This document shows, piece by piece, positions 1-64,000 of a stretch of 64,000 nt of DNA. Both the position numbers and the translations under genes were made by a program. This stretch comes from a virus. Position 1 is the stretch's first letter. Each line of letters starts with the position of its first letter. The DNA lies in the IMG/VR virus record IMGVR_UViG_3300046507_000113, positions 4,965-68,964 of that record. One strand, written 5' to 3'. The notes beneath the pieces are model-generated. The model was not told where the DNA came from, did not search any database, and was given only the letters and a program-made list of their open reading frames with translations.

Positions 1-2223
1 ACCGGGATTGACCAATGTCACCTGATTGATTACGCCACCGGTAACACCGGTAACTTGCAGGGTTGTGACTGTTCCTCCACTGGTCAATGTTCCACCAACA
101 ACAGTCAGTATATCATTCAGCGTATAGCCAGTACCACCAACGGTAACAGATGGTGTAGCAAGAGACTGTCCGATAGCCAAGGTACCGGGACCATTTGTGT
201 CTTCATCCCACCAGTATAGAAGCCTTGGTGCATCTCCCGGCATGCCACGTTTCATCATGGCAGTTCCGCCTACTGCTGTACGACTAGCCATCCCATAAGA
301 GATTCGGTCGGTCGTGATACCAGTGTAGGATGAGATCTTTGGAAGCCAACGACGAGTAGCACTATCGGTACCGGCAGTGTTATCACCAGAAGAGGTTGCC
401 AACTGGTTGTTAGCATTAGACTGTCCGACGAAGGGAACAAAATAGCGAGGTGCGTAAGTTGTATTCGAAGTGGAGTGACGAGACTGTTGATCGATAGCTA
501 CACGTTGTGCCTCTGTATCTGACATTGGCGTGGTAGTATACTGATAGATAATTACCTCTTTGATCGCACCATTGGCTGATGCACCTTGAAGTCCTGTAGC
601 TCCAATAACGAGACGCTGCGAATTGGCTGCAGTAATACCGTGTTCGCGATTGGAGAAGTGCTTACGTGTATCACCACCACCAGAGACCGTTGCACCCGAT
701 TGATTAAACCAGAGATTGGTGAAAGGGGTACCAACAGCTGGAGCAGCTTCATCCATAGAAAGCCATTCCGGACGACCATAAGCTGAGGCAGATCGACCGA
801 GACTATCCCTTGTAGGATCGAAGGTGAATACCTGCGCATTCGTGCTGGTCGCGGCAACAGGTGTTGCTCCCATAAGGATACCGGTTGACAGTGTGCCATA
901 ACCAAGCATACAAGAATGAGCAGAAGTAGTCGGAGTTCCCGGACGGGGCGAATACTGGTTGCCATAGCCATATCGAGCAGCGACGACAAAGACAGAAAGA
1001 TTAGCAGTACCACCGACATTCAGGAATGTGCTGGCCGTTGTCAGGTTAAGAGTAGCGGCAGTGTAATCGATTGACGGTACGGTGTTGTAGACATTCCCGG
1101 CATCGCCGGTGAGCGCCCATACAAAGGTAGCGCCAGAACCAGTACCACCGGTTACACCTGTAGCGTTACCGGTAGGAGACGGAGAGTGCTTATATTTGCC
1201 TGCCCTCGTAACGGTAATGCCGGTGATAGCCCCAGAAGAGACAGTAGCAACCGTGACCTGTGCCGTCAGGCCTCCGCTGTCTGCGATGATACCGCCAGTC
1301 GGGGTGAGAACATCGCCAACTGTATAGCCGGTGCCGGCAGCGGTAATGGACGGGGTGTTTACGAGCGTTGCAAAATTGCCGGGGAAGAATAGTGGTGGTC
1401 TAGACGAAGAGGTAGTGTCTCTTGTGTTGCCAGATTGATCATACCAAGTAGCCACAGTAAAGCTGATGCCGTCCCCGAAGCCTGACATTCCGGTCGTGTT
1501 CAGAGTTCCGTCGCCATTGAAGCCAATGGTTCGGAGAGTATTGGTGCTGTCTCGTACCTGAAAGCAGTTGCCAGCATATGCTGGATTGATTTTCGAGAAC
1601 GCGTAAATAGCAACAGGGGCTTGAGCCGTAGACATTGGACCGAGAGCAGCAAGAGAGCCTACGGTAATTGTGAACGGAGTGTCTTTAGTCCCGAGCGTCG
1701 GATGGACTTCTCGGAGTGTAATAGAGAAGGAACCAGAACTAGAAGCGGTGAGACCGACAACTAGATTAGAGAAGGTAGCATCAGGAACAACACGACCACT
1801 GGCAGACCGGATCTCAATACGAGAACCAGATGTCTTAGCTCCAATAGCACCGATTACTGTACCAGCATCAGCCCCCTGAGTAAAACTCGAAGAAGAGAGC
1901 GTGAGAGTTTGTAGTCCAGCAGGAGGAATACTTCCACCAAGTATAGTAGCCAAAGTGGCTGCACTAGCACCCGGAGAAATAAGATCGGAGAGACGACGGC
2001 CGGCATTGTTAGAAGTGCCTGCCAAAATCTCTGTCATTGAGGTAGCAAGAGCAGTTGAACTGGCACCTGCATAAATTAGGTTAGAAAGAATTTTAGTTTC
2101 AGGTGTTTGAACACCACTAGCAGCATTTGATATAATTGCAGAAAGTTCAGTAGAATCGGCTCCCGGAGAAACCAAATCTGCAAGGGTGTCTAGTGGCTTA
2201 TTACGAGTGGTTTCTCCGGCCAT
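1..2223 (-). CDS. Tail spike/fibre receptor-binding protein (3' end outside window), with lectin-like and putative carbohydrate esterase domains
   Basis: Not in the ORF track because it has no stop in the window. ATG at 2223, open to base 1 (MAGETTRNKPLDTLADLVSPGA...). G/T-rich repeats (GTGYTVGDVLT, GTGYTLNDILT), TWYDQSGN motif common in tail lectin domains, and FVGQSNA (GQSN motif of SASA/SGNH esterases). Confidence 0.7.
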   Translation of the reverse strand, partial: MAGETTRNKPLDTLADLVSPGADSTELSAIISNAASGVQTPETKILSNLIYAGASSTALATSMTEILAGTSNNAGRRLSDLISPGASAATLATILGGSIPPAGLQTLTLSSSSFTQGADAGTVIGAIGAKTSGSRIEIRSASGRVVPDATFSNLVVGLTASSSGSFSITLREVHPTLGTKDTPFTITVGSLAALGPMSTAQAPVAIYAFSKINPAYAGNCFQVRDSTNTLRTIGFNGDGTLNTTGMSGFGDGISFTVATWYDQSGNTRDTTSSSRPPLFFPGNFATLVNTPSITAAGTGYTVGDVLTPTGGIIADSGGLTAQVTVATVSSGAITGITVTRAGKYKHSPSPTGNATGVTGGTGSGATFVWALTGDAGNVYNTVPSIDYTAATLNLTTASTFLNVGGTANLSVFVVAARYGYGNQYSPRPGTPTTSAHSCMLGYGTLSTGILMGATPVAATSTNAQVFTFDPTRDSLGRSASAYGRPEWLSMDEAAPAVGTPFTNLWFNQSGATVSGGGDTRKHFSNREHGITAANSQRLVIGATGLQGASANGAIKEVIIYQYTTTPMSDTEAQRVAIDQQSRHSTSNTTYAPRYFVPFVGQSNANNQLATSSGDNTAGTDSATRRWLPKISSYTGITTDRISYGMASRTAVGGTAMMKRGMPGDAPRLLYWWDEDTNGPGTLAIGQSLATPSVTVGGTGYTLNDILTVVGGTLTSGGTVTTLQVTGVTGGVINQVTLVNPG

Positions 2224-2313
2224 TTACTTCTTCTTTCCAAGTTTCTTTTTGCTAGGGATGGACTGCTTTACAGTCTTCATCTTAGCGACTGCAGTATTGC
2301 AATTCTTACTCAT
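2224..2313 (-). CDS. Small basic hypothetical protein (29 aa)
   Basis: MSKNCNTAVAKMKTVKQSIPSKKKLGKKK; fills the gap exactly and is coupled to both neighbours. Confidence 0.45.
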   Translation of the reverse strand: MSKNCNTAVAKMKTVKQSIPSKKKLGKKK

Positions 2314-2587
2314 TATCTAGAGGATCCTCCATATTCATGAACATATTCATTAGAACAAATTTAGCTCGTTCGAGGTCCCAAAGAACCTTGGCAGGATCGC
2401 CTGAACTGGAAGCGAAATACATATTCTGTCGACCATGATAAGTACCAAGGACAACGATATCGTCAAACTCTCTGTCTTGCAGAGATGTCAGAACTTCAGA
2501 AACTTCAATAGAAGGACCGTACATAGCATCTTCGAGAAGGCTAAGATCAATATCTTCTGTACCAGGGAACTTGACGATGTTATCCAT
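2306..2587 (-). CDS. Hypothetical phage protein
   Basis: 93 aa ORF tightly coupled in the - strand packaging operon. Confidence 0.7.
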   Translation of the reverse strand: MDNIVKFPGTEDIDLSLLEDAMYGPSIEVSEVLTSLQDREFDDIVVLGTYHGRQNMYFASSSGDPAKVLWDLERAKFVLMNMFMNMEDPLDNE

Positions 2588-2931
2588 TATTTTTCTTCCT
2601 TATATACGTTAGGAACTTCCTTATGCTTGAAGAAAGGTACTTCGTCGTAGTTAGCACGAGAAGTCTTATCAAGCGTATCAGTAGCAGGATCTTTTGCGAC
2701 CCGACCCTGACCTGTTGCCCGAGACTTGTTAGCCTTACCGGGATTCCTTACAATGTTAGCAACTCTATCAGCAGGGGTACCACCCTTTTGGTAGGCAATT
2801 GCTTCATCTGAAATGAGACGATCTCCTGCCATTGCTTTGTTTCTCTGCTGTTGGACAGCCTGATACTTAGCATTAGCACTCGGATCACGAATGTCTTCAA
2901 TATTATCTGATTGTCTGCCTGTGCGTTTCAA
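2587..2931 (-). CDS. Hypothetical protein
   Basis: 114 aa, TTG start overlapping the terminase stop. Confidence 0.65.
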   Translation of the reverse strand: MKRTGRQSDNIEDIRDPSANAKYQAVQQQRNKAMAGDRLISDEAIAYQKGGTPADRVANIVRNPGKANKSRATGQGRVAKDPATDTLDKTSRANYDEVPFFKHKEVPNVYKEEK

Positions 2932-4889
2932 TATCCGAATACCTCGTCTGCGGGGTTGTAACGATAACTAGATTGTCTACCCCAATCCAAAGGAGATGAG
3001 GCACGAGGGCGAGACATGATCCCATAGCGAAGAGCGTCATAGCTGTGATCATTAGGGTATCTATCATCGATATCGTCTCCACCATCAGGGTCAGAAGGAA
3101 TAGAAGGAAGGTCTGAAATAACTTGTCTGCAATTCTCAAAGAACTTGATACTTGGTTCCATATCTCCAAAGTTGCGTTCTTTGACCTTTAGAAGCTCATG
3201 GAGACGGTTCTTACCAGCTTCGCGACTACCGGGGCCACGATCTGATGGACGCCACGAGCAGCCCGCTGCGATCATTTCTTCAGCTACTGTAGGACCCATG
3301 ATACCTCTCTGATGCCAGACAGAAGAGTCAAGAACACCATAAGAGATCTTCTCATTCTTCTCTAGCTCCAGAACTTTCTGGGCCATAGCAACACCAGTCA
3401 TGTTCGAAGCATAAAGCTCACGATATACATAAAGTGTTTCGTATTGCGGATCGATGGCAAACCAAAGAACACAAGAAGGTGATGCATAACCATAGTCAGC
3501 TGCCCTAAAGCGTCTCCAAGAATGGGGAATCTCAAAAGGCTTAACGACATGTTGTTTGACAGAAAACTCAGGGAAGGCTGCACCTTCAACAATAGACCAG
3601 TCACCTTCAAGAAGCTTACGCCTTTGATCTTCTGGCAAAGAGAGGAGGTTCTTCTCATAGTGACCAGATTCATAGAGGTAAGGATTATCTTTCAGGAGAG
3701 CAGGAATAAACTTCCTCTTAGAGAGGGGCTTACCTGCTTTAGTAGGGTCGAATTGTTTAGTGATAGGATCTTTATAGTCATCGGGATACAAAAGAACTTC
3801 ACCAGTATCAATGTCTGTAGCCCAGAACGCTTGACCTGCAGGAGCAGGATCAATGAACATCTTCTTAACCCAATGATGGCCGGGACCACCGGGGTTAGTC
3901 GTAGCTCTCATAGAGAGGTTCTTTTCCAATTCAGGATCAGAAGAACGAAGACGGGACTTAAGATAAAGATAAGCATGAGGAGTAGGATACTGTGTAAGTT
4001 CGTCTACACCGATCCAACAAAAACTCTGTCCCTGATAACGGAGAACGTCATCTTCTCTGTCTAGGTAAGTCATCCAGAATTTAGCTCCAGAAGGGAATAC
4101 CCACATGGAGTCTTGTTCTTTCCACTTAGCACCAGGAAAAGCTTTAGGGTAGAGCTTCTGACTTTCCCACTTTAGTTCTCGAAGTTCATCGTTAGTACGA
4201 CGCAACAACAAACCAACAAAGTTAGGATTATAGAAGTATCTCATAGGGTCGGCGAGCATAGCATATGACTTACCGCCTCCTGCACCACCCCCATAGAGCA
4301 CTTCCTCCTCTGTCGAGGACAAGAAAGATGTCTGAGGACCGGGATTAGGTGTAAAGACCCAATTAATATCTACACCCTTTAGGACGGGCGGCTTGAGTTT
4401 TCGGTCAGGATTATTAGGGAGGTTATTGGGAGGTAATTTAGGGACGGGCGGGCCGTCGGGGAAATCTTCAGGCTTAAGCTGGTTCTTCTTAGCTTCGACA
4501 TCTTGCTGAACCTTCCGTGCCCTTTTGGCAGCGAGAGTAGCTTGTCTCTTAGCTTCTGCAATCTTACGGGCATCCTTAGTAACTGGAGCCTTATTTCTTT
4601 TTGTCAGCTTATGCTTGGTGAATGGTTTGCGGTGGGAATTGTAGAGATTGGAAACAGTCTGATGGACCATACTCCGAAGAAGCTTCTGTTGGAGCCACTC
4701 ACATACCTCACGAAGAGAGGATCCAGCTTCCAAGTAATCAAAGCCCTGTTCGATGTAAGCCACCTGATCCAAGTCAGGGATAATATGGAGGGGGTCTTCA
4801 GGATCTACCTTATAGCCTACACCAACCTTACCGTAGGGAATCTTTCTGTACCAATCCTTCCACCGTTCTAGGGGAAGTTGATTACTCAT
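2928..4889 (-). CDS. terL: Terminase large subunit with N-terminal extension
   Basis: Walker A YGGGAGGGKS, Walker B WIGVDE, motif III ATTNPGGPGH, nuclease ADYG and NDHSYDALRYG. Confidence 0.95.
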   Translation of the reverse strand: MSNQLPLERWKDWYRKIPYGKVGVGYKVDPEDPLHIIPDLDQVAYIEQGFDYLEAGSSLREVCEWLQQKLLRSMVHQTVSNLYNSHRKPFTKHKLTKRNKAPVTKDARKIAEAKRQATLAAKRARKVQQDVEAKKNQLKPEDFPDGPPVPKLPPNNLPNNPDRKLKPPVLKGVDINWVFTPNPGPQTSFLSSTEEEVLYGGGAGGGKSYAMLADPMRYFYNPNFVGLLLRRTNDELRELKWESQKLYPKAFPGAKWKEQDSMWVFPSGAKFWMTYLDREDDVLRYQGQSFCWIGVDELTQYPTPHAYLYLKSRLRSSDPELEKNLSMRATTNPGGPGHHWVKKMFIDPAPAGQAFWATDIDTGEVLLYPDDYKDPITKQFDPTKAGKPLSKRKFIPALLKDNPYLYESGHYEKNLLSLPEDQRRKLLEGDWSIVEGAAFPEFSVKQHVVKPFEIPHSWRRFRAADYGYASPSCVLWFAIDPQYETLYVYRELYASNMTGVAMAQKVLELEKNEKISYGVLDSSVWHQRGIMGPTVAEEMIAAGCSWRPSDRGPGSREAGKNRLHELLKVKERNFGDMEPSIKFFENCRQVISDLPSIPSDPDGGDDIDDRYPNDHSYDALRYGIMSRPRASSPLDWGRQSSYRYNPADEVFGY

Positions 4890-5307
4890 GATCGATAATC
4901 TTTATATCCTCTGGGGAATCCTTGGGGGGAAGGATAAACATGTTCCTAACTTCTGTTACCTGAACAGCTTCTTCTTTGAAGACACCAGCCCTATCAAGAA
5001 TAGAGTTAGCAGCAGGGATGATATTCTTAACACCAATAGCATTGGGATCATGCAACACAGAAACAAGAGAATGAGCTGCCTTAGCAGATGAGGCAATAAG
5101 ATATTCCTTTGCCATATCCTTTATCTGCTTAGAGAACTTCTTGATCATGACAGAAGAAGGAATGCCTTTCATACCAGACTTGTCCATAGCAGTACGGACG
5201 TCCCCACCGCACTCATCAAATAGAATGTCGAGGAAGTTCTGTTCTTGAAGGGTTAGACCATCTTCATTAACGGTATCTTGTTTAAGTAATTCTTTAAGTT
5301 CACTCAA
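4882..5307 (-). CDS. Probable terminase small subunit
   Basis: Directly upstream of terL; TTG start with AAGGAG SD; helical protein with LTLQEQNFLD N-terminus and AANSILDRAG motif. Confidence 0.7.
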   Translation of the reverse strand: MSELKELLKQDTVNEDGLTLQEQNFLDILFDECGGDVRTAMDKSGMKGIPSSVMIKKFSKQIKDMAKEYLIASSAKAAHSLVSVLHDPNAIGVKNIIPAANSILDRAGVFKEEAVQVTEVRNMFILPPKDSPEDIKIIDHE

Positions 5308-5544
5308 TGGATCTCTCCTTAAATATTATTTTCTCCTAACGTACTGTCCTGTACGTTTATCTCCTTTCGAATCACTCCTGAAGAACTTTACGTAAGAACT
5401 ACTGTAAGTATTCAGAGCTCATGTTCAAGCTCTTTGAATCCAAGGTTTGAATCAGTGAGGAGAAGAATTAAAAATCAAAAATTAAGAAGAACTAAGTATC
5501 GAGCTGTAGCTCAGAATTTCTTTTTCTTTCTTTACTATAGTATT

Positions 5545-5573
5545 ATTATACCATTTTTCTGAAAGTATGTCAA
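5545..5573 (-). promoter_or_regulatory. Sigma70-type promoter for the packaging operon
   Basis: On -: TTGACA-17 nt-TATAAT with extended TG, followed by AATACT. Confidence 0.85.
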
Positions 5574-6098
5574 GCACTTTCTGCATTATTACTGAAAATA
5601 ATTACTATTTTGTGTTAAATGGAAGTATATCCGTCCATACAGTACTTACAGAGATTGAAGAACTAGAGTATGAAATTAGTTATTGAAGAAACTATACATT
5701 GAAGGTTCTATAGGTTTAGACAAGCTAAGTTATTGAAATTATAGGGGGATTATGCATCACTAATAGTACCCACCCCAGTGGTCCTGCCCCTCCCCTCCTT
5801 CAAGTATCTCGGAATATAGAATGAGAGAGTCAAGGAAGAGATGATGCATACACCTCGGTATTACTTGAAGATATACTCTAACTAAGTATGTTTAATCTTG
5901 AAGATAGTATACTTGAAGTATTGATATATTGGTATGTTCCTGGAGGACGCCAGTTCTAATATATATCTATACTCATGAATACTGGAAGATAAATACATTC
6001 ATAGTAAACAACTAGGACTGGTGAGTTAGCACACACTAATACAACTCTTACCTGGTTGACAGACACAGAAATGACACAATCTATCATAATCTTCTTTT

Positions 6099-6143
6099 GT
6101 TCCTGATTCGTTCAGATGTTCATGTTTTGTTCTCCTTTTGTTC
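6099..6143. promoter_or_regulatory. Three alphaproteobacterial-type LexA (SOS) boxes
   Basis: GTTC-N7-GTTC at 6099-6113, 6118-6132 and 6129-6143. Confidence 0.6.
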
Positions 6144-6163
6144 TTTTCCCTACATTTTTCTTG

Positions 6164-6179
6164 TCTCTATATCTTGTGT
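6164..6179. promoter_or_regulatory. NrdR-box-like site
   Basis: TCTCTATATCTTGTGT matches 13/16 positions of the acaCwAtATaTwGtgt consensus. Confidence 0.45.
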
Positions 6180-6509
6180 TGTTGTGAGACTTGGTGTACG
6201 CGCGCGTGCGCTATTCCTTTCTGCGACTGGCGTCAGCCAATCTAAGCGATTAGCGCCCACGTACAGGACCGTACAGCGCGTTGATCTCAAGTCGTAAGGG
6301 ATTGGGGCTTTCACCGGGAGAATGGCGCTCCTGAACGATCTGAGAGGCTTAGGGATTTATGTGCTACCTGGTTGCATCATTCGGCACAAACCTGGAGGAA
6401 TATGGCTGTTTTTGTAATTATCTTTCGTGAAACCCCAAAACTATTTTCATTCATTACCCAACTTTGACTACTAATTTCGTTTAGTCGTGTTACATTGATC
6501 TCAACGAAA

Positions 6510-7260
6510 CGGGATTGAACCGGTTCGGACTTTCGCCCTTAGCTGGCGATCTTGCTCCCTCTCTTGAGGTTTGAGCGTTATGGTCCGAATAAGTATCTTT
6601 CTCTATCGGCTATAGTTTCTTAGTCCAAAGTCCCCGTATTTACAACACGGGTATGAGTAGGCTGATACCGGAAACGTGATCATCAAGTTACCAGTAGGGT
6701 TTAGGAAAATATTCCTATCCTTATTGAGTGATAGGGGATAATTTGCTTTAAGCGGCAAAGTCCATAGTGGATAAGCTTGAAACCCTCATGGGGAGTATGG
6801 TGTAACGCTGGAAGGCTTTGAGAGTAGGAGCAACGGGCTATTCACGGCTCGACACCGGCCAAGTGCACCAACGAAAGACCGCATTAGCAGCGGGATGTGC
6901 CAAGGCGAAAGCGGCGGAAACCGTAACGTGTTTCTTGTTGTGTTAGCTGAAATGAAAGCTCTTTGATTGGCTTCAAGGGGTAAGTAATATGCAGTATGAG
7001 CATGACGACTAGGAAATACCGGAGCGGCTAACATCTTCTACGAAAAAGGTGTCGGAAAAATAAGTTGGTGAATGTCCCCTGATTGGATGAGTAGAAAATA
7101 CTCATAAGACAAGCGTAACAATAACAATAGGTCTCATCGATATTGAAAGATGAGCAAAACCTTTGACTTTTAGTCTCGTTACTAAAGCAAGGGGGCGAAT
7201 TTGATTCTCTCTAGTGGGCTTTTCCTCGTTGTTTTTGAGGATGGCTAGAGAAAGAACTAA
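6510..7260 (+). ncRNA. Candidate large structured ncRNA
   Basis: No credible ORF over about 750 nt. Nested helices: TTCGGAC/GTCCGAA 6524-6589 enclosing two hairpins, CCCGT/ACGGG 6633-6651, ATGAGTA/TACTCAT 7087-7105, long hairpin 7208-7251. Confidence 0.4.
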
Positions 7261-7605
7261 GATTTTAAGTGCATCATGACAATAGTCGTGCGGTAAACCC
7301 GAAACTTCTTGCTACAGCGATGTAGAAGAATGATATGGTGCGAACGTGAGTTATGATGCTCTTACCGGACTAGTTCTAACATAGAAAGGGGCAATCTCTA
7401 TGTATGACATGATAGCATGGGCTTCCTTGATTATCACTGTGCTGACTTCCGCATGGGTTATCATTGTGGCCGCAAGTGGATCTGATACCGAGTAGTTATT
7501 CCACTGTTACCTCTTTCTTTGTGTTAGGGGTAATAGGGCAATAACGCCCAATAGCGTAACCTCAAAACCCTTGCGTGGGCAGGGTAAATCAAAGGATAGA
7601 CTATC

Positions 7606-8262
7606 ATGGCTGACAAGAAAACCAACACGTCCCCGCTTGCTGTTATCGATGGCAAGATCGCTTCTATCAAGACACGTGGCGTCCAGCTCCGCAAAGATGC
7701 ACATGAATGCCTTGTTTTGATCATCGATCATTACATCGCTCATGGTGACTTCACACGTCTGATGGACAACGGCGGCAATGACCTGATTACGGCTATCAAG
7801 TCGTCTTTGGGCAATTCGATCGCTCAAGCTGCCGTTCAGTGGGTGCACGAATTCGTTCCGTCGCTCAAGTGGAATGACACGCTGCGCAAGTTCGAGAACG
7901 TCAAGGGCGTTACCAAGGAAATCATTGACGTGGAAAACTACGTCTTGAAGTCCAATGGCGGCCCGGATGGTGTCGACCGCAAGTTCACCGGCAACGCTCG
8001 CGATCTGCCTTTCTTCGAGTTGGAACGCCAGACGAAGGTCGCGCCGTTCGACTTCATGAAAAGCTTGCAGCAGTTCATCGCCCGTGCTGAACGTGAGCGG
8101 GACGCCGCACTCAAGGCAAATCAGCCTGTACCGGTCAACCGGGCACAGCTTGACGCCCTCAAGGGCCTTGCCGACAATATCAAGAACTACAAGGAAGAAC
8201 CGGCTGCCGATGCAGATGGTGAAACCAATGTAGAGCCCATTCCGGCCGCTGTAGCAGCTTAA
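7606..8262 (+). CDS. Early hypothetical protein
   Basis: 218 aa, AAGGA SD, C-ending codon bias, followed by a terminator. Confidence 0.85.
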   Translation: MADKKTNTSPLAVIDGKIASIKTRGVQLRKDAHECLVLIIDHYIAHGDFTRLMDNGGNDLITAIKSSLGNSIAQAAVQWVHEFVPSLKWNDTLRKFENVKGVTKEIIDVENYVLKSNGGPDGVDRKFTGNARDLPFFELERQTKVAPFDFMKSLQQFIARAERERDAALKANQPVPVNRAQLDALKGLADNIKNYKEEPAADADGETNVEPIPAAVAA

Positions 8263-8283
8263 ACACTGCACAACCATACGGTG

Positions 8284-8318
8284 CCCCTTCCAGGATTTTG
8301 TTCTTGGAAGGGTTTTTC
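8284..8318 (+). terminator. Rho-independent terminator
   Basis: CCCTTCCAGGA...TCTTGGAAGGG followed by TTTTT. Confidence 0.8.
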
Positions 8319-8762
8319 TCTTGTGTGTAACCTATGCGCCAAAACAGGGGCACTCGCATGAATAAACACGCAACTCTCTAGCGCCTATCCCGACTAGGGC
8401 TAAGAACCTAGAGGCGCTGATATAAATGGTCTTTTTGTGTAGAGATCAACGTGTAGTAGCTCAAAGAGGTTTTGCTGTTTGTACCTCTAACCAAAAACAA
8501 ACAGGTTTTTATTTGCCCAACGATAGGAATTTATTCCTACTCCTATGGGATTATATGCCTACATGAATTGGCTATCCGGTAATGCGTAAAGACCCTCACG
8601 CCTTGGATATCAGATACTGGTTCATGTAGGTTTGTAATCTCACAAGTAGGGGCGTAGAGATGAGTAATTACCTTTTGATTGAGGCAGCGGCATTCTTCGT
8701 TGTTGCAGGTGCCTTTATGGCATGGTTTCAAGGTGTAGCTAATTCGGCAAAGGACGATTGAT

Positions 8763-8963
8763 ATGTGCCTCTCTATGGATATCATCAAGCTTTCTAAGGC
8801 AGACTTTGCCCGTGCTGCAAGCATCGTCAATTACATGATCATGCGTCATCTCGCAACGGACCATGTTCTTGTTGAAACCGATCGGTATTCCCGACGTGAG
8901 TTAACCCGATATGGGATATCCTTTTCGTATCCCAATCAAGACAGTAGGTGGCATTCGTGTTGA
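8763..8963 (+). CDS. Small hypothetical early protein
   Basis: AAGGA SD upstream; 66 aa. Confidence 0.45.
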   Translation: MCLSMDIIKLSKADFARAASIVNYMIMRHLATDHVLVETDRYSRRELTRYGISFSYPNQDSRWHSC

Positions 8964-9226
8964 CGATACAAATCACCATAGATGCTCGTACAATCGTTTC
9001 TTGTGCTAAGCGGTTGTATGGTAGCGGATACGAGCTAACGCGCTTCCAGTGGCTTGTGCGTGGCTTTACGCCTATGTTCATCCTTGTAGTAGCAGGGAAG
9101 TTGCTAGGTTAATAGATACGCCTCTATGCGTTCCAAGTCATCCCCACAGATGACAACCTTGGGTAATTAGGGTTGGTTCTTCCGCCCCTTTGAGCCGCCC
9201 GTCGCATAGGGGTTTATGTGTTAACC

Positions 9227-9334
9227 TATTGGTACATACGGCAATAGATGCTTCATGATGCTAGCGCTAGCGTGGTCAAGCTCTGCCATTAGGCACCCGG
9301 TTCAACTCCGGCTCTATTGCTTTGTGTGTCAATA
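9227..9334 (+). ncRNA. Long-stem RNA element with a tRNA-type T-arm
   Basis: GGTACATACGGCAATAGA pairs with TCTATTGCTTTGTGTGTC; encloses TGCC-ATTA-GGCA and CCGG-TTCAACT-CCGG. Confidence 0.45.
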
Positions 9335-9485
9335 ACCAAGTGACAAGGGGCTTTGTCATGTCTTACTATGAAGAAGGATTCGAAGCATTCCAATCTGGTT
9401 TAGATAAATGTCCTTATCGGCCTAACACTGCCGGATGGATATGGTGGAATATCGGATGGCGTGCTGCCAATGCATTCCTTGTTGA

Positions 9486-9680
9486 ATGCGTCGCGGTATA
9501 ATAGGGGGCTTTACAATGTTCACAGCAATGATGGTTTGGATTGCAATCTCTTGCGGTTTTTTCGCGGGGGCATTCTTCACTGGTGGATTAAGGGATGCAG
9601 CACAACAGCCTGCACCTATTCGTCGTACAGATGAGTATATGACGATTACGCTTTCGCCTAATGAGTATGTGAGGTTGTGA
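9486..9680 (+). CDS. Small membrane protein
   Basis: Hydrophobic segment AMMVWIAISCGFFAGAFF; coupled to the next ORF. Confidence 0.55.
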   Translation: MRRGIIGGFTMFTAMMVWIAISCGFFAGAFFTGGLRDAAQQPAPIRRTDEYMTITLSPNEYVRL

Positions 9681-9886
9681 TGAAATCGCAGCACTACGAT
9701 AACGGTCGTCTCTATGACACCGAAATCTTTTTGTTGTATCATGTTCGGCATGGGGTTAAAGAGTTTTCTTGCCCTAGCCGTTCCTTTGAAACCCTTCGTC
9801 CGTTGTGTAAATACTTCAATAGAGGTTTCAAGATAACTACCGTTGGACGGGTTAGCCCGTTCTTCATGAACGTCAAACTCATATAA
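9677..9886 (+). CDS. Hypothetical protein
   Basis: Overlapping stop/start with the upstream ORF. Confidence 0.5.
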   Translation: MMKSQHYDNGRLYDTEIFLLYHVRHGVKEFSCPSRSFETLRPLCKYFNRGFKITTVGRVSPFFMNVKLI

Positions 9887-9897
9887 GGGGTAATAAA

Positions 9898-10167
9898 ATG
9901 CAGATGAAGCTTGTAGAACTCGCAGTCGTAATTCCTGGCCGTGTGGGTACTGGTCATCCAGGAAGGCAGGTTGCAACCGTATCTGAACGTGTACCGGAAG
10001 ACTGGTCCGTTCCTCAGACTATCAGCCATGTTCGCAAGGAATGGGGTGACGACGCCGAAGGTGTCCTTTTCCTCAAGCCTGAATCCTTTCAGGAGTCCGT
10101 CGAAGAATGGCTCATCAAGAAGGCTGAAAAGGCCGATGCTACCATCACAAGCGTAGCGGCTGAATGA
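9898..10167 (+). CDS. Hypothetical protein
   Basis: AAGGGG SD; 89 aa. Confidence 0.7.
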   Translation: MQMKLVELAVVIPGRVGTGHPGRQVATVSERVPEDWSVPQTISHVRKEWGDDAEGVLFLKPESFQESVEEWLIKKAEKADATITSVAAE

Positions 10168-10358
10168 TGGAAAAGTGGAAATATGATAGGTGCGACGATG
10201 GCACTTGGATGGTTTGCACTGACGGCGATGTGATCCTTACTATTGACAAGCATCAGGACGATGCAACTGCCAGTATGATTTGTGAGTGGATCGTGGAACA
10301 TCACAATATCCAAGTCAAAGTTTGTGAGAGATTCCAAGAGTTGGGGTTTCTCAAGTAA
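10164..10358 (+). CDS. Hypothetical protein
   Basis: ATGA-coupled; ends before a terminator. Confidence 0.6.
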   Translation: MMEKWKYDRCDDGTWMVCTDGDVILTIDKHQDDATASMICEWIVEHHNIQVKVCERFQELGFLK

Positions 10359-10377
10359 TACCGTAGTTCCTCCCCGA

Positions 10378-10419
10378 AGGGCTCTCTAGTTGTCTTAGGA
10401 CTTCTAGGGGGCCTTTTTT
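10378..10419 (+). terminator. Rho-independent terminator
   Basis: GGCTCTCTAG...CTAGGGGGCC plus TTTTTT. Confidence 0.75.
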
Positions 10420-10497
10420 GTGTCTAAGTGCAAGCATACCGAAAGCATTCTGGTATGGAGGAAAGCCGTCATGAATTAAGTTAGATCCGGAATTCAG

Positions 10498-10567
10498 GGT
10501 GTGAGCCCCTTAGTCGTCCGTTATCTTTGGGTGATAAAAATGGATGACAAACTCTCTTGTTCACACC
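10498..10567 (+). ncRNA. Y-RNA-like element 1 (short; apical loop UUUGGGU)
   Basis: Closing stem GGTGTGA/TCACACC; shared GAGCCC...GTTATC...CTTGTTCA; inner stem GTCGTCCG/TGGATGAC; hairpin TTATC-TTTGGGT-GATAA. Confidence 0.75.
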
Positions 10568-10584
10568 TCCCTTTAACGTAATAA

Positions 10585-10649
10585 CACTTGAGCCCCTGCC
10601 ATTGGGTTATCGGCTAAAATATATCCCATAGCACAACCTTGTTCAAGTG
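10585..10649 (+). ncRNA. Y-RNA-like element 2 (short)
   Basis: Closing stem CACTTGA/TCAAGTG; GAGCCC...GGTTATC...CCTTGTTCA; directly upstream of the Ro60 SD. Confidence 0.75.
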
Positions 10650-10669
10650 ACCTAATCTCACAGAAGGAA

Positions 10670-12232
10670 ATGGAAATGAGCCGCAATAATTATGCTTCAC
10701 TTGCTCGTGCCACACAGACGGACAAGGCTAAGGAAAATCAAGTCAAGAACAATGCAGGGGGCTATGTCTTCAAGCTCACCCCCATGAAACAGCTTGAGCG
10801 TTTCCTTATTCTTGGTTCTGATAGTAACACCTATTATCAGACTGCCCGTAAGCTCACCCGTGAGAATGCCCAAGTGGTCATTGCATGTTGGGCAGAGCAT
10901 CCACAAGAGACGCTTGATCTTATTGTTGAGATCTCTGACAAGGGCCGTGCCCCTAAGAACGATCCTGCTATCTTTGCGATGGCATTGGGTACGATGGCAG
11001 AAGACGTCAAGACAAGACAGTTGGTATATGCCAATCTCTATAGGGTGTGCCGTACCTCTACTCATTTGTTTATGTTTGTTGATAACTGCATGAGCTTGGA
11101 TAAGGGGTTTGGGCGGGGCCTCAAGAGGACCATTGCCAAGTTCTATGAGGAGAAGGACCTGAATGCTCTTGCTTTGCAGCTTGTCAAGTACAGGCAGCGC
11201 GAGGGATTCACCCATAATCGTCTCATTGATCTTTCTCACCCTAAGATGCGTGCTAACAGTAAGCACAACCTCATCCGTTGGGTTATCGGCAAGGACTTCG
11301 ATCCTGATGGCCTTCCTGAATTGGTTGATGGATTTATCAAGATCCAAGAGACACCTACTCTCAAGGTTCTCAAGGGTTATCCCATGCTACCTTGGGAAGC
11401 TTTGCCTACTGAGATGCTGAATGATCCCAATGTGTGGAAGCATCTTCTGCCCAATATGGGTATCACTGCCTTACTACGAAACCTGGGGAAGATGTCTGCC
11501 CTTGGTATCCTCAAGCCTCTCAGTGAATGGGAGGAGTTTGTTGTCCAGAAGTTCAAGGACAAAGCAGTAATAAGGCAGTCCCGACTGCATCCATTCAATA
11601 TCATGGTGGCTATGAAGACCTATTCTGCAGGTCATGGCTTCCGTGGTTCCAATACATGGCCGGTGAACAATCGGATTGTGAGTGCACTTGAGTATGCCTT
11701 CTATGCTGCATTCGATAACGTGGAACCCTCTGGTAAGCGTACACTCATTGGCCTTGATGTTTCTGGTTCTATGTCTTCAAAGATCTTGAACACGAATGTC
11801 TCATGCCGTGAGGCTGCCGGTGCGATGGCTATGGTCACATTCCAGAAGGAAGAACGGGCCTATTGTCATGGCTTCACGAACGTTTTCGTTGACCTTGGTA
11901 TTACTCCCCGTGATACTCTTGAAGAGGTTCAGAGGAAGATTTACAGAAGCAACTTCAGTAGCACCAATTGTTCGCTACCAATGGACTATGCAATGAGAGA
12001 GGGGCTGAATGTTGATCAGTTCGTTGTCTACACTGACAATGAGACGTATGCTGGTCGTACTCACCCCTTCCAAGCATTGAAGGATTACAGAAAGAAATCT
12101 GGCATTGATGCCAAGTTGGTTGTGGTCGGCATGACTTCCACCGGCTTCTCAATTGCTGATCCTTCTGATCCAGGTATGCTTGATGTGGTTGGCTTTGACA
12201 CGGCAGCACCTGCCCTAATCTCCAACTTCTAA
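10670..12232 (+). CDS. rsr: Ro60/Rsr TROVE-domain RNA-binding protein with C-terminal vWA domain
   Basis: NNAGGYVF, LERFLILG, KYRQREG, PWEALP, MGITALLRNLGKM, SRLHPF, MIDAS DVSGSM, YTDNET and GMLDVVGFD are characteristic Ro60 motifs. Confidence 0.95.
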   Translation: MEMSRNNYASLARATQTDKAKENQVKNNAGGYVFKLTPMKQLERFLILGSDSNTYYQTARKLTRENAQVVIACWAEHPQETLDLIVEISDKGRAPKNDPAIFAMALGTMAEDVKTRQLVYANLYRVCRTSTHLFMFVDNCMSLDKGFGRGLKRTIAKFYEEKDLNALALQLVKYRQREGFTHNRLIDLSHPKMRANSKHNLIRWVIGKDFDPDGLPELVDGFIKIQETPTLKVLKGYPMLPWEALPTEMLNDPNVWKHLLPNMGITALLRNLGKMSALGILKPLSEWEEFVVQKFKDKAVIRQSRLHPFNIMVAMKTYSAGHGFRGSNTWPVNNRIVSALEYAFYAAFDNVEPSGKRTLIGLDVSGSMSSKILNTNVSCREAAGAMAMVTFQKEERAYCHGFTNVFVDLGITPRDTLEEVQRKIYRSNFSSTNCSLPMDYAMREGLNVDQFVVYTDNETYAGRTHPFQALKDYRKKSGIDAKLVVVGMTSTGFSIADPSDPGMLDVVGFDTAAPALISNF

Positions 12233-12238
12233 TATAGT

Positions 12239-12304
12239 GGATGAGCCCAAGGTTTTAGGTTATCACTTTTAATGATCCTCCCTATTACCGTCCCTTGTTC
12301 ATCC
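12239..12304 (+). ncRNA. Y-RNA-like element 3 (short; apical loop CUUUUAA)
   Basis: GGATGA/TCATCC stem; GAGCCC...GGTTATC...CCTTGTTCA; hairpin ATCA-CTTTTAA-TGAT. Confidence 0.8.
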
Positions 12305-12314
12305 TCCTGAAATA

Positions 12315-12389
12315 CGAAGTGAGCCCAATATAACCGGTTATCTTTCCTGAAAATAGAGCAAACCCGGTTGTAACTCCTTGTTCACTTCG
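12315..12389 (+). ncRNA. Y-RNA-like element 4 (short; apical loop CUGAAAA)
   Basis: CGAAGTGA/TCACTTCG stem; TATAACCGG/CCGGTTGTA inner stem; same conserved motifs. Confidence 0.8.
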
Positions 12390-12397
12390 CAGCATTG

Positions 12398-12536
12398 GGT
12401 ACGAGCCCAATGAAATTCGGTTATCTTTTTGGGAAAGCGTAATCTAGGTTCGAATCCTAGTCCCCCGCCCATTTATGTGGGGGATCGTCTAATGGTAGGA
12501 CACGAAAACGTCGAGTTTCAAATCCTTGTTCGTACT
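12398..12536 (+). ncRNA. yrlA: YrlA-type Y RNA with circularly permuted tRNA-like domain (element 5)
   Basis: Ro-binding stem GTACGAGCCC...CTTGTTCGTAC enclosing, in order, T-arm CTAGG-TTCGAAT-CCTAG, loop-closed acceptor TCCCCCGC/GTGGGGGA and D-arm GTCT-AATGGTA-GGAC. Confidence 0.85.
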
Positions 12537-12546
12537 ACTGTAATTA

Positions 12547-12679
12547 CTGATGAGCCCATGCTTATCGTTTATCCCCAGCGTGTTATAGGTTCGAGTCCTA
12601 TCAAGCCAACATAGCGGTCTTGTAGCTCAATTGGTAGAGCATCCGGCAAAAACAACGATTAGCGATCCTAGTTCATCAG
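12547..12679 (+). ncRNA. yrlA: Second YrlA-type Y RNA (element 6)
   Basis: CTGATGAGCCC...CTAGTTCATCAG enclosing T-arm ATAGG-TTCGAGT-CCTAT, imperfect acceptor CAAGCC/GGTCTTG and D-arm GCTC-AATTGGTA-GAGC. Confidence 0.8.
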
Positions 12680-12714
12680 ACCTATCATCCATCACAACCT
12701 CAAAGGGGTATGAA

Positions 12715-13104
12715 ATGAAGAAGGCATTCCTTTCTCTCGCGCTTGTGTCTGTTGCTGTACTTGCAGCATGTACTGATGCTGATATCGCCTCAAGCAATCT
12801 GTCCCAAGCGGCAGATAACTTTCAGGTCAATCGTCGTATCGTTGCCATCAACGGTATCACTGACAACTACCTCCTTGAGGTTGAGGGTCTTTGCTCTCTC
12901 GGCAATCAGGACAAGGCACGAGAGGTGTCTATCACCTGCAAGACTGGTCCGGGTCTATTCAAGAAGTTCTTTGTCGGACTGTCTGACAATGTGACCTATG
13001 TGGTTGAACAACTCGAACCCATGCCGGTGAACACCTATCGCTATAAGGTGACATTCAAACCGTCTGTCATCATTCCTGATGTTGATGTGAAGCTGGGGTT
13101 CTGA
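12715..13104 (+). CDS. Phage lipoprotein
   Basis: Likely start MKKAFLSLALVSVAVLAAC (lipobox) after AAGGGG SD. Confidence 0.8.
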   Translation: MKKAFLSLALVSVAVLAACTDADIASSNLSQAADNFQVNRRIVAINGITDNYLLEVEGLCSLGNQDKAREVSITCKTGPGLFKKFFVGLSDNVTYVVEQLEPMPVNTYRYKVTFKPSVIIPDVDVKLGF

Positions 13105-13107
13105 TCC

Positions 13108-13428
13108 ATGAAGACCTACATTGAAATTGCTTTGGGTGTGATCCTCACAACAATTGTGACAGCACTGCTGGTACTCGTGACTGTGGTTCCTCTGCTCATA
13201 TGGCAGGGTATCGTCTTCTTCATTATGTGGGGATGGTTCATTGTTCCCTTGGGACTTCCTGTCCTCACAGCAGGCCAATGCGTCGGCGTCTTGTTGTGCA
13301 AGGCTGTGGTGTTCCTGAACCAAGGATCAAACGAAGATATCGGCATATGGAGGAGGATTGTAAAAGGTCTTATATCTCCTCTTATCATCCTTTCTGTTGC
13401 TGCTATCTTCCACTTCTTCATCATCTGA
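13108..13428 (+). CDS. Multi-pass membrane protein
   Basis: Several hydrophobic helices; coupled position in the operon. Confidence 0.7.
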   Translation: MKTYIEIALGVILTTIVTALLVLVTVVPLLIWQGIVFFIMWGWFIVPLGLPVLTAGQCVGVLLCKAVVFLNQGSNEDIGIWRRIVKGLISPLIILSVAAIFHFFII

Positions 13429-13435
13429 GGGTGAC

Positions 13436-14119
13436 ATGAAACAAACAGCGACCATATATGGAAAGCCCCCAAAGGATCTTGGTTTTGTAGACTTGTCTCC
13501 CAAAGAGATGATGTTCTGGCTGTATCTGCCCGTCAAGATCCCCAATAGTAGCAAGTTGTCGGTTCCACCGAACTTGTTGCAGTTCCATCCGATCATATCG
13601 TTGTCGTGCATTAATGCTGTACGTAACTACGGTCATGACTACTTGGATGACAAGTATGTGTATATCTCCGCAAAGGTGATGCACATCTCTCCAGGTAATC
13701 CGGGTAATCGTCCGGGCTGGCATTCGGATGGCTTCTTGTCCGAAGATCTGAATTACATATGGGCTGATTGTAGTCCTACGTACTTCTGGGAACCGAGACA
13801 CGCTATCTGCCTTCCGGAGGATCATATCGAGTCCATCAAGGTCATGGAGGATGTTTGCGAAAGCACTCCTGAATTCATCAAGACCTATCCGGATAAGCAC
13901 CTGCTTAGGTTGGACCAAACAGTCCTTCATAGGGTAGGTGATGTCAGGAAACCGATGGTTCGTTCCTTCGTCAAGATTTCCATTTCGAAAGATAAGTATG
14001 ATCTGGTGGGTAACTCCATCAATCATGATCTCAATCTGAATTGGAAATACTACGAGCGCTCCCAGATCAGAAATCATCCGCATAAAGCTGGCGGTGATAC
14101 CTCTGGCATGATGCAATAA
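13436..14119 (+). CDS. Putative 2OG-Fe(II) oxygenase-fold protein
   Basis: RPGWHSDG (HxD), distal VLHR His and RSFVKIS Arg; GAGGG SD before ATG 13436. Confidence 0.6.
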   Translation: MKQTATIYGKPPKDLGFVDLSPKEMMFWLYLPVKIPNSSKLSVPPNLLQFHPIISLSCINAVRNYGHDYLDDKYVYISAKVMHISPGNPGNRPGWHSDGFLSEDLNYIWADCSPTYFWEPRHAICLPEDHIESIKVMEDVCESTPEFIKTYPDKHLLRLDQTVLHRVGDVRKPMVRSFVKISISKDKYDLVGNSINHDLNLNWKYYERSQIRNHPHKAGGDTSGMMQ

Positions 14120-14148
14120 CAGCTTTACAACATAAGGGTTGATGCGGA

Positions 14149-14367
14149 ATGACAAAATACACAAACGAACAGGGTTTCTTTGTCCGTAAGGGTGAACAGA
14201 TTGGTGGTGGTTTCTTCGTGTTCCGTCGTGGCACGATGGCCAATCGTATCAAACCCTCTGAGCGTCCCTTCGAGCATCCGAGTATGGAGAGCGCTATCGC
14301 TGAACGGGATCGTCTCAATGAGGCTAATCCCCATCTGAAATATGCAGTCTTTGCCGAGGTAAAGTAA
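14149..14367 (+). CDS. Hypothetical protein
   Basis: 72 aa; PFEHPSMESAIAERDRL helix. Confidence 0.7.
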   Translation: MTKYTNEQGFFVRKGEQIGGGFFVFRRGTMANRIKPSERPFEHPSMESAIAERDRLNEANPHLKYAVFAEVK

Positions 14368-14517
14368 CAAGCGAACGGAGGAGAGTATGCCAAAGTGTCC
14401 ATTTGATATTGCACTGATCATTGTAGTCTTTATAGGCGCGGTATTGGTTGCAAAGCAGTGCGGTAGGGCTGAGTTGGTGTACTCTCTTCCACCTGAACAA
14501 ACACAAGGGGTGGTGAA

Positions 14518-14724
14518 ATGAATTGGATGCTTATTGTAATGCTTTATTATGGCAGTCAATCGAATACTATTCAGGTTGGTCCATACGCCAATAGCGCTGA
14601 CTGCGAGAAGGCAGCTACTTTCTTCAATGAGAGGGTTGTGCTTCATGAATGTATCCCCATGCCTTACAATAGAGTATATAACGGATTTGATAGCACGAAG
14701 AAACTCCCAGAGGAATTTGACTAA
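14518..14724 (+). CDS. Small hypothetical, possibly exported protein
   Basis: WMLIVML...GPY...C...C pattern. Confidence 0.55.
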   Translation: MNWMLIVMLYYGSQSNTIQVGPYANSADCEKAATFFNERVVLHECIPMPYNRVYNGFDSTKKLPEEFD

Positions 14725-15074
14725 TGATTAATAAAGGCAAACCAGAATGCCTGCCAGGTATGACTGTGATCTGTATCAAGCGAGAGGGTATTAAGAATTA
14801 CACTGGCTTCAAGGCCATATCCTATCGTGAGACCTTGACAGTCCGTTCTGTCTTTTGGGGCGCTATCAATGGTACTCCTATGAAGTGTTTGAGGTTTGAG
14901 GGTATTGATTGTCCAGCAGGACCGAATGGTTTTGAATTGGGATACAATATGGCTCACTTTATTCCTTATGTGGATAAACCATTGCCTACCTCAATCACGA
15001 GACTACTTAATCGTTATGCTCCGATCCTTCCAATGGGTGGACACCTAGATGTCAAAGCCTCGAAGAGTGCATGA
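14724..15074 (+). CDS. Hypothetical protein
   Basis: TAATG-coupled; GAGG SD. Confidence 0.6.
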   Translation: MINKGKPECLPGMTVICIKREGIKNYTGFKAISYRETLTVRSVFWGAINGTPMKCLRFEGIDCPAGPNGFELGYNMAHFIPYVDKPLPTSITRLLNRYAPILPMGGHLDVKASKSA

Positions 15075-15176
15075 AATATTCAGGAAGACTATTCGTAACC
15101 CGAAACCTTCACCTCGATCCGAGCAGGATCGTACACAATGGGAATTGAAGAATGCTTTTCGTCTGTAAGATGAATA

Positions 15177-15560
15177 ATGGAGGGAACCGACATGCGTTTA
15201 GGCTCTAAGTATAAAACTTCTCAAGGTAGAATTTTCGAATGCGTGTTTAGGTCTCCTGAAGATGTGAATACCAAGGTAGCTATCTTGCGCTGGACGGATA
15301 CATACGGAAAGGTCTATGACCACTGTGCCTATCAGATGGAATGGAAGTATTTCGAAGAGTATGTAGAACCCCGTCGTGAGTTCTTCAATGCGTACAAATT
15401 CGACAAGGGAGAAACCTACTACAACGGACCCTTCATGGATAGGCACCAAGCTGATATTGACGATCGGAGCCATCAAGGTGTCCGATATGGTATCCTTGAG
15501 TTAATTCACCACTCGGATACCAAGGTCGAGAGCATTTTCCACTTGACAAAGAAAGAATGA
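15177..15560 (+). CDS. Hypothetical protein
   Basis: 127 aa; probable start at the second Met after GGAGG. Confidence 0.65.
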   Translation: MEGTDMRLGSKYKTSQGRIFECVFRSPEDVNTKVAILRWTDTYGKVYDHCAYQMEWKYFEEYVEPRREFFNAYKFDKGETYYNGPFMDRHQADIDDRSHQGVRYGILELIHHSDTKVESIFHLTKKE

Positions 15561-15801
15561 CTATGGATTACGTCGTTACATATCTCTTTGTAGGGTTTTT
15601 TGTTGCCTTGATTGGCTCTACTGTGCTTTTCATTCAGGGAAAAGATACTTCTTTGTCAGGATTTCTTCTTGACATTCTTCTTTGGCCTGTAGTCATCGGC
15701 TATTGGTGCTATTATGGGTGGCAGGATGATTGAGAAACTAATCTTGATCAGTGCCCTTGGTTTTCTAGGTTGGTATATTCTTTTTTGGAGTTAATAAGAT
15801 A

Positions 15802-16203
15802 ATGTTTGTCGCAGTTTATGGTACGCTTAAGCAGGGTTATGGTAACAATCGTCTCCTTGCTAATTCTACATTCGTTGGTGAGGGTACAGTAAGGGGCTAT
15901 AAGCTCTATCATGCTGGTTTCCCTGTCGCTTGTCCCGATGAGAATAGCACTATCTCTGTTGAACTGTGGGATATCGGTGACAGTAAGTCTACCTTGCAGT
16001 CTCTTGACTGGCTCGAAGGGTACGATGCAAACGAAAAAGACCCCGATCATAACAATATGTACAACCGCACTCCTGTCAAGGTGTTTACTGACAGTGGAAG
16101 TGTAGAAGCAAATATGTATGTCGGGGCCTCTGGATTTTGGAAAGATTTCGTCGGTATGAAGGAGTGTTCCATTGTACACGGAAGCTATAAATGGTCTAGG
16201 TGA
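15802..16203 (+). CDS. Gamma-glutamylcyclotransferase (AIG2/YtfP-like)
   Basis: FVAVYGTLKQGYGNN, LDWLEGY, YNR motifs. Confidence 0.9.
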   Translation: MFVAVYGTLKQGYGNNRLLANSTFVGEGTVRGYKLYHAGFPVACPDENSTISVELWDIGDSKSTLQSLDWLEGYDANEKDPDHNNMYNRTPVKVFTDSGSVEANMYVGASGFWKDFVGMKECSIVHGSYKWSR

Positions 16204-16456
16204 TGTTAAGGTAGGGGATACTATCTTTGTTCAAGACAGAGTTGACCCCCTAAAGATAAAGAGTTGGCAGTATCGGTATCTAGTTACTGAGGTAACCCCT
16301 AGTGGTATCGGTGTCTTATATAACTCCCTAGACGATCCCATTACAGCAGCTGGAACTATCGACAAAACAACCTTTGCTGTCCTACGTTGGGGTAGGGTAG
16401 TCGATGAACGTCCATATGATCCCTCACAGGAGCCTGATGCAGATGACGATGTTTAA
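16172..16456 (+). CDS. Small beta-rich protein with C-terminal tag (copy 1)
   Basis: TTG start with AAGGAG SD; VKVGDTIFV; ends RPYDPSQEPDADDDV. Confidence 0.8.
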   Translation: MYTEAINGLGDVKVGDTIFVQDRVDPLKIKSWQYRYLVTEVTPSGIGVLYNSLDDPITAAGTIDKTTFAVLRWGRVVDERPYDPSQEPDADDDV

Positions 16457-16643
16457 CAGAAAATTATATCTGAAAAGCATAGAAGCTACCAATAATGCAG
16501 ATGCTGTAGCTCAGAGTTCCATTGAGGGTCGTGCTCATCAGTGGAATAACTATCGTAGACTTATCCGTAATGGATACAGGAGTATTCATAGAGAGGTTAT
16601 GGAAACTAAGTACAACCCGTTGAAGGATGGAAAGAATGAATAA
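16449..16643 (+). CDS. Hypothetical protein
   Basis: ATG lies inside the tag-coding end of the previous gene. Confidence 0.55.
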   Translation: MFNRKLYLKSIEATNNADAVAQSSIEGRAHQWNNYRRLIRNGYRSIHREVMETKYNPLKDGKNE

Positions 16644-16992
16644 CCTATCTCTTATGCTTTACTTCGCAGATGTCGCAGAGAAGATTGCCAGTGCATTTAC
16701 TTTGATGACGTTGATATTCTTGTTTGCATCAATTGTGGGAACTATTATAGTCGTATCCACAAGAATAGAGTACTACGGAAAGCCCGCTCCAATGTGGATG
16801 GTTATTGTTCCGATTTTATTCCTATTCCTCTCCACACCCGGAGCGGTCCTCATTCCCTCTAAGAATACGATCTATTTGATCGCAGGATCGGAGATTGGTG
16901 AACAGGTGGTGAAGTCTCCCGAGGCACAGCAGATGTTCTCGGACATTCGGGAAGTCATCCAGCAGCAAATCAAAGAACTCAAGAAGGAATGA
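16636..16992 (+). CDS. Membrane protein
   Basis: Two TM helices, then LIPSKNTIYLIAGSE. Confidence 0.7.
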   Translation: MNNLSLMLYFADVAEKIASAFTLMTLIFLFASIVGTIIVVSTRIEYYGKPAPMWMVIVPILFLFLSTPGAVLIPSKNTIYLIAGSEIGEQVVKSPEAQQMFSDIREVIQQQIKELKKE

Positions 16993-16997
16993 TCGGT

Positions 16998-17153
16998 ATG
17001 GTTAAATACCGTATTCGTCCCTATTGGGGTATGTACGACTACAAGTTGGAACGAAAGTGTTTGTTCTTCTGGCGTACAGTCGGTAAGAGCGATTGCTACT
17101 ATGAACTCAAAGACCGTGTAGAAACCGTTGGTGGTTTCTTGGTGGAGGAATAA
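16998..17153 (+). CDS. Small protein, xKYRI family copy 1
   Basis: MVKYRIRPYWGMYDYKLERKCLFFWRTV...; 51 aa, below the ORF track cutoff. Confidence 0.6.
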   Translation: MVKYRIRPYWGMYDYKLERKCLFFWRTVGKSDCYYELKDRVETVGGFLVEE

Positions 17154-17155
17154 CG

Positions 17156-17434
17156 ATGGATAAGTACCGTATTGTACCCCATAAGATGGGACGCTGGGAA
17201 GTTCAGAAAGAATACAAGAGGTATGAAGGCCGATGGATGAGGTACGGTTTTCTGTATCTCAAGAAAAGATGGGTCGAGGATACTGAACCTTCTTACATTG
17301 GCTGGTCCACCATGTATGTAAATGATACTTGGGCTGTCTTTGACACCAAGAACGAAGCCTATGAGTGTATCAACAAGCTGAGGAGAGATGTGGCTCATAT
17401 GGAGACACCTCCAGAGGAGTATCCCCGTGGGTAA
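17156..17434 (+). CDS. Small protein, xKYRI family copy 2
   Basis: MDKYRIVPH...; GGAGG SD. Confidence 0.7.
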   Translation: MDKYRIVPHKMGRWEVQKEYKRYEGRWMRYGFLYLKKRWVEDTEPSYIGWSTMYVNDTWAVFDTKNEAYECINKLRRDVAHMETPPEEYPRG

Positions 17435-17705
17435 GTATCGTATTGTTACTACTTTCAGAAGGTCTCTTCATGGATCTCGTACTCAGTTCTATCTCTACTA
17501 TATTGTAGAGTTCAAGAAGTCTTGGTTCTCCGGGTGGACGGTTCTGAATACTACGATGGCATCTGATGGCTTCGAGTCCTCCAAGAAGTTCATTGAGGAA
17601 CACAAGAAGCTCAACCAACGTACCGTCGTCTACGAGGACCCTCAACCGAAAACAGTCCTCTCGAATGATGACTTATTGTACGGATCACAGAGGGAACAAC
17701 GATGA
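17427..17705 (+). CDS. Small protein, xKYRI family copy 3
   Basis: GTG start after GAGGAG: MGKYRIVTT...KKSWFSGW. Confidence 0.65.
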   Translation: MGKYRIVTTFRRSLHGSRTQFYLYYIVEFKKSWFSGWTVLNTTMASDGFESSKKFIEEHKKLNQRTVVYEDPQPKTVLSNDDLLYGSQREQR

Positions 17706-17911
17706 TCTTAATTGCGTGGTTGTTAATCGGGTACTTCTCCGGGCTTTTCCTCTTGGCCTTGTATCTCTATGACACAGGAAATAGGGCAGAGCTAGGTGAG
17801 GTAATCATTGGCTGTTCTTTTGGTGCTCTAGGTGGACCTGTTACACTGGTATTTGCTGTTGTAATAGTCCTTCCACAAGTCATCGTGAGAAACTGGAACA
17901 GGAAATTATAA
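17702..17911 (+). CDS. Small membrane protein
   Basis: Two hydrophobic helices; coupled. Confidence 0.6.
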   Translation: MILIAWLLIGYFSGLFLLALYLYDTGNRAELGEVIIGCSFGALGGPVTLVFAVVIVLPQVIVRNWNRKL

Positions 17912-18147
17912 TGGGACAGTTCGAAAAGAAAATCTTCACCAATCTCTATTGGAACACAAACAAGAAAGACTTGGTGATCATTGGTCAATATGGGACTGAG
18001 GCAAGGGCTATAGAGAAGATTAAGGATCCTGTCGCAGAGCCTACATTCATCTATCAGGACACCATTGGGGCCACCGTACTCTTTGAATACAACAAAGAGA
18101 TTGTGACAACACAGAAAAAGGAAGAGGAAAATGTTCCGGAAAGTTAA
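17911..18147 (+). CDS. Hypothetical protein
   Basis: TAATG-coupled. Confidence 0.6.
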   Translation: MGQFEKKIFTNLYWNTNKKDLVIIGQYGTEARAIEKIKDPVAEPTFIYQDTIGATVLFEYNKEIVTTQKKEEENVPES

Positions 18148-18421
18148 AGACTTCTTTACAGATTGCTTCAATAGTGTCAGTCCACAAGATGTACAACTCG
18201 GTGTAGTAGTTTGTATTCTAGGAGCTATGTTACTCTTCGCAGTGTTCCTATTGGGCGGTATCATCTATCAGAGCCCCATGGTGGCACTAGCTATCTTTGG
18301 TATAGTGCTTGCTGTCGTCGTCTTCGTGGCTTTGGTGTGGTTCTTTATGGGACTATACGTCAAGCTGACCCGTCCTCCTGTACAGCATTACGAAGATGTT
18401 TGGAACCTTCCTCCGGATTAA
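18131..18421 (+). CDS. Membrane protein
   Basis: Two TM helices; GAGG SD. Confidence 0.65.
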   Translation: MFRKVKDFFTDCFNSVSPQDVQLGVVVCILGAMLLFAVFLLGGIIYQSPMVALAIFGIVLAVVVFVALVWFFMGLYVKLTRPPVQHYEDVWNLPPD

Positions 18422-18571
18422 TTTATTGATCTACTGGACTGACCTTTCGAATACCTTAAGGACTTCTCTAATGGTTTCTCTATTGGGAAGTCCTTTAAAA
18501 GGTTTTATTTTAACTTCTTATTACTTAACTTCTGAACTTAGTATCTAATTGAGTTTCGATGTATGAGTTTA

Positions 18572-18600
18572 ATTATATCATATATTTTTCCATTTGTAAA
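18572..18600 (-). promoter_or_regulatory. Leftward (antisense) sigma70-type promoter
   Basis: On -: TTTACA-17 nt-TATAAT with extended TG, in an AT-rich intergenic gap. Confidence 0.6.
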
Positions 18601-18658
18601 CCCCTAGGGGGTATTTTTCTTTGTCACATCTCAAGATGGAAGTTCGAAAGGAGGGATC

Positions 18659-18967
18659 ATGACAGAAAGAACACTAGAAATTATTAAATCTTGGGAAGAT
18701 GTTCTACCGGGAGACCTTCTTATTTGGTCTGATAGTGATCTTGTGGTGGAATTCTCCAGTGTCGCTCAATACGGTTTCAGCGGTACAGTTCGAGGTGCTA
18801 ATGACCTTGACTATGAAGACGGTATGAATAGTGATACTTGGACCATGGAGACTTATAATCCTAATAAGCTGTACGATACCAATCTTGGATGGCGTAAGAT
18901 CGTTACTGGTCCTCCTGAACGTCCATATGATCCAAGCCAGGAACCTGACGATGAGGATGATGTATGA
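18659..18967 (+). CDS. Small protein with C-terminal tag (copy 2)
   Basis: AAGGAGG SD; VLPGDLLIW; ends RPYDPSQEPDDEDDV. Confidence 0.85.
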   Translation: MTERTLEIIKSWEDVLPGDLLIWSDSDLVVEFSSVAQYGFSGTVRGANDLDYEDGMNSDTWTMETYNPNKLYDTNLGWRKIVTGPPERPYDPSQEPDDEDDV

Positions 18968-19353
18968 ATACCGAATATAGTATTCGTAGTGTAACTGTGA
19001 CTCTCTTTAACCATGAGCATGGTTCTTGTGTAGGAACTCATCTCCCAGGTACTGGTGAGGTAGTCCACTTGGCCAACTCCTATATCACTCATCAACAAAG
19101 AGGTAAGGGATTGGGGTCTCAGTACCATCAGGAACGTCTCAACCATTTGATCGATGACGAGAAGGTGACACTTGTTACTTGTATCATCCGAATGGATAAC
19201 GAGCCACAGGTGAAGATCCTCAAGAAAAATGGATGGAAGTTCCTCCATGAATTCAACAGTATGTACAATGAACCTCTTTGTCTCTGTGTTAGAGATGTGA
19301 GGGTAGTGGAGTACGATCCTAACCAACAGCCTGATGGGGATGAAGACGTATGA
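18964..19353 (+). CDS. GNAT acetyltransferase with C-terminal tag (copy 3)
   Basis: Acetyl-CoA motif QQRGKGLG and DNEPQVKILKKNGW; ends YDPNQQPDGDEDV. Confidence 0.8.
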   Translation: MNTEYSIRSVTVTLFNHEHGSCVGTHLPGTGEVVHLANSYITHQQRGKGLGSQYHQERLNHLIDDEKVTLVTCIIRMDNEPQVKILKKNGWKFLHEFNSMYNEPLCLCVRDVRVVEYDPNQQPDGDEDV

Positions 19354-19577
19354 AAGTCTGGGTGCTTGAAGAAGTTAACGAAGGCTACTGGACTAATTAC
19401 AAGATCTTCCGAGAAGATCATCCCCCATCATCACTGCGTATCATGGAAGTGATCCAACAATGGGGTTATTCTCTAAAATATGCTGGTGGAGTGGCCGATC
19501 ACCTAGAACAACAAAATAAGTGGGATGATACATTTGAGGGTGTTCATATCTCACTTAAGTTGGTGGAGATAGAATGA
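19350..19577 (+). CDS. Hypothetical protein
   Basis: ATGA-coupled. Confidence 0.6.
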   Translation: MKVWVLEEVNEGYWTNYKIFREDHPPSSLRIMEVIQQWGYSLKYAGGVADHLEQQNKWDDTFEGVHISLKLVEIE

Positions 19578-19721
19578 GCATCCATTATTATGACTATGTG
19601 GACCCTGATAGGGTATTGCAGAACACAGCAGAGTTTCTTGCCAGACCTCCACAAAAGAGATCGTTGAAAGTTACCTCCAACAATGGGGGTTTTCCATTTA
19701 AAGTAGTAAGAGAGAAATAAT

Positions 19722-20447
19722 ATGTCAGTTATTACTGCCAATGTCGTGCCCACTACCTGTACTGCTGTCCTCCTTACTGGATGGGCCGAGGTTGAATTTG
19801 AGTTTGGTAAGGGTACAGGAAATAACCGTAAGACTAACGTCAAGAAGGAACTCAAGTTCGTCAAGGATCTCATCGAAGGTAGTTTCTATCGGTCTCACAA
19901 GATGATCCATGCCTTCATTACCAATGAGGAGATCGAGAACTATCGCACTGATAAGCTTCTCACTAAGCTTGGTTTCGAGTTGGTCTTCGAGGGTCCTTGG
20001 ACAGGTAAAACCTTCCCACAAGGTAATGCATCTGACAGGCTCTACTCTAATAGGGATGAACAGAGGCACGAAGAGACAGGTAGCCTCTTCCTTTGGGCAT
20101 GTACCCCTGAGAAGTATCAGGAATCTCTTGAAAACTTCAAGAAGGAACTCGAAGCAGAACTTCTTCAGATTGATCCTCCCAAGAAACCTGATCCTGCTCG
20201 TCTCGCCATGCCTGAGTTGAAGAAGACCGGACTCATTAAGAGCGGCATCATTGCAGAGAATTCCTATGTTGACAACGGTATCCATGCCGTCCTGAAGGTT
20301 ACTCCTGAAGTAGCCTACCGACATATTAAACTCACGTATGGTATTGATATCAAGAAGTGGAAGAATTACGGAGATGGTTGGACTAAGATTACTATCAGAC
20401 AGCTCAAAGAAGCCCACACTGCTTGGAAAGAAGAACCGGTCGTATGA
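19722..20447 (+). CDS. Hypothetical protein
   Basis: 241 aa with phage-like codon usage. Confidence 0.75.
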   Translation: MSVITANVVPTTCTAVLLTGWAEVEFEFGKGTGNNRKTNVKKELKFVKDLIEGSFYRSHKMIHAFITNEEIENYRTDKLLTKLGFELVFEGPWTGKTFPQGNASDRLYSNRDEQRHEETGSLFLWACTPEKYQESLENFKKELEAELLQIDPPKKPDPARLAMPELKKTGLIKSGIIAENSYVDNGIHAVLKVTPEVAYRHIKLTYGIDIKKWKNYGDGWTKITIRQLKEAHTAWKEEPVV

Positions 20448-21285
20448 GGTTGTACCTCTAACTCTAAATGATCCTCAACAGAAGTGGCTCTTCCCCAGGA
20501 ATGTGACTGGTAGGTTCTGCTATAAGGATAATGGTAGATGGAATAATTGGGAGTCCTCTACTTGCCATTCTCCGGTCCGTCAGCTGCTTTCTGGTCTGAC
20601 TGGCTTGGTGAGTACCCTGTGCAAGGTAAACCCTCTCACAAACAAATGGTGGGACTTTCTGGCCATATCTAATCCGGTATATAGGGAACTCTTTGAAGTG
20701 CCCGGTTGGAAGGTGATGGCTGATGCTTCTGGTCAGTATCATATGTTCTCCATGCCAGCAGAAGTGTTCAAGCTTCCTGTCCCTAGGATGCTGCTCTATG
20801 CCTTCTTGATTGATAGTAGAGTACCATTTGATCCTGCTGGTGGTGGTACTGAGAGGGTTAAGACTTGGGATCTTCTTGTTAGTCTTGGTGTTGAACCAAC
20901 CCTTGCCCACCTGATGTCAGTACACTTCAATGTCATGGAAGATAAACTCTACTTGACAGGTATGCAGTGGAACGGTGCCCATCAGGTCCTCAATGACAAT
21001 TGGCATTACGGTACGATGCGGACTGATTTCTCCATGTATCTTCGAGGTGAGTACCGGACTGATGGGGAACCTGACGAGAAACTTCTAACTTCTCAGCTTT
21101 GGTTCTCTAAGAGTGGTAAATCCGATAAACACGTTATACTTGGAAGTAATGATCTTAAGGACCTCACCAAAGAGAAGTCTGTGGGATCGTGGTCAAAAAG
21201 TTACTACATAGATCTTGACAGTGTCCCGGAGGTTGTTGAGATCTACAAGAAGAGAATTGAAGAAAGAAGGAAGTTTATACAATGA
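20338..21285 (+). CDS. Hypothetical protein (start uncertain)
   Basis: Long ORF coupled to the amidotransferase; possibly a distant paralog of 21918..22916. Confidence 0.7.
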   Translation: MVLISRSGRITEMVGLRLLSDSSKKPTLLGKKNRSYEVVPLTLNDPQQKWLFPRNVTGRFCYKDNGRWNNWESSTCHSPVRQLLSGLTGLVSTLCKVNPLTNKWWDFLAISNPVYRELFEVPGWKVMADASGQYHMFSMPAEVFKLPVPRMLLYAFLIDSRVPFDPAGGGTERVKTWDLLVSLGVEPTLAHLMSVHFNVMEDKLYLTGMQWNGAHQVLNDNWHYGTMRTDFSMYLRGEYRTDGEPDEKLLTSQLWFSKSGKSDKHVILGSNDLKDLTKEKSVGSWSKSYYIDLDSVPEVVEIYKKRIEERRKFIQ

Positions 21286-21908
21286 CTAAAGGGTCGGTCT
21301 ACATTGTAGGCAGTGATTTGAGTGTCAGTAATATGTTTCTGAATGAGGGCTTTAAGGTTACTAGCCTGATCGGGACAGCAGATGTTGTTTGCTTCTTGGG
21401 TGGTTTCGATATCAACCCTGAGCTTTACAACCAAGAGCTAGGCCCCAAGATGAGGTGGACTAGTGTTAGTCTGAGTGATGACACTCGTGATCTTGGATCA
21501 TACAGGAAGCTACGTAACGACCAGCTTAAGGTTGGTATTTGCCGTGGTGGTCAGTTCCTGAATGTCATGAGTGGTGGCAGTATGTATCAGCATGTCAATG
21601 GTCATACTAATCAACACAAGATTTATGATACCCTAATCAATCCTGGAGAAGAGGTTGTCGTTACTTCCTCTCATCATCAACAGATGATACCAGGTGCTGG
21701 AGCCGAGGTCCTCGGTTATTCAGAGGGTATTTCAGATGAGTTCTGGGGAGATAAAGGTAAAGTAGTTCCCCCGAAGTTTGAGTCCGAAGTTCTGTTCTAT
21801 GACAGTACCAAGTCTCTTTGTTTTCAACCGCATCCTGAATGGAATCTTCGAGGTACTCACGATTCTTGTTCTGGGTATTTCTTCGACATCATTGATCTAA
21901 TCCGCTGA
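21282..21908 (+). CDS. Class I glutamine amidotransferase / peptidase C26 (gamma-glutamyl hydrolase-like)
   Basis: GGFDINPELY, GICRGGQFLNV, SSHHQ, FQPHPE. Confidence 0.9.
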   Translation: MTKGSVYIVGSDLSVSNMFLNEGFKVTSLIGTADVVCFLGGFDINPELYNQELGPKMRWTSVSLSDDTRDLGSYRKLRNDQLKVGICRGGQFLNVMSGGSMYQHVNGHTNQHKIYDTLINPGEEVVVTSSHHQQMIPGAGAEVLGYSEGISDEFWGDKGKVVPPKFESEVLFYDSTKSLCFQPHPEWNLRGTHDSCSGYFFDIIDLIR

Positions 21909-21917
21909 GGCACTAAA

Positions 21918-22916
21918 ATGGATCACAAGAATATCGCAATTGCAATGGCATCTTCCCTCCAAGCCCGTTCCTATGTTCTGGTTATGGAACACGACCAGAA
22001 ATATGATGGTGGTTATGGGGGGACAAAGGGTGTCTATAACAACAATCCGGATATCTCCTTCCATCCCCGTGAACGTCAGCCCTGTTGGGGTGAACTCCGG
22101 AAGTATGAGAAGACTGCCAAGGGTGAATGCACTCAGCCCTCGAACTCAAAGCCGGGTGACCTCTGGCATCCGTTCCCTGCAGGTAAGCCCATTGCTTTTG
22201 CAGTCGATCTAACAACCTTCCGTGGTAACGTATGGGACGAGAATACTGATGCCATTATGAAGTTCCTTCTGGATGAAACCCGATCTCCTTTCCGTAGAGG
22301 TTTGAGACAGGTATCGTTCATCAAGAATTCAGCAGGTCGTATCTGTGGCTTCTACATGAATAATCTGGCTATTGATGCCACTGTTCTTGTGTTCATGCTC
22401 CGTCAGGTGGCAAGTCTTTTGGCTAACGCAAAGTACTTCGTTGAGTATGTCAATGCTGGTCTTGAAGAGGGATACGCTCTGGCCCTCATATTTGCCAACC
22501 GTTACCTGCCCTTTCGTACCCACGGTATTTATGGCACCACTCATTTCCCACCTTCTATCTCCCGTCTTATCAAGGGTAATCCCCGAGATCTTACCGGCGG
22601 TACGATGGATAACAGAGTGGACTACAACCGAACCCTGATCGATGAACTCTGGAAGTCGAACACCCCTGTTTCTATCTACGACAATGCTCTAAAGATGGGG
22701 CTTCCTAGCAGCATGAAGACAGGTCAGACCGGTGATTATGAGATCAAGGGTTATGTACCTCTCATCAAGGAACTACTTGATCTCATGATGAAGCTGGAAG
22801 GTCCACAGGAAAACGAGAAGTACATCTGGAAGACCACCAGTGGCAACACCAATGCTCCGGAAGTCAAGATCAATGATCTCGGTGAAGTCATTTCAACAGG
22901 AAAGAAAGTAGCATGA
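21918..22916 (+). CDS. Hypothetical protein
   Basis: 332 aa; GAGG SD. Confidence 0.8.
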   Translation: MDHKNIAIAMASSLQARSYVLVMEHDQKYDGGYGGTKGVYNNNPDISFHPRERQPCWGELRKYEKTAKGECTQPSNSKPGDLWHPFPAGKPIAFAVDLTTFRGNVWDENTDAIMKFLLDETRSPFRRGLRQVSFIKNSAGRICGFYMNNLAIDATVLVFMLRQVASLLANAKYFVEYVNAGLEEGYALALIFANRYLPFRTHGIYGTTHFPPSISRLIKGNPRDLTGGTMDNRVDYNRTLIDELWKSNTPVSIYDNALKMGLPSSMKTGQTGDYEIKGYVPLIKELLDLMMKLEGPQENEKYIWKTTSGNTNAPEVKINDLGEVISTGKKVA

Positions 22917-23146
22917 AAGTCAAAGTGTGGACTCTTATTGTAGACAATGGTGACGGATCTTCTTCTGCACATCAGTTCAAGAATGCACAAGAGATCAAGG
23001 ATCATCTGGAAGAAGATGCTGATGAAGATTTCAGTGTCGGTCTGGAAGAAATCACTGATGGGGCTACTATCTTCGATCAGTACGACTATCCTTGTGAAGT
23101 TTCGGTAGGTATCTTTGATACTGATGGTTATGAGGTAGTTGAATAA
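22913..23146 (+). CDS. Small acidic hypothetical protein
   Basis: DNGDGSSS motif; coupled on both sides. Confidence 0.7.
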   Translation: MKVKVWTLIVDNGDGSSSAHQFKNAQEIKDHLEEDADEDFSVGLEEITDGATIFDQYDYPCEVSVGIFDTDGYEVVE

Positions 23147-23985
23147 TGCCTGAGATCCTAATTGGAACTGATCCGGAATTGTTTGTCACTGATGAGCATG
23201 ACCGGTTTATCTCTGCACATGACCTGATCCCAGGTTCGAAAGAGTTTCCCCATCCAGTACCTCGTGGTGCTATTCAGGTGGATGGGGTAGCAGCAGAATT
23301 CAATATCGATCCTGTCTCGAAGGTGGACCAGTTCACCAAGAACATTCGAAGTGTCATGAACTCTATGGAAGAGTATATCAAGGAGAAACATCCTTCGTAT
23401 AACCTTCATATCGCACCCACTGCCCACTTCGAAAGGGCATACTTTGATCTCCTTCCAGAAGAGACAAAGAAACTTGGTTGCACTCCTGACTTCGATTGCT
23501 ATACAGGCGAAGAGAACATGCCTCCGGAGACCACTGAGAGCTTCCGGACAGGTGCGGGCCATATCCATATCGGATGGACCAGAGATGCGTCCCTTGGCGA
23601 CGAGAAGCACTTTAAGAACTGCTGTGATCTGGTGAAGGAACTGGATGCTACTCTGTTCCCTGCTTCTTTGTTATGGGACAATGATAACAAGCGTCGTGAA
23701 CTGTATGGCAAGATGGGTTCTTTTCGTCCCAAGCCGTATGGTCTGGAGTATCGCCCCCTCTCTAATGCATATCTCAAAGAGAAGTCAACTCAAGAGTTCG
23801 TCTTCAATACAAGTATGTATGTAGCTCAGTTGTTCTTTGGTACTGGTACTCGTGTCAAGAATGACAAGCTCGCCCAGAGGTTCGTGGAGGATACACTCCT
23901 TGATCGTGAAATGGGACAGCTCGGGATCAACAAATATCTTGGATACATGGGAGAAAAGTATGGCATCCCAATTCTCCATAGGTGA
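23146..23985 (+). CDS. phiEco32-like COOH-NH2 ligase type 2 (copy 1)
   Basis: IGTDPELF, QVDGVAAEFNIDP, GCTPDF, RTGAGHIHIG, RRELYGKMGSFRPKPYGLEYR. Confidence 0.9.
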   Translation: MPEILIGTDPELFVTDEHDRFISAHDLIPGSKEFPHPVPRGAIQVDGVAAEFNIDPVSKVDQFTKNIRSVMNSMEEYIKEKHPSYNLHIAPTAHFERAYFDLLPEETKKLGCTPDFDCYTGEENMPPETTESFRTGAGHIHIGWTRDASLGDEKHFKNCCDLVKELDATLFPASLLWDNDNKRRELYGKMGSFRPKPYGLEYRPLSNAYLKEKSTQEFVFNTSMYVAQLFFGTGTRVKNDKLAQRFVEDTLLDREMGQLGINKYLGYMGEKYGIPILHR

Positions 23986-24238
23986 TCTTGTTGACTTAAA
24001 GGACGACTCAGAGATCACAATTAGTTATGGCAGTAATAGTGCTGTTAGAAGGACATATGAGAAGTGTGGTCTACTCCCTCCGTATAGAATCACAAGAATT
24101 GAACCATCTAACACTATACCCGGTGTGATGGTAATCTTCATAGAGGGTTGTGATAATGGTCGGCATGACTTAAGATTTAAGTTTGCAGAGAGATATTACG
24201 ATCCTTCACAAGAACCTGATGACGTGGATGACGTTTAA
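23960..24238 (+). CDS. Small protein with C-terminal tag (copy 4)
   Basis: MASQFSIGDLVDL; ends RYYDPSQEPDDVDDV. Confidence 0.8.
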   Translation: MASQFSIGDLVDLKDDSEITISYGSNSAVRRTYEKCGLLPPYRITRIEPSNTIPGVMVIFIEGCDNGRHDLRFKFAERYYDPSQEPDDVDDV

Positions 24239-24253
24239 CAAAAGGAAATAGCC

Positions 24254-25345
24254 ATGTGTGGCTTGTATGGAATAATGGGTCCGGGAATTACTCTCAAGGA
24301 CTTGAAACTCTTCCGCGACCTAGGACTTACTTCCCAACTTCGTGGTACTGATGGTGCTGGTGTATATCAGATCAGGTCATCAACTTCTGGGAAGAAGAAC
24401 TTCTGGAATCTCGAACAACTCTATCGCAATCAGTATGGGTTCACCTCCCTACACAACATGATTGACGACAACAAGAACCATAAAGACTATCGAGAGCTTC
24501 TGCAGAACCAGTCCGTAGACTTGATCATCGGTCACAATCGTGCAGCTACCATTGGTGACGTACGACAGTCGAATTGCCATCCGTTTGTCAAGGACAATAT
24601 CGTCGGTGCTCACAATGGTACACTGTATGAAAAGCAGTACTACCATATCACAAAGACAGACAGTGAACTGATGTTCGAGGATATCGACAAGAATGGTCTT
24701 GTTGAAGTTCTTCGTGACTTCCGTGATCCTAAGTCTGCTTATGCAATCACGATGTATGATCGTAATGATCGTCACATGTACTTTGTTCGCAATGATCTTC
24801 GTACACTGGCATTTGCGTTCAATGAAGATCGTGGTGTAATGTATTGGGCTTCCGAGTTGGGTATGCTCAAGTATATCGTTGGTGAACGTGGTGGTGAGAA
24901 GATCAAGACTTTCTCCTTGAAGCCGGGTCTAGTGGTTCGTCTGTCTCCTAGCGACATTACCCTGAATAACATCAGGAATAACGCTGACAAGATCATCACT
25001 GTTCATGAATGGATCGCTCCGCCCAAAGAGACTATCGTGGTCAAGGTCCCTCCCGAAGAGGATAAGACACTTGCTCTTCCTGCTCCGGTTAAGACTGAGA
25101 AGGTCGATAACTTTGATGTAGCGGGGTCTGCGAAGGGTAACGTAGTTCCATTTCCCAAAACGCCTGCTCTTCGGGCTTTTCATGCTAAGTGTGCTTGCGG
25201 GAAGAAAGACTTGAACCTTCTGACTATCAGCTATGCTCGCCGCAAGAAGACAACTGATATCCGATATAATGAGCATTTGGATTGCTATTATTGTGCAGAG
25301 TGCGATCCATTGCTTCTGGAATCCAAAGATGAGGTAAGACAGTAA
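24254..25345 (+). CDS. Class II (Ntn) glutamine amidotransferase with C-terminal Cys cluster
   Basis: MCGLYG, RGTDGAG, GHNRAAT, HPF, HNGTL, TDSE. Confidence 0.9.
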   Translation: MCGLYGIMGPGITLKDLKLFRDLGLTSQLRGTDGAGVYQIRSSTSGKKNFWNLEQLYRNQYGFTSLHNMIDDNKNHKDYRELLQNQSVDLIIGHNRAATIGDVRQSNCHPFVKDNIVGAHNGTLYEKQYYHITKTDSELMFEDIDKNGLVEVLRDFRDPKSAYAITMYDRNDRHMYFVRNDLRTLAFAFNEDRGVMYWASELGMLKYIVGERGGEKIKTFSLKPGLVVRLSPSDITLNNIRNNADKIITVHEWIAPPKETIVVKVPPEEDKTLALPAPVKTEKVDNFDVAGSAKGNVVPFPKTPALRAFHAKCACGKKDLNLLTISYARRKKTTDIRYNEHLDCYYCAECDPLLLESKDEVRQ

Positions 25346-26061
25346 TGATTACGGTGAAGATTGGTTGTGATCCGGAAGGTTTCCTCTTCGATAAAAAGAA
25401 GGGAGCTTTCGTTTCCGCCCATGATGTTCTTCCGGGAACAAAGCATAAGCCCTTCAAATTGGAGAGGGGTGCAGTACAGGTTGATGGTGTTGCAGTGGAA
25501 TTCAATATTGATCCTGCTGTGACAGAAGAAGAATTTGACAATAACATCTCTGTTGTTCTCCAGCAGATTGATGAGATGGTCTTTGCTGCAAACAAGGACT
25601 TGGAAGTTCGATGGGAACCGGTTGCCACATTCTCGGAAGAGGTCTGGAAGCTTGTCCCTGAACAGAGCAAAGTCCTCGGTTGCGATCCTGACTATAATGT
25701 CAAGGGTGAAGTGAACATCAATCCGACAGAGAAACTGGAAGCAGCAAGTATTCGTACGGCTGCAGGTCATATTCATATTGGGTTTGTTGATAAGCCCAAG
25801 GATAACATCTCTCATGATCATTTCCAAGATTGTCTTTACATTGCAAAGGGATTCTTTGAGAGCAGTTTGCCATCGTTCGTACCAAGGACGAAAGCAGAAG
25901 AAGAGAGAATGAACTATTATGGCCATAACGGATCTTTTAGACCGAAGCCGTATGGGGTGGAGCTACGTGCACCATCGAATTGGTATGTACCGTCTTCGCA
26001 GAATCGCAGGACGATATATACAGAAACTCGGAATAAATTTAGAGAACTCACAGGACTTTAA
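25345..26061 (+). CDS. phiEco32-like COOH-NH2 ligase type 2 (copy 2)
   Basis: IGCDPEGF, QVDGVAVEFNIDP, GCDPDY, RTAAGHIHIG, GSFRPKPYGVELR. Confidence 0.9.
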   Translation: MITVKIGCDPEGFLFDKKKGAFVSAHDVLPGTKHKPFKLERGAVQVDGVAVEFNIDPAVTEEEFDNNISVVLQQIDEMVFAANKDLEVRWEPVATFSEEVWKLVPEQSKVLGCDPDYNVKGEVNINPTEKLEAASIRTAAGHIHIGFVDKPKDNISHDHFQDCLYIAKGFFESSLPSFVPRTKAEEERMNYYGHNGSFRPKPYGVELRAPSNWYVPSSQNRRTIYTETRNKFRELTGL

Positions 26062-26065
26062 AGGT

Positions 26066-26692
26066 ATGAGAAATAAGTATCATGGTGATGATCTACAGGC
26101 TCGTCTGGGTGGTACGATCATTCGACATAAGGGTCATCCCTACATTGCACAAGTCAATAGCGGTTCCGTTATCGATTTGATGGATATCGTTACAGGACAA
26201 CTAATTTGCCGTGTGGACCACGATGATAGAGACCTCGACATTAGCTCACTTACTCTTGGTTATGTCAACGTTGAGGATCCTGGGCACAAGCTGGCTGTAT
26301 ACCTCAAGAGAGAAGCTCTCCGTCAGTTCCGACAGGGTGTTGACATTGGTCGGCTCACTCAGTTTGTTCTTCGACCGGGTGTCCCACAGGTAACTCCGAA
26401 GGTCCTGTATTGTCAGGGTTTCGTTGATTGTGTCACAGGGAAGTATCCCACAGTATCTGAAGCGCTCTCTAAGATTATTAACAAGAGCTTCTTCTCTGTT
26501 GCTGTATCTCGTAATGTGGCACTCAAGAAGGATGGTGACCTAATCAAGGTCTTCGTCAAGGATGATGAGGTAGGCTATATGCAGCCCAATATGCTGAAGA
26601 TTGTAAAGGTCCCCAAGACCGATACTTCTCGGTATGCCATGTTCTTCCTGAACGAGGTCGAAGGTTGGAAGGTTGTTGAAGGTATCAAGTAA
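26066..26692 (+). CDS. Hypothetical protein of the ligase cluster
   Basis: ATG after AAGGT; LGYVN...R...RQG motif. Confidence 0.75.
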   Translation: MRNKYHGDDLQARLGGTIIRHKGHPYIAQVNSGSVIDLMDIVTGQLICRVDHDDRDLDISSLTLGYVNVEDPGHKLAVYLKREALRQFRQGVDIGRLTQFVLRPGVPQVTPKVLYCQGFVDCVTGKYPTVSEALSKIINKSFFSVAVSRNVALKKDGDLIKVFVKDDEVGYMQPNMLKIVKVPKTDTSRYAMFFLNEVEGWKVVEGIK

Positions 26693-27726
26693 TGACAAGT
26701 CAGAATGTTACAAAGATTTTTGATATTCAAAAGAATGTAGGACGTACTCCTTATAAGACACGTCACTCAGGTCGTTTTGGTATCGAGATTGAGACTGAGA
26801 CGGACAACAAGTACAAGTATCCAGTGTTGAAGTTCTGGGAACCAAAAGAAGATCGGAGCCTTCGTGGCTTTGGTGTGGAGTATGTTCTCAAGGCACCATT
26901 GGATAGTGTTGACCTGACTGAACCTCTCAAAGAGTTCAAGTATGTGGATGAACAATATAAGTTCAAGCGGGGTTCGGTCTCCACTAGTGTTCACGTCCAC
27001 ATGAACATGCAAAACGAAACCTACAAGACCGTTGCCAATATCATGACGGTATGGGCACTGATCGAACCGATCCTTGTTCGTTACTCCGGTCCTGATCGTA
27101 TGTCCAATCTGTTTTGTTTTGGTCTGATGGACGTTGAGGGTCTGCTTGATAAGTGGATTGGCGTCTTGAACATGATCAATCGGAATACCTTTGGTAAGGT
27201 AGCGGTCAGTCAGGATCAGGTTAAGTATTCGGCTCTGAATATTGCTACACTAAGTAGCTTGGGTACGCTTGAAGCACGTACTTTCAGAGGTGAGCTTGAT
27301 ACCAATGTCATCCAGAAGTGGGTTGATATTCTCGGGAAGATTGTTTCCTTCTCTAGTGATCCTGACATGGATCCTTCTCTGATCATGAAGATGTACGATG
27401 AACAGGGGATTAATATCCTTGACATTATCTTCGGTGAACTTGCAGAAGAATTGAAGATCAAGGATTACAAGAAGCTCATTAGTTTCGATGAGATCTTCCA
27501 TGCATCCAAGATTGCTTGTGTCTCTAAGGATTGGTCACGTTTCGGTATCCTTAAAGTCAAGCCGATCTATAAGGAAATGATCAGACCTCAGTTGGAAGAA
27601 CTCGCTCAGGTTCTGTTCAAGTCTCCTTATGATCAACTGAAGTATGAGGAGCGTAATATTGTTATCGAGCGCTACCACCAGATTAACGTGAACATGAAGG
27701 TGGTGGATGCAACTGGAGATATTTAA
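26692..27726 (+). CDS. Putative amidoligase
   Basis: FGIEIETE, EDRSLR, EYV, SVHVHMN, KYSALN, GTLEARTFRG. Confidence 0.85.
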   Translation: MTSQNVTKIFDIQKNVGRTPYKTRHSGRFGIEIETETDNKYKYPVLKFWEPKEDRSLRGFGVEYVLKAPLDSVDLTEPLKEFKYVDEQYKFKRGSVSTSVHVHMNMQNETYKTVANIMTVWALIEPILVRYSGPDRMSNLFCFGLMDVEGLLDKWIGVLNMINRNTFGKVAVSQDQVKYSALNIATLSSLGTLEARTFRGELDTNVIQKWVDILGKIVSFSSDPDMDPSLIMKMYDEQGINILDIIFGELAEELKIKDYKKLISFDEIFHASKIACVSKDWSRFGILKVKPIYKEMIRPQLEELAQVLFKSPYDQLKYEERNIVIERYHQINVNMKVVDATGDI

Positions 27727-28010
27727 TGGATATTGGAGACGAAGTAGAATACCATAGAGAAGCACCACCCGGTGTCCTCAACCCGGCAATCTATACTAAC
27801 TTTAATGGCTCATCAGGTATCATTAAGGACATGACAAGGGTCATGGCTACAGTATTTTTTAATAATGGTACTCTGAAAGATCACCATTACCGTGAGGCAC
27901 AACTGACTGGTGGAAGTCTTATTACAGTCAAGAGAGAAAATCTAAGGCTCCTCTGGAAAGAACGGCCTTATAATCCTGAACAAGAACCAGATGATGAAGA
28001 CGATGTATAA
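27726..28010 (+). CDS. Small protein with C-terminal tag (copy 5)
   Basis: MDIGDEVEY; ends RPYNPEQEPDDEDDV. Confidence 0.85.
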   Translation: MDIGDEVEYHREAPPGVLNPAIYTNFNGSSGIIKDMTRVMATVFFNNGTLKDHHYREAQLTGGSLITVKRENLRLLWKERPYNPEQEPDDEDDV

Positions 28011-28025
28011 TCGTAGGAGATTGAA

Positions 28026-28805
28026 ATGATTAATGCGCTTTTCTCGTACAGCCAGCATTCGGATGGTGCTAAGGGCCTTAAGAATGCTCTTGGTGTTCCG
28101 AAGATCAAACACACAGGTAGTACTTTCGTTCCCGCCGCACACAAAAAACTGATCAATTGGGGTGCAACCCCTGATCGATTCCCTCAGAAACTACTTACAT
28201 GTCAGGTTATCAACCATCCGGACAAGGTTGCTCTTGCCGTTGACAAGATGACTACCTTCAAGATCTTCCGTGATAACGGTGTTTCTTGCCCTGAGTTCAC
28301 AACAGAACGAGCTACAGCAGTACAGTGGCTTGAACAGGGTCATGATGTCTTTGCTCGTACTCAGCTCCGTGCATCTAGTGGTCGTGGTATCGTTATCATG
28401 GATCATGAGCATCCGGATACTTGGGAAGTTGGTGCACCACTCTATGTGAAGTATGTCAAGAAGCAGGACGAATATCGTATCCATGTGGTACGTGGTCAGG
28501 TAATTGACGTACAGCGTAAGGGTCTTCGTGCTGAATTCCAGAATGATCCGAATGTCAACTGGAAGATCCGTAACCTTGCCAATGGTTTCGTGTTCTCTCG
28601 TGACTTGAATACGAACCGTCCGGTTCCACAGATCGTTAAGGACGTTGGTATTGCAGCAGTACAGGCTCTTGGGCTTGACTTTGGTGCAGCAGACGTAATC
28701 TACCAGCGTCAGAGTAACCGTGCTTATGCTCTGGAAGTAAACACCGCCCCAGGTCTGGAAGGTCAGACTGTAACATCTTACGCCACAGCTCTCAGCGCCC
28801 TCTAA
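28026..28805 (+). CDS. ATP-grasp peptide ligase (RimK/YheCD-like)
   Basis: INWG, SSGRGI, EYRIHV, IRNLANGF, GLDFGAADV, LEVNTAPGL. Confidence 0.9.
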   Translation: MINALFSYSQHSDGAKGLKNALGVPKIKHTGSTFVPAAHKKLINWGATPDRFPQKLLTCQVINHPDKVALAVDKMTTFKIFRDNGVSCPEFTTERATAVQWLEQGHDVFARTQLRASSGRGIVIMDHEHPDTWEVGAPLYVKYVKKQDEYRIHVVRGQVIDVQRKGLRAEFQNDPNVNWKIRNLANGFVFSRDLNTNRPVPQIVKDVGIAAVQALGLDFGAADVIYQRQSNRAYALEVNTAPGLEGQTVTSYATALSAL

Positions 28806-28823
28806 TATTACGAAAGATATACT

Positions 28824-29942
28824 ATGTGTGTGATCATGGTACTGCCGCCCAAGGCAATGATTAACAAAAGTCATTTCTACAATGCTTGTTATAATAACTG
28901 GCATGGGTATGGCATCATTATCAAGAAGCCGAAGAAGTTTGAAGTGGTAAAACAGTTCAAGGCAGAAGGCAACGACCCCGATGAGATTTGGGATATTGTC
29001 AATGACAACAAGGATCATGAACGTATTGTTCACGTCCGTTATTCGACAAGAGGGGCAACTGACGAGACGAACACTCAGCCCTTTGAAGTGTTCAACAATG
29101 GAACTCGTCGTGTGATGTTCATGCACAACGGAACTCTCAACGGATTTGGTGAATGGAACCAGTCCGTCTCTGGGGGTAAGAGTGACACCAATGCTTTCTG
29201 TGAGACAGTTCTGAGTAAGTCTCTCCGTAAGTGGTCGTCAGATGAGAATGGTCTCGGTGATTATACCGATCCGGACTTCATCAAGCTCGTTGTTGACAAG
29301 CAGTGGACGATGAACTCTCGTGGTATCTTTGTATCCAATGACCTTCCGAATATGATGATCGGTAACAGGGGATACACAGGTTGGCAGCTCTACAAACATC
29401 CTGATGCCTCTACTCATGGTGAGATCTGGGTATCGAATGACGAGTACTTCGATAAGCTGACACGAGGCCCAAAGTTCGACGAACAGGAAAAGATCAAGAA
29501 GGCAGCAGAGGAGGCTCGTCGTCAGGCGGAGAGGGACAATGCCCCTTTTCAGGGGGGATCGTCAAGAACCTCTTCAGAAACTTCCTCCGAGATCGCGGGG
29601 ATTACGATCTTCAAGAAGGAGACAGCTACGAACGAAGCAGTTCTCACAGCTATCAACGATATCATTGATACGTGGGATCTTAATGACCCGAAGGACGTCT
29701 CCAAACTCCGATTCATTGCCTACGAAGAATGGGTAGGTTTCTTGGAAGAACAGAAGAACAACAGTGATTTCGTGAGTGCTGCCATTATTCAACAGTTCGC
29801 AGACCATATCTGCAAGCTCACGATGAAGGTACGTTCTCTGGAACTCCGTCATAATAAGGCTTCACAGCGGGTTGAAGAACTCCGTAAGCAGCTTGATGCA
29901 ATTGAAGGTGATAAGAATGGCAGTGCAGCTGAAGCAGCGTAA
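28824..29942 (+). CDS. Second class II glutamine amidotransferase
   Basis: MCVI, HVRYSTRG, QPF, MHNG, SDT. Confidence 0.85.
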   Translation: MCVIMVLPPKAMINKSHFYNACYNNWHGYGIIIKKPKKFEVVKQFKAEGNDPDEIWDIVNDNKDHERIVHVRYSTRGATDETNTQPFEVFNNGTRRVMFMHNGTLNGFGEWNQSVSGGKSDTNAFCETVLSKSLRKWSSDENGLGDYTDPDFIKLVVDKQWTMNSRGIFVSNDLPNMMIGNRGYTGWQLYKHPDASTHGEIWVSNDEYFDKLTRGPKFDEQEKIKKAAEEARRQAERDNAPFQGGSSRTSSETSSEIAGITIFKKETATNEAVLTAINDIIDTWDLNDPKDVSKLRFIAYEEWVGFLEEQKNNSDFVSAAIIQQFADHICKLTMKVRSLELRHNKASQRVEELRKQLDAIEGDKNGSAAEAA

Positions 29943-30525
29943 GAACCTCTCGTATGATCCTTGGATGGTCCTTGAAAGGGCCTCCAAGAGTACACCAGAC
30001 TGGTCAGCACTGAATGCCAAACGACAGGAGCATTTTGTTCTTGTCACTGGTACTGCTAGGGCTCGTCGTCAGAGGAATGATATTCTTTCTGGTTGTAGGA
30101 ACTACGGACTGGCCAATACGACTAGTGATGTTTTCATCATGAAGCGAGGTCCTTTCCAGTATGAAACCAATCAAGCACCAGAACCAATGGTGTTCGAGTT
30201 TCCTGCCACACAGAAGCAGAGGCTCTTGAAGTTTCCAGAGGATTTCCCTGCGAAGGATCTAGGAAAGGTACAGGGAGAGATGTGGGGTGTACCCCTTCGT
30301 GTCCTCGCTGAACTGGATGCATTTATGGGTAATGGAGAAGGAGTAATCCGAGAGAAGAGGTATATTAGTCTCGTCAATTCAGAACATGAAATCAGAAATC
30401 ATCTAGCATGGATGTATCTCGTAAACTTCGATCATTTTGAAGAATACACATGCATGTATCAATTGTATAATACGAATAGAACAATTCCGAATACGGGTTC
30501 TATGATTTATTTTTATTCTGGCTAA
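29917..30525 (+). CDS. Divergent gamma-glutamylcyclotransferase-like protein
   Basis: FVLVTGT...VQGEMWGV...LAELDAF...AWMY follows the GGCT pattern. Confidence 0.55.
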   Translation: MAVQLKQRKNLSYDPWMVLERASKSTPDWSALNAKRQEHFVLVTGTARARRQRNDILSGCRNYGLANTTSDVFIMKRGPFQYETNQAPEPMVFEFPATQKQRLLKFPEDFPAKDLGKVQGEMWGVPLRVLAELDAFMGNGEGVIREKRYISLVNSEHEIRNHLAWMYLVNFDHFEEYTCMYQLYNTNRTIPNTGSMIYFYSG

Positions 30526-30528
30526 GGA

Positions 30529-30864
30529 TTGTCAATTATGGCAAATATGGCAAAAATGAAATTTCAACTAGGGGATTATGTAAGGTACACCAACAAGAGA
30601 GAAAAACTAGATTTTGTTGGTACGATTGTTTCTGCTGATCCGAACTATGGTGAATATCTCATTCTACCGGAAGATCATCTCAAAGGTGCAATGAAGATGT
30701 ACAGATCATCTAGTGAGGAAGGTACTTGGCTCAAAAATCACTTTTCACATGCTGGACGGTCTCTAGAACCTGTGGTTTGGGCATCTTCGAAATCTCGTAG
30801 CATGAGGTATGCTGAATTAATGTACGATCCTACTCAGGAGCCTGATGATGAAGACGACATTTAA
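30529..30864 (+). CDS. Small protein with C-terminal tag (copy 6)
   Basis: KFQLGDYVRY; ends MYDPTQEPDDEDDI. Confidence 0.8.
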   Translation: MSIMANMAKMKFQLGDYVRYTNKREKLDFVGTIVSADPNYGEYLILPEDHLKGAMKMYRSSSEEGTWLKNHFSHAGRSLEPVVWASSKSRSMRYAELMYDPTQEPDDEDDI

Positions 30865-31114
30865 TGAAGGTGATAGAGTTATCCTGACCCGTGACAGCAC
30901 CAATGGTCCCACAGGAGAGTATGGTCGTAAGGGTGACACTGGTACTGTCGTCCAAAATCTGTACGGTACTTCTAATGTACAAGTAAGAGTTCGCTTTGAC
31001 AAGATGTTTCATGGTGCCCACGAGTGGTATGCCTATGTCAAAGAACTCGAACATGAATATATAGAGAGACCTTATGACCCTAGTCAAGAACCAGACGATG
31101 AGGACGACGTGTAA
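30845..31114 (+). CDS. Small protein with C-terminal tag (copy 7)
   Basis: TFNEGDRVIL...KGDTGTVV...VRFD (SH3/KOW-like); ends RPYDPSQEPDDEDDV. Confidence 0.85.
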   Translation: MMKTTFNEGDRVILTRDSTNGPTGEYGRKGDTGTVVQNLYGTSNVQVRVRFDKMFHGAHEWYAYVKELEHEYIERPYDPSQEPDDEDDV

Positions 31115-31117
31115 GGG

Positions 31118-31146
31118 TTGACACTCCCTACTTAAAGTGGTATAAT
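31118..31146 (+). promoter_or_regulatory. Sigma70-type promoter for replication genes
   Basis: TTGACA-17 nt-TATAAT, followed by AATACTCTT. Confidence 0.85.
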
Positions 31147-31172
31147 AATACTCTTCAATAAAGAAAGCTTCA

Positions 31173-31427
31173 ATGGTAGACGAACTACAGAAACTACAAA
31201 ACCTAATTCGTTCTGTGAATAGAGGGGGATATTTTAGGTGTTCCATTTGCAATTGTGTTTCGAATGAACGTATCGAGACAAACATAGGCGACTACAAGCC
31301 TAACATGCCATTTGCTCATGATCCCAAAGACAGTTTACATTTTATCTGTATTGATTGTGAAGAAGCAATTCAAGAACTAAGAGATGATTATGAGTATGAA
31401 GATGATGAAGACATGAAAGGAGATTAA
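31173..31427 (+). CDS. Small zinc-finger protein
   Basis: CSIC...CIDC; acidic tail. Confidence 0.75.
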   Translation: MVDELQKLQNLIRSVNRGGYFRCSICNCVSNERIETNIGDYKPNMPFAHDPKDSLHFICIDCEEAIQELRDDYEYEDDEDMKGD

Positions 31428-31429
31428 GC

Positions 31430-32989
31430 ATAGGTAACTGGGTTCAGACAGGACAACCGTGTCCTTGCGGGTCCTCTTCAGATGCTTACTGCCTTGACTC
31501 AAATGGGAATGGATTTTGTTTCTCAGGTAAGTGTGGTGGTAAGTTCTTTAGAAATGACAAGGAAGAAGAAGTAGATAGTAGTCAATACACGATGGATTAT
31601 TATGAGCATCGTGGAATTAGTGCTCGAATTTTCGAGAAGTTTGGAGTTCAGACTAAGTTTTATGAAGGGACTCCAATTGAAACTGCGTTCTTCTATCCCA
31701 ATGGTTCTATCCAAGTACGTAACTTGGCAGAGAAGAGATTTCGAACTGTAGGTGATTACAAGAATGCACACTGTTTTGGGACCAACGTTTTTGATAAGGG
31801 TTCCAAGAAGGTCATTACAATTACAGAGGGTGCATATGATGCACTATCCGTAGCTCAAATAGTAGGAGACATGACAGCAGCGATCGCTGTTAGGAGTGCT
31901 TCTTCTGCTAAATCAGACGTGCTTGCAGATTGGGAATATATTAATTCCTTTGACAAGATTATCATCAATTTTGATAATGATGAACCTGGGCAAGAAGCCG
32001 CCCGCAAGATCGCCCCCTTGTTTGATTTTAAGAAGGTCTACAATCTTTGCCTTGAGAAGGGTAAGGATGCGAATGAATATGCTCAGAAAGAGCTAAATAA
32101 GGCGTACTACGAGGCTTGGGCTGGTTGTAAGAGGTACACACCAGATAACCTCCTATCGACTATGGCTGAGTTCCGTAAGGCGCTTAAAGAACAGAAATCC
32201 GAGAAGATTGTGAACTATCCGTTCACAGCCCTACAAGAGAAGCTTTTCGGTATCCATGAAGGTGAAGTTGTTCTTGTCAAGGGCCTAGAGGGTCTTGGTA
32301 AGACAGAGTTCCTTCGTGCTGTTGAAAACATGGTTCTTCATGAGACGAAGCATAATGTTGGCATTATCCATTTGGAGGAATCCAATGGTGAAACTCTTAG
32401 AGGTATGGCAGGATATTATACTGCTACTCCTGTGCAGAGTCCAGAGATGCCAGCATCAGACGAAGAAGTTCTAGAGATCCTAGAGCAAATCCTGGGTAAA
32501 GACGAAGATAGATTTGTTTTGTATTCTGCATTTGATGTGGAAGATGAGGACAAGTTCATCGATAACATTCGATTTATGGTTACAGCAAATAACTGTAAGA
32601 TCGTTACCTTCGACCACATCTCGTGGTTGGCAACAGGAACACAGGACAGTAAGGAAGACTCCGAACGAATGAAGCTAGACCGTATCTCTCAGAGGCTTAA
32701 GATGCTTGCTGAGGAGCTTCGGTTTGGTCTGGTGATGGTATCTCACGTTAATGACCTTGGTCAAACCAGAGGTTCCAGATATATTTCGAAGGCTGCCAAT
32801 ACTGTTATTAATCTCAACCGTAACAAGACAACCGAGGACGAAGCAGAAAGAGTTAAGCTCTACATGACAGTAGAGAAGGCTCGTCTAGTCGGTGCCAAAG
32901 AGGGACCAGCAGGTTATGCTGTTTATAATACAGAACTCCTGATGCTAGAAGACCCTCTAACCCGAGGACTTCAATATGAGATTGGGTGA
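31430..32989 (+). CDS. T7 gp4-like primase-helicase (probable ATA start)
   Basis: Frame extends upstream of ATG 31592 through a Zn-binding domain (QPCPCGSSSDA...FCFSGKC); TOPRIM ITEGAYDA and FDNDEPG; Walker A GLGKT; FDHIS; VSHV. Confidence 0.9.
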   Translation: MGNWVQTGQPCPCGSSSDAYCLDSNGNGFCFSGKCGGKFFRNDKEEEVDSSQYTMDYYEHRGISARIFEKFGVQTKFYEGTPIETAFFYPNGSIQVRNLAEKRFRTVGDYKNAHCFGTNVFDKGSKKVITITEGAYDALSVAQIVGDMTAAIAVRSASSAKSDVLADWEYINSFDKIIINFDNDEPGQEAARKIAPLFDFKKVYNLCLEKGKDANEYAQKELNKAYYEAWAGCKRYTPDNLLSTMAEFRKALKEQKSEKIVNYPFTALQEKLFGIHEGEVVLVKGLEGLGKTEFLRAVENMVLHETKHNVGIIHLEESNGETLRGMAGYYTATPVQSPEMPASDEEVLEILEQILGKDEDRFVLYSAFDVEDEDKFIDNIRFMVTANNCKIVTFDHISWLATGTQDSKEDSERMKLDRISQRLKMLAEELRFGLVMVSHVNDLGQTRGSRYISKAANTVINLNRNKTTEDEAERVKLYMTVEKARLVGAKEGPAGYAVYNTELLMLEDPLTRGLQYEIG

Positions 32990-33128
32990 TAAAATCATTA
33001 TAATTGTTGGTGCAATTGTTATTCTCCTTCTCTTGATGGGTTGTTCCACTCTGACAGAAAATCAGAAACAGTGGAATGATCCAAATCTAGAAAAAAGATT
33101 GGCACTCGCAATTGACAACCAAGGATAG
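32976..33128 (+). CDS. Small lipoprotein
   Basis: MRLGDKIIIIVGAIVILLLLMGC lipobox; 50 aa. Confidence 0.5.
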   Translation: MRLGDKIIIIVGAIVILLLLMGCSTLTENQKQWNDPNLEKRLALAIDNQG

Positions 33129-33140
33129 AAGTGGTATAAT
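33112..33140 (+). promoter_or_regulatory. Sigma70-type promoter
   Basis: TTGACA-17 nt-TATAAT, followed by AATACTCTT. Confidence 0.85.
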
Positions 33141-33295
33141 AATACTCTTATGAAACAAAAACCAATTAAAAGAACTAAAGTCTTTCACCCAAATGACTAC
33201 CCTGTTCCCAAGAAATGGGATAATGCTTTTGAAGGTATCATTACCATTTACACTTCCGGACAAATCATTAAAGTACTTTAAGAAGGAATAAGACA

Positions 33296-34405
33296 ATTAC
33301 CTTTTATCTGAAAAGCGGTAATATTTTTGAAATTACACATGAAGACAATATTGACATTCGTAAGGAACTTCCCGTTGGGACCTACACTGTCAAGATCTCA
33401 ATGAAGGGTCTGTATCTCGAACAGGTTCCTAACATCGAAGTAGATCATAAGATCTATGGTGGTGCACTCAGGCGAGCTGACCGTATTATCAATACCTTCA
33501 AGGATCGTACAGTATCTACTGGTGTGGTTCTTCAGGGTGAGAAGGGCTCGGGTAAGACACTTCTTGCTCGTATCCTCTCGGAACAACTCCGTCAGCAGGG
33601 TGTCTCTACTATCCTTGTCAATACTGCATTTGCAGGAGAAGCCTTCAATACCTTCATCAATCAGATCGATCAGCCAACCATGCTGTTCTTTGATGAGTTC
33701 GAGAAGGTCTATGACATGGACAAACAGAACCAGTTGCTCACACTCCTTGATGGTACTCATCGAAGCAAGAAGCTTTTTGTTATTGCCTTGAATGATTTCT
33801 ATCGTGTGAATGACTTCATGAAGAATCGTCCGGGTCGTTTCTTCTACAGCTTCAAGTACGAAGGTCTGGAAGAAGATGAGATCAGGGGTTATTGCGAAGA
33901 CAATCTGAACAACAAGTCTCGTATCGATAGTATCGTTACATTCTCTGGTACGTTCAGCAAGTTTTCCTTTGACATCCTAAAGGCAATCGTTGAGGAAATG
34001 AACCGATATGATGAGCCTATCTCTGAGGTAGTGAAGTACCTGAATGCACGTCCTAACGAACAGGTCATGCAGCTTGAAATTCAGGAAATTCAGAGTAAGG
34101 AAATGAAGGAAGGTCTGACTTTCGATAAGAAGCAGCTCGGTCCATTCAACCCGTTCGCCCATAACTTCACTGTCTTTGTTGATGGTGCTGTTGGTGGTGG
34201 AATTACTAATGGTAAGAAGGCACTGATTGCAAAGTCTATTGATGATGACGATGAAGATGACTACTTGATGTTCGACTTCAAGCCTTCTGATCTGCAGAAG
34301 CTCCTGAACGGTAAGTTCGTATTTAGTAATGAAAGGGCTACAGTGATCCTTGCAAAGCCAGAACCGAAGCCTAGCCAGCTGGAGTTCTTCTATAATCAGC
34401 TTTAA
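33296..34405 (+). CDS. AAA+ ATPase (probable ATT start)
   Basis: GEKGSGKT, FFDEFEK, NRPGRF; frame open from ATT 33296 after AAGGA. Confidence 0.85.
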   Translation: MTFYLKSGNIFEITHEDNIDIRKELPVGTYTVKISMKGLYLEQVPNIEVDHKIYGGALRRADRIINTFKDRTVSTGVVLQGEKGSGKTLLARILSEQLRQQGVSTILVNTAFAGEAFNTFINQIDQPTMLFFDEFEKVYDMDKQNQLLTLLDGTHRSKKLFVIALNDFYRVNDFMKNRPGRFFYSFKYEGLEEDEIRGYCEDNLNNKSRIDSIVTFSGTFSKFSFDILKAIVEEMNRYDEPISEVVKYLNARPNEQVMQLEIQEIQSKEMKEGLTFDKKQLGPFNPFAHNFTVFVDGAVGGGITNGKKALIAKSIDDDDEDDYLMFDFKPSDLQKLLNGKFVFSNERATVILAKPEPKPSQLEFFYNQL

Positions 34406-36261
34406 TGGCTAATATTTGGGTTATCGACGCTGAAGGCGATGGCCTAACTCCTACCAAACTGTATTGCTTGGCTGCATGTAATCCGCAGTCAAAGAAAGTA
34501 TTTGTCACTTCTGAATACGACAAGATGAGAAAGCTTCTCACTGAGGCTGATGTTCTTATCTGTCACAATCTTATCCGATTTGACGTTCCTGCGTATGAAC
34601 GACTCTTGGGGATCAAGATCAAATGTAAGCTAGTCGATACACTGGCACTCTCTTGGTATCTCTACCCTAACCGTATTAAACACGGTCTAGAATCACATGG
34701 GGAAGATCTAGGTATCAAGAAGCCAGAGATCAACGACTGGTTTGGATTAAGTCAAGAGGAATACGAACACAGATGCTCTGAGGACGTGAAAATTAATCGC
34801 GATCTTTGGAACAATATGTATCGATACCTTCTTGACATTTATGGAAGTGATAAAGAGATCTGGAGGCTACTCGAATATCTCCAGTTCAAAATGCATTGTT
34901 CTGCACTACAGGAAAAGTCAAGATGGAAACTTGATGTTCCTTATGTAGAGAAAGCTCTGAATGAGTTTCTTGTTATCCAAGAAGAGAAAAAGACGGAACT
35001 AGCTAAGGCTATGCCTATGGTTCCTGATGTTCAAATCAAGGAAAGACCCAAGAAGTTCATTAACAAAGATGGTACGTACTCTAAGTTGGGTATGCAATGG
35101 ATATCTTTGCTAACAGAGAAAGGATTACCCCTCAATTACGAGGGTACAGTTGAGGTTGTCAAGGGATATGAGCCAGGTAATCCGAGTTCAAATGAACAAA
35201 AGAAAGCTTGGCTCTATTCTCTCGGATGGGAACCACAGACCTTCAAGGAAACTAAGAATAAAGTTACCGGAGAAGAGAAGAGTGTCCCTCAGATCAACCT
35301 TGAACATGGTAAGGGTATTTGCCCATCAGTAAAGAAACTATATGCTTTAGAACCTAAATTAGAACTATTGGAAGGGCTGTCTGTCCTTGAACATCGGATT
35401 AGTATCCTTAAAGGATTTCTCAATTCACAACAAGATGGATGGATTAAAGCCCAAATTAATGGCTTAACGAATACTCTCAGATTTAAACACAAGACAATTG
35501 TCAACCTTCCAAAAGTTGATAAGTTATATGCTGCACCTGTTCGTGGCGGACTCATCTGTCCTGATGGATATGAGTTGTGTGGTTCGGATATGTCTTCTCT
35601 TGAAGATCGTATCAAACAGCACTTCATCTATCCTTTTGACCCTGAGTACGTAAAGGAAATGACAACGGATGGTTATGATCCCCATCTATCTCTTGCTTTG
35701 TTGGCAGGGGAAGTCACACAGGAACAGGTAGATGCGTATATCGCTGAGACTGACAAAGGCATTAAGCCTATCAGAGACATCTTTAAAAACGGTAACTACT
35801 CTTGTCAGTACGGTGCAGGCGTTAAGAAGCTTGCCAAAACAGCAGGTATATCCATTGAGAAAGCGAGAATGGTGTGGGAGACATATTGGAAAAAGAATTG
35901 GGCAATTAAGAAAGTTGCGTCACTCCAAAAGTTTAAGACGATTGGGGATCAGATGTGGCTTTTTAACCCTATTTCCAAACTCTGGTATTCACTCCGATTT
36001 GAGAAAGATATTTTCAGTACGCTAGTCCAAGGGACAGCTTCGTATGTTTTCGACCTTTGGTTGGGATACATTCTAGAAGAAAGAGAGCAACTCACAGGAC
36101 AATTCCATGATGAATGGATCATTCTTGTAAGGGAAGGACATAGAGATGATTGTGACAAGTTAATTCGTAGAGCAATCGATAGAACTAATGAAGAACTGAA
36201 ACTTAACCGAGAACTAGATATCTCTATCCAATATGGTAAGAGGTATAGTGAGATTCACTAA
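34405..36261 (+). CDS. polA: DNA polymerase family A with 3'-5' exonuclease
   Basis: DAEGDG, HNLIRFD, motif A DMSSLEDR, motif B KNGNYSCQYG, motif C QFHDE. Confidence 0.95.
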   Translation: MANIWVIDAEGDGLTPTKLYCLAACNPQSKKVFVTSEYDKMRKLLTEADVLICHNLIRFDVPAYERLLGIKIKCKLVDTLALSWYLYPNRIKHGLESHGEDLGIKKPEINDWFGLSQEEYEHRCSEDVKINRDLWNNMYRYLLDIYGSDKEIWRLLEYLQFKMHCSALQEKSRWKLDVPYVEKALNEFLVIQEEKKTELAKAMPMVPDVQIKERPKKFINKDGTYSKLGMQWISLLTEKGLPLNYEGTVEVVKGYEPGNPSSNEQKKAWLYSLGWEPQTFKETKNKVTGEEKSVPQINLEHGKGICPSVKKLYALEPKLELLEGLSVLEHRISILKGFLNSQQDGWIKAQINGLTNTLRFKHKTIVNLPKVDKLYAAPVRGGLICPDGYELCGSDMSSLEDRIKQHFIYPFDPEYVKEMTTDGYDPHLSLALLAGEVTQEQVDAYIAETDKGIKPIRDIFKNGNYSCQYGAGVKKLAKTAGISIEKARMVWETYWKKNWAIKKVASLQKFKTIGDQMWLFNPISKLWYSLRFEKDIFSTLVQGTASYVFDLWLGYILEEREQLTGQFHDEWIILVREGHRDDCDKLIRRAIDRTNEELKLNRELDISIQYGKRYSEIH

Positions 36262-37040
36262 TGGACGTAATTGTAAAAGGTGTGCTGTCCTTTATTCAGC
36301 AAGAAAAGAAAAACTCAGTTCTAGCAGGAGGTGCTGCTAGGGATGCGATCTTTAAGGTAGAGCCCAAGGATTATGATATCTTTGTCCCTACTCAGGATCG
36401 TAAAGATGTAAGTAAGATTATGAATGCTCTTGTAGACGAGTTTGGTCTAAGCCATCTCAGAAACAAGACAAAGGAATATGGTAAGACCACGGTCTCAACT
36501 AATCTGAAGAATGTAAATGAGTTTGAGATCGAGGGTAGGAAGTTTGATATCATCTTTGTTGATGAGCAGGATGATGAAGAGTTCGCTAACAATGTAGTCA
36601 AGACCTTCGATTACGGTATCAACATGGTCTATGACGATGGTAACTACCTGAATGACTCGAACTACTTATTCACAGAGGATAGAGCCTATGGGAGTATGAC
36701 ACTCCATAACCTCAAGTCCATGAGCCATCTTCCTCAGATGATCGATAAGTTCACAAGACTTAATAGTAAGTTCGGTGGTGGGTTCATCTTTAAGAGTACT
36801 TGTTTGTCTCTGAAGAATGATCTTCCAAAGGAACTTCCTAAGAAGAAGTCTTGGGCAACTACTGGTTATACCGTGGAACTTGTAAATGAACCAGGTTTCC
36901 TCGCTCCCCCTCCAATTCCTGTTCCTTGGCCTGATATTCAAGAAGCACCTCAAGCAGCACCTATACCAAACGAGGTTAATCTTGCAGGACAGTTTAATCA
37001 GGCTGTTGGAGCAGCACCAAATTTTAACGACAACTTCTAA
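36261..37040 (+). CDS. Nucleotidyltransferase (tRNA nucleotidyltransferase/poly(A) polymerase head-like)
   Basis: LAGGAARD...PKDYDIF and FDIIF...FDYGIN. Confidence 0.75.
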   Translation: MDVIVKGVLSFIQQEKKNSVLAGGAARDAIFKVEPKDYDIFVPTQDRKDVSKIMNALVDEFGLSHLRNKTKEYGKTTVSTNLKNVNEFEIEGRKFDIIFVDEQDDEEFANNVVKTFDYGINMVYDDGNYLNDSNYLFTEDRAYGSMTLHNLKSMSHLPQMIDKFTRLNSKFGGGFIFKSTCLSLKNDLPKELPKKKSWATTGYTVELVNEPGFLAPPPIPVPWPDIQEAPQAAPIPNEVNLAGQFNQAVGAAPNFNDNF

Positions 37041-37071
37041 AAATATTTACTAACGTAAAAGGAGAAGTACA

Positions 37072-37722
37072 ATAACTCAATATCTCACAATTAAGGGTAA
37101 AGTAAAGTGGGCTCAGGTTTACGAGCCTGATGAATATGCAGGGGCAAAGAACTGGAAGATTACCTTCTACTTCGATGATGAAGATGAATACCAGAAGTAC
37201 AAGAAGGCAAATCTTTCTCTGGAAGTAAAGCAGGATGAAGATGGTCGTTTCGTAACGTTCCGTCGTCCCACACAGAAAGTCATCAAGGATGATCTGGTAG
37301 TATTCTCTCCCCCGGAGATTACTGGTGCTGTGAACGTCCTGTATGTCAACAAGGAAGGCGAACGTGTTCGTCAGTACACCAAGGGCGATAAGGTCAAGGT
37401 GTATCGTGTTGATGCAGAAGGTAATGAGATCAAGGATCCTGTCCTGATTGGTAATGGCTCTACGGTCCTCGCTAACTTCTCGTACTACCAGACAGGTAAG
37501 GGTGCAGGTCATCGTCTTGAGAATATCAAGGTACTCGATCTTGTAGCCTTCCAAGAAGGTACTGGTGGTGGTGCTACCATCGTAGTTCCTAAGATTACCG
37601 AAGATGAAGAAGAAGCACCAAAGAGTGAAAAGAAGGGAAACGGTGAGGGTAAGCGCACTAAGAGTGGTCAGCATACTGTCTCCGGTGTACACGAAGATCT
37701 CGATGACAAAATCCCGTGGTAA
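37072..37722 (+). CDS. Single-stranded DNA-binding protein, T7 gp2.5-like (probable ATA start)
   Basis: (M)TQYLTIKGKVKWAQVYEPD...IGNGS...RLENIKVLDLV; tail EDLDDKIPW; AAGGAG SD before ATA. Confidence 0.8.
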   Translation: MTQYLTIKGKVKWAQVYEPDEYAGAKNWKITFYFDDEDEYQKYKKANLSLEVKQDEDGRFVTFRRPTQKVIKDDLVVFSPPEITGAVNVLYVNKEGERVRQYTKGDKVKVYRVDAEGNEIKDPVLIGNGSTVLANFSYYQTGKGAGHRLENIKVLDLVAFQEGTGGGATIVVPKITEDEEEAPKSEKKGNGEGKRTKSGQHTVSGVHEDLDDKIPW

Positions 37723-37954
37723 GTTAATAGGAGAAGTATTAGCTGTGATTGCAAGTGATGACTATTCCGAATACTTCATTGAGTATGACAATGAAAACAA
37801 CACTGTGTATATCTCTGGTCTAGATCCGGATGATTTCTGGATTGAGGTTGCTATTGAAACAGATGTTGCTGAACCCGAGAGTTATGCTTGGGGAGTGTAC
37901 GACACACTAAAACGTCACGGTATCTTTTCAACTGTTGATCAGGTCCGTATTTGA
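37703..37954 (+). CDS. Hypothetical protein
   Basis: Acidic ORF between SSB and exonuclease; start uncertain. Confidence 0.55.
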   Translation: MTKSRGKLIGEVLAVIASDDYSEYFIEYDNENNTVYISGLDPDDFWIEVAIETDVAEPESYAWGVYDTLKRHGIFSTVDQVRI

Positions 37955-38718
37955 GTAGAACGCTTCTCCTCGACGGAGATGTTATCATGTATCAGATGGC
38001 ATCGTTTCATGAGGAGGCGCTGGAAGTGGAACCTGGCTATTGGACTTGGCACTGTGACATTAATAAAGTCATGGACGGGATCGATAGTCAGATCCTCTAC
38101 TTCTGTGATACACTAGAAGCTGACAAGTTTATTCTTTGTTTGTCAGATACAAGTAATTTTAGAAAAAGTATTTTAGAAAGTTATAAAGGAAACAGGTCAA
38201 ATCTTAAACGACCTGTAGTTCTAAAACCCACTAGAGAATGGCTAATTTCAGAACGCCATGCCAGAGTCCTCCCCGGACTTGAAGGTGATGATCTAATGGG
38301 TATCCTCTCCACTGAAGAGCATGAAGGTGAAAGAGTAATCGTATCCATCGATAAGGATATGAAAACCATTCCGGGTCTATTCTATCAGAACGAAGACAAA
38401 GGAATGATCTCAATCACAGAACAAGAAGCTGACTACTGGCATCTCTACCAGACCCTCATAGGTGATACTATCGATGGGTACAAGGGTTGTCCGGGAGTTG
38501 GTGATGTAGGAGCAAGAGCTATCCTTGATAAAGATCCCACATGGGAAGCAGTTGTCAAGGCTTACGCTAAGAAGGGACTTGATGAAGAGTACGCTCTAAC
38601 TCAAGCGCGTTGCGCTCGTATCCTAAGAGCATCAGACTTCAATAAAGGAACAGGAGAACCTATCCTGTGGACCCCCACAAAGGAGGTAGATAATAAAAAA
38701 GAAGAAGCAAGTCTATAA
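37951..38718 (+). CDS. 5'-3' exonuclease (T7 gp6-like)
   Basis: LLDGD, YKGNR, LEGDD, SIDKD, GDTIDGYKGCPGVG. Confidence 0.9.
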   Translation: MSRTLLLDGDVIMYQMASFHEEALEVEPGYWTWHCDINKVMDGIDSQILYFCDTLEADKFILCLSDTSNFRKSILESYKGNRSNLKRPVVLKPTREWLISERHARVLPGLEGDDLMGILSTEEHEGERVIVSIDKDMKTIPGLFYQNEDKGMISITEQEADYWHLYQTLIGDTIDGYKGCPGVGDVGARAILDKDPTWEAVVKAYAKKGLDEEYALTQARCARILRASDFNKGTGEPILWTPTKEVDNKKEEASL

Positions 38719-39130
38719 GTATGGTAAAAGGGTCTTCAAGAACCCTGCAGAATATGAATGTTTTAAACATATTGAAAGTATAATTCCAAATACATTAAGA
38801 GTTGAATACGAAACAGAAACACTCCCCTATATCACTGAACATACTTATCGTCCAGACTTTCCTGTAAAATACAAGAAGGCCGATGGTACTCAGTGCTACA
38901 TTGAGTATAAAGGTAACGGTAGAGCATTTGATAATGCAGTCAGACAGAAAATGATTGCAGTAAAGAAGCAATATCCAGAGCATAAGTTCTATATCGTATT
39001 CCATACAGACGGTAAGATCGGACCCAAACGAAAAGATGGATCATTCCTCAAGCAGTCTGATTGGGCTGTCAAGAATGGATTTACCTTTTGTATTGGTAAA
39101 GATAATATTCCAAAGGAGTGGTTCGAATGA
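38690..39130 (+). CDS. T7 endonuclease I-like Holliday junction resolvase (ATA start; absent from ORF track)
   Basis: Manual translation: VEYETETLPY...YRPDF...IEYKG...WAVKNGF...IPKEWFE; AAGGAGG SD, in-frame TAG, then ATA ATA. Confidence 0.85.
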   Translation: MIKKKKQVYKYGKRVFKNPAEYECFKHIESIIPNTLRVEYETETLPYITEHTYRPDFPVKYKKADGTQCYIEYKGNGRAFDNAVRQKMIAVKKQYPEHKFYIVFHTDGKIGPKRKDGSFLKQSDWAVKNGFTFCIGKDNIPKEWFE

Positions 39131-39342
39131 CACTAAGTGAATTTAAGTATTGGTTGGAAGGTTTCTCCGATAATATCAAGGAAGCTCCTACACCAGAACA
39201 GTGGGAAAAGATCAAGCAGAAACTGGAACAGGTAAAAACTTATGTTCCTTTGAATCTGCCTGCATCCCCACCCCTATATCCCGACCCTTTTAGGAAATAT
39301 TGGGGTCCTTATAATGTAGGGACTAGTCGAACGAATGGGTAA
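39127..39342 (+). CDS. Hypothetical protein
   Basis: MTLSEFKYWLEGF...PTPEQWEKIK; ATGA-coupled. Confidence 0.7.
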   Translation: MTLSEFKYWLEGFSDNIKEAPTPEQWEKIKQKLEQVKTYVPLNLPASPPLYPDPFRKYWGPYNVGTSRTNG

Positions 39343-40099
39343 GAAATACATTATCATTCCTGATCCCCACGCACATGCAGACCACAACAATGATAGAGCA
39401 GATTGGCTGGCCCAACTGATTATTGATGAGAAACCTGATGTTGTTGTTAATCTAGGGGATCAGTACGATATGCCATCTCTTTCATCCTATGACAAGGGTA
39501 AGAGGGATTTCCAAGGTAAGAGTTACAAGAAAGACATTGATGCTGGCAGAGAGTTCTCAGAGAGACTTTGGGAACCTGTAAAGGCACGGAAGAAGAAGAT
39601 GCCCCATACGATTGTCCTTGAAGGTAATCATGAGCATCGTATTGAACGAGGACTTGACCTTTCTCCTGAACTCTCAGGAACAATTGGTTTCAAGGACTAT
39701 GGATTTGAAGACTACTATGATGAGATCATTAGGTATGAAGGTGGAACACCGGGAGTTATTGAATTAGATGGTATCCTTTTTGCCCACTATTTTATTACTG
39801 GTGTTAGCGGCCGTCCTATTAGCGGTGAGCGTCCTGCTCACATGCTTATCGATAAAACCGGAACTTCATGCATTGCGGGACATCTTCACACTTTGGATTA
39901 TGCAACTCGCACTAATGTTGCTGGTGTTACTCGTTCTGGTCTTATTGCGGGATGCTTCCACGACTATATCCCAGATTGGGCTGGACATATTGGCAATCTT
40001 TGGAGGCCGGGTGTAGCAATCCTAAATGACGTAGAGAATGGTAACTATGACCTTGAGTGGGTCAGTATTAAGAGACTGAAAGAAGCATACGGAAGTTGA
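39335..40099 (+). CDS. Calcineurin-like metallophosphoesterase
   Basis: PDPH, LGDQYD, EGNHE, GHLH. Confidence 0.9.
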   Translation: MGKKYIIIPDPHAHADHNNDRADWLAQLIIDEKPDVVVNLGDQYDMPSLSSYDKGKRDFQGKSYKKDIDAGREFSERLWEPVKARKKKMPHTIVLEGNHEHRIERGLDLSPELSGTIGFKDYGFEDYYDEIIRYEGGTPGVIELDGILFAHYFITGVSGRPISGERPAHMLIDKTGTSCIAGHLHTLDYATRTNVAGVTRSGLIAGCFHDYIPDWAGHIGNLWRPGVAILNDVENGNYDLEWVSIKRLKEAYGS

Positions 40100-40612
40100 T
40101 TATGTCTGATAATGAGACCAAATATAAGCACTCATACAAAAGAAACATTGCAGCAAAGCATCTAAGAGATCAAGGAGAACTCAAGGGTGCTTTCTCATTA
40201 AAGATTATTGATGGTCGCAAAGAAGAATATAAACGTAAAAGAATGAGGATTAATGAAATCGCCGATGAACAAGAAGAGTATTGAAGATTATATCGGCCTC
40301 GAACTGACGGAGAAGTCTTTCGAAGATGTTCTAGAAATTTATGATTTGAGCCCATTCGAAGTGTTCTGGCTTTTGTACCAGAATGGTTTGATTGACGACG
40401 AAATTTTGGAAGTTCAGTTTGATGCATACAATTAAAGATGAGTTTACAGTTAATTTTCCCATAGATATATTTACTGAATGGGTTAAACAACGGGCTGTAA
40501 ATGCAGATATTATTTCAGATCATGTCGAGGTAAAGATCAGTGATGTCTCTTTTGATACAAGAGAAGGTGCTGTTATCGTTATCGGAGACTTTACAAGAAG
40601 GATGGATAGTTA

Positions 40613-41002
40613 ATGAATAAACTAATTGTTGGTACGCTAGCAGCAATCGCTATTATTGTTGGTCTAGGCTTTTGGAATAGCTCTTATGCTCAGGGTGCAA
40701 ATTGCGTAACTCCGAGTATGGTAGAAACGAATCTCCCTAACAAGGAATTCAAGAAGTACACTACCCCTGATGAGATCACTGCTATTCGAGCCTACATTAT
40801 CCAGATCCTTGAAGCAGATCTGGGTACTAAGGTTAACGATACCGATATCGCAGCATTCAATTCTGCAGAGCTTTTCTTGTCTCCGGACGAATCTGCAGCA
40901 ATGCTTGTAGCATATCAGGATGGTTGTATGGTAGCACGTCAGCAGCTTGGTGGAGATCAGTTCCATAAGATCAGGGACTTTATTATTGGAGTAAGCAACT
41001 AA
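40613..41002 (+). CDS. Exported hypothetical protein
   Basis: Signal peptide ending SYA; two Cys. Confidence 0.7.
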   Translation: MNKLIVGTLAAIAIIVGLGFWNSSYAQGANCVTPSMVETNLPNKEFKKYTTPDEITAIRAYIIQILEADLGTKVNDTDIAAFNSAELFLSPDESAAMLVAYQDGCMVARQQLGGDQFHKIRDFIIGVSN

Positions 41003-41099
41003 TGGAATATTGGTATAAATTTCGAGCCCTAGTATCAGCTAATCCTGATCTAGTAGGTGTTGCAATCATTGTTCTCTTGATTGTGAGTATCCTTAAGTA

Positions 41100-41777
41100 A
41101 TGGAAGTAACACTCATCGATAAGATGGGAACTGATGCCCTCGTAGTTAACGCTGCGAGGGTTTCTTTTTCTAAAGAGGCAGCGAATTACACAGAGGAACA
41201 GAATGCTAAGCTTATTTCTTATCTCTCTAGGCATGGCCATTTTACTCCTTTCACCCACCCCGTCATCTGTATCAGAGAGAAAGTACCGATTTTTGTGGCT
41301 CGCCAACGTTTTAAGCATACCGTTGGTTTTACTTATAATGAAGTTTCTCGGCGTTATGTAGATGATAAGCCAGAATTCTTTGTACCTGACGTATGGCGCT
41401 CTCGTCCCGATGGAAGTATGAAGCAAGGAAGTGGTGATAAGAACTTAAACAATGCTTTCCTATTGTTTGAGCCTGTAGAATTTAAGGCATACAACATGGA
41501 AGAGGGATATCTTTACTTCACCAGAATTGCAGAACATGTCTATGACTCGATGATCAAAGCAGGAGTAGCCCCTGAGCAAGCACGTATGGTTCTTCCTCAA
41601 AGTATGTATACTGAGTATTATGTTACTGGCTCTCTCGCTGCGTGGGCTAGGGCATATAAACTTCGGATAGACCCTCATGCACAGAAAGAAATTCAAGACG
41701 TAGCTGTAGAGTGGGATAAGATTATTCGTCCCTTATTTCCTGTATCATGGAGTGCATTAGTTGATGATAAGGTTTGA
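41100..41777 (+). CDS. thyX: Flavin-dependent thymidylate synthase
   Basis: NAARVS, HFTPF, RQRFKH...NEVSRRY, EQARMVLP, HAQKEI. Confidence 0.95.
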   Translation: MEVTLIDKMGTDALVVNAARVSFSKEAANYTEEQNAKLISYLSRHGHFTPFTHPVICIREKVPIFVARQRFKHTVGFTYNEVSRRYVDDKPEFFVPDVWRSRPDGSMKQGSGDKNLNNAFLLFEPVEFKAYNMEEGYLYFTRIAEHVYDSMIKAGVAPEQARMVLPQSMYTEYYVTGSLAAWARAYKLRIDPHAQKEIQDVAVEWDKIIRPLFPVSWSALVDDKV

Positions 41778-42045
41778 TAAAGAAGAGATTGTAGATCTTG
41801 AGGGTAACACTCAGATCAGACTGGCAGTAGGTGCAGGTAATCATGTATCTATGATCCAAATGACTGTACCTGTGGGTGAGGAAGTGGATGATGTTATCAA
41901 TAAAGAACGTATGGGAATGATCCTATATCAATTGGCCAATCACCTAACTGATGACTCTTTTCAGAAATCTCTAGACAGTGGACATGAAGTTATTATGAAA
42001 CTTCTGGAAGAGAACAACGAATTGAAAGACGCACTAAAGCTATAA
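41761..42045 (+). CDS. Hypothetical protein
   Basis: Coupled between thyX and glutaredoxin. Confidence 0.6.
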   Translation: MMIRFDKEEIVDLEGNTQIRLAVGAGNHVSMIQMTVPVGEEVDDVINKERMGMILYQLANHLTDDSFQKSLDSGHEVIMKLLEENNELKDALKL

Positions 42046-42347
42046 TGGAAGGAAATTATATGGTAAAGACTTGGTACACGATGTTTTCAACTAGTGCATT
42101 CCCTTGTCCTTATTGTCTGAAGGCAAAGCAGCTCCTCGACGTGTATGGAGTTGATTACATTATTAAGGATATTCATATTGATCCCGGAGCACGAGAAGAG
42201 TTTCTGGCAGCAGGTCATACAAAAGTTCCTCAAATCTATCGCGAAGAGGTATTGATCGGTGGATACGACAAAACAGAAGAACACTTCCGTCTCTCCACGG
42301 CAGGTGCCCAACACGAAAAGCTCATTGAACGGATCACAAAGTTTTAA
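42045..42347 (+). CDS. Glutaredoxin
   Basis: CPYC, VPQI, IGGY. Confidence 0.9.
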   Translation: MEGNYMVKTWYTMFSTSAFPCPYCLKAKQLLDVYGVDYIIKDIHIDPGAREEFLAAGHTKVPQIYREEVLIGGYDKTEEHFRLSTAGAQHEKLIERITKF

Positions 42348-42479
42348 AGATGCAATTAACTCCTTGGTATCTAAGAATTCTGGGGTTCAAAAAGTATAGA
42401 CGGTGGGAAGTCGTACCAGTATTTATCATATACGATTGCAGTAAATGGGTTTATTATTCAGAGAAAGATAGAAAGAAAT

Positions 42480-42755
42480 ATGGGATTTAAGAAGTATCAA
42501 GAATTTGTAGAGACGTGCCCTTTGTTCGATGACTTTGCTCTCGGACTAGCAGGAGAAGTAGGTGAAGTACTGGAACATATCAAGAAGGACCGTAGGGAGG
42601 GTGAACGTCATCAGCCTATGGACAAAGAAGCTCTGACTAAGGAGCTAGGTGATGTTCTTTGGTATCTCACCAAGGTAGCCAATACCTATGAGATTTCTTT
42701 GAAGGATATCGCACAGGGTAATATCGATAAACTAACGAAGAGGCATAATCTGTGA
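42480..42755 (+). CDS. MazG-like NTP pyrophosphohydrolase
   Basis: LGLAGEVGEV...KELGDVLWY...NIDKL. Confidence 0.85.
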   Translation: MGFKKYQEFVETCPLFDDFALGLAGEVGEVLEHIKKDRREGERHQPMDKEALTKELGDVLWYLTKVANTYEISLKDIAQGNIDKLTKRHNL

Positions 42756-43057
42756 GTATTACACGACTATTTATTGAAAAGGAGATCGACTTAATCGATC
42801 AGAAGATTAACAAGGCTAACAATGAGATCCGGGAGGCACAGTCGTTCATCAATGAACAGAATAAGCTCCTACAGGCTCTTGAAGAGCGTAAGACTGCATT
42901 CCAATCCGATCTGGGTAAGCTTGCAGAATGACTGATCCTACTGACAAGATCGAAAAGATACTAGAGGATCTAAGGAAGTATGGAGACGACATTCACCTCG
43001 ACTTCTATGATTTTGATAATGACGATGACATTTCCCCAACAGACGACGAGGTAGATA

Positions 43058-44995
43058 TTGACGACACAGAGTAATCCATTCAACACGTACTACAGTGAAT
43101 TCATTTATAAGAGCCGCTATGCTAGGTGGCTAGAAGAAGAAAAACGAAGGGAGAATTGGGATGAGACGGTCAGACGTTATCTTGATTTTACTCGTAGTAA
43201 TCTTAAATCTTCTCATGACTATGTTCTTAGTGATGAGCTATATAAGCGTCTATACGATGCTATATACAATCTAAAAGTAGTTCCCTCTATGAGGGCAATG
43301 ATGACAGCAGGTAAGGCTCTAGAACGAGATAATACTGCTGGTTATAATTGTGCATACCTTCCTGTTGATGATCCTAAGTCCTTCGATGAAGCTATGTATA
43401 TTCTTCTTTGTGGCACAGGAGTAGGTTTCAGTGTCGAACGTCAATACGTTTCAAAGCTTCCAGAAGTACCAGACAAGCTCTTTGACTCAAATACAACAAT
43501 CGTTGTCCATGATAGCAAAGAAGGTTGGGCGAAATCCCTCCGCCAGCTTATTGCGCTTCTCTATTCTGGCGAAATACCAAAATGGGACACATCGAAAGTT
43601 AGACCTGCCGGGAGCCGTCTTAGGACTTTCGGGGGTAGGGCAAGTGGTCCAGGACCTCTCGAAGACCTCTTCCGGTTCGTCATTGCAAAGTTTAGAGGTG
43701 CAGTTGGAAGACGTCTTAATTCACTCGAATGCCATGATATTCTCTGCAAGATTGGAGAAGTCGTCGTGGTTGGTGGAGTACGCCGATCGGCTATGATCTC
43801 TCTCAGTAATCTCTCTGATGACCGTATGCGTAATGCTAAGTCAGGAGATTGGTGGAATACAGAACCACAGAGGGCTTTGTCTAACAATTCTGTGTCATAT
43901 ACCGAGAAGCCAGATGTTGGCGCATTCATGAAAGAATGGCTCTCCCTGTATGACAGTAAGTCAGGTGAAAGAGGTATCTTTAATCGTGCAGCAGCAATCA
44001 AACAAGTTAAATCAATTGGTCGAAGAGATCCAAACTTTGACTTCGGAACCAATCCTTGTAGTGAAATCATCCTACGACCCTATCAATTCTGTAACCTATC
44101 AGAAGTTGTCGTTAGATCGAATGACTCAATTGAGTCATTGCTTGAAAAGGTTGAAATCGCAGCTATCCTCGGGACGTTCCAAAGCACCCTAACTAACTTT
44201 CCTTATCTCCGTAAGATCTGGAAGAAGAACACAGAAGAGGAAAGACTCCTTGGTGTCTCTCTCACAGGTATCATGGATAATTCTTTGACGAATGGTTCTG
44301 GATATCTTGGTAATCTTAAGGAACTTCTTGAAACTCTAAAGGAACGAACCATTGCTGTTAATTCTGCTTTGGCCAACGATATTGGTATTAATCCTAGCAC
44401 CTCCATTACTTGTGTTAAACCTTCCGGCACGGTGTCTCAGTTGGTTGATAGCGCTTCTGGTATCCATGCCCGTCATTCAAGCTATTATATTCGTTCTGTA
44501 CGTGGGGATAACAAGGACCCACTGACACAGTTCCTCAAGGACTCAGGTATCCCTAATGAACCTGATGTAATGAAGCCAGATGCAACTACTGTATTCTACT
44601 TCCCGATGAAGGCTCCAGTAGGTGCTGTTACTCGTAATGACATGACAGCTATCGAACAGCTTGAACTCTGGAAGATGTATCAGTTGTATTGGTGTGAACA
44701 TAAGCCTTCTGTAACTGTAACTGTAAGAGAGAATGAATGGCCAGCAGTTGGAGCTTGGGTGTACGATAATTTTGACCTTATTTCTGGTGTTAGCTTTCTG
44801 CCTCACTCCGATCATACTTACCGACAAGCTCCGTACGATGAGTGTGACGAAAAGAAATATCAGGAATTTGTAGATAAGATGCCTAAGAGTATTAATTGGA
44901 CTGACCTTGCATTCTATGAATTTGAAGATACTACGACAGGACTTCAGACCCTTGCATGTTCAGCCGATGGTTGTGAAGTGGTTGACATTGGATGA
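43058..44995 (+). CDS. nrdJ: Class II (adenosylcobalamin-dependent) ribonucleotide reductase
   Basis: YNC, GTGVGFS, VRRSA, TNPCSEI, FCNLSE, VKPSGT, EHKPS, C-terminal CSADGC; no beta subunit gene in the window. Confidence 0.9.
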   Translation: MTTQSNPFNTYYSEFIYKSRYARWLEEEKRRENWDETVRRYLDFTRSNLKSSHDYVLSDELYKRLYDAIYNLKVVPSMRAMMTAGKALERDNTAGYNCAYLPVDDPKSFDEAMYILLCGTGVGFSVERQYVSKLPEVPDKLFDSNTTIVVHDSKEGWAKSLRQLIALLYSGEIPKWDTSKVRPAGSRLRTFGGRASGPGPLEDLFRFVIAKFRGAVGRRLNSLECHDILCKIGEVVVVGGVRRSAMISLSNLSDDRMRNAKSGDWWNTEPQRALSNNSVSYTEKPDVGAFMKEWLSLYDSKSGERGIFNRAAAIKQVKSIGRRDPNFDFGTNPCSEIILRPYQFCNLSEVVVRSNDSIESLLEKVEIAAILGTFQSTLTNFPYLRKIWKKNTEEERLLGVSLTGIMDNSLTNGSGYLGNLKELLETLKERTIAVNSALANDIGINPSTSITCVKPSGTVSQLVDSASGIHARHSSYYIRSVRGDNKDPLTQFLKDSGIPNEPDVMKPDATTVFYFPMKAPVGAVTRNDMTAIEQLELWKMYQLYWCEHKPSVTVTVRENEWPAVGAWVYDNFDLISGVSFLPHSDHTYRQAPYDECDEKKYQEFVDKMPKSINWTDLAFYEFEDTTTGLQTLACSADGCEVVDIG

Positions 44996-45579
44996 GAGTT
45001 CTTGTCGCTTGTGAAATGAGCGGCAGGGTTAGAGATGCATTCATCAAAAGGGGTCATGAGGCTATGTCTTGTGACCTCCTCGATACTCTAGTACCTGGAC
45101 CTCATTATAAAGGAAATATCCTAGATATCCTTGGTGATGGATGGGATTTAATGATTGCTCACCCACCTTGTACTGACATTGCTATTTCAGGATCAAGATA
45201 CTTTAAGGAGAAGATTGCAGATGGCAGGCAACAAGCAGCACTCGACTTTGTACAGGCACTCATGGACGCTTCAATCGAACGTATTTGCATCGAGAACCCT
45301 GTGTCAGTTATATCAACACACATTAGGAAGCCGGATCAAATCATACAACCGTATGAATTCGGGCATAACGCCTCTAAGAGAACTTGTCTATGGCTCAAGG
45401 GACTCCCTCTCCTCAAAGGAACAGAATACGTAGAACCTAGAATCGTTGATGGTAAGAAGAGGTGGGATAACCAGACGGACTCTGGACAGAACAGACTTGG
45501 ACCATCAGAAGATAGAGCAACAATAAGAAGTTTGACTTACGAAGGAATAGCAGAAGCTATGGCACAACAATGGGGTTAA
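44992..45579 (+). CDS. Phage DNA cytosine methyltransferase-like protein
   Basis: VLVACEMSG, AHPPCT, IENPV, KRTCLW, GIAEAMAQQW. Confidence 0.75.
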   Translation: MRVLVACEMSGRVRDAFIKRGHEAMSCDLLDTLVPGPHYKGNILDILGDGWDLMIAHPPCTDIAISGSRYFKEKIADGRQQAALDFVQALMDASIERICIENPVSVISTHIRKPDQIIQPYEFGHNASKRTCLWLKGLPLLKGTEYVEPRIVDGKKRWDNQTDSGQNRLGPSEDRATIRSLTYEGIAEAMAQQWG

Positions 45580-45728
45580 ATAAGTGCAAGTGTGGTGGAG
45601 AAGCTAAGTACAAAGAGGGTTATATGTTAGATCAGTATATCTGTTCTAGATGTAGCTATAAGACACAAACTTATTTTGATGGTGAACCTTACGCGAAAGC
45701 AGAATGGAATAAAAGAAATGGAAAGTGA
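45570..45728 (+). CDS. Lar-like (restriction alleviation) zinc-finger protein
   Basis: MGLNKCKCGGEA...CSRC...AKAEWNKR; 52 aa, below the track cutoff. Confidence 0.6.
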   Translation: MGLNKCKCGGEAKYKEGYMLDQYICSRCSYKTQTYFDGEPYAKAEWNKRNGK

Positions 45729-45945
45729 AAATCTACAGGTGCGTATCGCCTATATGGGATCGTTCCTTGGACTAGATGAAGCAGAACAGTTCCGTCAGGA
45801 ATTCCTTGATGGCTTCGAGAAAGATATTAGTGAAGGTCTTCTGATCCTGATTGAAGATACTATTACAAAGATTAATGCACATCATGTAGTTCGTATTCTT
45901 GCAGAGAATGCACAATTGGAGTTTGAATTTGACGAAGGTAATTAA
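45718..45945 (+). CDS. Hypothetical protein
   Basis: Coupled ORF. Confidence 0.55.
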   Translation: MESENLQVRIAYMGSFLGLDEAEQFRQEFLDGFEKDISEGLLILIEDTITKINAHHVVRILAENAQLEFEFDEGN

Positions 45946-46351
45946 TCCAAAAGATGCAGTCGGATCTAAGAAAGTCCCTTTCTCCACCGTACCAATGGGG
46001 GTTGTTGGCGAGATTGGGTTGGCAATGCATGAGGGCGCTCGTAAGTATGGTCGACATAATTACAGAACTGTTCCTGTTAATGCTTCTGTGTACTTTGATG
46101 CAGCACTACGACACCTTACTGACTGGTGGGAGGGAACTGACCTCGATCCCGATAGTGGCCTGTCTCATATTACAAAGGCTCTCGCTACACTGGCAGTTCT
46201 TAGAGATGCCGAGATGAACGGTCTAGTGAATGATGATCGTCCTCCTAAGCTTCCAGAAGGTTGGCAACAGGAACTCAATCGTTTGAATGCTATCGTCGTA
46301 GAGAAGTATCCTACCGTAGCTCATACTCACACGGAAAAGGACCATAAATGA
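45899..46351 (+). CDS. dATP/dGTP diphosphohydrolase domain protein (DUF5664-like)
   Basis: NPKD, GARKYGRHNYR, YFDAALRH, DPDSGLSH, DDRP; start uncertain. Confidence 0.8.
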   Translation: MQRMHNWSLNLTKVINPKDAVGSKKVPFSTVPMGVVGEIGLAMHEGARKYGRHNYRTVPVNASVYFDAALRHLTDWWEGTDLDPDSGLSHITKALATLAVLRDAEMNGLVNDDRPPKLPEGWQQELNRLNAIVVEKYPTVAHTHTEKDHK

Positions 46352-46734
46352 TTATTGCACTGGATTATGATGAAACCTATACGGCAGATAAAGATCTCTG
46401 GGATGAATTCATCTCTCAGAGTGTCCATCGTGGACATGAAGTAGTTCTTGCTACATATCGTCATCCCGTTCATGATTACAATACTGATTTTGATCATCTC
46501 AAGAATATGGCCATTAAATGTTATTTCACTGATGGCAAAGCTAAAAAGCAATTTCTTGAAGATCTTGGTGTGACAGTAAATGTTTGGATCGATGATCGTC
46601 CCAAGACTGTGTACGAGGATAGTGCATGGGGTGTGGATTCTCCTGAACTACACGCATGGAGAAAAGACAACGAATTGACGGCAAAGGGAGAACCCCGAGT
46701 TCATCTGGATGCTATAGTAAATCGAATACCTTAA
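46348..46734 (+). CDS. HAD-superfamily phosphatase-like protein
   Basis: ALDYDET, ATYR, WIDD. Confidence 0.75.
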   Translation: MIIALDYDETYTADKDLWDEFISQSVHRGHEVVLATYRHPVHDYNTDFDHLKNMAIKCYFTDGKAKKQFLEDLGVTVNVWIDDRPKTVYEDSAWGVDSPELHAWRKDNELTAKGEPRVHLDAIVNRIP

Positions 46735-46738
46735 ACGC

Positions 46739-46789
46739 AAAAAGCCCCGCAGGGATTTCCATTAGGATTTCCTTACGGGGCTTTTTTTT
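46739..46789. terminator. Bidirectional terminator between convergent genome arms
   Basis: AAAAAGCCCCG...CGGGGCTTTTTTTT. Confidence 0.9.
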
Positions 46790-49700
46790 ATTTGATTATT
46801 CCTTTAGCGGCATCTATTGCATCACCGAGTAACCTTTGAGTTTCTACAGCTGCAGGTCCGATACCTCTGTCAGGATTTGATGTATACGAACGAATCGTAC
46901 CACGACGTACGCTCTTATTGATGAACTTCCTGAAGTCTTTCTCAAGCTCCGAGTCAGCAATCTGATTGATCTTCTTGGAGAGAAAATCTACATCTTCAAG
47001 AGAGTTCGACATGAAGTCAGCTCTACGTTCCTTAACCTGATCGAGCATCTGGATAGAGGCAGGGGTTGTGAACCTCTTAACCTTAGTCGCAGTAGGATTA
47101 AGCTGACCCAAGAAGAAAGTAACAATAGTCTGTGCTGCCTGAGAAGGATCTTGTCCTCTCGGTAGTGCACCAAGAAGTTCCTTCTGATCAGTCATAGGAG
47201 TTTTCTTAGAAACCCTATCATACATATCAGCGACCTTATCGAGTGCAGTAACTACTTCCGGCTTGTCTCTAAAGACTTCCTTCATAGTCAGGTATTCATT
47301 ACCACTATCGTTGTCGAAGGTCTTACTGATATTTCTCTCATTAGCTCTATAGGCGAACCTCTGATCCGGTGGGATCATATCCATCTTAGAACCAGACTTG
47401 ATCTTTTCTTGGAGATAACGGATATAAGAGCCTTGAGCAGCATCCCTAATGACATCTCCACCAGGAGTATTAGCTGCTTCATCCAATAGCTGTTTAACGT
47501 TGGTAACAGAGTTCTTGCCTCGGAAGAGGGTATCAAGAGTTCTACCTACGTCACCACCCTCTACAGGGACTAGACCGTTAGTAGACTTCGACACGAACTT
47601 AGAGAGAATACTATCCTCTGCTTTCGCCTTGAGTTCATCAGCCTGTTCTTTAATCTGATCATAGATCACTTGCTTGTCTTTTGTAGTATTTTCAAGGGTC
47701 TGGATCTTAAGTTCCATTTTCCTGAACTCACCAACCAGAGGACTATTCATACCTTCAAGGTTTTCAATAGCTCCACGGAGATCCGTACGGAGGGTGTTGA
47801 TGTTCTGTTTGCCACCTCTAGCAAGACTATCAGCTAGATTGTTGATTGCCTTACTTGTGAAGAACTCATGTAGTTCAGGACGAATATCTTGACCACCGGC
47901 AGAAACAGCACCTTCAAGAGCCTTACGATAGGTTTCCTTTTCAGCAGTATTCAAGTTATTATTTACATACTGAGAGATACCAACATTGAAGTCTTCCTTT
48001 CCACGAGGGATAGGTAGGTTCTCCGTCTTGACAGCTAGCTCGCCCTTATCAGCGATATTCCTAAGAGGGGCATTCTTCTGTCCATGCCAAGCATTTTGGA
48101 GAGCAATATACTTACCCTTAGCATCTTCAACCATACTCTTGATACCTCCATCACCATTCTGAGCGATGAAGTCAAGCTGTTCGTTATTGATGTTATCTCT
48201 GAGTTTATAGAGTGTCTGTAGTCGTCCAGTAGGATCATTACCTGCAAGAGAAGAGATCTGTTCGTTGATCTGAGTTCTGATCTTATTGTAGATGTTATTG
48301 ACAGAAGGATCTTGTTCGATACTATCTGCCATCTTCTTCAAGAAAGGATCAGTGATATCATAAGAAGGGGCACTAGGACCCTGTTCAACACCAGAAAGAG
48401 GCTTACCAGAATCTGCCCTCATTTGAGTAGAAGGACTGTCTTTGATTACCTGCAAGAAAGAATTAGGATCACCTTCACTCTGAATGTTACCGATAGCCTT
48501 ATAAGCTTCATCAGTTTCATTCCTCATCTTCTTTAAGGCCTCATAAGCCTTGGGAGCAATCTTATTCTCGACAATTTCCTGTTGCTTCTTAGTAGAACCA
48601 AGCTCATTGTTTGCACCAGCCAAGAACTTCTGGAAGTCTACATCATCAGTCATAGCATTGTCCTGAGCTGCTTTCGCCGCATCAAGTTCTCCCTTAACCT
48701 GCCCTACAGCAATGTCAGGAAGAGTTCTATCTTCGATGTTCTGTGTACCACCAATCTTAGCAGCTTCTTCATGTGCAGCGGCTAGACCACCGGGATGAAC
48801 TCCCTCAGCAGCATCACCCAGAATCGCCTGTATATCGCCAACAGCGAGCGAGGCAGTTTCATCGGCACCCATACTAGTCCGGAGCTTCATAAGCTTACCA
48901 GAGGCTTCCTGTGCCTGTGCCTTGACCCATTTCTCATATGATCCGGGATCTTCTGCATTCATCATATTTTTACGAGAGATGTAAGCAGCATTAAAGTAGT
49001 CTTCTGCGAGTTCAGAGAAAGAGCTAGCAGTATCCAGTTTGACCTTACCACTGGCAGACATAAGCTGAAGGTTCTTAACACCATTCCTCTTAACTGCATC
49101 AGCAAGAAGTCTCATCTTGTGAAGGGCTTCTTCAGGGGCACTCTTAGTCAGGTTAGGATCGAGCCAACCCATCAGGGAAATACCAGCCTGTTTGTCAGTC
49201 ATATTGAGACGAGACATATCGAAACCGAAAGGCTTCATGTATCGTGCACCACCAACAGCAGGTTCAATGACCTTGCTCATAGCAGTCTTACCGATTGCAC
49301 CAAAAGTAGCAAGGGTAGTAGAGATAGCAGGGGAGTCCAAAAGAAAGGACATATCCCTAGCCCTGTCTTCAGAAAGTCCGAAAGTCTTCTGGAGATACTG
49401 AGGAGGAACAACCATACCCTCAGAGTTATCTGGAGCAACAATAGCTTCACCAGTACCTACAGCAGCAACCTTCCCTACAGTCTTTGCAAGCTGAGGGACC
49501 TTAATGCCAAGCCCGGCACCAGTAATAACTGAACGAGCCGTATAATCAGCAGACTCTTTAGCTAGTCGAGAGTCATTAGTTGCCTTAAGAGTGGCAGCAT
49601 AGCTTTCCCGGATAGCAGTCTTAGCCTCCGGAGAGATCTTGGCAAACAAACGACCAGCCAATCCAGCAGAACCAGAAATAGCCTTTTCCATACCAGCATT

Positions 49701-50522
49701 ACCGATAGCAAAGGTAGCAATATCAGTAGCCAGTTTTTCACCAGTATGATCAGCAACAGTATCAGGAAGATACTTACCGAACTCACCTTCTTTGCTAAGC
49801 TTACCTTCGGAGACAAAATCTCCTACACCACCAGCAACGTTCTCAAGAACCTGATAGGCCATTCTCTCAAGAGTATTAGCATCCGGCGGATCTACGATAT
49901 ACCTGTTAGAGATGTATGGGTCTTGTCCATTACCCGGAGCATAATCTGGGTTATTCTCTTTGTGTTCTTGTACCCGAATAGGGATACCGAACAGAGAACT
50001 ATCTTCCCCCGTCATATAATACTTGGTCCAACGATCAAGGTCACGCTCGTCCTTTAGCTTCTTAAGATCTTCAGGCATAGCCCCAAGACCACCGATACCA
50101 TTGTCACCGAGCATTATCCCCTTGAAACTACCTTCGTAATCCCTTAGAGCCTTGTACTTATCGGAATTATCTACATCACCATAGATCTGAGACTGGCTCT
50201 GAAGGGGACTATCTTCAGGCATCGCAACACCCTCATAGTCTCCCCTCTCGCGAGCAGCATTCATTTCGTCCTGTTCAGCTTGTACTTGTTCAGGATTAGT
50301 AGCTGTATTAGTGTAATTGATCTTCTGTTTAACAGGGTTAGTGTTGTCAGGAAGAGGATTATCCAACCACGGAGTATCCATGTTAGGAGTAGGAGCAGTA
50401 ACAGTGGTAGGAGCTGGCTGAGCAGAACTATCTTCTACAATCGGGGCAGCTTCCCACCAATTATCACTAGTGGGATTTTCATCATCTTTTACAATAGGAG
50501 CATTATCCCACCAATTAGCCAT
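46788..50522 (-). CDS. Large internal virion (ejection) protein
   Basis: 1244 aa, helical, N-terminal NWWDNAPIV repeat, last gene of the structural arm. Confidence 0.7.
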   Translation of the reverse strand: MANWWDNAPIVKDDENPTSDNWWEAAPIVEDSSAQPAPTTVTAPTPNMDTPWLDNPLPDNTNPVKQKINYTNTATNPEQVQAEQDEMNAARERGDYEGVAMPEDSPLQSQSQIYGDVDNSDKYKALRDYEGSFKGIMLGDNGIGGLGAMPEDLKKLKDERDLDRWTKYYMTGEDSSLFGIPIRVQEHKENNPDYAPGNGQDPYISNRYIVDPPDANTLERMAYQVLENVAGGVGDFVSEGKLSKEGEFGKYLPDTVADHTGEKLATDIATFAIGNAGMEKAISGSAGLAGRLFAKISPEAKTAIRESYAATLKATNDSRLAKESADYTARSVITGAGLGIKVPQLAKTVGKVAAVGTGEAIVAPDNSEGMVVPPQYLQKTFGLSEDRARDMSFLLDSPAISTTLATFGAIGKTAMSKVIEPAVGGARYMKPFGFDMSRLNMTDKQAGISLMGWLDPNLTKSAPEEALHKMRLLADAVKRNGVKNLQLMSASGKVKLDTASSFSELAEDYFNAAYISRKNMMNAEDPGSYEKWVKAQAQEASGKLMKLRTSMGADETASLAVGDIQAILGDAAEGVHPGGLAAAHEEAAKIGGTQNIEDRTLPDIAVGQVKGELDAAKAAQDNAMTDDVDFQKFLAGANNELGSTKKQQEIVENKIAPKAYEALKKMRNETDEAYKAIGNIQSEGDPNSFLQVIKDSPSTQMRADSGKPLSGVEQGPSAPSYDITDPFLKKMADSIEQDPSVNNIYNKIRTQINEQISSLAGNDPTGRLQTLYKLRDNINNEQLDFIAQNGDGGIKSMVEDAKGKYIALQNAWHGQKNAPLRNIADKGELAVKTENLPIPRGKEDFNVGISQYVNNNLNTAEKETYRKALEGAVSAGGQDIRPELHEFFTSKAINNLADSLARGGKQNINTLRTDLRGAIENLEGMNSPLVGEFRKMELKIQTLENTTKDKQVIYDQIKEQADELKAKAEDSILSKFVSKSTNGLVPVEGGDVGRTLDTLFRGKNSVTNVKQLLDEAANTPGGDVIRDAAQGSYIRYLQEKIKSGSKMDMIPPDQRFAYRANERNISKTFDNDSGNEYLTMKEVFRDKPEVVTALDKVADMYDRVSKKTPMTDQKELLGALPRGQDPSQAAQTIVTFFLGQLNPTATKVKRFTTPASIQMLDQVKERRADFMSNSLEDVDFLSKKINQIADSELEKDFRKFINKSVRRGTIRSYTSNPDRGIGPAAVETQRLLGDAIDAAKGIIK

Positions 50523-52282
50523 TAAGGTTTCCTTCTCTTATTACCATTAGGATCAATGAAGATCGCACCGGACGGGAGTTTATCAAATTCTTCTTTCGAC
50601 TTTACAGCGATTGGAGCTTGATCAGTCTGGGGCGGAGGAGTATTACCTGTAATCTTAGTAAGTTCCTGACCCTTCTGGAAGTCGTTGTTGATGTTATTGA
50701 GATACTGCTTAAGGAGTGCTTTCCGTTCAGGAGGCATACCAGGAAGCTGATCGATCTGATCACCGATACGAGTAGGACGGAGACCAGTCTTAACACCAGT
50801 GAGTTTCTCAAAGTTGATAACTGCAGGGTTCTGTTCAAGCTGACGCTGACCGCTAGCAAGTTTAAGGAATGCACCTTGCATCTGTTGATTAAGGGTAGGA
50901 ATGATAATATCAGCATCTACAGACTTACCAATGATTTGCATAGCATTATCAATGTCATTCTTAGAGACCTTACCGTCAGTAGCATTAGCCTGAGCGATAG
51001 CATAAGCAGTACTCATCTGCAGAGAACGATACTTAGCAGCATTGAGAGCCTTCTGTTGGTTGGCAGCGCCCATAAAGCCACTGTCTACGAACTTCTTAGC
51101 TTCTTCACCATATGCAGCCATATCCTTCTCAATGGAGTCTAGCTTACCGGACTGAACATCAGCATTGATCTTAGTTTCCAAGTTGGCAAGAACTTCGAAA
51201 GCAGAACGAGCTTCACCCTGAAGGTTTTGTGCGACACCAGCAAGATTAGATGCAGTGGTGGCAGCAGTTCTATCGTGACCAAGGATTTCAACCATCTTCT
51301 GAGAACTATCGAGGGCAGAGATGAAGTTGGTGGATGCACCATTCCAATCACCAGACTGCTTGCCATAGTCATCATTAAGCTTGTTGAACCTCTGAACATC
51401 TTCAGGTTCCATACGCCTTACAGGACCAGAAACAAGCTGAGGTTCATTACCAGAGATGTTGTAGATACCGTCTGCACGACGTTCACCAGTAAACTGAGAT
51501 CCAATAGAACCATCAGAATTAAGCGAGAAGTATGTAGAAGCATCCTTACCATTGGCATGAGCCTGATCGAGGGCTGTTTCAGACCTTACACGCTGCTGGA
51601 TCTTGACTTCTTCTTGTGCTTCACGGATAGCCTTCGGGTCCTTAGACTCCTGAGCAATACGCAGCTTGTTGAGAGAATCTGCATAGTCACCAATCTTGTA
51701 AGTATCTTTTGGCTTATACGTGTACAGAGAATTTGCATCATCTGCAGTTGTAGAGAACTGATCTTCATCAGCCGGTCCAGAACGCAACGTAGGATCGATA
51801 CTATCAATCTTATCGTTTACACTCTTCATCATACCCTGATACTGAACCTTTGCACCCTTAGCAAGAAGATTATCGCCTTCCTTTGGAGCCATAGGATTAA
51901 CATCAGTGTCATACTGTACATTAGTAACAGCATTGGGCATCTTAATGGTACGAGTGGGTTCCTTGTAATTCGGGTTCTTCTGATAATCACCACTTACAAC
52001 ACGCTTCTGCAGTGTTTCGTAGTCTACACCATTAGAGAGTTCCTTATAGAAGATGCTTGCAGAATTAGGATCACCCATCTGTCCAGCAAGATCCTGTGCT
52101 TTCTTAGCAGCTTCAGTTTCCTTAGCCTTCTTAGCATCTCGCTTAGTCTTCTGTTCCATAAGATTATCCATCTTATACTTGAAGATCAAGTTCTCCTGAT
52201 CCGCCTTTTGTTCTTCGGTACGTGCACGAGCAGCATTAAAAGCTGAGGCAAATCCACTTAGAAATGTTTGAGCTTCTGCCAT
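50522..52282 (-). CDS. Internal virion protein
   Basis: 586 aa; C-terminal EEFDKLPSGAIFIDPNG. Confidence 0.65.
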   Translation of the reverse strand: MAEAQTFLSGFASAFNAARARTEEQKADQENLIFKYKMDNLMEQKTKRDAKKAKETEAAKKAQDLAGQMGDPNSASIFYKELSNGVDYETLQKRVVSGDYQKNPNYKEPTRTIKMPNAVTNVQYDTDVNPMAPKEGDNLLAKGAKVQYQGMMKSVNDKIDSIDPTLRSGPADEDQFSTTADDANSLYTYKPKDTYKIGDYADSLNKLRIAQESKDPKAIREAQEEVKIQQRVRSETALDQAHANGKDASTYFSLNSDGSIGSQFTGERRADGIYNISGNEPQLVSGPVRRMEPEDVQRFNKLNDDYGKQSGDWNGASTNFISALDSSQKMVEILGHDRTAATTASNLAGVAQNLQGEARSAFEVLANLETKINADVQSGKLDSIEKDMAAYGEEAKKFVDSGFMGAANQQKALNAAKYRSLQMSTAYAIAQANATDGKVSKNDIDNAMQIIGKSVDADIIIPTLNQQMQGAFLKLASGQRQLEQNPAVINFEKLTGVKTGLRPTRIGDQIDQLPGMPPERKALLKQYLNNINNDFQKGQELTKITGNTPPPQTDQAPIAVKSKEEFDKLPSGAIFIDPNGNKRRKP

Positions 52283-52836
52283 TACTTAGCACCTTCTTCT
52301 TGTTTGGGAGCCTCTTTGGTAGGAGTCTGAGTCATAGCCATAAAGCCCTGCTGTTGCAGATCACCTTCAGGGGCAGCTGTCTGTTGTTCTGCTTCAGTCT
52401 TGATATCCGGAAGTTCTTCATCCAGAAGCTTCATCGTCTTAGGCAACTTCATTTCATTATCATGCTTGAAGAATGTACCCGTTTCAAACTCCTCATCGTC
52501 ATCAGTGATACCAAGTTCATACTTAACATCAAAACCAATGCACATAAGTTCGATCATTCGGGTGACAGGACCAGCAAGAAGAAGACTGAAGTCAGGAGTC
52601 CATTTACCTTCACCTACACCAGAGATGAGGACAAAAGAAGCAATCTGATAGAGCGGAGTACCCATTTCAGCCATAGTCAAAAGACCATTAGCTACCTTAA
52701 ATTGAGTGATCCTACCAGAGAGGTAGTCAAGAGCTTCATCGATATCCGAATATTCCGGAGGCTGATGCCAAGGATAGTTCTTAGTATCTGAGGTGAAGTT
52801 CTCACCAGGAATTGGTCCACTATTAACCGGCATCAT
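52282..52836 (-). CDS. Virion-associated hypothetical protein
   Basis: PIPGENFT...YPWHQPPEY; structural context. Confidence 0.7.
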   Translation of the reverse strand: MMPVNSGPIPGENFTSDTKNYPWHQPPEYSDIDEALDYLSGRITQFKVANGLLTMAEMGTPLYQIASFVLISGVGEGKWTPDFSLLLAGPVTRMIELMCIGFDVKYELGITDDDEEFETGTFFKHDNEMKLPKTMKLLDEELPDIKTEAEQQTAAPEGDLQQQGFMAMTQTPTKEAPKQEEGAK

Positions 52837-53044
52837 CTTCTCCTTGAGCAGCTTCTTCTAGAGCTTTACGTTCTTTGCTTTTCTGAACCTTAGCTTTCGA
52901 TTTACGGAGATCTTTCTCATAACCATCGAAGAAATCCTTGTTGTGACGTACCTTCTTACCGGTAGTCTTTTCATATTCTGTGGCAAATCCAGCTTGAGTG
53001 TAGAATGCTAGAACTGCTTTCTTGATTGCATCATCCAAATCCAT
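52823..53044 (-). CDS. Hypothetical protein
   Basis: 73 aa; AAGGG SD. Confidence 0.65.
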   Translation of the reverse strand: MDLDDAIKKAVLAFYTQAGFATEYEKTTGKKVRHNKDFFDGYEKDLRKSKAKVQKSKERKALEEAAQGEDDAG

Positions 53045-53053
53045 GTGTCACCC

Positions 53054-54556
53054 TTAACTGAATAAACCTGTAGCCATTTTATCGAAAGTACTAGAACCCA
53101 AGAAACCACCAGCAATACTACCTAGGGCAGCTGCATTAGCACCCTTACGAGCTTGTTTAGATTGCATCGTAGCTAGAGCCAACTGAGCAGCACGATCCTT
53201 AGCACCTTCAGAAGATTTGAAGGCATAGTCAAGAAGTGCATCAGAACGATCCCAAAGCTGATTAAGCTGATTAACAGAGATATCTAACATATTCTTTACG
53301 TCTGTAGTGGCTGCTTCATACTTCTGTTGGTCGTCCTGAAGCTGTACCTGTTGCCTCCAATTAGCATTGGCTATAGCAATATTGTACTGCTGGTCAGAAT
53401 AGAACTTCTGTCTGGAGTCTTCCATAGTAGCATTGAATTTATCAGCATCCTGTGTCTGAGATGCATTGAACTGTGAAATCTGGGTATTCAAGGAGTCATA
53501 GAACTGATCAGTCTGGTTCTTACTAGTAGCATTAAACTGAGCTGCAACATTCTTAGAGTTGGCGTCAGCAAGGATACTCTGAATACGAGACTGATTGTTG
53601 ATTACAGCAGCCTGTTGTTCATTATCTAGGTTCTTCATATCCATAGCAAGAAATGCCTGAGAGTTCTGAACCGCTGCAGTCATTCGGTTGTCCAAGTTCA
53701 TTTCTTCGAACTTAGCAAGAACGTTAGCTGCATTGATAGTAGACTGTTGTTTGTTATCGAGGTTCTTAATTGTTAGTGTCTGGAAGAACTGTGCATCCTG
53801 CTGAGCAATCGGAAGAGAAGCTTCAAGCAGAGCCTGAGACATTGCAGCCGTAGCAGCAGTACCAGTCATACCAGAGAAAGCAGCGATCTTAGAGACATTA
53901 CGAGCAGTAGAAGCAGCCCAAGAAGGAATCTTTGGTTCACCAGTCGTAGGGTCTACAAACTGATCCTGAAGAATCGCGAGCTGACCCTGCAGAGTTGCCT
54001 TACTATCTACGTAGTTACCTTCACCAAGCTGTTGAGCGAGAAGTTTACCAGAGCTAGTAGAAGTATCGATAATGTTAGAAAGGTTCTGTTGTGCAGACTG
54101 TTGAAGGGCCTGCCCTAGCTGATTAGTAGTACCATCTTTGTTAGTACCAGTAGCAATACCAGTCGTATCAGCCTGTGGTACATCTTTAATCTGAGCATTG
54201 TCAGAAACTGTACCCTGCGCACCATTCATTGTGTTATTCTTGACGGCATCTTCAGTAGTTGCGGCGTCATAGGTATTAGCAGCTTTGGGATCTACATTGT
54301 TAACCTTCGAGGGGTCTACAGTAGGAGTATCACCAAGCTGAAGATTAGGATTGTTAGGATCTACCTGAGCAGCCTGCCCTGTTTGTTTAGGATCATCTAG
54401 ACGAGCCGATACAGACGTACCATTCTGTGCATTAACGATAGTACCAGGGTTAGTAGCAATATCTTTAGCATACGATTCTAGATCTTCACCATTAGGGAGA
54501 CCACGAACAGATCTCTGAGCATTTAGATAAGTGTCTGAAGTAAGGTCTTCTGCCAT
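53054..54556 (-). CDS. Q/N/A-rich internal virion protein
   Basis: Repeated QFNA/NLDN coiled-coil segments; Gly-rich hydrophobic C-terminus. Confidence 0.7.
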   Translation of the reverse strand: MAEDLTSDTYLNAQRSVRGLPNGEDLESYAKDIATNPGTIVNAQNGTSVSARLDDPKQTGQAAQVDPNNPNLQLGDTPTVDPSKVNNVDPKAANTYDAATTEDAVKNNTMNGAQGTVSDNAQIKDVPQADTTGIATGTNKDGTTNQLGQALQQSAQQNLSNIIDTSTSSGKLLAQQLGEGNYVDSKATLQGQLAILQDQFVDPTTGEPKIPSWAASTARNVSKIAAFSGMTGTAATAAMSQALLEASLPIAQQDAQFFQTLTIKNLDNKQQSTINAANVLAKFEEMNLDNRMTAAVQNSQAFLAMDMKNLDNEQQAAVINNQSRIQSILADANSKNVAAQFNATSKNQTDQFYDSLNTQISQFNASQTQDADKFNATMEDSRQKFYSDQQYNIAIANANWRQQVQLQDDQQKYEAATTDVKNMLDISVNQLNQLWDRSDALLDYAFKSSEGAKDRAAQLALATMQSKQARKGANAAALGSIAGGFLGSSTFDKMATGLFS

Positions 54557-54831
54557 TATTTCACCCCGTCAAGCTTGTTACGAGCATTTTGTTTATTACC
54601 ACATTCGAGCAAATTCTTACGATCCTCTCCCCAATATTGTTCTGTTTCTTTCTGATTAAGCTCTCTCTCGGGGAGGAGTACAGGAAGTGGACAGGGTTCT
54701 TTAATCTTGGAGTCTATTGTCTTTTTTGGAGCATCAGCAGTAACGACTATCTTACCGAAACTTGTTGAGCCGCATGACGCTAGACTTACTGACAGCAGGA
54801 CGCTGAGCATTAGGGTCTTTATTAGCTTCAC
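54556..54831 (-). CDS. Outer-membrane spanin (Rz1-like)
   Basis: Lipobox LASC; PCPLPV...WGEDR..L.EC; overlaps the i-spanin. Confidence 0.8.
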   Translation of the reverse strand: MKLIKTLMLSVLLSVSLASCGSTSFGKIVVTADAPKKTIDSKIKEPCPLPVLLPERELNQKETEQYWGEDRKNLLECGNKQNARNKLDGVK

Positions 54832-55099
54832 TCTCGTTCTCCTTTTGTATCGCTATTAGTCGATTATTCTCTGACTTGATGTTGTTTACTATCTTGTCTT
54901 GTGCCTCTACAAATCTATCGTGTTCAGCTTTTTGTTTTTCAAGAAGTGCGGCACTAGCTGTATTAACATCAGAGATGATCTTCTCGTATTTCAAAGTTGT
55001 AACAGTAACACCATAGTCATAGACTTTATAACCAGCAAAACTGAGTACCCCAAGTATGGCAAGAACACCAAGAATATAGGGTAGATATTTTATCCACAT
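54752..55099 (-). CDS. Inner-membrane spanin (Rz-like)
   Basis: N-terminal TM plus coiled coil, downstream of the endolysin. Confidence 0.8.
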   Translation of the reverse strand: MWIKYLPYILGVLAILGVLSFAGYKVYDYGVTVTTLKYEKIISDVNTASAALLEKQKAEHDRFVEAQDKIVNNIKSENNRLIAIQKENESEANKDPNAQRPAVSKSSVMRLNKFR

Positions 55100-55378
55100 T
55101 TACTTATCCTCTTCCGGTTCAGGCATAGCTGGTCCATTATATGTACTGGCATCCAAACTATCGTTTTTAACATTGACAGTAGACATCATTTCTTTCAGGT
55201 CTTTATGACCGATATTCATATAGTAACCGCAAACACCAAGCAGAAAGGCGAATGCGGGGGCAGCAACATATGCTGATTCGTGTTCCTTAATTGAATAGAG
55301 AATGGCACACCAAGACAGAATAGAATTGATAGATACCATCCATTTGGAAAATCTTCTACTACTCTTCTCCGTAGCCAT
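55100..55378 (-). CDS. Putative holin
   Basis: MATEKSSRRFSK followed by two TM segments; between endolysin and spanins. Confidence 0.6.
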   Translation of the reverse strand: MATEKSSRRFSKWMVSINSILSWCAILYSIKEHESAYVAAPAFAFLLGVCGYYMNIGHKDLKEMMSTVNVKNDSLDASTYNGPAMPEPEEDK

Positions 55379-55862
55379 TTTTCTTAAGGTCCGCGTCATA
55401 TTGTTCTGCATATCCTGCGATCTTCGCAGCGGCATCCATACCGTTGATAATCCTCCTAGCATTGAGGAAGTCAGACTTACCCAAGGTGCAATAGTCTGAG
55501 AGTTTCTTACCAGTAAACCAACCTTCGACCATCCCAAGGACTGCGATCTTTGCAGCAACTGTGGGGTCCATCGCAAGGTCTTTGTTATTAATGAGGTCAA
55601 CTCCCAACTCCTGACTTGCTTTCTTGTAGTTTGCTTCCCAAGTCAGCTGAACGAAACCTCGGCCATACCAAGGATAATATCTGAGGTTTTTCTTCCTCCA
55701 CGCTTCTGCATTCTTGATCCAATAACCTTCAGCTACTGGTTTCATTGTGTGTGCAGTTTCGTGATAGGCTGTAGCGAGAAGATAAGCCAACTGATTTCTC
55801 AGAAGGCCCTTCGCTTCACCAGCTTTGATCAATTCTTGAGTATAACCGAGGTTTAGATCCAT
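55359..55862 (-). CDS. Endolysin, GH19-like
   Basis: AYLLATAYHET, YGRGFVQLTWEANY, ARRIING. Confidence 0.9.
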   Translation of the reverse strand: MDLNLGYTQELIKAGEAKGLLRNQLAYLLATAYHETAHTMKPVAEGYWIKNAEAWRKKNLRYYPWYGRGFVQLTWEANYKKASQELGVDLINNKDLAMDPTVAAKIAVLGMVEGWFTGKKLSDYCTLGKSDFLNARRIINGMDAAAKIAGYAEQYDADLKKNGYGEE

Positions 55863-55871
55863 TGTTTTTCC

Positions 55872-56873
55872 TTAAGGTGAAATACGGGCTTGACTTAGAT
55901 AGGCTAGTGCCCAATTCAAGTGGCCACGATCAGTTGGATGAACTCCATCAGAAGAGAAATCTCTTGCTGGATCAATAAATGTGGTTAAGTCTACAAACGC
56001 TACTGGAAATCCTCTTGATCTCCATTCGTTGCAAACCTGTTCGATAATAAGATTACAAGCTTGAGCATCAGTCCAAGTACCAATAGAACCAAAAGCAGTC
56101 CAATCAGCGATATTTGGGACAGAACCCAAGAAGACAGGACCAGTGAATATAGGACACTGAATGCCATCTACTACGCAAGCTTTACCGGCGGGAATACCAG
56201 TTACCGGAGGTTTTAATTTAATTGTATGAAGACCGGCACCTAACCCATCAATTACAGTAGCAACTGCCTGAGTACCTGCACCGGGACGAGCCTTACCAGA
56301 CCAAGTGGTAGAACCCCATGCTACTCCATCAACCTCTATATCCAAATCCAACCAACTCGTGGACTCAGTAGCAAATCCGTGGACTACTACGACAGGACCA
56401 GAGAACTGAAAAGTAACAGACGCAGAGGGATCTGTGGTGTACAGGGGGTCATTTGAAAAGAAGCAGGATCGTCCACCATAACTTGTACCGAGATGTGACC
56501 ATACACCAGTTCTTACAACAGCCGGAGCAGGCCATGCGGCTCCACGAAAGTATCCACTAAACAAAGAAGACACTATCGAATCATAAGCAATTTTTACACT
56601 AGGAAGAGCAGCAGCTCCAGCCTGTCTGATATCATTCAGAGGACCATCTGCAACTGCTATCTTAGTTCTACCACCATATGGTGCAAAAGCATTTACTTGA
56701 GCAGCCATACTAGGAAGGCCAGTTCCACTAATTGCTCTATTTTCTACTGAGCCACCTAGGTACTGAGTAAACCGATTGACCCAATAATTTGGAACATTTA
56801 GAGAGTTCTGTCCAAGGGTGATACTCATACCGAAGGCTTGAGTTCCTTGGTTCATTAGTACTGTAACTGACAT
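55872..56873 (-). CDS. SGNH/GDSL-fold tail-associated hydrolase
   Basis: FGMSITLG, NRAISG, LND, DGVHP. Confidence 0.7.
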   Translation of the reverse strand: MSVTVLMNQGTQAFGMSITLGQNSLNVPNYWVNRFTQYLGGSVENRAISGTGLPSMAAQVNAFAPYGGRTKIAVADGPLNDIRQAGAAALPSVKIAYDSIVSSLFSGYFRGAAWPAPAVVRTGVWSHLGTSYGGRSCFFSNDPLYTTDPSASVTFQFSGPVVVVHGFATESTSWLDLDIEVDGVAWGSTTWSGKARPGAGTQAVATVIDGLGAGLHTIKLKPPVTGIPAGKACVVDGIQCPIFTGPVFLGSVPNIADWTAFGSIGTWTDAQACNLIIEQVCNEWRSRGFPVAFVDLTTFIDPARDFSSDGVHPTDRGHLNWALAYLSQARISP

Positions 56874-56882
56874 ATGTTTTCC

Positions 56883-58412
56883 TTAGAATTTAATGCAATA
56901 CAAAAGAGCAACGTTTCGAGGACGCGTTTCAGTACCACCACTAGAGGCAGTTGTGAATGTATGCGTATGTGCACCAGCACTGGATGTGACATCATCGGGA
57001 GAGAAGCCACCTGCGGCACTATTGATAACGGCAACACTACCACCTGTACCAGACGAACCTTTAATACCATGTACGTGTGCACCAGCGGATGCAGTAGTAC
57101 CAGTATGCGTATGTGCAAGATAGTCAGCCGCCTGTGCAGTACCGAGAACACGACCAGTATCTACGCCTCTACCATTATCGAGACCGCGTACGAATTCAGC
57201 ACGAAGGTCAGGTAGGGTAAATGTCGTAGAGCCATCACCTGTGTTAGGTGAACCCATCGCTGCCCATAGGGCTGAGTAAGTCGTTCTGGAAACATTCGTA
57301 CCGTCAGCAGCTAGCCAACCAGTTGGAGCAGTTGCTCGATAGAATGGCATGACAGCAGCAGGAGGAATTGCCTGATCTACATAGGCCGTAGTAGCAACAC
57401 TAGTAGAGTTATTACCGGGGCTTTGGGTCGTTGCTGTGATGGTTGTACTAGAGATAGAACCACCAGTGATAGTTACACTGTTCGAATTCTGAGTTGCTAT
57501 AGTACCAAGACCAAGAGTGGTCCTCTGTGCTGTAGCGTCTGCATCGTCAACAAGTGCACGACCTGCTGTTGTGAAAGTAGCAAGTGCGGCAGTACCGGAA
57601 CCAGTAAAATACGGAAGTCTATCAGCAGCAGATACTAGTCCCGCAATAGCAGAGAGTTCAGCATCCTGAGCTTGTACATCTGTACCAATTACCAACCCGA
57701 GGGTAGCTCTCTGAGCAGCAGCATCGGCATCATCCACAAGGGCTCGTCCAGCAGCAGTAAAGGTAGCCAATGAAGCCGTACCAGACCCTGTGAAGTAAGG
57801 AACCCTATCAGCTGCTGACACAAGACCTGCTAGTGCCTGAAGTTCAGCATCCTGAGCTTGTACATCTGTACCAATGACAAGACCAAGAGTGGTTCTGGCA
57901 GTTGCAGCGTTTGTATCATCAAGGAGTGTCCTCATGTAGGAAGTCAAAGGAGTCACTGCATAAGTATCTGGTGATGTCGTATAAATCATCCTGTCGCCAG
58001 CAGTAGTCAGTCCAGAAATAGATTGTAGAGCTGCATCATACAACTGATATCTCTGCCAAATAGCAGCAGTAGGTGTAGAATCCACACAGAGATAAATAAT
58101 ATCTCCTGTCACATCTACCCAAATAGATCCTTCTACATAACCATCATTGGCATCATCAGTCGCGGTAGGAGCAGTCGTGGCATTTATTTTATTGATACCA
58201 CCAGAACCACCATTGACTACTTGAAGAACACCAACGACAGAATTACTCAGATTAATCTTAGGACCTTCACCAACCGTACCATCATGGGTATGACCAGTAG
58301 ATCCATCGAATGCATTTTGAAGCTGATTGAATTCAGCATTCAGGGGAGAGGCTTCGACAACTTCTCCTGTTTGAATTTCGGCAGCAGATTGCCTAGTATA
58401 ACCAGCACCCAT
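56883..58412 (-). CDS. Tail fibre with collar domain
   Basis: APTGWLAADG...SRTTYSAL...GDGSTTFTLPDLR...ETRPRNVAL. Confidence 0.9.
   Translation of the reverse strand: MGAGYTRQSAAEIQTGEVVEASPLNAEFNQLQNAFDGSTGHTHDGTVGEGPKINLSNSVVGVLQVVNGGSGGINKINATTAPTATDDANDGYVEGSIWVDVTGDIIYLCVDSTPTAAIWQRYQLYDAALQSISGLTTAGDRMIYTTSPDTYAVTPLTSYMRTLLDDTNAATARTTLGLVIGTDVQAQDAELQALAGLVSAADRVPYFTGSGTASLATFTAAGRALVDDADAAAQRATLGLVIGTDVQAQDAELSAIAGLVSAADRLPYFTGSGTAALATFTTAGRALVDDADATAQRTTLGLGTIATQNSNSVTITGGSISSTTITATTQSPGNNSTSVATTAYVDQAIPPAAVMPFYRATAPTGWLAADGTNVSRTTYSALWAAMGSPNTGDGSTTFTLPDLRAEFVRGLDNGRGVDTGRVLGTAQAADYLAHTHTGTTASAGAHVHGIKGSSGTGGSVAVINSAAGGFSPDDVTSSAGAHTHTFTTASSGGTETRPRNVALLYCIKF
57505..58040 (-). repeat. 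About three tandem 62-aa (186 bp) repeats in the tail fibre
   Basis: LGLVIGTDVQAQDAEL...PYFTGSGTA.LATFT.AGRALVDDADA twice, plus one degenerate copy. Confidence 0.85.
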
Positions 58413-60001
58413 TATTTTCTTCCTTCAATGTGGAACTCGAATAGAGTACCTTGAATTGTATAACTTGGATTAGTATCCACACTTGAATATTTGATCTGTA
58501 CGGAGAAACCTGATCCTTCTACATTAGAGATAAGAACAGGGGTTTTACCACCAGAATAAACTGCAGTACCGTAAACCGCAGTACCATATAAAGAGGAACC
58601 AGCAGCGACGTCACTTTCAATAGCGTAAGTGTCAGGATTGAGTTTAATAGGATCTTCCCAATCGTAGACCAATCGAGCGTTGATGGCCATGAAACCTTCA
58701 GGGCGTACAAACAAACGAATCTTTTTCATCGTCTTTCGTACACCAGCGTCACCAAAATCGAGAAATGGTGTAGAATAGATAGACTCGATAGGGTTCCCAT
58801 TAAAATCATTACCTACTTCTTGTCTGAATACGTTACCATCATAGTCACCGTGGATAATATACTCTGTAGCACCAATATACTTAGATGCAGCACAAGAGGC
58901 ATTGAAACCTTTCAAACGTCCCCATTCCCATACGATTGAACCATCTGGATAGTCTCTAAGGCAGCCTACAACACCAAAAGTATCGATTGCAGTTTTGTCC
59001 GGGGATGAGAAGAAGAAACGAGCTTGTGATTTTGACCTAACAAGAACAGAACACAGTTCAGACATATCATTAGAACGAATTTCTTCAAGCAGTAACTGTT
59101 GGATTTTCTTGGAAACAACTTCCAACTGAACGTCACCAATTCTGTTAGTACCACTAATTGGTCTAAAACCATCCTGTGACAAGAAGAGAAGATCACCATC
59201 AATTTCTTCTACACTATCGGAAGCGAGGCAACCCACATTGGCAGTAACATCATTTAGAACAAAATCCGTACCAGAGACTTCTACCTTTTTGATATTGTTC
59301 TGTCCGAATACATATAGAGAGTCACGGAAAGGTTTGATCTGAACAGTATTGAATCCAACTGGCAATTGTCCGGCTCCACTGGCAGCAGTAAAATCATACT
59401 CAGCGAGAGGGGCTGAATAAACAACTAGATGACCGGCTGCGAGGAATAGAGTATTCTTGAATACAGACACATAACTAGGATTATTAATTACTTGGTTGCC
59501 GCCAGCATTAGCGTAATTAGCACCAGAATGAGCTGCAGTAATCTGAACCCAAGTAGTACCATCATACAACATTCCGGGATTAACACCATCTACGAAACAA
59601 ATTTTCTGTGTTCCATTGAAGTTGAATTCTACAAACCTAATTCTAGTTACACCGACAGAAGATTTAGTGAATAATGTTGGAAGTTTAGTCCAACCTGTAC
59701 CGTTGAGGATATAGAAGTCGTATGTGTTTCCGGCAGTCTGTTTGCGAGCAACTAGGATATCTTCCCCAAAGAATGCTACAGTAAGAATACGACCTTCAGC
59801 ACCAGCTGCATCAACTTCAGTATCAACAGATGCGAGAGGTGCAAATCCAGAAAGTCGTCTGTATCCACCAAAGAGAGATGCTTCGAAGTTTTGTAGTTCA
59901 ATTGCAGAACCGGGTTCGTTGTCAGAAAGTTGAATGTGGTTGACGTTAGAATTCAGGCCACCAATAGAAACAACTTTATGACCCTGAATGTCTTCCATCA
60001 T
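58412..60001 (-). CDS. Tail nozzle/stabilisation protein
   Basis: 529 aa, beta-rich, follows the adaptor gene in podovirus order. Confidence 0.7.
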   Translation of the reverse strand: MMEDIQGHKVVSIGGLNSNVNHIQLSDNEPGSAIELQNFEASLFGGYRRLSGFAPLASVDTEVDAAGAEGRILTVAFFGEDILVARKQTAGNTYDFYILNGTGWTKLPTLFTKSSVGVTRIRFVEFNFNGTQKICFVDGVNPGMLYDGTTWVQITAAHSGANYANAGGNQVINNPSYVSVFKNTLFLAAGHLVVYSAPLAEYDFTAASGAGQLPVGFNTVQIKPFRDSLYVFGQNNIKKVEVSGTDFVLNDVTANVGCLASDSVEEIDGDLLFLSQDGFRPISGTNRIGDVQLEVVSKKIQQLLLEEIRSNDMSELCSVLVRSKSQARFFFSSPDKTAIDTFGVVGCLRDYPDGSIVWEWGRLKGFNASCAASKYIGATEYIIHGDYDGNVFRQEVGNDFNGNPIESIYSTPFLDFGDAGVRKTMKKIRLFVRPEGFMAINARLVYDWEDPIKLNPDTYAIESDVAAGSSLYGTAVYGTAVYSGGKTPVLISNVEGSGFSVQIKYSSVDTNPSYTIQGTLFEFHIEGRK

Positions 60002-60732
60002 AGATGATAAGCTCCTGTTTCACCGTAGAATGGACCACCACCAAGATTGGTCCTACCATCATAAACATAAGGAGGAGCCGTCTTAACCAGTTGGTCATAC
60101 ATATTACCAATACCTTCTTTGAATTTACTCTCAGCAATTTGTTCGCCTTGAGGGTTTTCTCTGAAGAGGTTCATGTGGTATAGGGCACCCCAAGTAATGA
60201 CATTATCGAAATTAGTAGGAATATCTGTAGTATCACTAAAGTTTGTCAAAACATTTGCGTTTTTAAAATACGTGTACTCAACAGTATATGCTTTATCTGG
60301 GGAAGGAGTAACTCCAAATCCACCTGCAGGGTTCTTAAAAGCATACACAGGAGGTTGCCTACCAGTGGGACTAGCAGCAGCATCCAAATCTCGGAAGTAC
60401 TTATAAAATTCGTCTATATCAATTTCAGGGAGGGTCTTAGATGCAATATCCAGAGCATCATCTCTAGAAATCCTAAAGGACTGCCAATCCACTGATTTGA
60501 AATCTGATGGCCATAAGTAGAATGTAGTACCAATTGTTAGTACCTGTGTACCAATCATGCAGTGATAGGGCCATTCCCACCGCTGTTGGTTAATTTCATT
60601 GATTGCATCGACTACGGAGTCTTTTACGACCGCTTGCATACCTTTAGCGGAAGCAAAGGAAGTCTCTGTTAACTCGACCTCATTGATTTTCCGGATGACT
60701 CTATTAGTCAGACTTAAGAAAGTACTTCCCAT
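59998..60732 (-). CDS. Head-tail adaptor/tail tubular protein
   Basis: FLSLTNRV...WPY...PSPDKAY...IPTNF. Confidence 0.75.
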   Translation of the reverse strand: MGSTFLSLTNRVIRKINEVELTETSFASAKGMQAVVKDSVVDAINEINQQRWEWPYHCMIGTQVLTIGTTFYLWPSDFKSVDWQSFRISRDDALDIASKTLPEIDIDEFYKYFRDLDAAASPTGRQPPVYAFKNPAGGFGVTPSPDKAYTVEYTYFKNANVLTNFSDTTDIPTNFDNVITWGALYHMNLFRENPQGEQIAESKFKEGIGNMYDQLVKTAPPYVYDGRTNLGGGPFYGETGAYHL

Positions 60733-60744
60733 TGCGACTCCAAT

Positions 60745-60981
60745 TTAGTGTTGTGAAAAACCACCGTTAAAAGCATAAACTACTAAGTATCCAATTGCAC
60801 TCGCACCGGCAGTATATGTAAACCACCTTAAAGTATCGTTTAGTTTCTCTAAACCTTTTTCGATGCTAGTAAGTCTTTTATCCAAGTAAGTTCTGTCAGT
60901 TTCTTCTTTAGCGCGAGCAATATCAAGAGAAATCCTCCATTGTTCTAAAACGCTAACTCTGGTATTAATATCATTTTCCAT
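60745..60981 (-). CDS. Small coiled-coil membrane protein (XhlA-like)
   Basis: RVSVLE coiled coil plus C-terminal TM. Confidence 0.6.
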   Translation of the reverse strand: MENDINTRVSVLEQWRISLDIARAKEETDRTYLDKRLTSIEKGLEKLNDTLRWFTYTAGASAIGYLVVYAFNGGFSQH

Positions 60982-60994
60982 TCGTCAACCCCTT

Positions 60995-61031
60995 TCAGAA
61001 AGGATTGGGGGCACCACAAGGGCACCCCCAT
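60995..61031 (-). terminator. Hairpin/possible terminator after the capsid genes
   Basis: GGGGGTGCC-CTTGT-GGTGCCCCC on -; weak U tract. Confidence 0.45.
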
Positions 61032-61037
61032 TTCACA

Positions 61038-61541
61038 TTAGGACTTGGGCTGAGCGATAACGCCGCGAGAGTCAGTAGTCGTATCTGCTACAAGAACAGC
61101 AACGAGGATCTTACCACCCGTCAGCGTGCCCGTGAGAGATGCGAGAAGGATATCGACAGTATCACCACCAGTCGTGGAAATAATCGTCGGAGTCGTTGCA
61201 CCAGGAGTGGAGTAACCACCTACAGAAGCAGCGAAAGCATCCCATGCGTTAGCATAAGCCGTTGCGTTAACACCGGTAACACCAACACTCACAGTGAGGA
61301 CAGAGACAGTACCTGTAAGGGCAGCAGTTTTCTGGGCCCAACCACCAAGCAGTACCGAGCCAGCCGGAACACGGAGAGTTTCGATAATGTCAGAAGCTGC
61401 AAGAGCAGAACCCTTGGCAGTAGCAGCAGCGGCAAGGTCGATTTCCTTCCAAATGACGCTGGCGTTCTTGGTATTATCCATATGACGCGGAAGAGTACCA
61501 ACCGGACCAAGAGGATTGGAGAGGGTCGTAATAGTAGCCAT
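61038..61541 (-). CDS. Capsid decoration/minor capsid protein
   Basis: A/T/G-rich beta protein directly after the major capsid gene; AAGGAG SD. Confidence 0.7.
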   Translation of the reverse strand: MATITTLSNPLGPVGTLPRHMDNTKNASVIWKEIDLAAAATAKGSALAASDIIETLRVPAGSVLLGGWAQKTAALTGTVSVLTVSVGVTGVNATAYANAWDAFAASVGGYSTPGATTPTIISTTGGDTVDILLASLTGTLTGGKILVAVLVADTTTDSRGVIAQPKS

Positions 61542-61563
61542 TTATAATTCTCCTTAAATAAGA

Positions 61564-62610
61564 TTAGTTGGCTTTGTTGTAGATTGCACGGACAAGACCC
61601 GTCGGACGAAGGATCTTACGACCATACATGTGCATACCACGAACAATGTCGGAGAAGCCGAACGGAGAACGGAAGGATTCCGTCTTGTTGATCTGTTCAG
61701 CAGTGGCTACTGCGGAGTCGTGACCAGCGATAATAACACCGTAGTCAGTGGACGAACCGTTGTTGTCAAGAACAGCAGGACCGTTACCAATGAACGGAGT
61801 GTTGTTAGACGTGTACCACTTGAAGCCATAGACCGTGTTGGCCGAGAGCTTACCATTCGAGAGCTGTTCCGAGTCCTGATAGAACTGGTTCATGAACTTC
61901 GAATTTTCATCCATGATGATTTCGAGGAAGACCGGATCAACAACGAGCCAGCGACCTTCCTTCGGAACGTTCTGCTGATCGAGCAGACGGTTCATACGGT
62001 TGACAAGGGCAAGCGGAGTTGCATCGAAAGTACCAGAAGTACCAACGGCAACAGATTCCGAAGAGGAACCACCCGAGACGAAGTTCGCACGAGTAAGCTT
62101 GTGGATAGCGAGCAGTTCATCTACGTCTGCAGTAGCTTCGGACTTAGTACCGACAGCAGTCGTACGAGCCGTCCAAGGACCACCGAGAACAGTCTGTTCA
62201 TAACCCGACAGGTAGCCCAAGATGTCAGCATCGTAGGTCTGTGCGAGGTTGTAAGCAGCACGATCAGTAGCAAGGTCCATCCAGTTTACGTGAGACTGCT
62301 TCTTTTCGATGTCATCGACCTGAAACTGGAATGCGTTTGCACGGTCAACGATCAGAGAAAAGTCCTGGTCTTCGAGGTCCTGCGACGTGAGCTGAGCGCC
62401 ACGGGCATACTTCGAGATCTGGATTTCGGGTTCCTTGATGATCTGAACAGTATCACCATAGTTAGAAATTTCGCCGAAGTAGTCAGAGTTAGTAATGTCC
62501 TGAACAACAGAGCTCTTACGGAACTGCTTCTGAACCTTCTGCGAGTAGATTACCGGGCTAAATTTACCATTAGGAAGGTTGCTGTAGCCGGTTGCGGATT
62601 GAAATGCCAT
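61564..62610 (-). CDS. Major capsid protein
   Basis: FSPVIYS, TNSDYFGEI..GDTV.I, VPKEGRWLVV, FSDIVRGMHMYG.KILRP. Confidence 0.9.
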   Translation of the reverse strand: MAFQSATGYSNLPNGKFSPVIYSQKVQKQFRKSSVVQDITNSDYFGEISNYGDTVQIIKEPEIQISKYARGAQLTSQDLEDQDFSLIVDRANAFQFQVDDIEKKQSHVNWMDLATDRAAYNLAQTYDADILGYLSGYEQTVLGGPWTARTTAVGTKSEATADVDELLAIHKLTRANFVSGGSSSESVAVGTSGTFDATPLALVNRMNRLLDQQNVPKEGRWLVVDPVFLEIIMDENSKFMNQFYQDSEQLSNGKLSANTVYGFKWYTSNNTPFIGNGPAVLDNNGSSTDYGVIIAGHDSAVATAEQINKTESFRSPFGFSDIVRGMHMYGRKILRPTGLVRAIYNKAN

Positions 62611-62763
62611 AATATAATCTCCATTAGATTAAAATAATTAACGTGTTAAAGTTAAATAGCTAATCCAAAGAGGGGCCATTCATCATAGGTATTCTTAAAT
62701 AAAGAGGCTAATTTGAAATGGGTAGTCTTCTTTTGTTTTATCTATGTTAGTAAAACCTTGAGA

Positions 62764-63555
62764 TTAACGGGCACCACCCGAAAGATCAAAAAGGATTTTA
62801 CCCCGTCGCTGGGCATCCATGATAGCATCTTCATTTCGTTCGAAGGTTTTGCTATCCATTTTCTGGATCTGCGACTCGGTGAATTCGTAGTCACCGGCAT
62901 CTGCATCAGGCTCTTCAACAACAGTACGCTTAACCACCTTGGCTGCGTTACTATAGAAATCTTCATCATCGACCTTCGACTTTGTTGACTTCTTGTTTTC
63001 TGCCTTGTACTTAGAAATAACAAGAGAAGCTTCGTCCACATCAAGTCCGTTCATCTTGTTCTGGTATTTCTCAGGCTGTTGCGACAACCACTGTCTGAAA
63101 TCCGAGTCTTTCGCGAGGAGACTGTCCAGATCGGGGTGTAGCTTTTCTAGACGAATGAATGCTTCTTGTGCATCCAATTCTTTCTGTCTAAGTTCAACCT
63201 GAGCAAATTTTTCTTCAGTCCGGGATGTAGCTTCGCGAATACGTTTCTGAACGAGGCTCTCTAGGATACCTGCAAATTCAGGATATTCACGTGCCCACGC
63301 TTCTACATCTTCATCAGACTTAGGAGCCTTTAGTTGGCCCCGGAGAGCCTTATCCAATTTAGCTTCGAGGTCATTGATCCTACCGGAATTATCCTTCTGT
63401 AGGTTATCAGTATAACGACGAAGATCTCCGTACCTTTTCTTCCAGATTTCTTCTGCAGTAGAGGTAGCTGGCTCTGCCATAAGCTTCTCTTCCTGTTCGA
63501 TTACTTCCTGATCAGCCATTTCAGCTTCAATACGGGGATTACGATATTTTGTCAT
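62764..63555 (-). CDS. Scaffolding protein
   Basis: AAGGAG SD at ATG 63555; WKKRYGDLRR, HPD, F..W; directly upstream of the capsid gene. Confidence 0.8.
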   Translation of the reverse strand: MTKYRNPRIEAEMADQEVIEQEEKLMAEPATSTAEEIWKKRYGDLRRYTDNLQKDNSGRINDLEAKLDKALRGQLKAPKSDEDVEAWAREYPEFAGILESLVQKRIREATSRTEEKFAQVELRQKELDAQEAFIRLEKLHPDLDSLLAKDSDFRQWLSQQPEKYQNKMNGLDVDEASLVISKYKAENKKSTKSKVDDEDFYSNAAKVVKRTVVEEPDADAGDYEFTESQIQKMDSKTFERNEDAIMDAQRRGKILFDLSGGAR

Positions 63556-63620
63556 AGTTTCTCCTTCGGGGCCACAAGTAGTCCTATCATTAGGGGTTGG
63601 GGTAGCCATTTGTGTTGATA

Positions 63621-64000
63621 TTAGTAAGAACGACCGCCACTAAATGAGTTAGAAGCTTTATCATCCTTGTCTTTTCCTGAATTCATAGAAGTACCAGTCA
63701 TACTAGAACCAGTATTGCTACTTCCACCGGAACCACTTCCAGAACCACCACTAAATCCTCTAGATGCACTCGACGTCTCGCGTGTTTCAGAAGGAGTACT
63801 TGTGGTTGCAGGAGTATTGGCCTTCGTCTGAGGTTCGCTAAATCTGTTAGCATTTACTTCAGAGACCATTCCGGACATATGAGGTGCATAAGATGCAGAG
63901 GTATTAAATACAGTATGTGGAGAGACCATTGTGGAAGTATTAGCCTCTGGTTTACTGTACTCAGAAAGGAAGCCAAACGTATGTGGTCCGATAGTTTCCT
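63621..64000 (-). CDS. C-terminal part of a structural protein (start outside window)
   Basis: Frame open to the window edge; S/G/T-rich tail ending GGRSY. Confidence 0.6.
   Translation of the reverse strand, partial: ETIGPHTFGFLSEYSKPEANTSTMVSPHTVFNTSASYAPHMSGMVSEVNANRFSEPQTKANTPATTSTPSETRETSSASRGFSGGSGSGSGGSSNTGSSMTGTSMNSGKDKDDKASNSFSGGRSY

Follow-up and report, generated by a model that had tools for sequence, protein, structure and literature searches.

The window, that is, the whole stretch of 64,000 nucleotides analysed, contains a gene for a Ro60 (Rsr) orthologue of a soil phage, which is flanked by six Y-like RNA elements (E1–E6) lying at most 450 nt from the open reading frame and on the same strand (Table 1). 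The protein is no more than 46.5% identical to the nearest cultured-phage Ro proteins and up to 67% identical to metagenomic relatives. E1–E4 are short forms, and E5 and E6 are long, YrlA-like forms with a T arm, a closed acceptor-like stem-loop and a D arm that carry tRNA-invariant bases (12444–12501 in E5 and 12585–12640 in E6) and are absent from E1–E4. The 5' motif GAGCCCC or GAGCCCA is present in 6/6 elements, and UUAU lies inside GUUAUC in E1–E5 and inside UUUAUC in E6.

Table 1. The Ro60 gene and the Y elements around it (window positions)
Feature	Position	Strand	Details
E1, short Y element	10497–10568	+	closing stem 10497–10506/10559–10568; GAGCCCC 10503–10509
E1 stem 2	10513–10519/10543–10549	+	GUUAUC 10520–10525
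E1 hairpin UUAUC-UUUGGGU-GAUAA	10521–10537	+	loop 10526–10532; five perfect pairs
E2, short Y element	10585–10649	+	GAGCCCC 10590–10596; GUUAUC 10606–10611; z −2.02
Ro60 (Rsr) orthologue	10670–12232	+	520 aa; Pfam vWA_Ro60 2.1e-63, TROVE 2.5e-36
E3, short Y element	12239–12304	+	GAGCCCA 12243–12249; GUUAUC 12259–12264
E3 hairpin AUCA-CUUUUAA-UGAU	12262–12276	+	loop 12266–12272; four pairs
E4, short Y element	12315–12389	+	GAGCCCA 12321–12327; GUUAUC 12337–12342
E5, long YrlA-like Y element	12398–12536	+	GAGCCCA 12403–12409; z −3.01
E5 stem 2	12411–12419/12512–12519	+	GUUAUC 12420–12425
E5 hairpin CUU-UUUGGGA-AAG	12425–12437	+	loop 12428–12434; only three pairs
E5 T arm	12444–12460	+	
E5 closed acceptor-like stem	12461–12468/12477–12484	+	
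E5 D arm	12487–12501	+	
E5 additional mini-hairpin	12503–12510	+	
E6, long YrlA-like Y element	12547–12679	+	GAGCCCA 12552–12558; UUUAUC 12568–12573; z −2.22
E6 T arm	12585–12601	+	
E6 acceptor-like stem	~12602–12622	+	
E6 D arm	12625–12640	+	

A pattern scan of the window with a home-made element finder, for which about five spurious matches per 128 kb are expected as judged from the window itself, returned six elements with a closing stem of at least four pairs around Ro60, all on the + strand. Five further matches lay in coding sequence and were taken as spurious; four of them had three-pair closing stems, and the fifth, at 38848–39031 on the − strand, a six-pair stem. The RNAfold z scores of the six elements range from −2.0 to −4.2 (E4 folded only to 12382), with E1 at −26.3 kcal/mol (z −4.23) and E3 at z −3.18. 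No window element matched an Rfam family at the gathering thresholds, and the Rfam tRNA model reached 16–18 bits on the window against a threshold of 29. ARAGORN found no tRNA gene in the window or in genome bases 1–5200, and neither RtcB nor an RNA ligase was found in the phage, so that both known tRNA counter-measures are missing from it.

The elements have much in common with YrlA (RF02553). They adjoin Ro60 on the same strand (the YrlA criterion is within about 4 kb) and possess a closing helix whose 5' strand presumably binds Ro60, and in many members a V stem-loop comes after the conserved YUAY, the motif at which it begins in YrlA according to Chen 2014 (PMC4201824). The hairpin is not a new element: GUUAUC corresponds to the known YUAY, and the hairpin behind it to the V stem-loop described there. 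E5 and E6 share with YrlA the T arm, the closed acceptor-like stem-loop, the D arm and a covarying Levitt pair, A15:U48 in both. They differ from it in the 5' motif, which in YrlA is GNCGAAN0-1G (the presumed Ro60 contact) and here GAGCCC(C/A), with GGGCCGAAG, GGGUCGNN and similar sequences in relatives of the same architecture. The RF02553 gathering score of 69 is reached neither by E6 (34.6 bits, E = 3.2e-5) nor by E5, which gave no match at E ≤ 10.

E1–E4 resemble YrlB/Yrn2, as described in Chen 2014, in being short additional Y RNAs that accompany a tRNA-like one in the same cluster, built as long hairpins with a small apical loop that starts with a pyrimidine. The window differs in having four such RNAs and not one, all with GUUAUC and two or three of them with 7-nt anticodon-like caps. 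The Thermus phage phiLo also encodes a Ro60 with Y-like RNAs, Yrl1 and Yrl2, immediately upstream of it, for which binding was shown and a complex with host PNPase reported (NAR 2025, PMC12135203). Their definition, however, rests on a CGAA motif together with a stem-bulge-stem form, and the accessible text of that paper mentions no tRNA-like or anticodon-like part, the word 'anticodon' occurring 0 times. Nematode sbRNAs and vertebrate Y RNAs have the same UUAUC pentamer at the start of the loop domain above the stem, where it is tied to DNA replication activity (PMC4726728), and E2 matched the nematode sbRNA Rfam model weakly (E = 2.5) via UGGGUUAUC. The same review regards bacterial Y RNAs as not homologous to the vertebrate clades, and the match may be a convergence.

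We applied a strict rule to the region behind the motif: a 7-nt loop Y-U-NNN-R-N with at least three contiguous closing pairs, starting 5–12 nt after the start of NTTAYC. Three of the six window elements comply, namely E1 (UUUGGGU), E3 (CUUUUAA) and E5 (UUUGGGA); with a rate of 0.033 per element in dinucleotide shuffles, the binomial probability of at least three in six is 6.7e-4. The stems have five pairs in E1, four in E3 and three in E5 (five in a tRNA anticodon arm), and the minimum free energy structures of E1 and E3 contain the 7-nt loop. The loop CUUUUAA of E3 with its A-U closing pair is what we take to be the anticodon loop sequence of bacterial tRNA-Lys(UUU), and hairpins of the class GUUAUCA-CUNNUAA-UGAU recur in loci L036 and L008 (CUGUUAA) and L037 (CUCCUAA).

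The preliminary description had listed four 7-nt hairpins, E4 included, and every one of its coordinates agrees with the sequence; E2 and E6, which it held to have no clear loop, indeed have no hairpin 3' of the motif, and the apical loop of E2 is A/U-rich. For E4 the placing of a Phe GAA loop (CUGAAAA, 12347–12353) on an imperfect stem stands, but a closed 7-nt loop with U33 and purine 37 is obtained only if the mismatched closing pair C12346/T12354 is accepted. Because of this mismatch there are really four pairs, one of them G-U, around nine nucleotides of an A-rich apical loop. Its look-alikes mostly have A-rich loops of 8–9 nt, such as CUUGAAAA(A) in L008, L025 and L053, and its relatives in L135, L136 and L163 form 7-nt hairpins (CUGAAAA, CUGGAAA and CUUGAAA). 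For E5 the position of the Pro UGG loop and its three-pair stem are likewise correct; RNAfold nevertheless favours another, longer hairpin with a 3-nt loop, and pairing of U12428 with A12434 could reduce the loop to 5 nt.

The loops were then surveyed in Ro60 loci, 80 of them viral and 80 bacterial, which together yielded 292 candidate elements, with up to 13 in one phage locus; for the null model we used the mean of 200 dinucleotide shuffles, the loop lying directly after NTTAYC with at least three closing pairs. An anticodon-like loop is present in 66/292 elements (23%) against about 8.3 in the shuffles, the loci being related and hence not independent samples. The excess appears in viral long (12/45 vs 1.67) and short forms (20/99 vs 3.10) and in bacterial long (21/58 vs 1.99) and short forms (13/90 vs 1.58). 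The stricter pattern Y-U-NNN-A-A occurs in 9 and 10 viral long and short forms against 0.29 and 0.86, and in 15 and 8 bacterial ones against 0.28 and 0.45. A mirror-pattern control gave no excess (4 vs about 6.1 expected; 1, 1, 0 and 2 in the four sets vs 1.2–2.1 each). A control shifted by one position was raised in the viral sets (8 and 9 vs 1.3 and 2.5), which indicates that part of the viral signal is U-richness at the loop start.

In both sets, hairpins with at least four pairs most often have a loop of seven nucleotides: 51 viral hairpins do, compared with 26, 28, 26, 36 and 43 for loops of 4, 5, 6, 8 and 9 nt, as do 45 bacterial ones, compared with 16–31 for the other lengths. The 51 viral heptaloops have C/U at position 1 in 41 cases, U at position 2 in 30, A at position 6 in 30 and A at position 7 in 33, with positions 3–5 close to even. 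The 66 signature loops comprise 43 distinct ones. Their composition is A4 C7 G17 U15 at position 34, where A is depleted (binomial p = 0.009), and A26 C10 G2 U5 at position 38. Thus, at the two positions that the search rule leaves free, the loops resemble the 317 tRNAs found by ARAGORN in the same loci (position 34: A18 C96 G119 U84; position 38: A212 C69 G13 U23). G37 accompanies G36 in 6/12 loops and is found in 4/31 otherwise (Fisher p = 0.017). The commonest triplets are GUU (9) and GCU (6), followed by UGG, UUG, CAU and UCU (4 each). The window and family loops are therefore anticodon-like beyond chance, and they vary between phages, as had been anticipated. Their length is not fixed: many relatives have tetraloops (AGUG, CCAU), loops of 5, 6, 8 or 9 nt or no hairpin, and the nearest look-alikes of E1 have 6-nt loops (UUUGGC in L081 and CUUGGC in L056). 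RNAfold on isolated segments also frequently favours other registers.

The signature is not specific to phages: 34/148 elements on bacterial genome contigs have it, including those of loci L094, L099, L112 and L148, which are chromosomal and have housekeeping genes as neighbours. It is therefore not a phage invention. The feature is ancestral to the phage and bacterial Y RNAs of this clade; as it recurs in so many phage and bacterial Ro60 loci, with Ro60 proteins only 36–53% identical to that of the window, it is probably an old, selected one.

The register of the hairpin relative to tRNA can be read from the long forms. The spacing from motif to T stem clusters at 23–25 nt, which corresponds to 3 + 5 + 7 + 5 + 5. 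In all 20 long forms with a spacing of 25 nt, both sides change in pair 30–40 (GC 11, CG 3, UA 2) and in pair 31–39 (AU 7, CG 6, GC 4, UA 1), and the resulting covariation score, 0.502, exceeds both the mean of 0.153 in shuffles (0/500 shuffles reach 0.502) and the values of at most 0.105 for slid partners. Position 27–43 is an A-G mismatch in 19/20 of these forms and the remaining four pairs form in 70–90%, so the stem has four pairs rather than five. D-loop position 15 and the base immediately 5' of the T stem covary in the manner of a Levitt pair (G:C 38, A:U 15, A:C 2 and G:U 0 in the 58 of 103 long forms that were parsed), and this fixes the register: the long-form hairpin sits at tRNA positions 27–43. 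In E5, positions 12438–12443, between the end of the hairpin (12437) and the T stem (12444), can be read as two unpaired stem positions and a 4-nt variable loop. When E5 was re-ordered to tRNA order, ARAGORN reported tRNA-Pro(tgg), but the call persisted with the hairpin shuffled in 30/30 trials, and the test is therefore uninformative on this arm.

The likeness to a tRNA anticodon stem-loop comprises the 7-nt loop, U33, purine 37, mostly A38, a rare A34 and a stem of 4–5 pairs with a variable loop and the T arm 3' of it; the Y elements differ in the A-G mismatch at 27–43 and in having no free CCA end. An anticodon mimic is part of a further tRNA-like structure, the TYMV TLS named in Wang 2018 (bioRxiv 312249). 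That classical YrlA lacks an anticodon loop, as the preliminary description stated, agrees with the same preprint, in which the helix toward Ro60 of the solved Salmonella YrlA occupies the place of the anticodon stem. The hairpin of the hairpin-bearing forms might instead project like a variable arm, which is how the available YrlA texts treat V. What seems to be new is the anticodon-arm-like character of the V hairpin across this family; in this clade it reads as such an arm with a 5-nt variable loop behind it.

We consider it somewhat probable that all six elements represent Y RNAs of the YrlA/YrlB kind, bound by Ro60, whose V stem-loop is an anticodon-arm-like, effector-binding end. A rather unlikely alternative is that Y RNAs descend from tRNA genes and that the hairpin is the old anticodon arm, read by nothing and retained because a 7-nt U-turn loop makes a stable cap. 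The collinearity of hairpin, variable loop, T arm, acceptor and D arm with tRNA fits such a descent, as do non-permuted tRNA bodies in some Y scaffolds (L037 709–844, L025 4491–4631, L009 1083–1218), the Y arrays that lie within tRNA gene arrays beside Ro60 in many relatives, and the loss of the hairpin or altered loop length in many family members; a dimeric-tRNA origin has been modelled in the discussion of Wang 2018 (bioRxiv 312249). However, a neutral relic would be expected to decay over the observed range of Ro60 identity, yet the loops conserve positions 32, 33, 37 and 38 and show an avoidance of A34, with free variation at 34–36. Moreover, the short forms, which have no other tRNA parts, hold the loop signature on a conserved, family-specific UUAUC/GAUAA stem that matches no single tRNA, which argues for diversification of a scaffold and not for repeated capture.

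The proposal from which the analysis started, that Ro60-stabilised anticodon stem-loops act as decoys that titrate anticodon nucleases of the host (PrrC, PARIS AriB, colicin-like or VapC-like enzymes), thereby shielding translation of host or phage during infection, appears quite improbable as an account of these loops. It agrees with their anticodon-like character and variation between phages, with the presumed tRNA-Lys(UUU)-type sequence in E3 and with a phage that has no tRNA genes, RtcB or RNA ligase of its own. On the other hand, the same loops in chromosomal bacterial loci with housekeeping neighbours imply an origin other than phage counter-defence, the UGG triplet repeated in two window loops would be odd in a panel of decoys, the commonest triplets show no clear focus on known nuclease targets, and unmodified loops on stems of 3–4 pairs may make poor nuclease substrates. 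Related ideas are on record. [quoted passage not shown] According to the PhageMaP preprint (PMC11482910), the Ppl defence system is countered by a Ro60-like protein of a phage. The phage tRNAs reported to evade anticodon nucleases (van den Berg et al. 2023, PMC10264068) are likewise phage-encoded tRNA-shaped RNAs in the context of host tRNA-cutting defences; they are, however, described there as working tRNAs selected against cleavage, whereas the Y RNAs cannot decode and, if they act at all, would do so by binding.

It is very unlikely that the hairpins are YUNR-type U-turn 'kissing' loops as in antisense RNAs, pairing with another RNA such as a complementary tRNA anticodon loop or an mRNA. 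U is the commonest base at loop position 2 (30/51) and the three central positions vary as a specificity element would, yet purines occupy loop position 4 (tRNA position 35) in just 17/43 distinct loops, which departs from the YUNR rule, and conservation of A-A at 37–38 and avoidance of A34 fit an anticodon loop and are not predicted for a pairing loop. That short hairpins with flexible boundaries were simply picked by eye, and that their anticodon likeness is meaningless, is scarcely credible: the preliminary description set the loop boundaries itself, E4 requires a mismatched pair, and three pairs and alternative folds are all that E5 offers, but the fixed rule still selects half of the window elements, 66/292 family members comply against about 8.3 expected with a flat mirror control, and the stems covary.

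In the anatomy that underlies the preferred reading, each Y RNA is built of three parts: a closing helix that carries the presumed Ro60-binding strand, with GAGCCC where GNCGAA is usual; a second stem; and the YUAY motif (GUUAUC), from which a variable apical module extends. This module is the V stem-loop in E1, E3 and E5 and, loosely, in E4. In the clade, V has the form and the sequence signature of a tRNA anticodon arm, with a stem of 4–5 pairs and a 7-nt loop that reads C/U32, U33, three free positions, A/G37 and mostly A38. Long forms such as E5 continue from the hairpin into a class-I variable loop and the T arm, and are then collinear with a tRNA that has a loop across the end of its acceptor stem and a break between positions 26 and 27, where the presumed Ro60-binding stem departs. 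The anatomy, the enrichment, the covariation and the tRNA register are observed; we infer that the Y RNAs bind Ro60, that their loops fold like anticodon loops and that this end, as an effector-binding site, would present them to a reader of anticodon loops, either a modification enzyme or an anticodon nuclease. The captured reader would be held on Ro60 and on any nuclease that Ro60 recruits, or the Y RNAs would compete with real tRNAs for it.

Should the loops turn out to be relics without function, they would refine the YrlA model only modestly. If V is an anticodon-arm mimic, the candidate partners would narrow to readers of anticodon loops, including the t6A, i6A, m1G37 and queuosine enzymes, anticodon nucleases and perhaps synthetases, and Ro60 and its Y RNAs would be linked mechanistically to the Salmonella tRNA-damage response with which they are co-regulated, as well as to phage counter-defence. 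Chen 2014 (PMC4201824) states that the interactors of the tRNA-like end of YrlA are unknown. It is a doubtful, further-reaching possibility that the Y RNAs of this clade are display scaffolds for anticodon loops, arrays of which would allow Ro60 to capture or neutralise anticodon-specific enzymes, chiefly tRNA-cutting toxins and defence nucleases; in that case, the long-missing effector of the YrlA tRNA-like domain would be an anticodon-reading protein, and phages would use the same device as counter-defence.

The six candidate Y RNA elements around the Ro60 gene (E1 to E6) share a common plan: a closing helix with its 5′ side ending in GAGC and its 3′ side in GUUC (GUUCA or GUUCG), unpaired bases (CC(C/A) in the 5′ strand, CCUU in the 3′ strand), and then a second stem. 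Right behind the 5′ strand of this second stem lies GUUAUC (UUUAUC in E6), followed by a variable apical module. In the long elements E5 and E6, a T arm of the GGTTCGAATCC type comes first, then a closed acceptor-like stem-loop and finally a D arm; together they make up the tRNA-like domain known from YrlA, in its circularly permuted order. The Rfam YrlA model matched only E6 in the window, with 34.6 bits (E 3.2e-5), under its gathering score of 69, and at gathering thresholds Rfam gave no matches in the window.

Coordinates of the Y RNA elements, Ro60 and neighboring features in the window
Feature	Position	Strand	GUUAUC motif	Remarks
E1	10497-10568	+	10520-10525	upstream of Ro60
E2	10585-10649	+	10606-10611	upstream of Ro60
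Ro60 orthologue	10670-12232	+		vWA_Ro60 2.1e-63, TROVE 2.5e-36
E3	12239-12304	+	12259-12264	downstream of Ro60
E4	12315-12389	+	12337-12342	downstream of Ro60
E5	12398-12536	+	12420-12425	downstream of Ro60
E5 mini-hairpin	12503-12510			CG-AAAA-CG, between D arm and 3′ strand of second stem
E6	12547-12679	+	12568-12573	downstream of Ro60; motif UUUAUC
Gene directly after Y array	12715-13104	+		Pfam Phage_VG64 4.8e-50; phrog_478
Peptide-ligation-type cluster	about 15800-29000	+		the five genes below
GGACT cyclotransferase	15802-16203	+		
Peptidase_C26	21282-21908	+		
phiEco32-like COOH-NH2 ligase	23146-23985	+		
Glutamine amidotransferase-like protein	24254-25345	+		
Amidoligase	26692-27726	+		
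Nucleotidyltransferase, 259 aa	36261-37040	+		phrog_1614 1.9e-21

In YrlA RNAs, a conserved YUAY begins the "V loop" (Chen et al. 2014, PMC4201824). Since GUUAUC contains UUAU and the hairpin comes next, the hairpin of the window elements corresponds to the V stem-loop. As YrlA/YrlB Y RNAs next to Ro60, the window RNAs are of a kind already known, and their hairpin is likewise a feature that has a name. They differ from the YrlA of Chen et al. at the Ro60-contact motif GNCGAAN0-1G, in place of which they have GAGCCC, whereas relatives of the same architecture do have GGGCCGAAG and similar sequences there. The GAGCCC motif is common to the window, viral contig L008 and L084, a Bradyrhizobium sp. 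C9 scaffold that equals L008 in its identical Y elements and matching locus coordinates; this variant may mark a Bradyrhizobium-associated lineage.

It should be noted that the UUAUC after the second stem of every element is also the pentamer of nematode stem-bulge RNA and vertebrate Y RNA loops, where it is described as a conserved, functionally needed motif (PMC4726728). The Rfam sbRNA model aligned weakly with E2 through UGGGUUAUC (E 2.5); the match to eukaryotic RNAs could reflect deep conservation or convergence. The additional mini-hairpin of E5 lies where a dimeric-tRNA origin model would place the anticodon arm of the second tRNA.

The preliminary description had reported anticodon-like loops in E1, E3, E4 and E5, and a check of the sequence found all four hairpins at the coordinates given there. 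The UUUGGGU loop of E1 stands on five perfect pairs and the CUUUUAA loop of E3 on four. The UUUGGGA loop of E5 stands on three pairs, and an additional U-A pair is possible that would leave a 5-nt loop; in E4, the hairpin is present, but its closing pair is a C-U mismatch, so that four pairs surround nine bases. When the rule was fixed as a Y-U-NNN-R-N loop of 7 nt on three or more contiguous closing pairs, starting 5–12 nt from where the motif begins, three of the six elements carry such a loop, at a shuffle rate of 0.033 per element (P(≥3 of 6) = 6.7e-4). RNAfold often favors other registers; with isolated post-motif segments it left 35 of 144 unfolded, E3 and E4 included, and is a weak guide.

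We surveyed the Ro60 loci of two sets, each locus with a 2.5 kb flank per side: the best 80 of 429 viral loci (40–53% identical to the window Ro60) and the best 80 of 107 bacterial loci from genome contigs (36–51% identical). A home-made finder called for 5′ G[AGT]G[CT]C[GC], NTTAYC 8–40 nt on, a closing helix with 7 or more pairs and a second stem with 4 or more. The viral set together with the window yielded 148 candidates and the bacterial set yielded 153, with 144 and 148 distinct post-motif segments, respectively; identical segments were entered once, and any loop with TTCGA or TTCAA was left out of the counts as a T loop. The spurious rate, judged from the window, is roughly 5 per 128 kb, so about one candidate in ten may be noise that dilutes any signal. 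Four cultured actinophage loci were inspected and kept outside the statistics, being too few and too varied: Sparky has GUUAUC, hairpin, AGGUC and T arm as well as a GUUAUCACUUUGGGAUGAUC element, the loci of Sixama and Starbow are irregular, and no GUUAUC element was observed downstream of Ro60 in Pleione.

Anticodon-like apical loops, for which the preliminary description had proposed a check among homologues, are enriched in these best 80 viral (with the window) and best 80 bacterial loci, with 66 of 292 elements (23%) against about 8.3 expected from 200 dinucleotide shuffles per set. The Y-U-NNN-R-N loop was found in 12/45 viral long forms (shuffle mean 1.67), 20/99 viral short forms (3.10), 21/58 bacterial long forms (1.99) and 13/90 bacterial short forms (1.58). 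For the stricter Y-U-NNN-A-A, the counts in the same order were 9, 10, 15 and 8 against 0.29, 0.86, 0.28 and 0.45. A mirrored-pattern control showed zero excess (1, 1, 0 and 2 against 1.2–2.1 in shuffles). Sliding the pattern by one base gave raised counts for the viral sets (8 against 1.3 and 9 against 2.5) and no such rise for the bacterial long forms (2 against 1.5), indicating that the viral signal is partly due to U-richness on the 5′ side of the loop.

Hairpins with four or more pairs most often had a loop of 7 nt in both sets: 51 viral loops, with 26, 28, 26, 36 and 43 at 4, 5, 6, 8 and 9 nt, and 45 bacterial loops, with 16–31 at other lengths. The viral 9-nt loops are for the most part 7-nt loops whose closing pair has been opened. 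From first to last position, the consensus of the 51 viral heptaloops is C/U (41), U (30), N, N, N, A (30), A (33), a base pattern absent from the viral 4-, 5-, 6- and 8-nt loops.

The composition of 43 distinct Y loops was set beside that of 317 ARAGORN tRNAs from the same loci, leaving out L001, L002 and L083, which belong to the window's own genome. Position 34 was A4 C7 G17 U15 in Y loops and A18 C96 G119 U84 in tRNAs; position 38 was A26 C10 G2 U5 and A212 C69 G13 U23, respectively. A34 is depleted in Y loops relative to a fraction of 0.25 (binomial p 0.009), and G37 goes with G36 (6/12 loops against 4/31 otherwise, Fisher p 0.017), both p values being indicative only, since the loci are related. 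The latter association runs in the direction of the m1G37 rule. The commonest 36-37 combination is U36-A37 (34/66 elements). A YUNR kissing-loop idea was rejected, with a purine at position 35 in only 17 of the 43 loops.

Some evidence speaks against a simple picture: only 23% of the candidates have the loop, and the look-alikes of the window hairpins vary among relatives. Those closest to E1 have 6-nt loops (UUUGGC in L081, CUUGGC in L056), and those of E4 are mostly CUUGAAAA(A) of 8–9 nt (L008, L025, L053), with 7-nt loops in L135, L136 and L163 (CUGAAAA, CUGGAAA, CUUGAAA). Tetraloop hairpins GUUAUC-AGUG-GAUGAC occur in L004, L006 and L007.

For covariation, every long form with a distance of exactly 25 nt from motif to T stem (20 in all) was aligned without gaps and tested against a structure in which GUU is followed by a 5-pair stem with a 7-nt loop, a variable loop of 5 nt and the T arm. 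Both loop-adjacent pairs show compensatory changes (GC 11, CG 3, UA 2 and AU 7, CG 6, GC 4, UA 1), and the outermost "pair" of the stem is an A-G mismatch in 19/20. The covariation score was 0.502 against 0.153 in shuffles, none of 500 of which reached it, and slid partners gave at most 0.105.

Right-aligned on the T stem, the viral long forms (n = 48) fall into two spacing groups. At 6–22 nt the hairpin does not fit, and E6 belongs here; the other group clusters at 23–26 nt, the length required by an anticodon arm and a variable loop of 5 nt, which is often AGGUC. D-loop position 15 and the base immediately 5′ of the T stem covary in the manner of a Levitt pair (G:C 38, A:U 15, A:C 2, G:U 0 in the 58 of 103 long forms readable by the parser), with A:U in both E5 and E6. 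This places the base next to the T stem at position 48 and the hairpin at positions 27–43. A class-II variable arm would be followed by only one or two bases.

Circular re-ordering of the 36 of 62 long forms (22–26-nt spacing) that a crude parser handled gave 22 ARAGORN calls with a readable anticodon in a first count and 33/36 in a looser one; re-ordered E5 is called tRNA-Pro(tgg). About 31/36 were still called after hairpin shuffling and 0 after hairpin deletion, so this test speaks for correct spacing only and not for the arm itself.

Non-permuted tRNA bodies also lie inside some Y scaffolds (L037 709-844, L025 4491-4631, L009 1083-1218), between GUUAUC and the 3′ strand of the second stem. 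They consist of D arm, full anticodon arm (e.g., UCCGA-UUUGUAA-UCGGA), AGGUC and T arm, and the L025 element contains an ARAGORN call of tRNA-Ile(gat). Upstream of Ro60 in L037 (150-2520), 13 successive candidate Y elements include short, permuted-tRNA and normal-order-tRNA forms.

The anticodon-like loop is not phage-specific: its signature in the bacterial set (best 80 of 107 loci) is at least as strong as in the viral set (best 80 of 429). Four signature-bearing bacterial loci have ordinary cellular neighbors, namely a chloride channel and a GGDEF-EAL protein (L099), a lyase and an M20 peptidase (L112), fumarase and glutathionylspermidine synthase (L148), and DivIC (L094). A nearby tRNA gene is absent at 13 of 28 loop-bearing bacterial loci. 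Part of the "bacterial" loci may be prophages, L084 being identical in sequence to the viral locus L008.

The preliminary description held that classical YrlA lacks the anticodon loop, in agreement with the Salmonella YrlA domain structure paper, which states it as lacking (Wang et al. 2018, bioRxiv 312249). In the accessible text of Chen et al. 2014 (PMC4201824), "anticodon" is applied to D. radiodurans Yrn1 only. The literature examined contains no statement likening V to an anticodon arm, and a prior mention may exist elsewhere in reviews or supplements. The apparently unreported part is the hairpin as an anticodon-arm look-alike in tRNA register, in phages and bacteria alike.

The window covers bases 4965–68964 of a 68,964-bp IMG/VR record with direct terminal repeats, rated complete, and encodes a large terminase, family-A DNA polymerase, primase-helicase, ribonucleotide reductase and ThyX. 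The closest Ro proteins of cultured phages (of Gordonia, Mycobacterium, Streptomyces and Microbacterium) are at most 46.5% identical to the window Ro60, and metagenomic relatives reach 67%. Blastn matches of the locus to cultured phages are confined to the interior of the Ro60 gene. Scanning viral contigs with a single protein gave no relative, whereas an alignment-based scan did recover relatives. The complete stretch occurs in one run only, a rhizosphere metagenome from which the sequence itself may derive, and no RNA run is among those listed.

ARAGORN found no tRNA genes in the window or the remaining 5 kb of the genome (L083 1-5200), while in many relatives the Ro60/Y RNA cluster sits within same-strand tRNA arrays, which hold as many as 14 genes in 6.5 kb. 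RtcB is absent from the window phage, RNA ligase families gave no matches in it, and RtcB was not adjacent to the Ro60 locus in five bacterial genomes checked. The nucleotidyltransferase has only a sub-threshold PolyA_pol head match (17–18 bits, threshold 23); in a tRNA-less phage, an enzyme of CCA-adding-like type would be a curiosity, given that M. smegmatis YrlA receives CCA. A peptide-ligation-type gene cluster is also present. The gene directly after the Y array carries Phage_VG64 and phrog_478 labels, the latter a recombination directionality factor, that show no obvious agreement, and its product start resembles a lipoprotein signal (…LAAC…).

Anatomy, enrichment, covariation and tRNA register are observations; on function, the phage Ro60 would bind E1 to E6 through the closing helix, by analogy with every Ro60 system studied, and the apical end would serve as an effector-binding module. 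Even between strongly diverged Ro60 loci, the loops retain positions 32, 33, 37 and 38 and avoid A34, and this is also true of short forms without any other tRNA part. On this basis, we lean slightly towards the V loop being read by a protein that recognizes anticodon loops in general.

That the readers are anticodon nucleases is the more interesting guess. Expression of the Salmonella Ro60/Y RNA operon is induced by cleaved tRNAs, and competitive nuclease inhibition by YrlA was put forward there as a suggestion (Hughes 2020, PMC7790460). The decoy mechanism of the preliminary description is unproven and, in view of that suggestion, not wholly new. A Ro60-like protein of phage Bas63 is reported to counter the Ppl defense system (PMC11482910). 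Circumstantially, a binding-type counter-measure would not be redundant in a phage without tRNA genes, RtcB or RNA ligase. With the V hairpin so like an anticodon arm, the identity of the YrlA effector can be put to a concrete and inexpensive test.

What the first reader, a model, noticed from the sequence alone, without database searches (positions are those of the whole stretch)
16172..31114. Seven divergent small proteins share one C-terminal tag, Y[DN]PxQ[EQ]PDx[DEV][DE]D[VI]-COOH
Seen: ORFs at 16172, 18659, 18964, 23960, 27726, 30529 and 30845 end in RPYDPSQEPDADDDV, RPYDPSQEPDDEDDV, EYDPNQQPDGDEDV, RYYDPSQEPDDVDDV, RPYNPEQEPDDEDDV, MYDPTQEPDDEDDI and RPYDPSQEPDDEDDV. The tag has fixed length and always ends at the stop. 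Codons differ between copies (Ser is TCA, AGC or AGT), so conservation is at the peptide level. Six bodies are divergent beta-rich domains with an early GD-x-hydrophobic motif (SH3/KOW-like); the seventh is a GNAT, so the tag is portable across folds. All copies lie within the span of the glutamyl/peptide ligase genes, and several directly follow an enzyme (GGCT, COOH-NH2 ligase, amidoligase, second GGCT). Established: COOH-NH2 ligases share the glutamine synthetase-like fold with the Pup ligase PafA, and RimK-type ATP-grasp enzymes modify acidic C-termini. Inference: the tag is either the substrate signal of a phage protein-conjugation system (Pup-like) or a docking tail that recruits several adaptors to one hub, as SSB tails do. 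I know of no description of this tag.
Basis: partly seen in the sequence, partly recalled or inferred. Interest (0 to 1): 0.92.

Follow-up and report, generated by a model that had tools for sequence, protein, structure and literature searches.

The report
Shared acidic tail on phage proteins
A group of soil-bacterium viruses ends 7 to 15 otherwise unrelated small proteins per genome with the same short acidic tail, which also turns up on a few proteins of the host bacteria, so it looks like an undescribed address label read by one still unknown partner.

Summary
All seven + strand ORFs end in Y[DN]PxQ[EQ]PDxx[DE]D[VI]-stop. There were 0 such matches in 100 shuffled windows.

The window comes from a 68,964-bp phiM6-like phage. 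Relatives carry the same device in their own versions: 13 copies in a 66.5-kb relative, 15 in Rhizobium phage RHph_I3_11 and 13-14 in Sinorhizobium phage phiM6. Five further 66-71-kb viral contigs hold 12-15 copies each.

- The motif core lies at a fixed distance from the stop in 45 of 46 cases, the last being off by one.
- Bodies are mostly unrelated, and synonymous sites differ freely.
- Tails match within a genome better than between genomes, even on matching bodies.

The link to the ligase cluster is not exclusive. Four of 4 other ligase-module phages lack any tail. Rhizobium prophages and islands without ligases carry it. So does histidyl-tRNA synthetase in 7 of 151 Rhizobium genomes.

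Best reading: a portable docking handle read through the free C-terminus by one co-evolving partner, which is not identified. The ligase-substrate reading survives as a rival. The scan noted the same device before on other DNA (e1-3433680). I found no description in print.

The parts
16172..16456 (+). Tagged ORF1 (94 aa, TTG start); its start overlaps the end of the GGCT gene; ends ...RPYDPSQEPDADDDV (tail 16415-16456 with stop)
   Evidence: public gene call P0010 has the same 94 aa; orthologues P0013, P0033 and P0020 keep the tail
18659..18967 (+). Tagged ORF2 (102 aa), ends ...RPYDPSQEPDDEDDV; its stop overlaps the start of ORF3 (ATGA)
   Evidence: P0012
18964..19353 (+). Tagged ORF3 (129 aa), GNAT-like body, ends ...EYDPNQQPDGDEDV
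   Evidence: the tagged orthologue in G001 is 49% identical
23960..24238 (+). Tagged ORF4 (92 aa); its start overlaps the end of the COOH-NH2 ligase gene; ends ...RYYDPSQEPDDVDDV
   Evidence: P0017
27726..28010 (+). Tagged ORF5 (94 aa), between the Amidoligase_2 and ATP-grasp genes, ends ...RPYNPEQEPDDEDDV
   Evidence: P0005; the same position holds a tagged gene in RHph_I3_11
30529..30864 (+). Tagged ORF6 (111 aa from TTG 30529, or 108 aa from ATG 30538), after the second GGCT-like gene, ends ...MYDPTQEPDDEDDI; its last 20 nt overlap the start of ORF7
   Evidence: P0007; body similar to RHph_I3_11 21989 (E 1e-10) and G001 36333
30845..31114 (+). Tagged ORF7 (89 aa), SH3-like body, ends ...RPYDPSQEPDDEDDV
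15802..30525 (+). Context: gamma-glutamyl / amide-ligase gene set. It holds GGCT 15802-16203, C26 peptidase 21282-21908, COOH-NH2 ligases 23146-23985 and 25345-26061, class-II GATases 24254-25345 and 28824-29942, Amidoligase_2 26692-27726, ATP-grasp 28026-28805 and GGCT-like 29872-30525. It also holds conserved unknowns 19722-20447 and 25919-26692.
   Evidence: the N-terminal half of the 241-aa unknown gives weak acetyltransferase fold matches

Best explanation
The tail is a portable C-terminal docking handle, a short linear motif of about 13-16 residues: an aromatic residue, x3, Gln, x, Pro or Gly, an acidic run, and a final aliphatic residue with the free carboxylate. It couples a fast-evolving library of small early proteins to one common partner, the 'reader'. 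Most of these proteins are SH3-like binder domains, and a few carry other folds.

Shown:
- peptide-level conservation;
- strict anchoring on the C-terminus;
- portability across folds;
- concerted, genome-specific versions of the tail.

Inferred:
- that one partner reads all tails of a genome;
- that binding is non-covalent;

Candidates are genes kept by all four tag-bearing genomes but not found in phage TC6: the two GGCT genes, the 241-aa GNAT-like protein, the 257-aa protein and the second GATase. I give about 45% to a bacterial protein.
For: (1) Lineage-wide device. The window's phage has 7 copies, G001 13, RHph_I3_11 15 and phiM6 13, plus one phiM6 copy with an extra Gly. All lie on the coding strand, and the reversed-pattern controls gave 0. 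A viral-contig scan for the commoner 'G-type' tail found 28 loci on 15 contigs, 14 of which have ORF-terminal tails. Five contigs of 66-71 kb carry 12-15 copies each, and there are 89 distinct tagged proteins.

(2) The free end is part of the signal. In 46 of 46 cases in four genomes the motif core lies at a fixed distance from the stop, one of them off by one, and it is never internal. All 42 profile hits among 1.84 billion proteins end at the last or second-last residue.

(3) Portability. With tails removed, only 11 of 903 pairs among 43 proteins are detectable by BLASTP at E<1e-3. The tail sits on SH3-like, GNAT-like and DUF7448 bodies, on helical 59-69-aa and alpha/beta 90-aa proteins, and on HisRS.

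(4) Concerted evolution. Mean tail identity is 0.57-0.75 within a genome and 0.25-0.63 between genomes. In 5 of 7 cross-genome pairs with similar bodies, the tail matches own-genome paralogues (0.57-0.79) far better than the tail of the counterpart (0.29-0.38). Synonymous sites are scrambled, so this is not recent gene conversion.

(5) Independence from the ligases. The tail occurs in a complete 45-kb provirus with no Amidoligase_2 and no other similarity to this phage, in islands and prophage accessory regions, and on HisRS. Four of 4 other ligase-module phages lack any shared tail.

(6) Sporadic bacterial distribution, as in conflict systems. There were 0 hits in one genome each of 185,579 species for the P-type tail and 0 of 401 Rhizobiaceae genomes. 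In the genus Rhizobium 8 of 151 genomes have the G-type core. Some bacterial copies sit next to an OLD/Gabija-like ATPase, a Schlafen-like gene or a DpnII endonuclease.
Against: - No reader was found, and nothing shows binding.
- In this phage group the tagged genes are interleaved with amide-bond enzymes, which act on carboxylates. GGCT is followed by an overlapping tagged gene in all four genomes. A covalent role therefore remains plausible.
- A tail on an essential housekeeping enzyme (HisRS), kept in 7 genomes, has no obvious place in a pure phage-hub model.
- P-type and G-type tails both occur in Rhizobium. This argues against one conserved bacterial reader, but it could also mean the motif is tolerant.
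- G000 and G001 tails are near-identical in type, so the concerted signal rests mainly on comparisons with RHph_I3_11 and phiM6.
Confidence: 0.55

Rival explanations
1. Covalent substrate or carrier signal. The acidic tail with its free carboxylate is the acyl-donor site of the phage's amide-ligase set (ATP-grasp, COOH-NH2 ligases, Amidoligase_2). It would be extended, amidated or conjugated, with the GGCT, C26 and GATase enzymes trimming or supplying groups. This would work like RimK on S6, tubulin tyrosine ligase, LysX on LysW, or PafA on Pup (all four recalled).
For: - Tagged genes are interleaved with these enzymes in three of four genomes and directly abut them in phiM6.
- In RHph_I3_11 tagged genes flank the ATP-grasp gene on both sides, and in the window ORF5 precedes it.
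- The fixed distance to the free C-terminus fits an enzyme active site.
- Some relatives of the ATP-grasp protein carry the RimK-type Pfam domain PF08443.
- Every tag-bearing lytic phage genome examined in full here (4 of 4) has the module.
Against: - The module is common without tails. Amidoligase_2 relatives occur in 206 phage records, and 4 of 4 tested outside the group lack a shared tail.
- Tails occur in a provirus, in islands and on hisS with no ligase nearby.
- The tail ends in Val, Ile or Leu, not in the Glu or Gly used by the known tagging enzymes (recalled).
- Having 7-15 different bodies per genome is odd for a carrier.
Confidence: 0.22
2. Degradation or timing signal. The tail is a C-terminal degron for a bacterial protease. 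It would keep early phage proteins, and labile regulators of prophages and islands, short-lived.
For: - It is a C-terminus-anchored signal shared by early genes.
- In bacteria it sits on small proteins at regulatory positions, for example just upstream of a prophage integrase and beside an ATPase of defence type.
- C-terminal degrons are established in bacteria (recalled: ssrA, MuA).
Against: - An essential enzyme (HisRS) carries the full tail in 7 genomes.
- A bacterial protease should impose one version per host, yet two types occur in Rhizobium, and each phage keeps its own version across 7-15 genes.
- Known C-terminal degrons are non-polar or basic, not acidic (recalled).
Confidence: 0.1
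3. No common function. The tail is a remnant of one expanded paralogue family, held in place partly by overlapping reading frames and ribosome-binding needs at gene junctions.
For: - Most bodies share an early GD.[VIL] motif (32 of 43), so many may be distant paralogues.
- At several junctions the codons for the tail's end (DEEDDI-stop) also encode, in another frame, the start (MKKMTF...) of the next gene.
Against: - The tail is equally conserved where nothing overlaps it, as after ORF4, ORF5 and ORF7.
- It sits on non-homologous folds and on bacterial HisRS.
- Bodies have diverged beyond detection while the tails have not.
- Versions change in concert within a genome.
Confidence: 0.03

Closest known systems
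SSB C-terminal tip (...DDDIPF) as a hub-docking peptide, and the acidic C-terminal tails of T7 gp2.5 and gp4 that dock on T7 DNA polymerase (recalled, not read here)
   Same: An acidic run ending in a hydrophobic residue with a free carboxylate, sitting after a linker and read by partner proteins.
   Different: Those tails sit on one or two replication proteins and end in an aromatic residue. Here 7-15 unrelated small early proteins carry the tail, it has a Y-x3-Q-x-[PG] front part, and it ends in Val, Ile or Leu. This phage's own SSB has a separate ...DDKIPW tail.
phiEco32-like amidoligase module (Iyer, Abhiman, Burroughs and Aravind 2009; not held, so recalled; Pfam PF14395 and PF12224). It is mentioned for phiM6 in PMC6256558 (whole text read), which says a role in peptidoglycan modification has been proposed.
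   Same: The enzymes around the tagged genes belong to this module.
   Different: The phiM6 genome note names no protein substrate and no shared tail. For the 2009 paper I cannot say, because it was not held. The module occurs widely without any tail.
Pup / PafA pupylation
   Same: A small protein end handled by a carboxylate-amine ligase of the glutamine-synthetase-like fold. This is only a resemblance in idea.
   Different: There is no GG[QE] end, no Pup-ligase Pfam domain, and many different bodies instead of one tag protein.
RimK on ribosomal protein S6, tubulin tyrosine ligase, LysX on LysW (ATP-grasp enzymes acting on acidic C-termini; recalled)
   Same: An ATP-grasp gene next to proteins with acidic C-termini.
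   Different: Known substrates end in Glu. Here the end is aliphatic, the clients are many and diverse, and no modification is shown.
Cargo-loading peptides of encapsulins, and adaptor tails such as the SspB tail that docks on ClpX (recalled)
   Same: One short C-terminal peptide shared by unrelated proteins and read by one receptor, giving a variable head plus constant tail.
   Different: The sequences are unrelated. The genes here are early, not structural, and no shell or unfoldase partner was identified.
   Same: The same device, in its G-type version, including the HisRS graft, which I re-tested here.
   Different: The window's phage carries a minority 'P-type' version (Q-[EQ]-P-D..., mostly ending in Val) and fewer copies (7).

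Membership tests
Pup-like tagging (Pup / PafA / Dop) | The tag protein ends in GGQ or GGE | tested here: not met
   All seven tails end in D[VI]. The feature itself is recalled.
Pup-like tagging (Pup / PafA / Dop) | A ligase of the Pup-ligase family lies nearby | tested here: not met
   Pfam finds COOH-NH2_lig (PF14395), Amidoligase_2 (PF12224) and ATP-grasp hits, but no Pup-ligase family, among the 18 neighbouring proteins scanned.
SSB C-terminal tip | Sits on an SSB and ends in D-D-D-I-P-F or a close variant | tested here: not met
   The tails sit on non-SSB proteins and lack the P-[FW] end. The phage SSB ends ...DDKIPW, and ...DDIPW in phiM6.
RimK / S6-type C-terminal glutamylation | A RimK-family ATP-grasp enzyme is present | tested here: inconclusive
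   The window's ATP-grasp protein has only weak Pfam hits (R2K_2 at E 0.006). Some of its relatives carry PF08443.
RimK / S6-type C-terminal glutamylation | The substrate ends in Glu and is extended by Glu | tested here: not met
   The end is Val or Ile. Whether it is extended cannot be tested with these tools.
phiEco32-like amidoligase module (for the neighbouring genes) | COOH-NH2 ligase type 2, Amidoligase_2, class-II GATase and ATP-grasp together | tested here: met
   PF14395 at 3.8e-8, PF12224 at 2.5e-7, GATase_6 at 5.7e-12 and GATase_4 at 3.9e-7, plus an ATP-grasp protein.
SH3-like beta-barrel (bodies of ORFs 1, 2, 4-7) | A match to an SH3-type family or fold | tested here: inconclusive
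   Only ORF7 has a hit: SH3_12 at E 4.7e-5, below the cut-off, and Atlas model TM 0.69 to an SH3_12 cluster. The other five have no family hit. The early GD.[VIL] motif is present in 32 of 43 tagged proteins.
GNAT acetyltransferase (body of ORF3) | GNAT profile match and the R/Q-x-x-G-x-G/A motif | tested here: inconclusive
   Pfam gives E 1e-3 and 2.8e-3, below the cut-offs. PDB sequence hits to acetyltransferases are at E 0.24-0.43. RGKGLG is conserved in 3 of 3 orthologues. The model is poor at pLDDT 53.7, with weak acetyltransferase rows.
Portable C-terminal docking motif (the working class) | Same peptide on non-homologous bodies, fixed at the C-terminus and conserved at peptide level | tested here: met
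Portable C-terminal docking motif (the working class) | A defined binding partner | not testable with these tools
   No partner was identified. This needs pull-downs or a full pairwise fold screen.

The most novel reading that the evidence does not exclude
An arms race fought over an address label. phiM6-like phages run a library of small binder proteins that all plug, through one C-terminal handle, into a phage-encoded reader, possibly part of the amide-ligase set.

Rhizobia and their prophages answer with mimics of the handle:
- small decoy proteins in prophage accessory slots and defence islands;
- the full handle grafted onto histidyl-tRNA synthetase. Infection would then drag an essential translation enzyme into the phage's own machinery and abort the infection.

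Escape from such mimics would drive the concerted, genome-specific drift of handle and reader.
Probability: 0.1. Interest if true: 0.92.

Novelty: new variant of a known kind. Interest (0 to 1): 0.8.

Why it matters
If one reader handles all these tails, then a tenth or more of the early genes of a widespread group of soil phages works as a plug-in library.

The tail is short, portable and C-terminal, so it is easy to test. phiM6 and Sinorhizobium meliloti 1021 are both in culture. The tail could also serve as a tool for recruiting proteins.

The bacterial copies, above all the one on HisRS, make a concrete question testable: do hosts copy phage address labels as a defence?

The same scan has noted other shared C-terminal tags in unrelated phages. 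This may therefore be one case of a general but undescribed design.

Tried and rejected
Steps that led nowhere:
- Megablast of the region against the phage collection found no match.
- A word-index search with ORF7 returned only ORF7 itself, so that route cannot find tails.
- tblastn of two island proteins against the plasmid collection found no match.
- A scan of the viral contigs for the phiM6-type tail gave 0 hits.
- L014 is a 22-residue frame, not an ORF end. L114 did not pass my ORF-end filter, and my extraction did not settle it. I treat both as probable chance hits and dropped them.
- One false entry, RHph_I3_11 16838, entered the list of 43 and was removed from later counts.
- The Pfam, PHROG and PADLOC scans of the tagged proteins returned only weak, sub-threshold or no family hits; the sole exception is the DUF7448 body (E 1.6e-23).

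Complex prediction of the ATP-grasp enzyme (60-row alignment) with the tail (24-row alignment) gave no verdict: score 0.07 against a mark of 0.32, with controls not run. This is neither evidence for nor against binding.

Ideas considered and rejected:
- The tail as an SH3 ligand (PxxP). The second proline is absent in the phiM6 and RHph versions.
- The tail as an autoinhibitor of a basic nucleic-acid-binding body. Net body charge runs from -11 to +6.
- The tail as a capsid-targeting signal. The genes lie in the early/middle + strand block and not among the - strand genes. This inference rests on gene order only.

Literature:
- Motif strings are in no held paper. The only hit was an unrelated mathematics paper (search listing).
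- Two further searches found nothing on such a tail (search listings).
- PMC4431377 was read in passages, and PMC6256558 in its whole text.
- Iyer et al. 2009 is not held and is cited from recall and from what other papers say.

Full report
1. The observation

The strict pattern Y[DN]P.Q[EQ]PD..[DE]D[VI]-stop occurs exactly seven times in the six frames of the window. It occurred 0 times in 100 base-shuffled copies. The first eight residues of the motif never occur inside a protein: 7 of 7 matches lie five residues before a stop.

Codon use differs between copies. Ser is TCA, AGC, TCA and AGT, and Asp, Glu and Pro codons are mixed. Over the last 14 codons, 21 pairs show 116 synonymous-codon and 79 residue-changing differences. 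Conservation is therefore at the peptide level.

Public gene calls agree with six of the seven coordinates. ORF6 is called from ATG 30538 rather than TTG 30529.

2. What the window is

The window is bases 4965-68964 of a 68,964-bp viral record with direct terminal repeats. Its primase-helicase is 63% identical to those of Sinorhizobium phage phiM6 and three Rhizobium phaseoli phages, RHph_I3_11, RHph_N3_19 and RHph_N3_13.

The genes around the tagged ORFs are the gamma-glutamyl / amide-ligase set known from phiEco32-like and PA11-like phages:
- GGCT, and a second GGCT-like gene;
- C26 peptidase;
- two COOH-NH2 ligases;
- two class-II amidotransferases;
- Amidoligase_2;
- an ATP-grasp enzyme.

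The phiM6 genome note mentions this module. It says only that a role in peptidoglycan modification has been proposed (PMC6256558, whole text read).

3. The tail is a hallmark of the whole phage group, with genome-specific versions

An all-against-all comparison of ORF ends showed that phiM6 and RHph_I3_11 have their own versions of the tail.

| Genome | Copies | Version |
|---|---|---|
| window's phage (G000) | 7 | YDPxQ[EQ]PD..DD[VI] |
| G001 (66.5-kb viral contig) | 13 | YDPxQ[QM][PRA]D[EQ][ED]DD[IV] |
| RHph_I3_11 | 15 | Y...Q.GD[TR][ED][ED]DI |
| phiM6 | 13, plus one with an extra final Gly | Y[KR].DQEP.[ED].E[ED].[LI] |

All copies lie on the coding strand, and the reversed-pattern controls gave 0.

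A scan of the viral contigs for the G-type tail found 28 loci on 15 contigs, 14 of which have ORF-terminal tails. Five contigs of 66-71 kb carry 12-15 copies each, every one with its own flavour. In all there are 89 distinct tagged proteins.

In the four genomes the motif core sits at a fixed distance from the stop in 46 of 46 cases, one of them off by one. A profile of 24 tails, searched against 1.84 billion proteins, found 42 proteins at E<=0.001. All are 60-134 residues long, and all match at the last or second-last residue.

4. Bodies differ and tails evolve in concert

With tails removed, only 11 of the 903 pairs among 43 tagged proteins are detectable by BLASTP at E<1e-3.

- Most bodies look like small beta barrels. 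Of 43, 32 have the early GD.[VIL] motif. ORF7 has a sub-threshold SH3_12 hit and an SH3-like structural neighbour.
- ORF3 is GNAT-like, with a tagged orthologue in G001.
- One tagged protein in a related contig is a clear DUF7448 protein (E 1.6e-23).

Mean tail identity is 0.57-0.75 within a genome and 0.25-0.63 between genomes. In five of seven cross-genome pairs with similar bodies, each tail matches the paralogues of its own genome (0.57-0.79) much better than the tail of its counterpart (0.29-0.38). The two G000-G001 pairs show no such contrast, because those two genomes share nearly the same version.

Synonymous sites are scrambled, so this is selection and not recent gene conversion. The simplest reading is that all tails of a genome meet one partner whose preference drifts.

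5. The link to the ligases is not exclusive

Amidoligase_2 relatives occur in 206 phage records. I tested four outside the phiM6 group, taking 21-25 kb around the module in each: Pseudomonas TC6, Klebsiella Asterion, Vibrio BA6 and Salmonella 7-11. None has a shared tail. The single high-scoring pair, in Asterion, is two HNH endonuclease copies. HMO-2011 has no shared tail, and its annotation names no ligase-module gene; I did not search it for the module.

Conversely, the window's own version of the tail occurs on unrelated small proteins in GC-rich DNA:
- a 59-aa protein just upstream of the integrase at the very end of a complete 45-kb provirus;
- a 69-aa helical protein lying between what my reading of the ORF translations takes to be a tRNA gene (no tRNA scan was run) and an OLD/Gabija-like ATPase, a Schlafen-like gene and prophage capsid genes, in a Rhizobium chromosome;
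- a 90-aa protein beside another probable tRNA gene, judged the same way;
- a relative of that protein beside a DpnII-type endonuclease.

The provirus has no Amidoligase_2. No protein of the 12-52-kb region of this phage has any similarity to these bacterial loci apart from the tail itself.

Note e1-3433680 reports the same device on another genome. It says that some rhizobia carry the peptide on histidyl-tRNA synthetase.

I searched 151 genomes of the genus Rhizobium for the core YDPxQx[GPAR]Dx[DE][DE]D. Eight have it, and the controls gave 0. Seven of the eight are hisS, ending ...AEDRKRAGSGFETPYDPAQAGDTDDD[VI]-stop. That is the complete tail at the correct length, in the flavour of one of the viral contigs. 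Five other Rhizobium genomes have hisS ending ...AEDRKRAG(DAQ) with no tail.

The eighth hit is a 72-aa protein in a prophage accessory region related to the provirus above.

Stricter or differently aimed scans found nothing. The P-type pattern gave 0 hits in one genome each of 185,579 species. A pattern including the stop gave 0 of 401 Rhizobiaceae genomes and 0 of 5 Rhizobium genomes. The bacterial copies are thus real but sporadic.

7. How it most likely works

What is shown is a short peptide that is:
- selected at the protein level;
- anchored on the free C-terminus;
- portable across folds;
- changing in concert within a genome.

What I infer is that it is a docking handle connecting a library of variable small proteins to one reader. 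Three observations weaken the view that the ligases are the obligatory partner:
- the ligases occur widely without tails;
- tails occur without ligases;
- GNAT-like and DUF7448 bodies carry the tail, which suits recruitment better than consumption.

Two observations keep a covalent role alive (about 0.2):
- the tagged genes are interleaved with carboxylate-activating enzymes;
- GGCT is followed by an overlapping tagged gene in all four genomes.

A degron reading (about 0.1) sits badly with an essential HisRS carrying the tail, and with genome-specific versions.

Two tail types occur in Rhizobium, and each phage keeps its own version. This favours a reader that travels with the phage. Genes kept by all four tag-bearing genomes but not found in TC6 are candidates:
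- the two GGCT genes;
- a 241-aa protein, whose N-terminal half gives weak acetyltransferase fold matches and which has an invariant DPPKKPDP stretch;
- a 257-aa protein;
- the second amidotransferase;
- an 84-aa cysteine-rich protein.

Bacterial copies that work without the phage would instead favour a bacterial reader. I put this at roughly 55:45.

8. Comparison with what is known

The closest known devices are:
- the acidic C-terminal docking tails of SSB and of T7 gp2.5 and gp4;
- adaptor tails such as the SspB tail that docks on ClpX;
- the cargo-loading peptides of encapsulins;
- on the covalent side, RimK/S6, LysX/LysW and Pup/PafA.

All of these are recalled, not read here. The tail shares the general form of the docking examples but none of their sequences or carriers. 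It fails the defining features of Pup and of the SSB tip.

I found no description in print. The motif strings are in no held paper, and two further searches found nothing. The 2009 paper on the enzyme module is not held, and supplements were closed.

The scan itself has seen this device once before on other DNA, and analogous shared tails in unrelated phages.

9. Verdict

I class the finding as a new variant of a known kind, namely shared C-terminal recognition peptides, with an unidentified reader. Interest is 0.8.

Noticed in passing
window 30845-30864; also G001 and RHph_I3_11 junctions (L018, L002): At several junctions the last codons of a tail (for example D-D-E-D-D-I-stop) are read in another frame as the start of the next small gene (M-M-K-T-T-F... 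or M-K-K-M-T-F-R-V-G-D...). The end of the tail and the head of the next SH3-like gene are therefore dual-coded.
   Followed up: partly
window 37330-37722 (+): The phage SSB-like protein has its own, different C-terminal tip...EDLDDKIPW, and ...GDDIPW in phiM6. This is distinct from the shared tail.
   Followed up: partly
window 19722-20447 (+): A 241-aa protein is conserved in all four tag-bearing genomes but was not found in phage TC6. The model has pLDDT 76.9. Its N-terminal half gives only weak fold matches, nearly all to GNAT acetyltransferases (best E 0.011). The stretch IDPPKKPDP is invariant in 9 of 9 relatives.
   Followed up: partly
loci L152-L158 (unnamed Rhizobium genomes): In 7 of 151 sampled Rhizobium genomes, chromosomal hisS carries a roughly 16-residue C-terminal extension that is a complete copy of the phage tail. 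hisS in 5 other Rhizobium genomes lacks it.
   Followed up: yes
L011 4916-8900 (Rhizobium chromosome fragment from a metagenome): An island beside what looks from the ORF translations like a tRNA gene (no tRNA scan was run). In order it holds a tail-bearing 69-aa gene, a 609-aa ATPase of OLD/Gabija/Septu type (PADLOC HEC-01A at 2.4e-22), a Schlafen AlbA_2 protein, and then a prophage protease-capsid gene.
   Followed up: partly
window 31173-31427 (+): An 84-aa cysteine-rich protein (CxxC ... CxxC) with an acidic end lies directly after the last tagged gene. It is conserved at 54-65% identity in all four tag-bearing genomes and was not found in TC6.
   Followed up: no
window 10670-12232 (+): A Ro60/TROVE protein with a vWA domain (E 2.1e-63) is encoded upstream of the tagged region. 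No relative was found in G001, RHph_I3_11 or phiM6. Other notes of the scan deal with the RNAs around it.
   Followed up: no
phiM6 record 53,666-58,271 (reverse strand); L001: In phiM6 the tagged genes form one tandem array of about 14 genes directly upstream of the ligase module, interrupted only by GGCT. In the window they are interleaved with the enzymes instead.
   Followed up: partly
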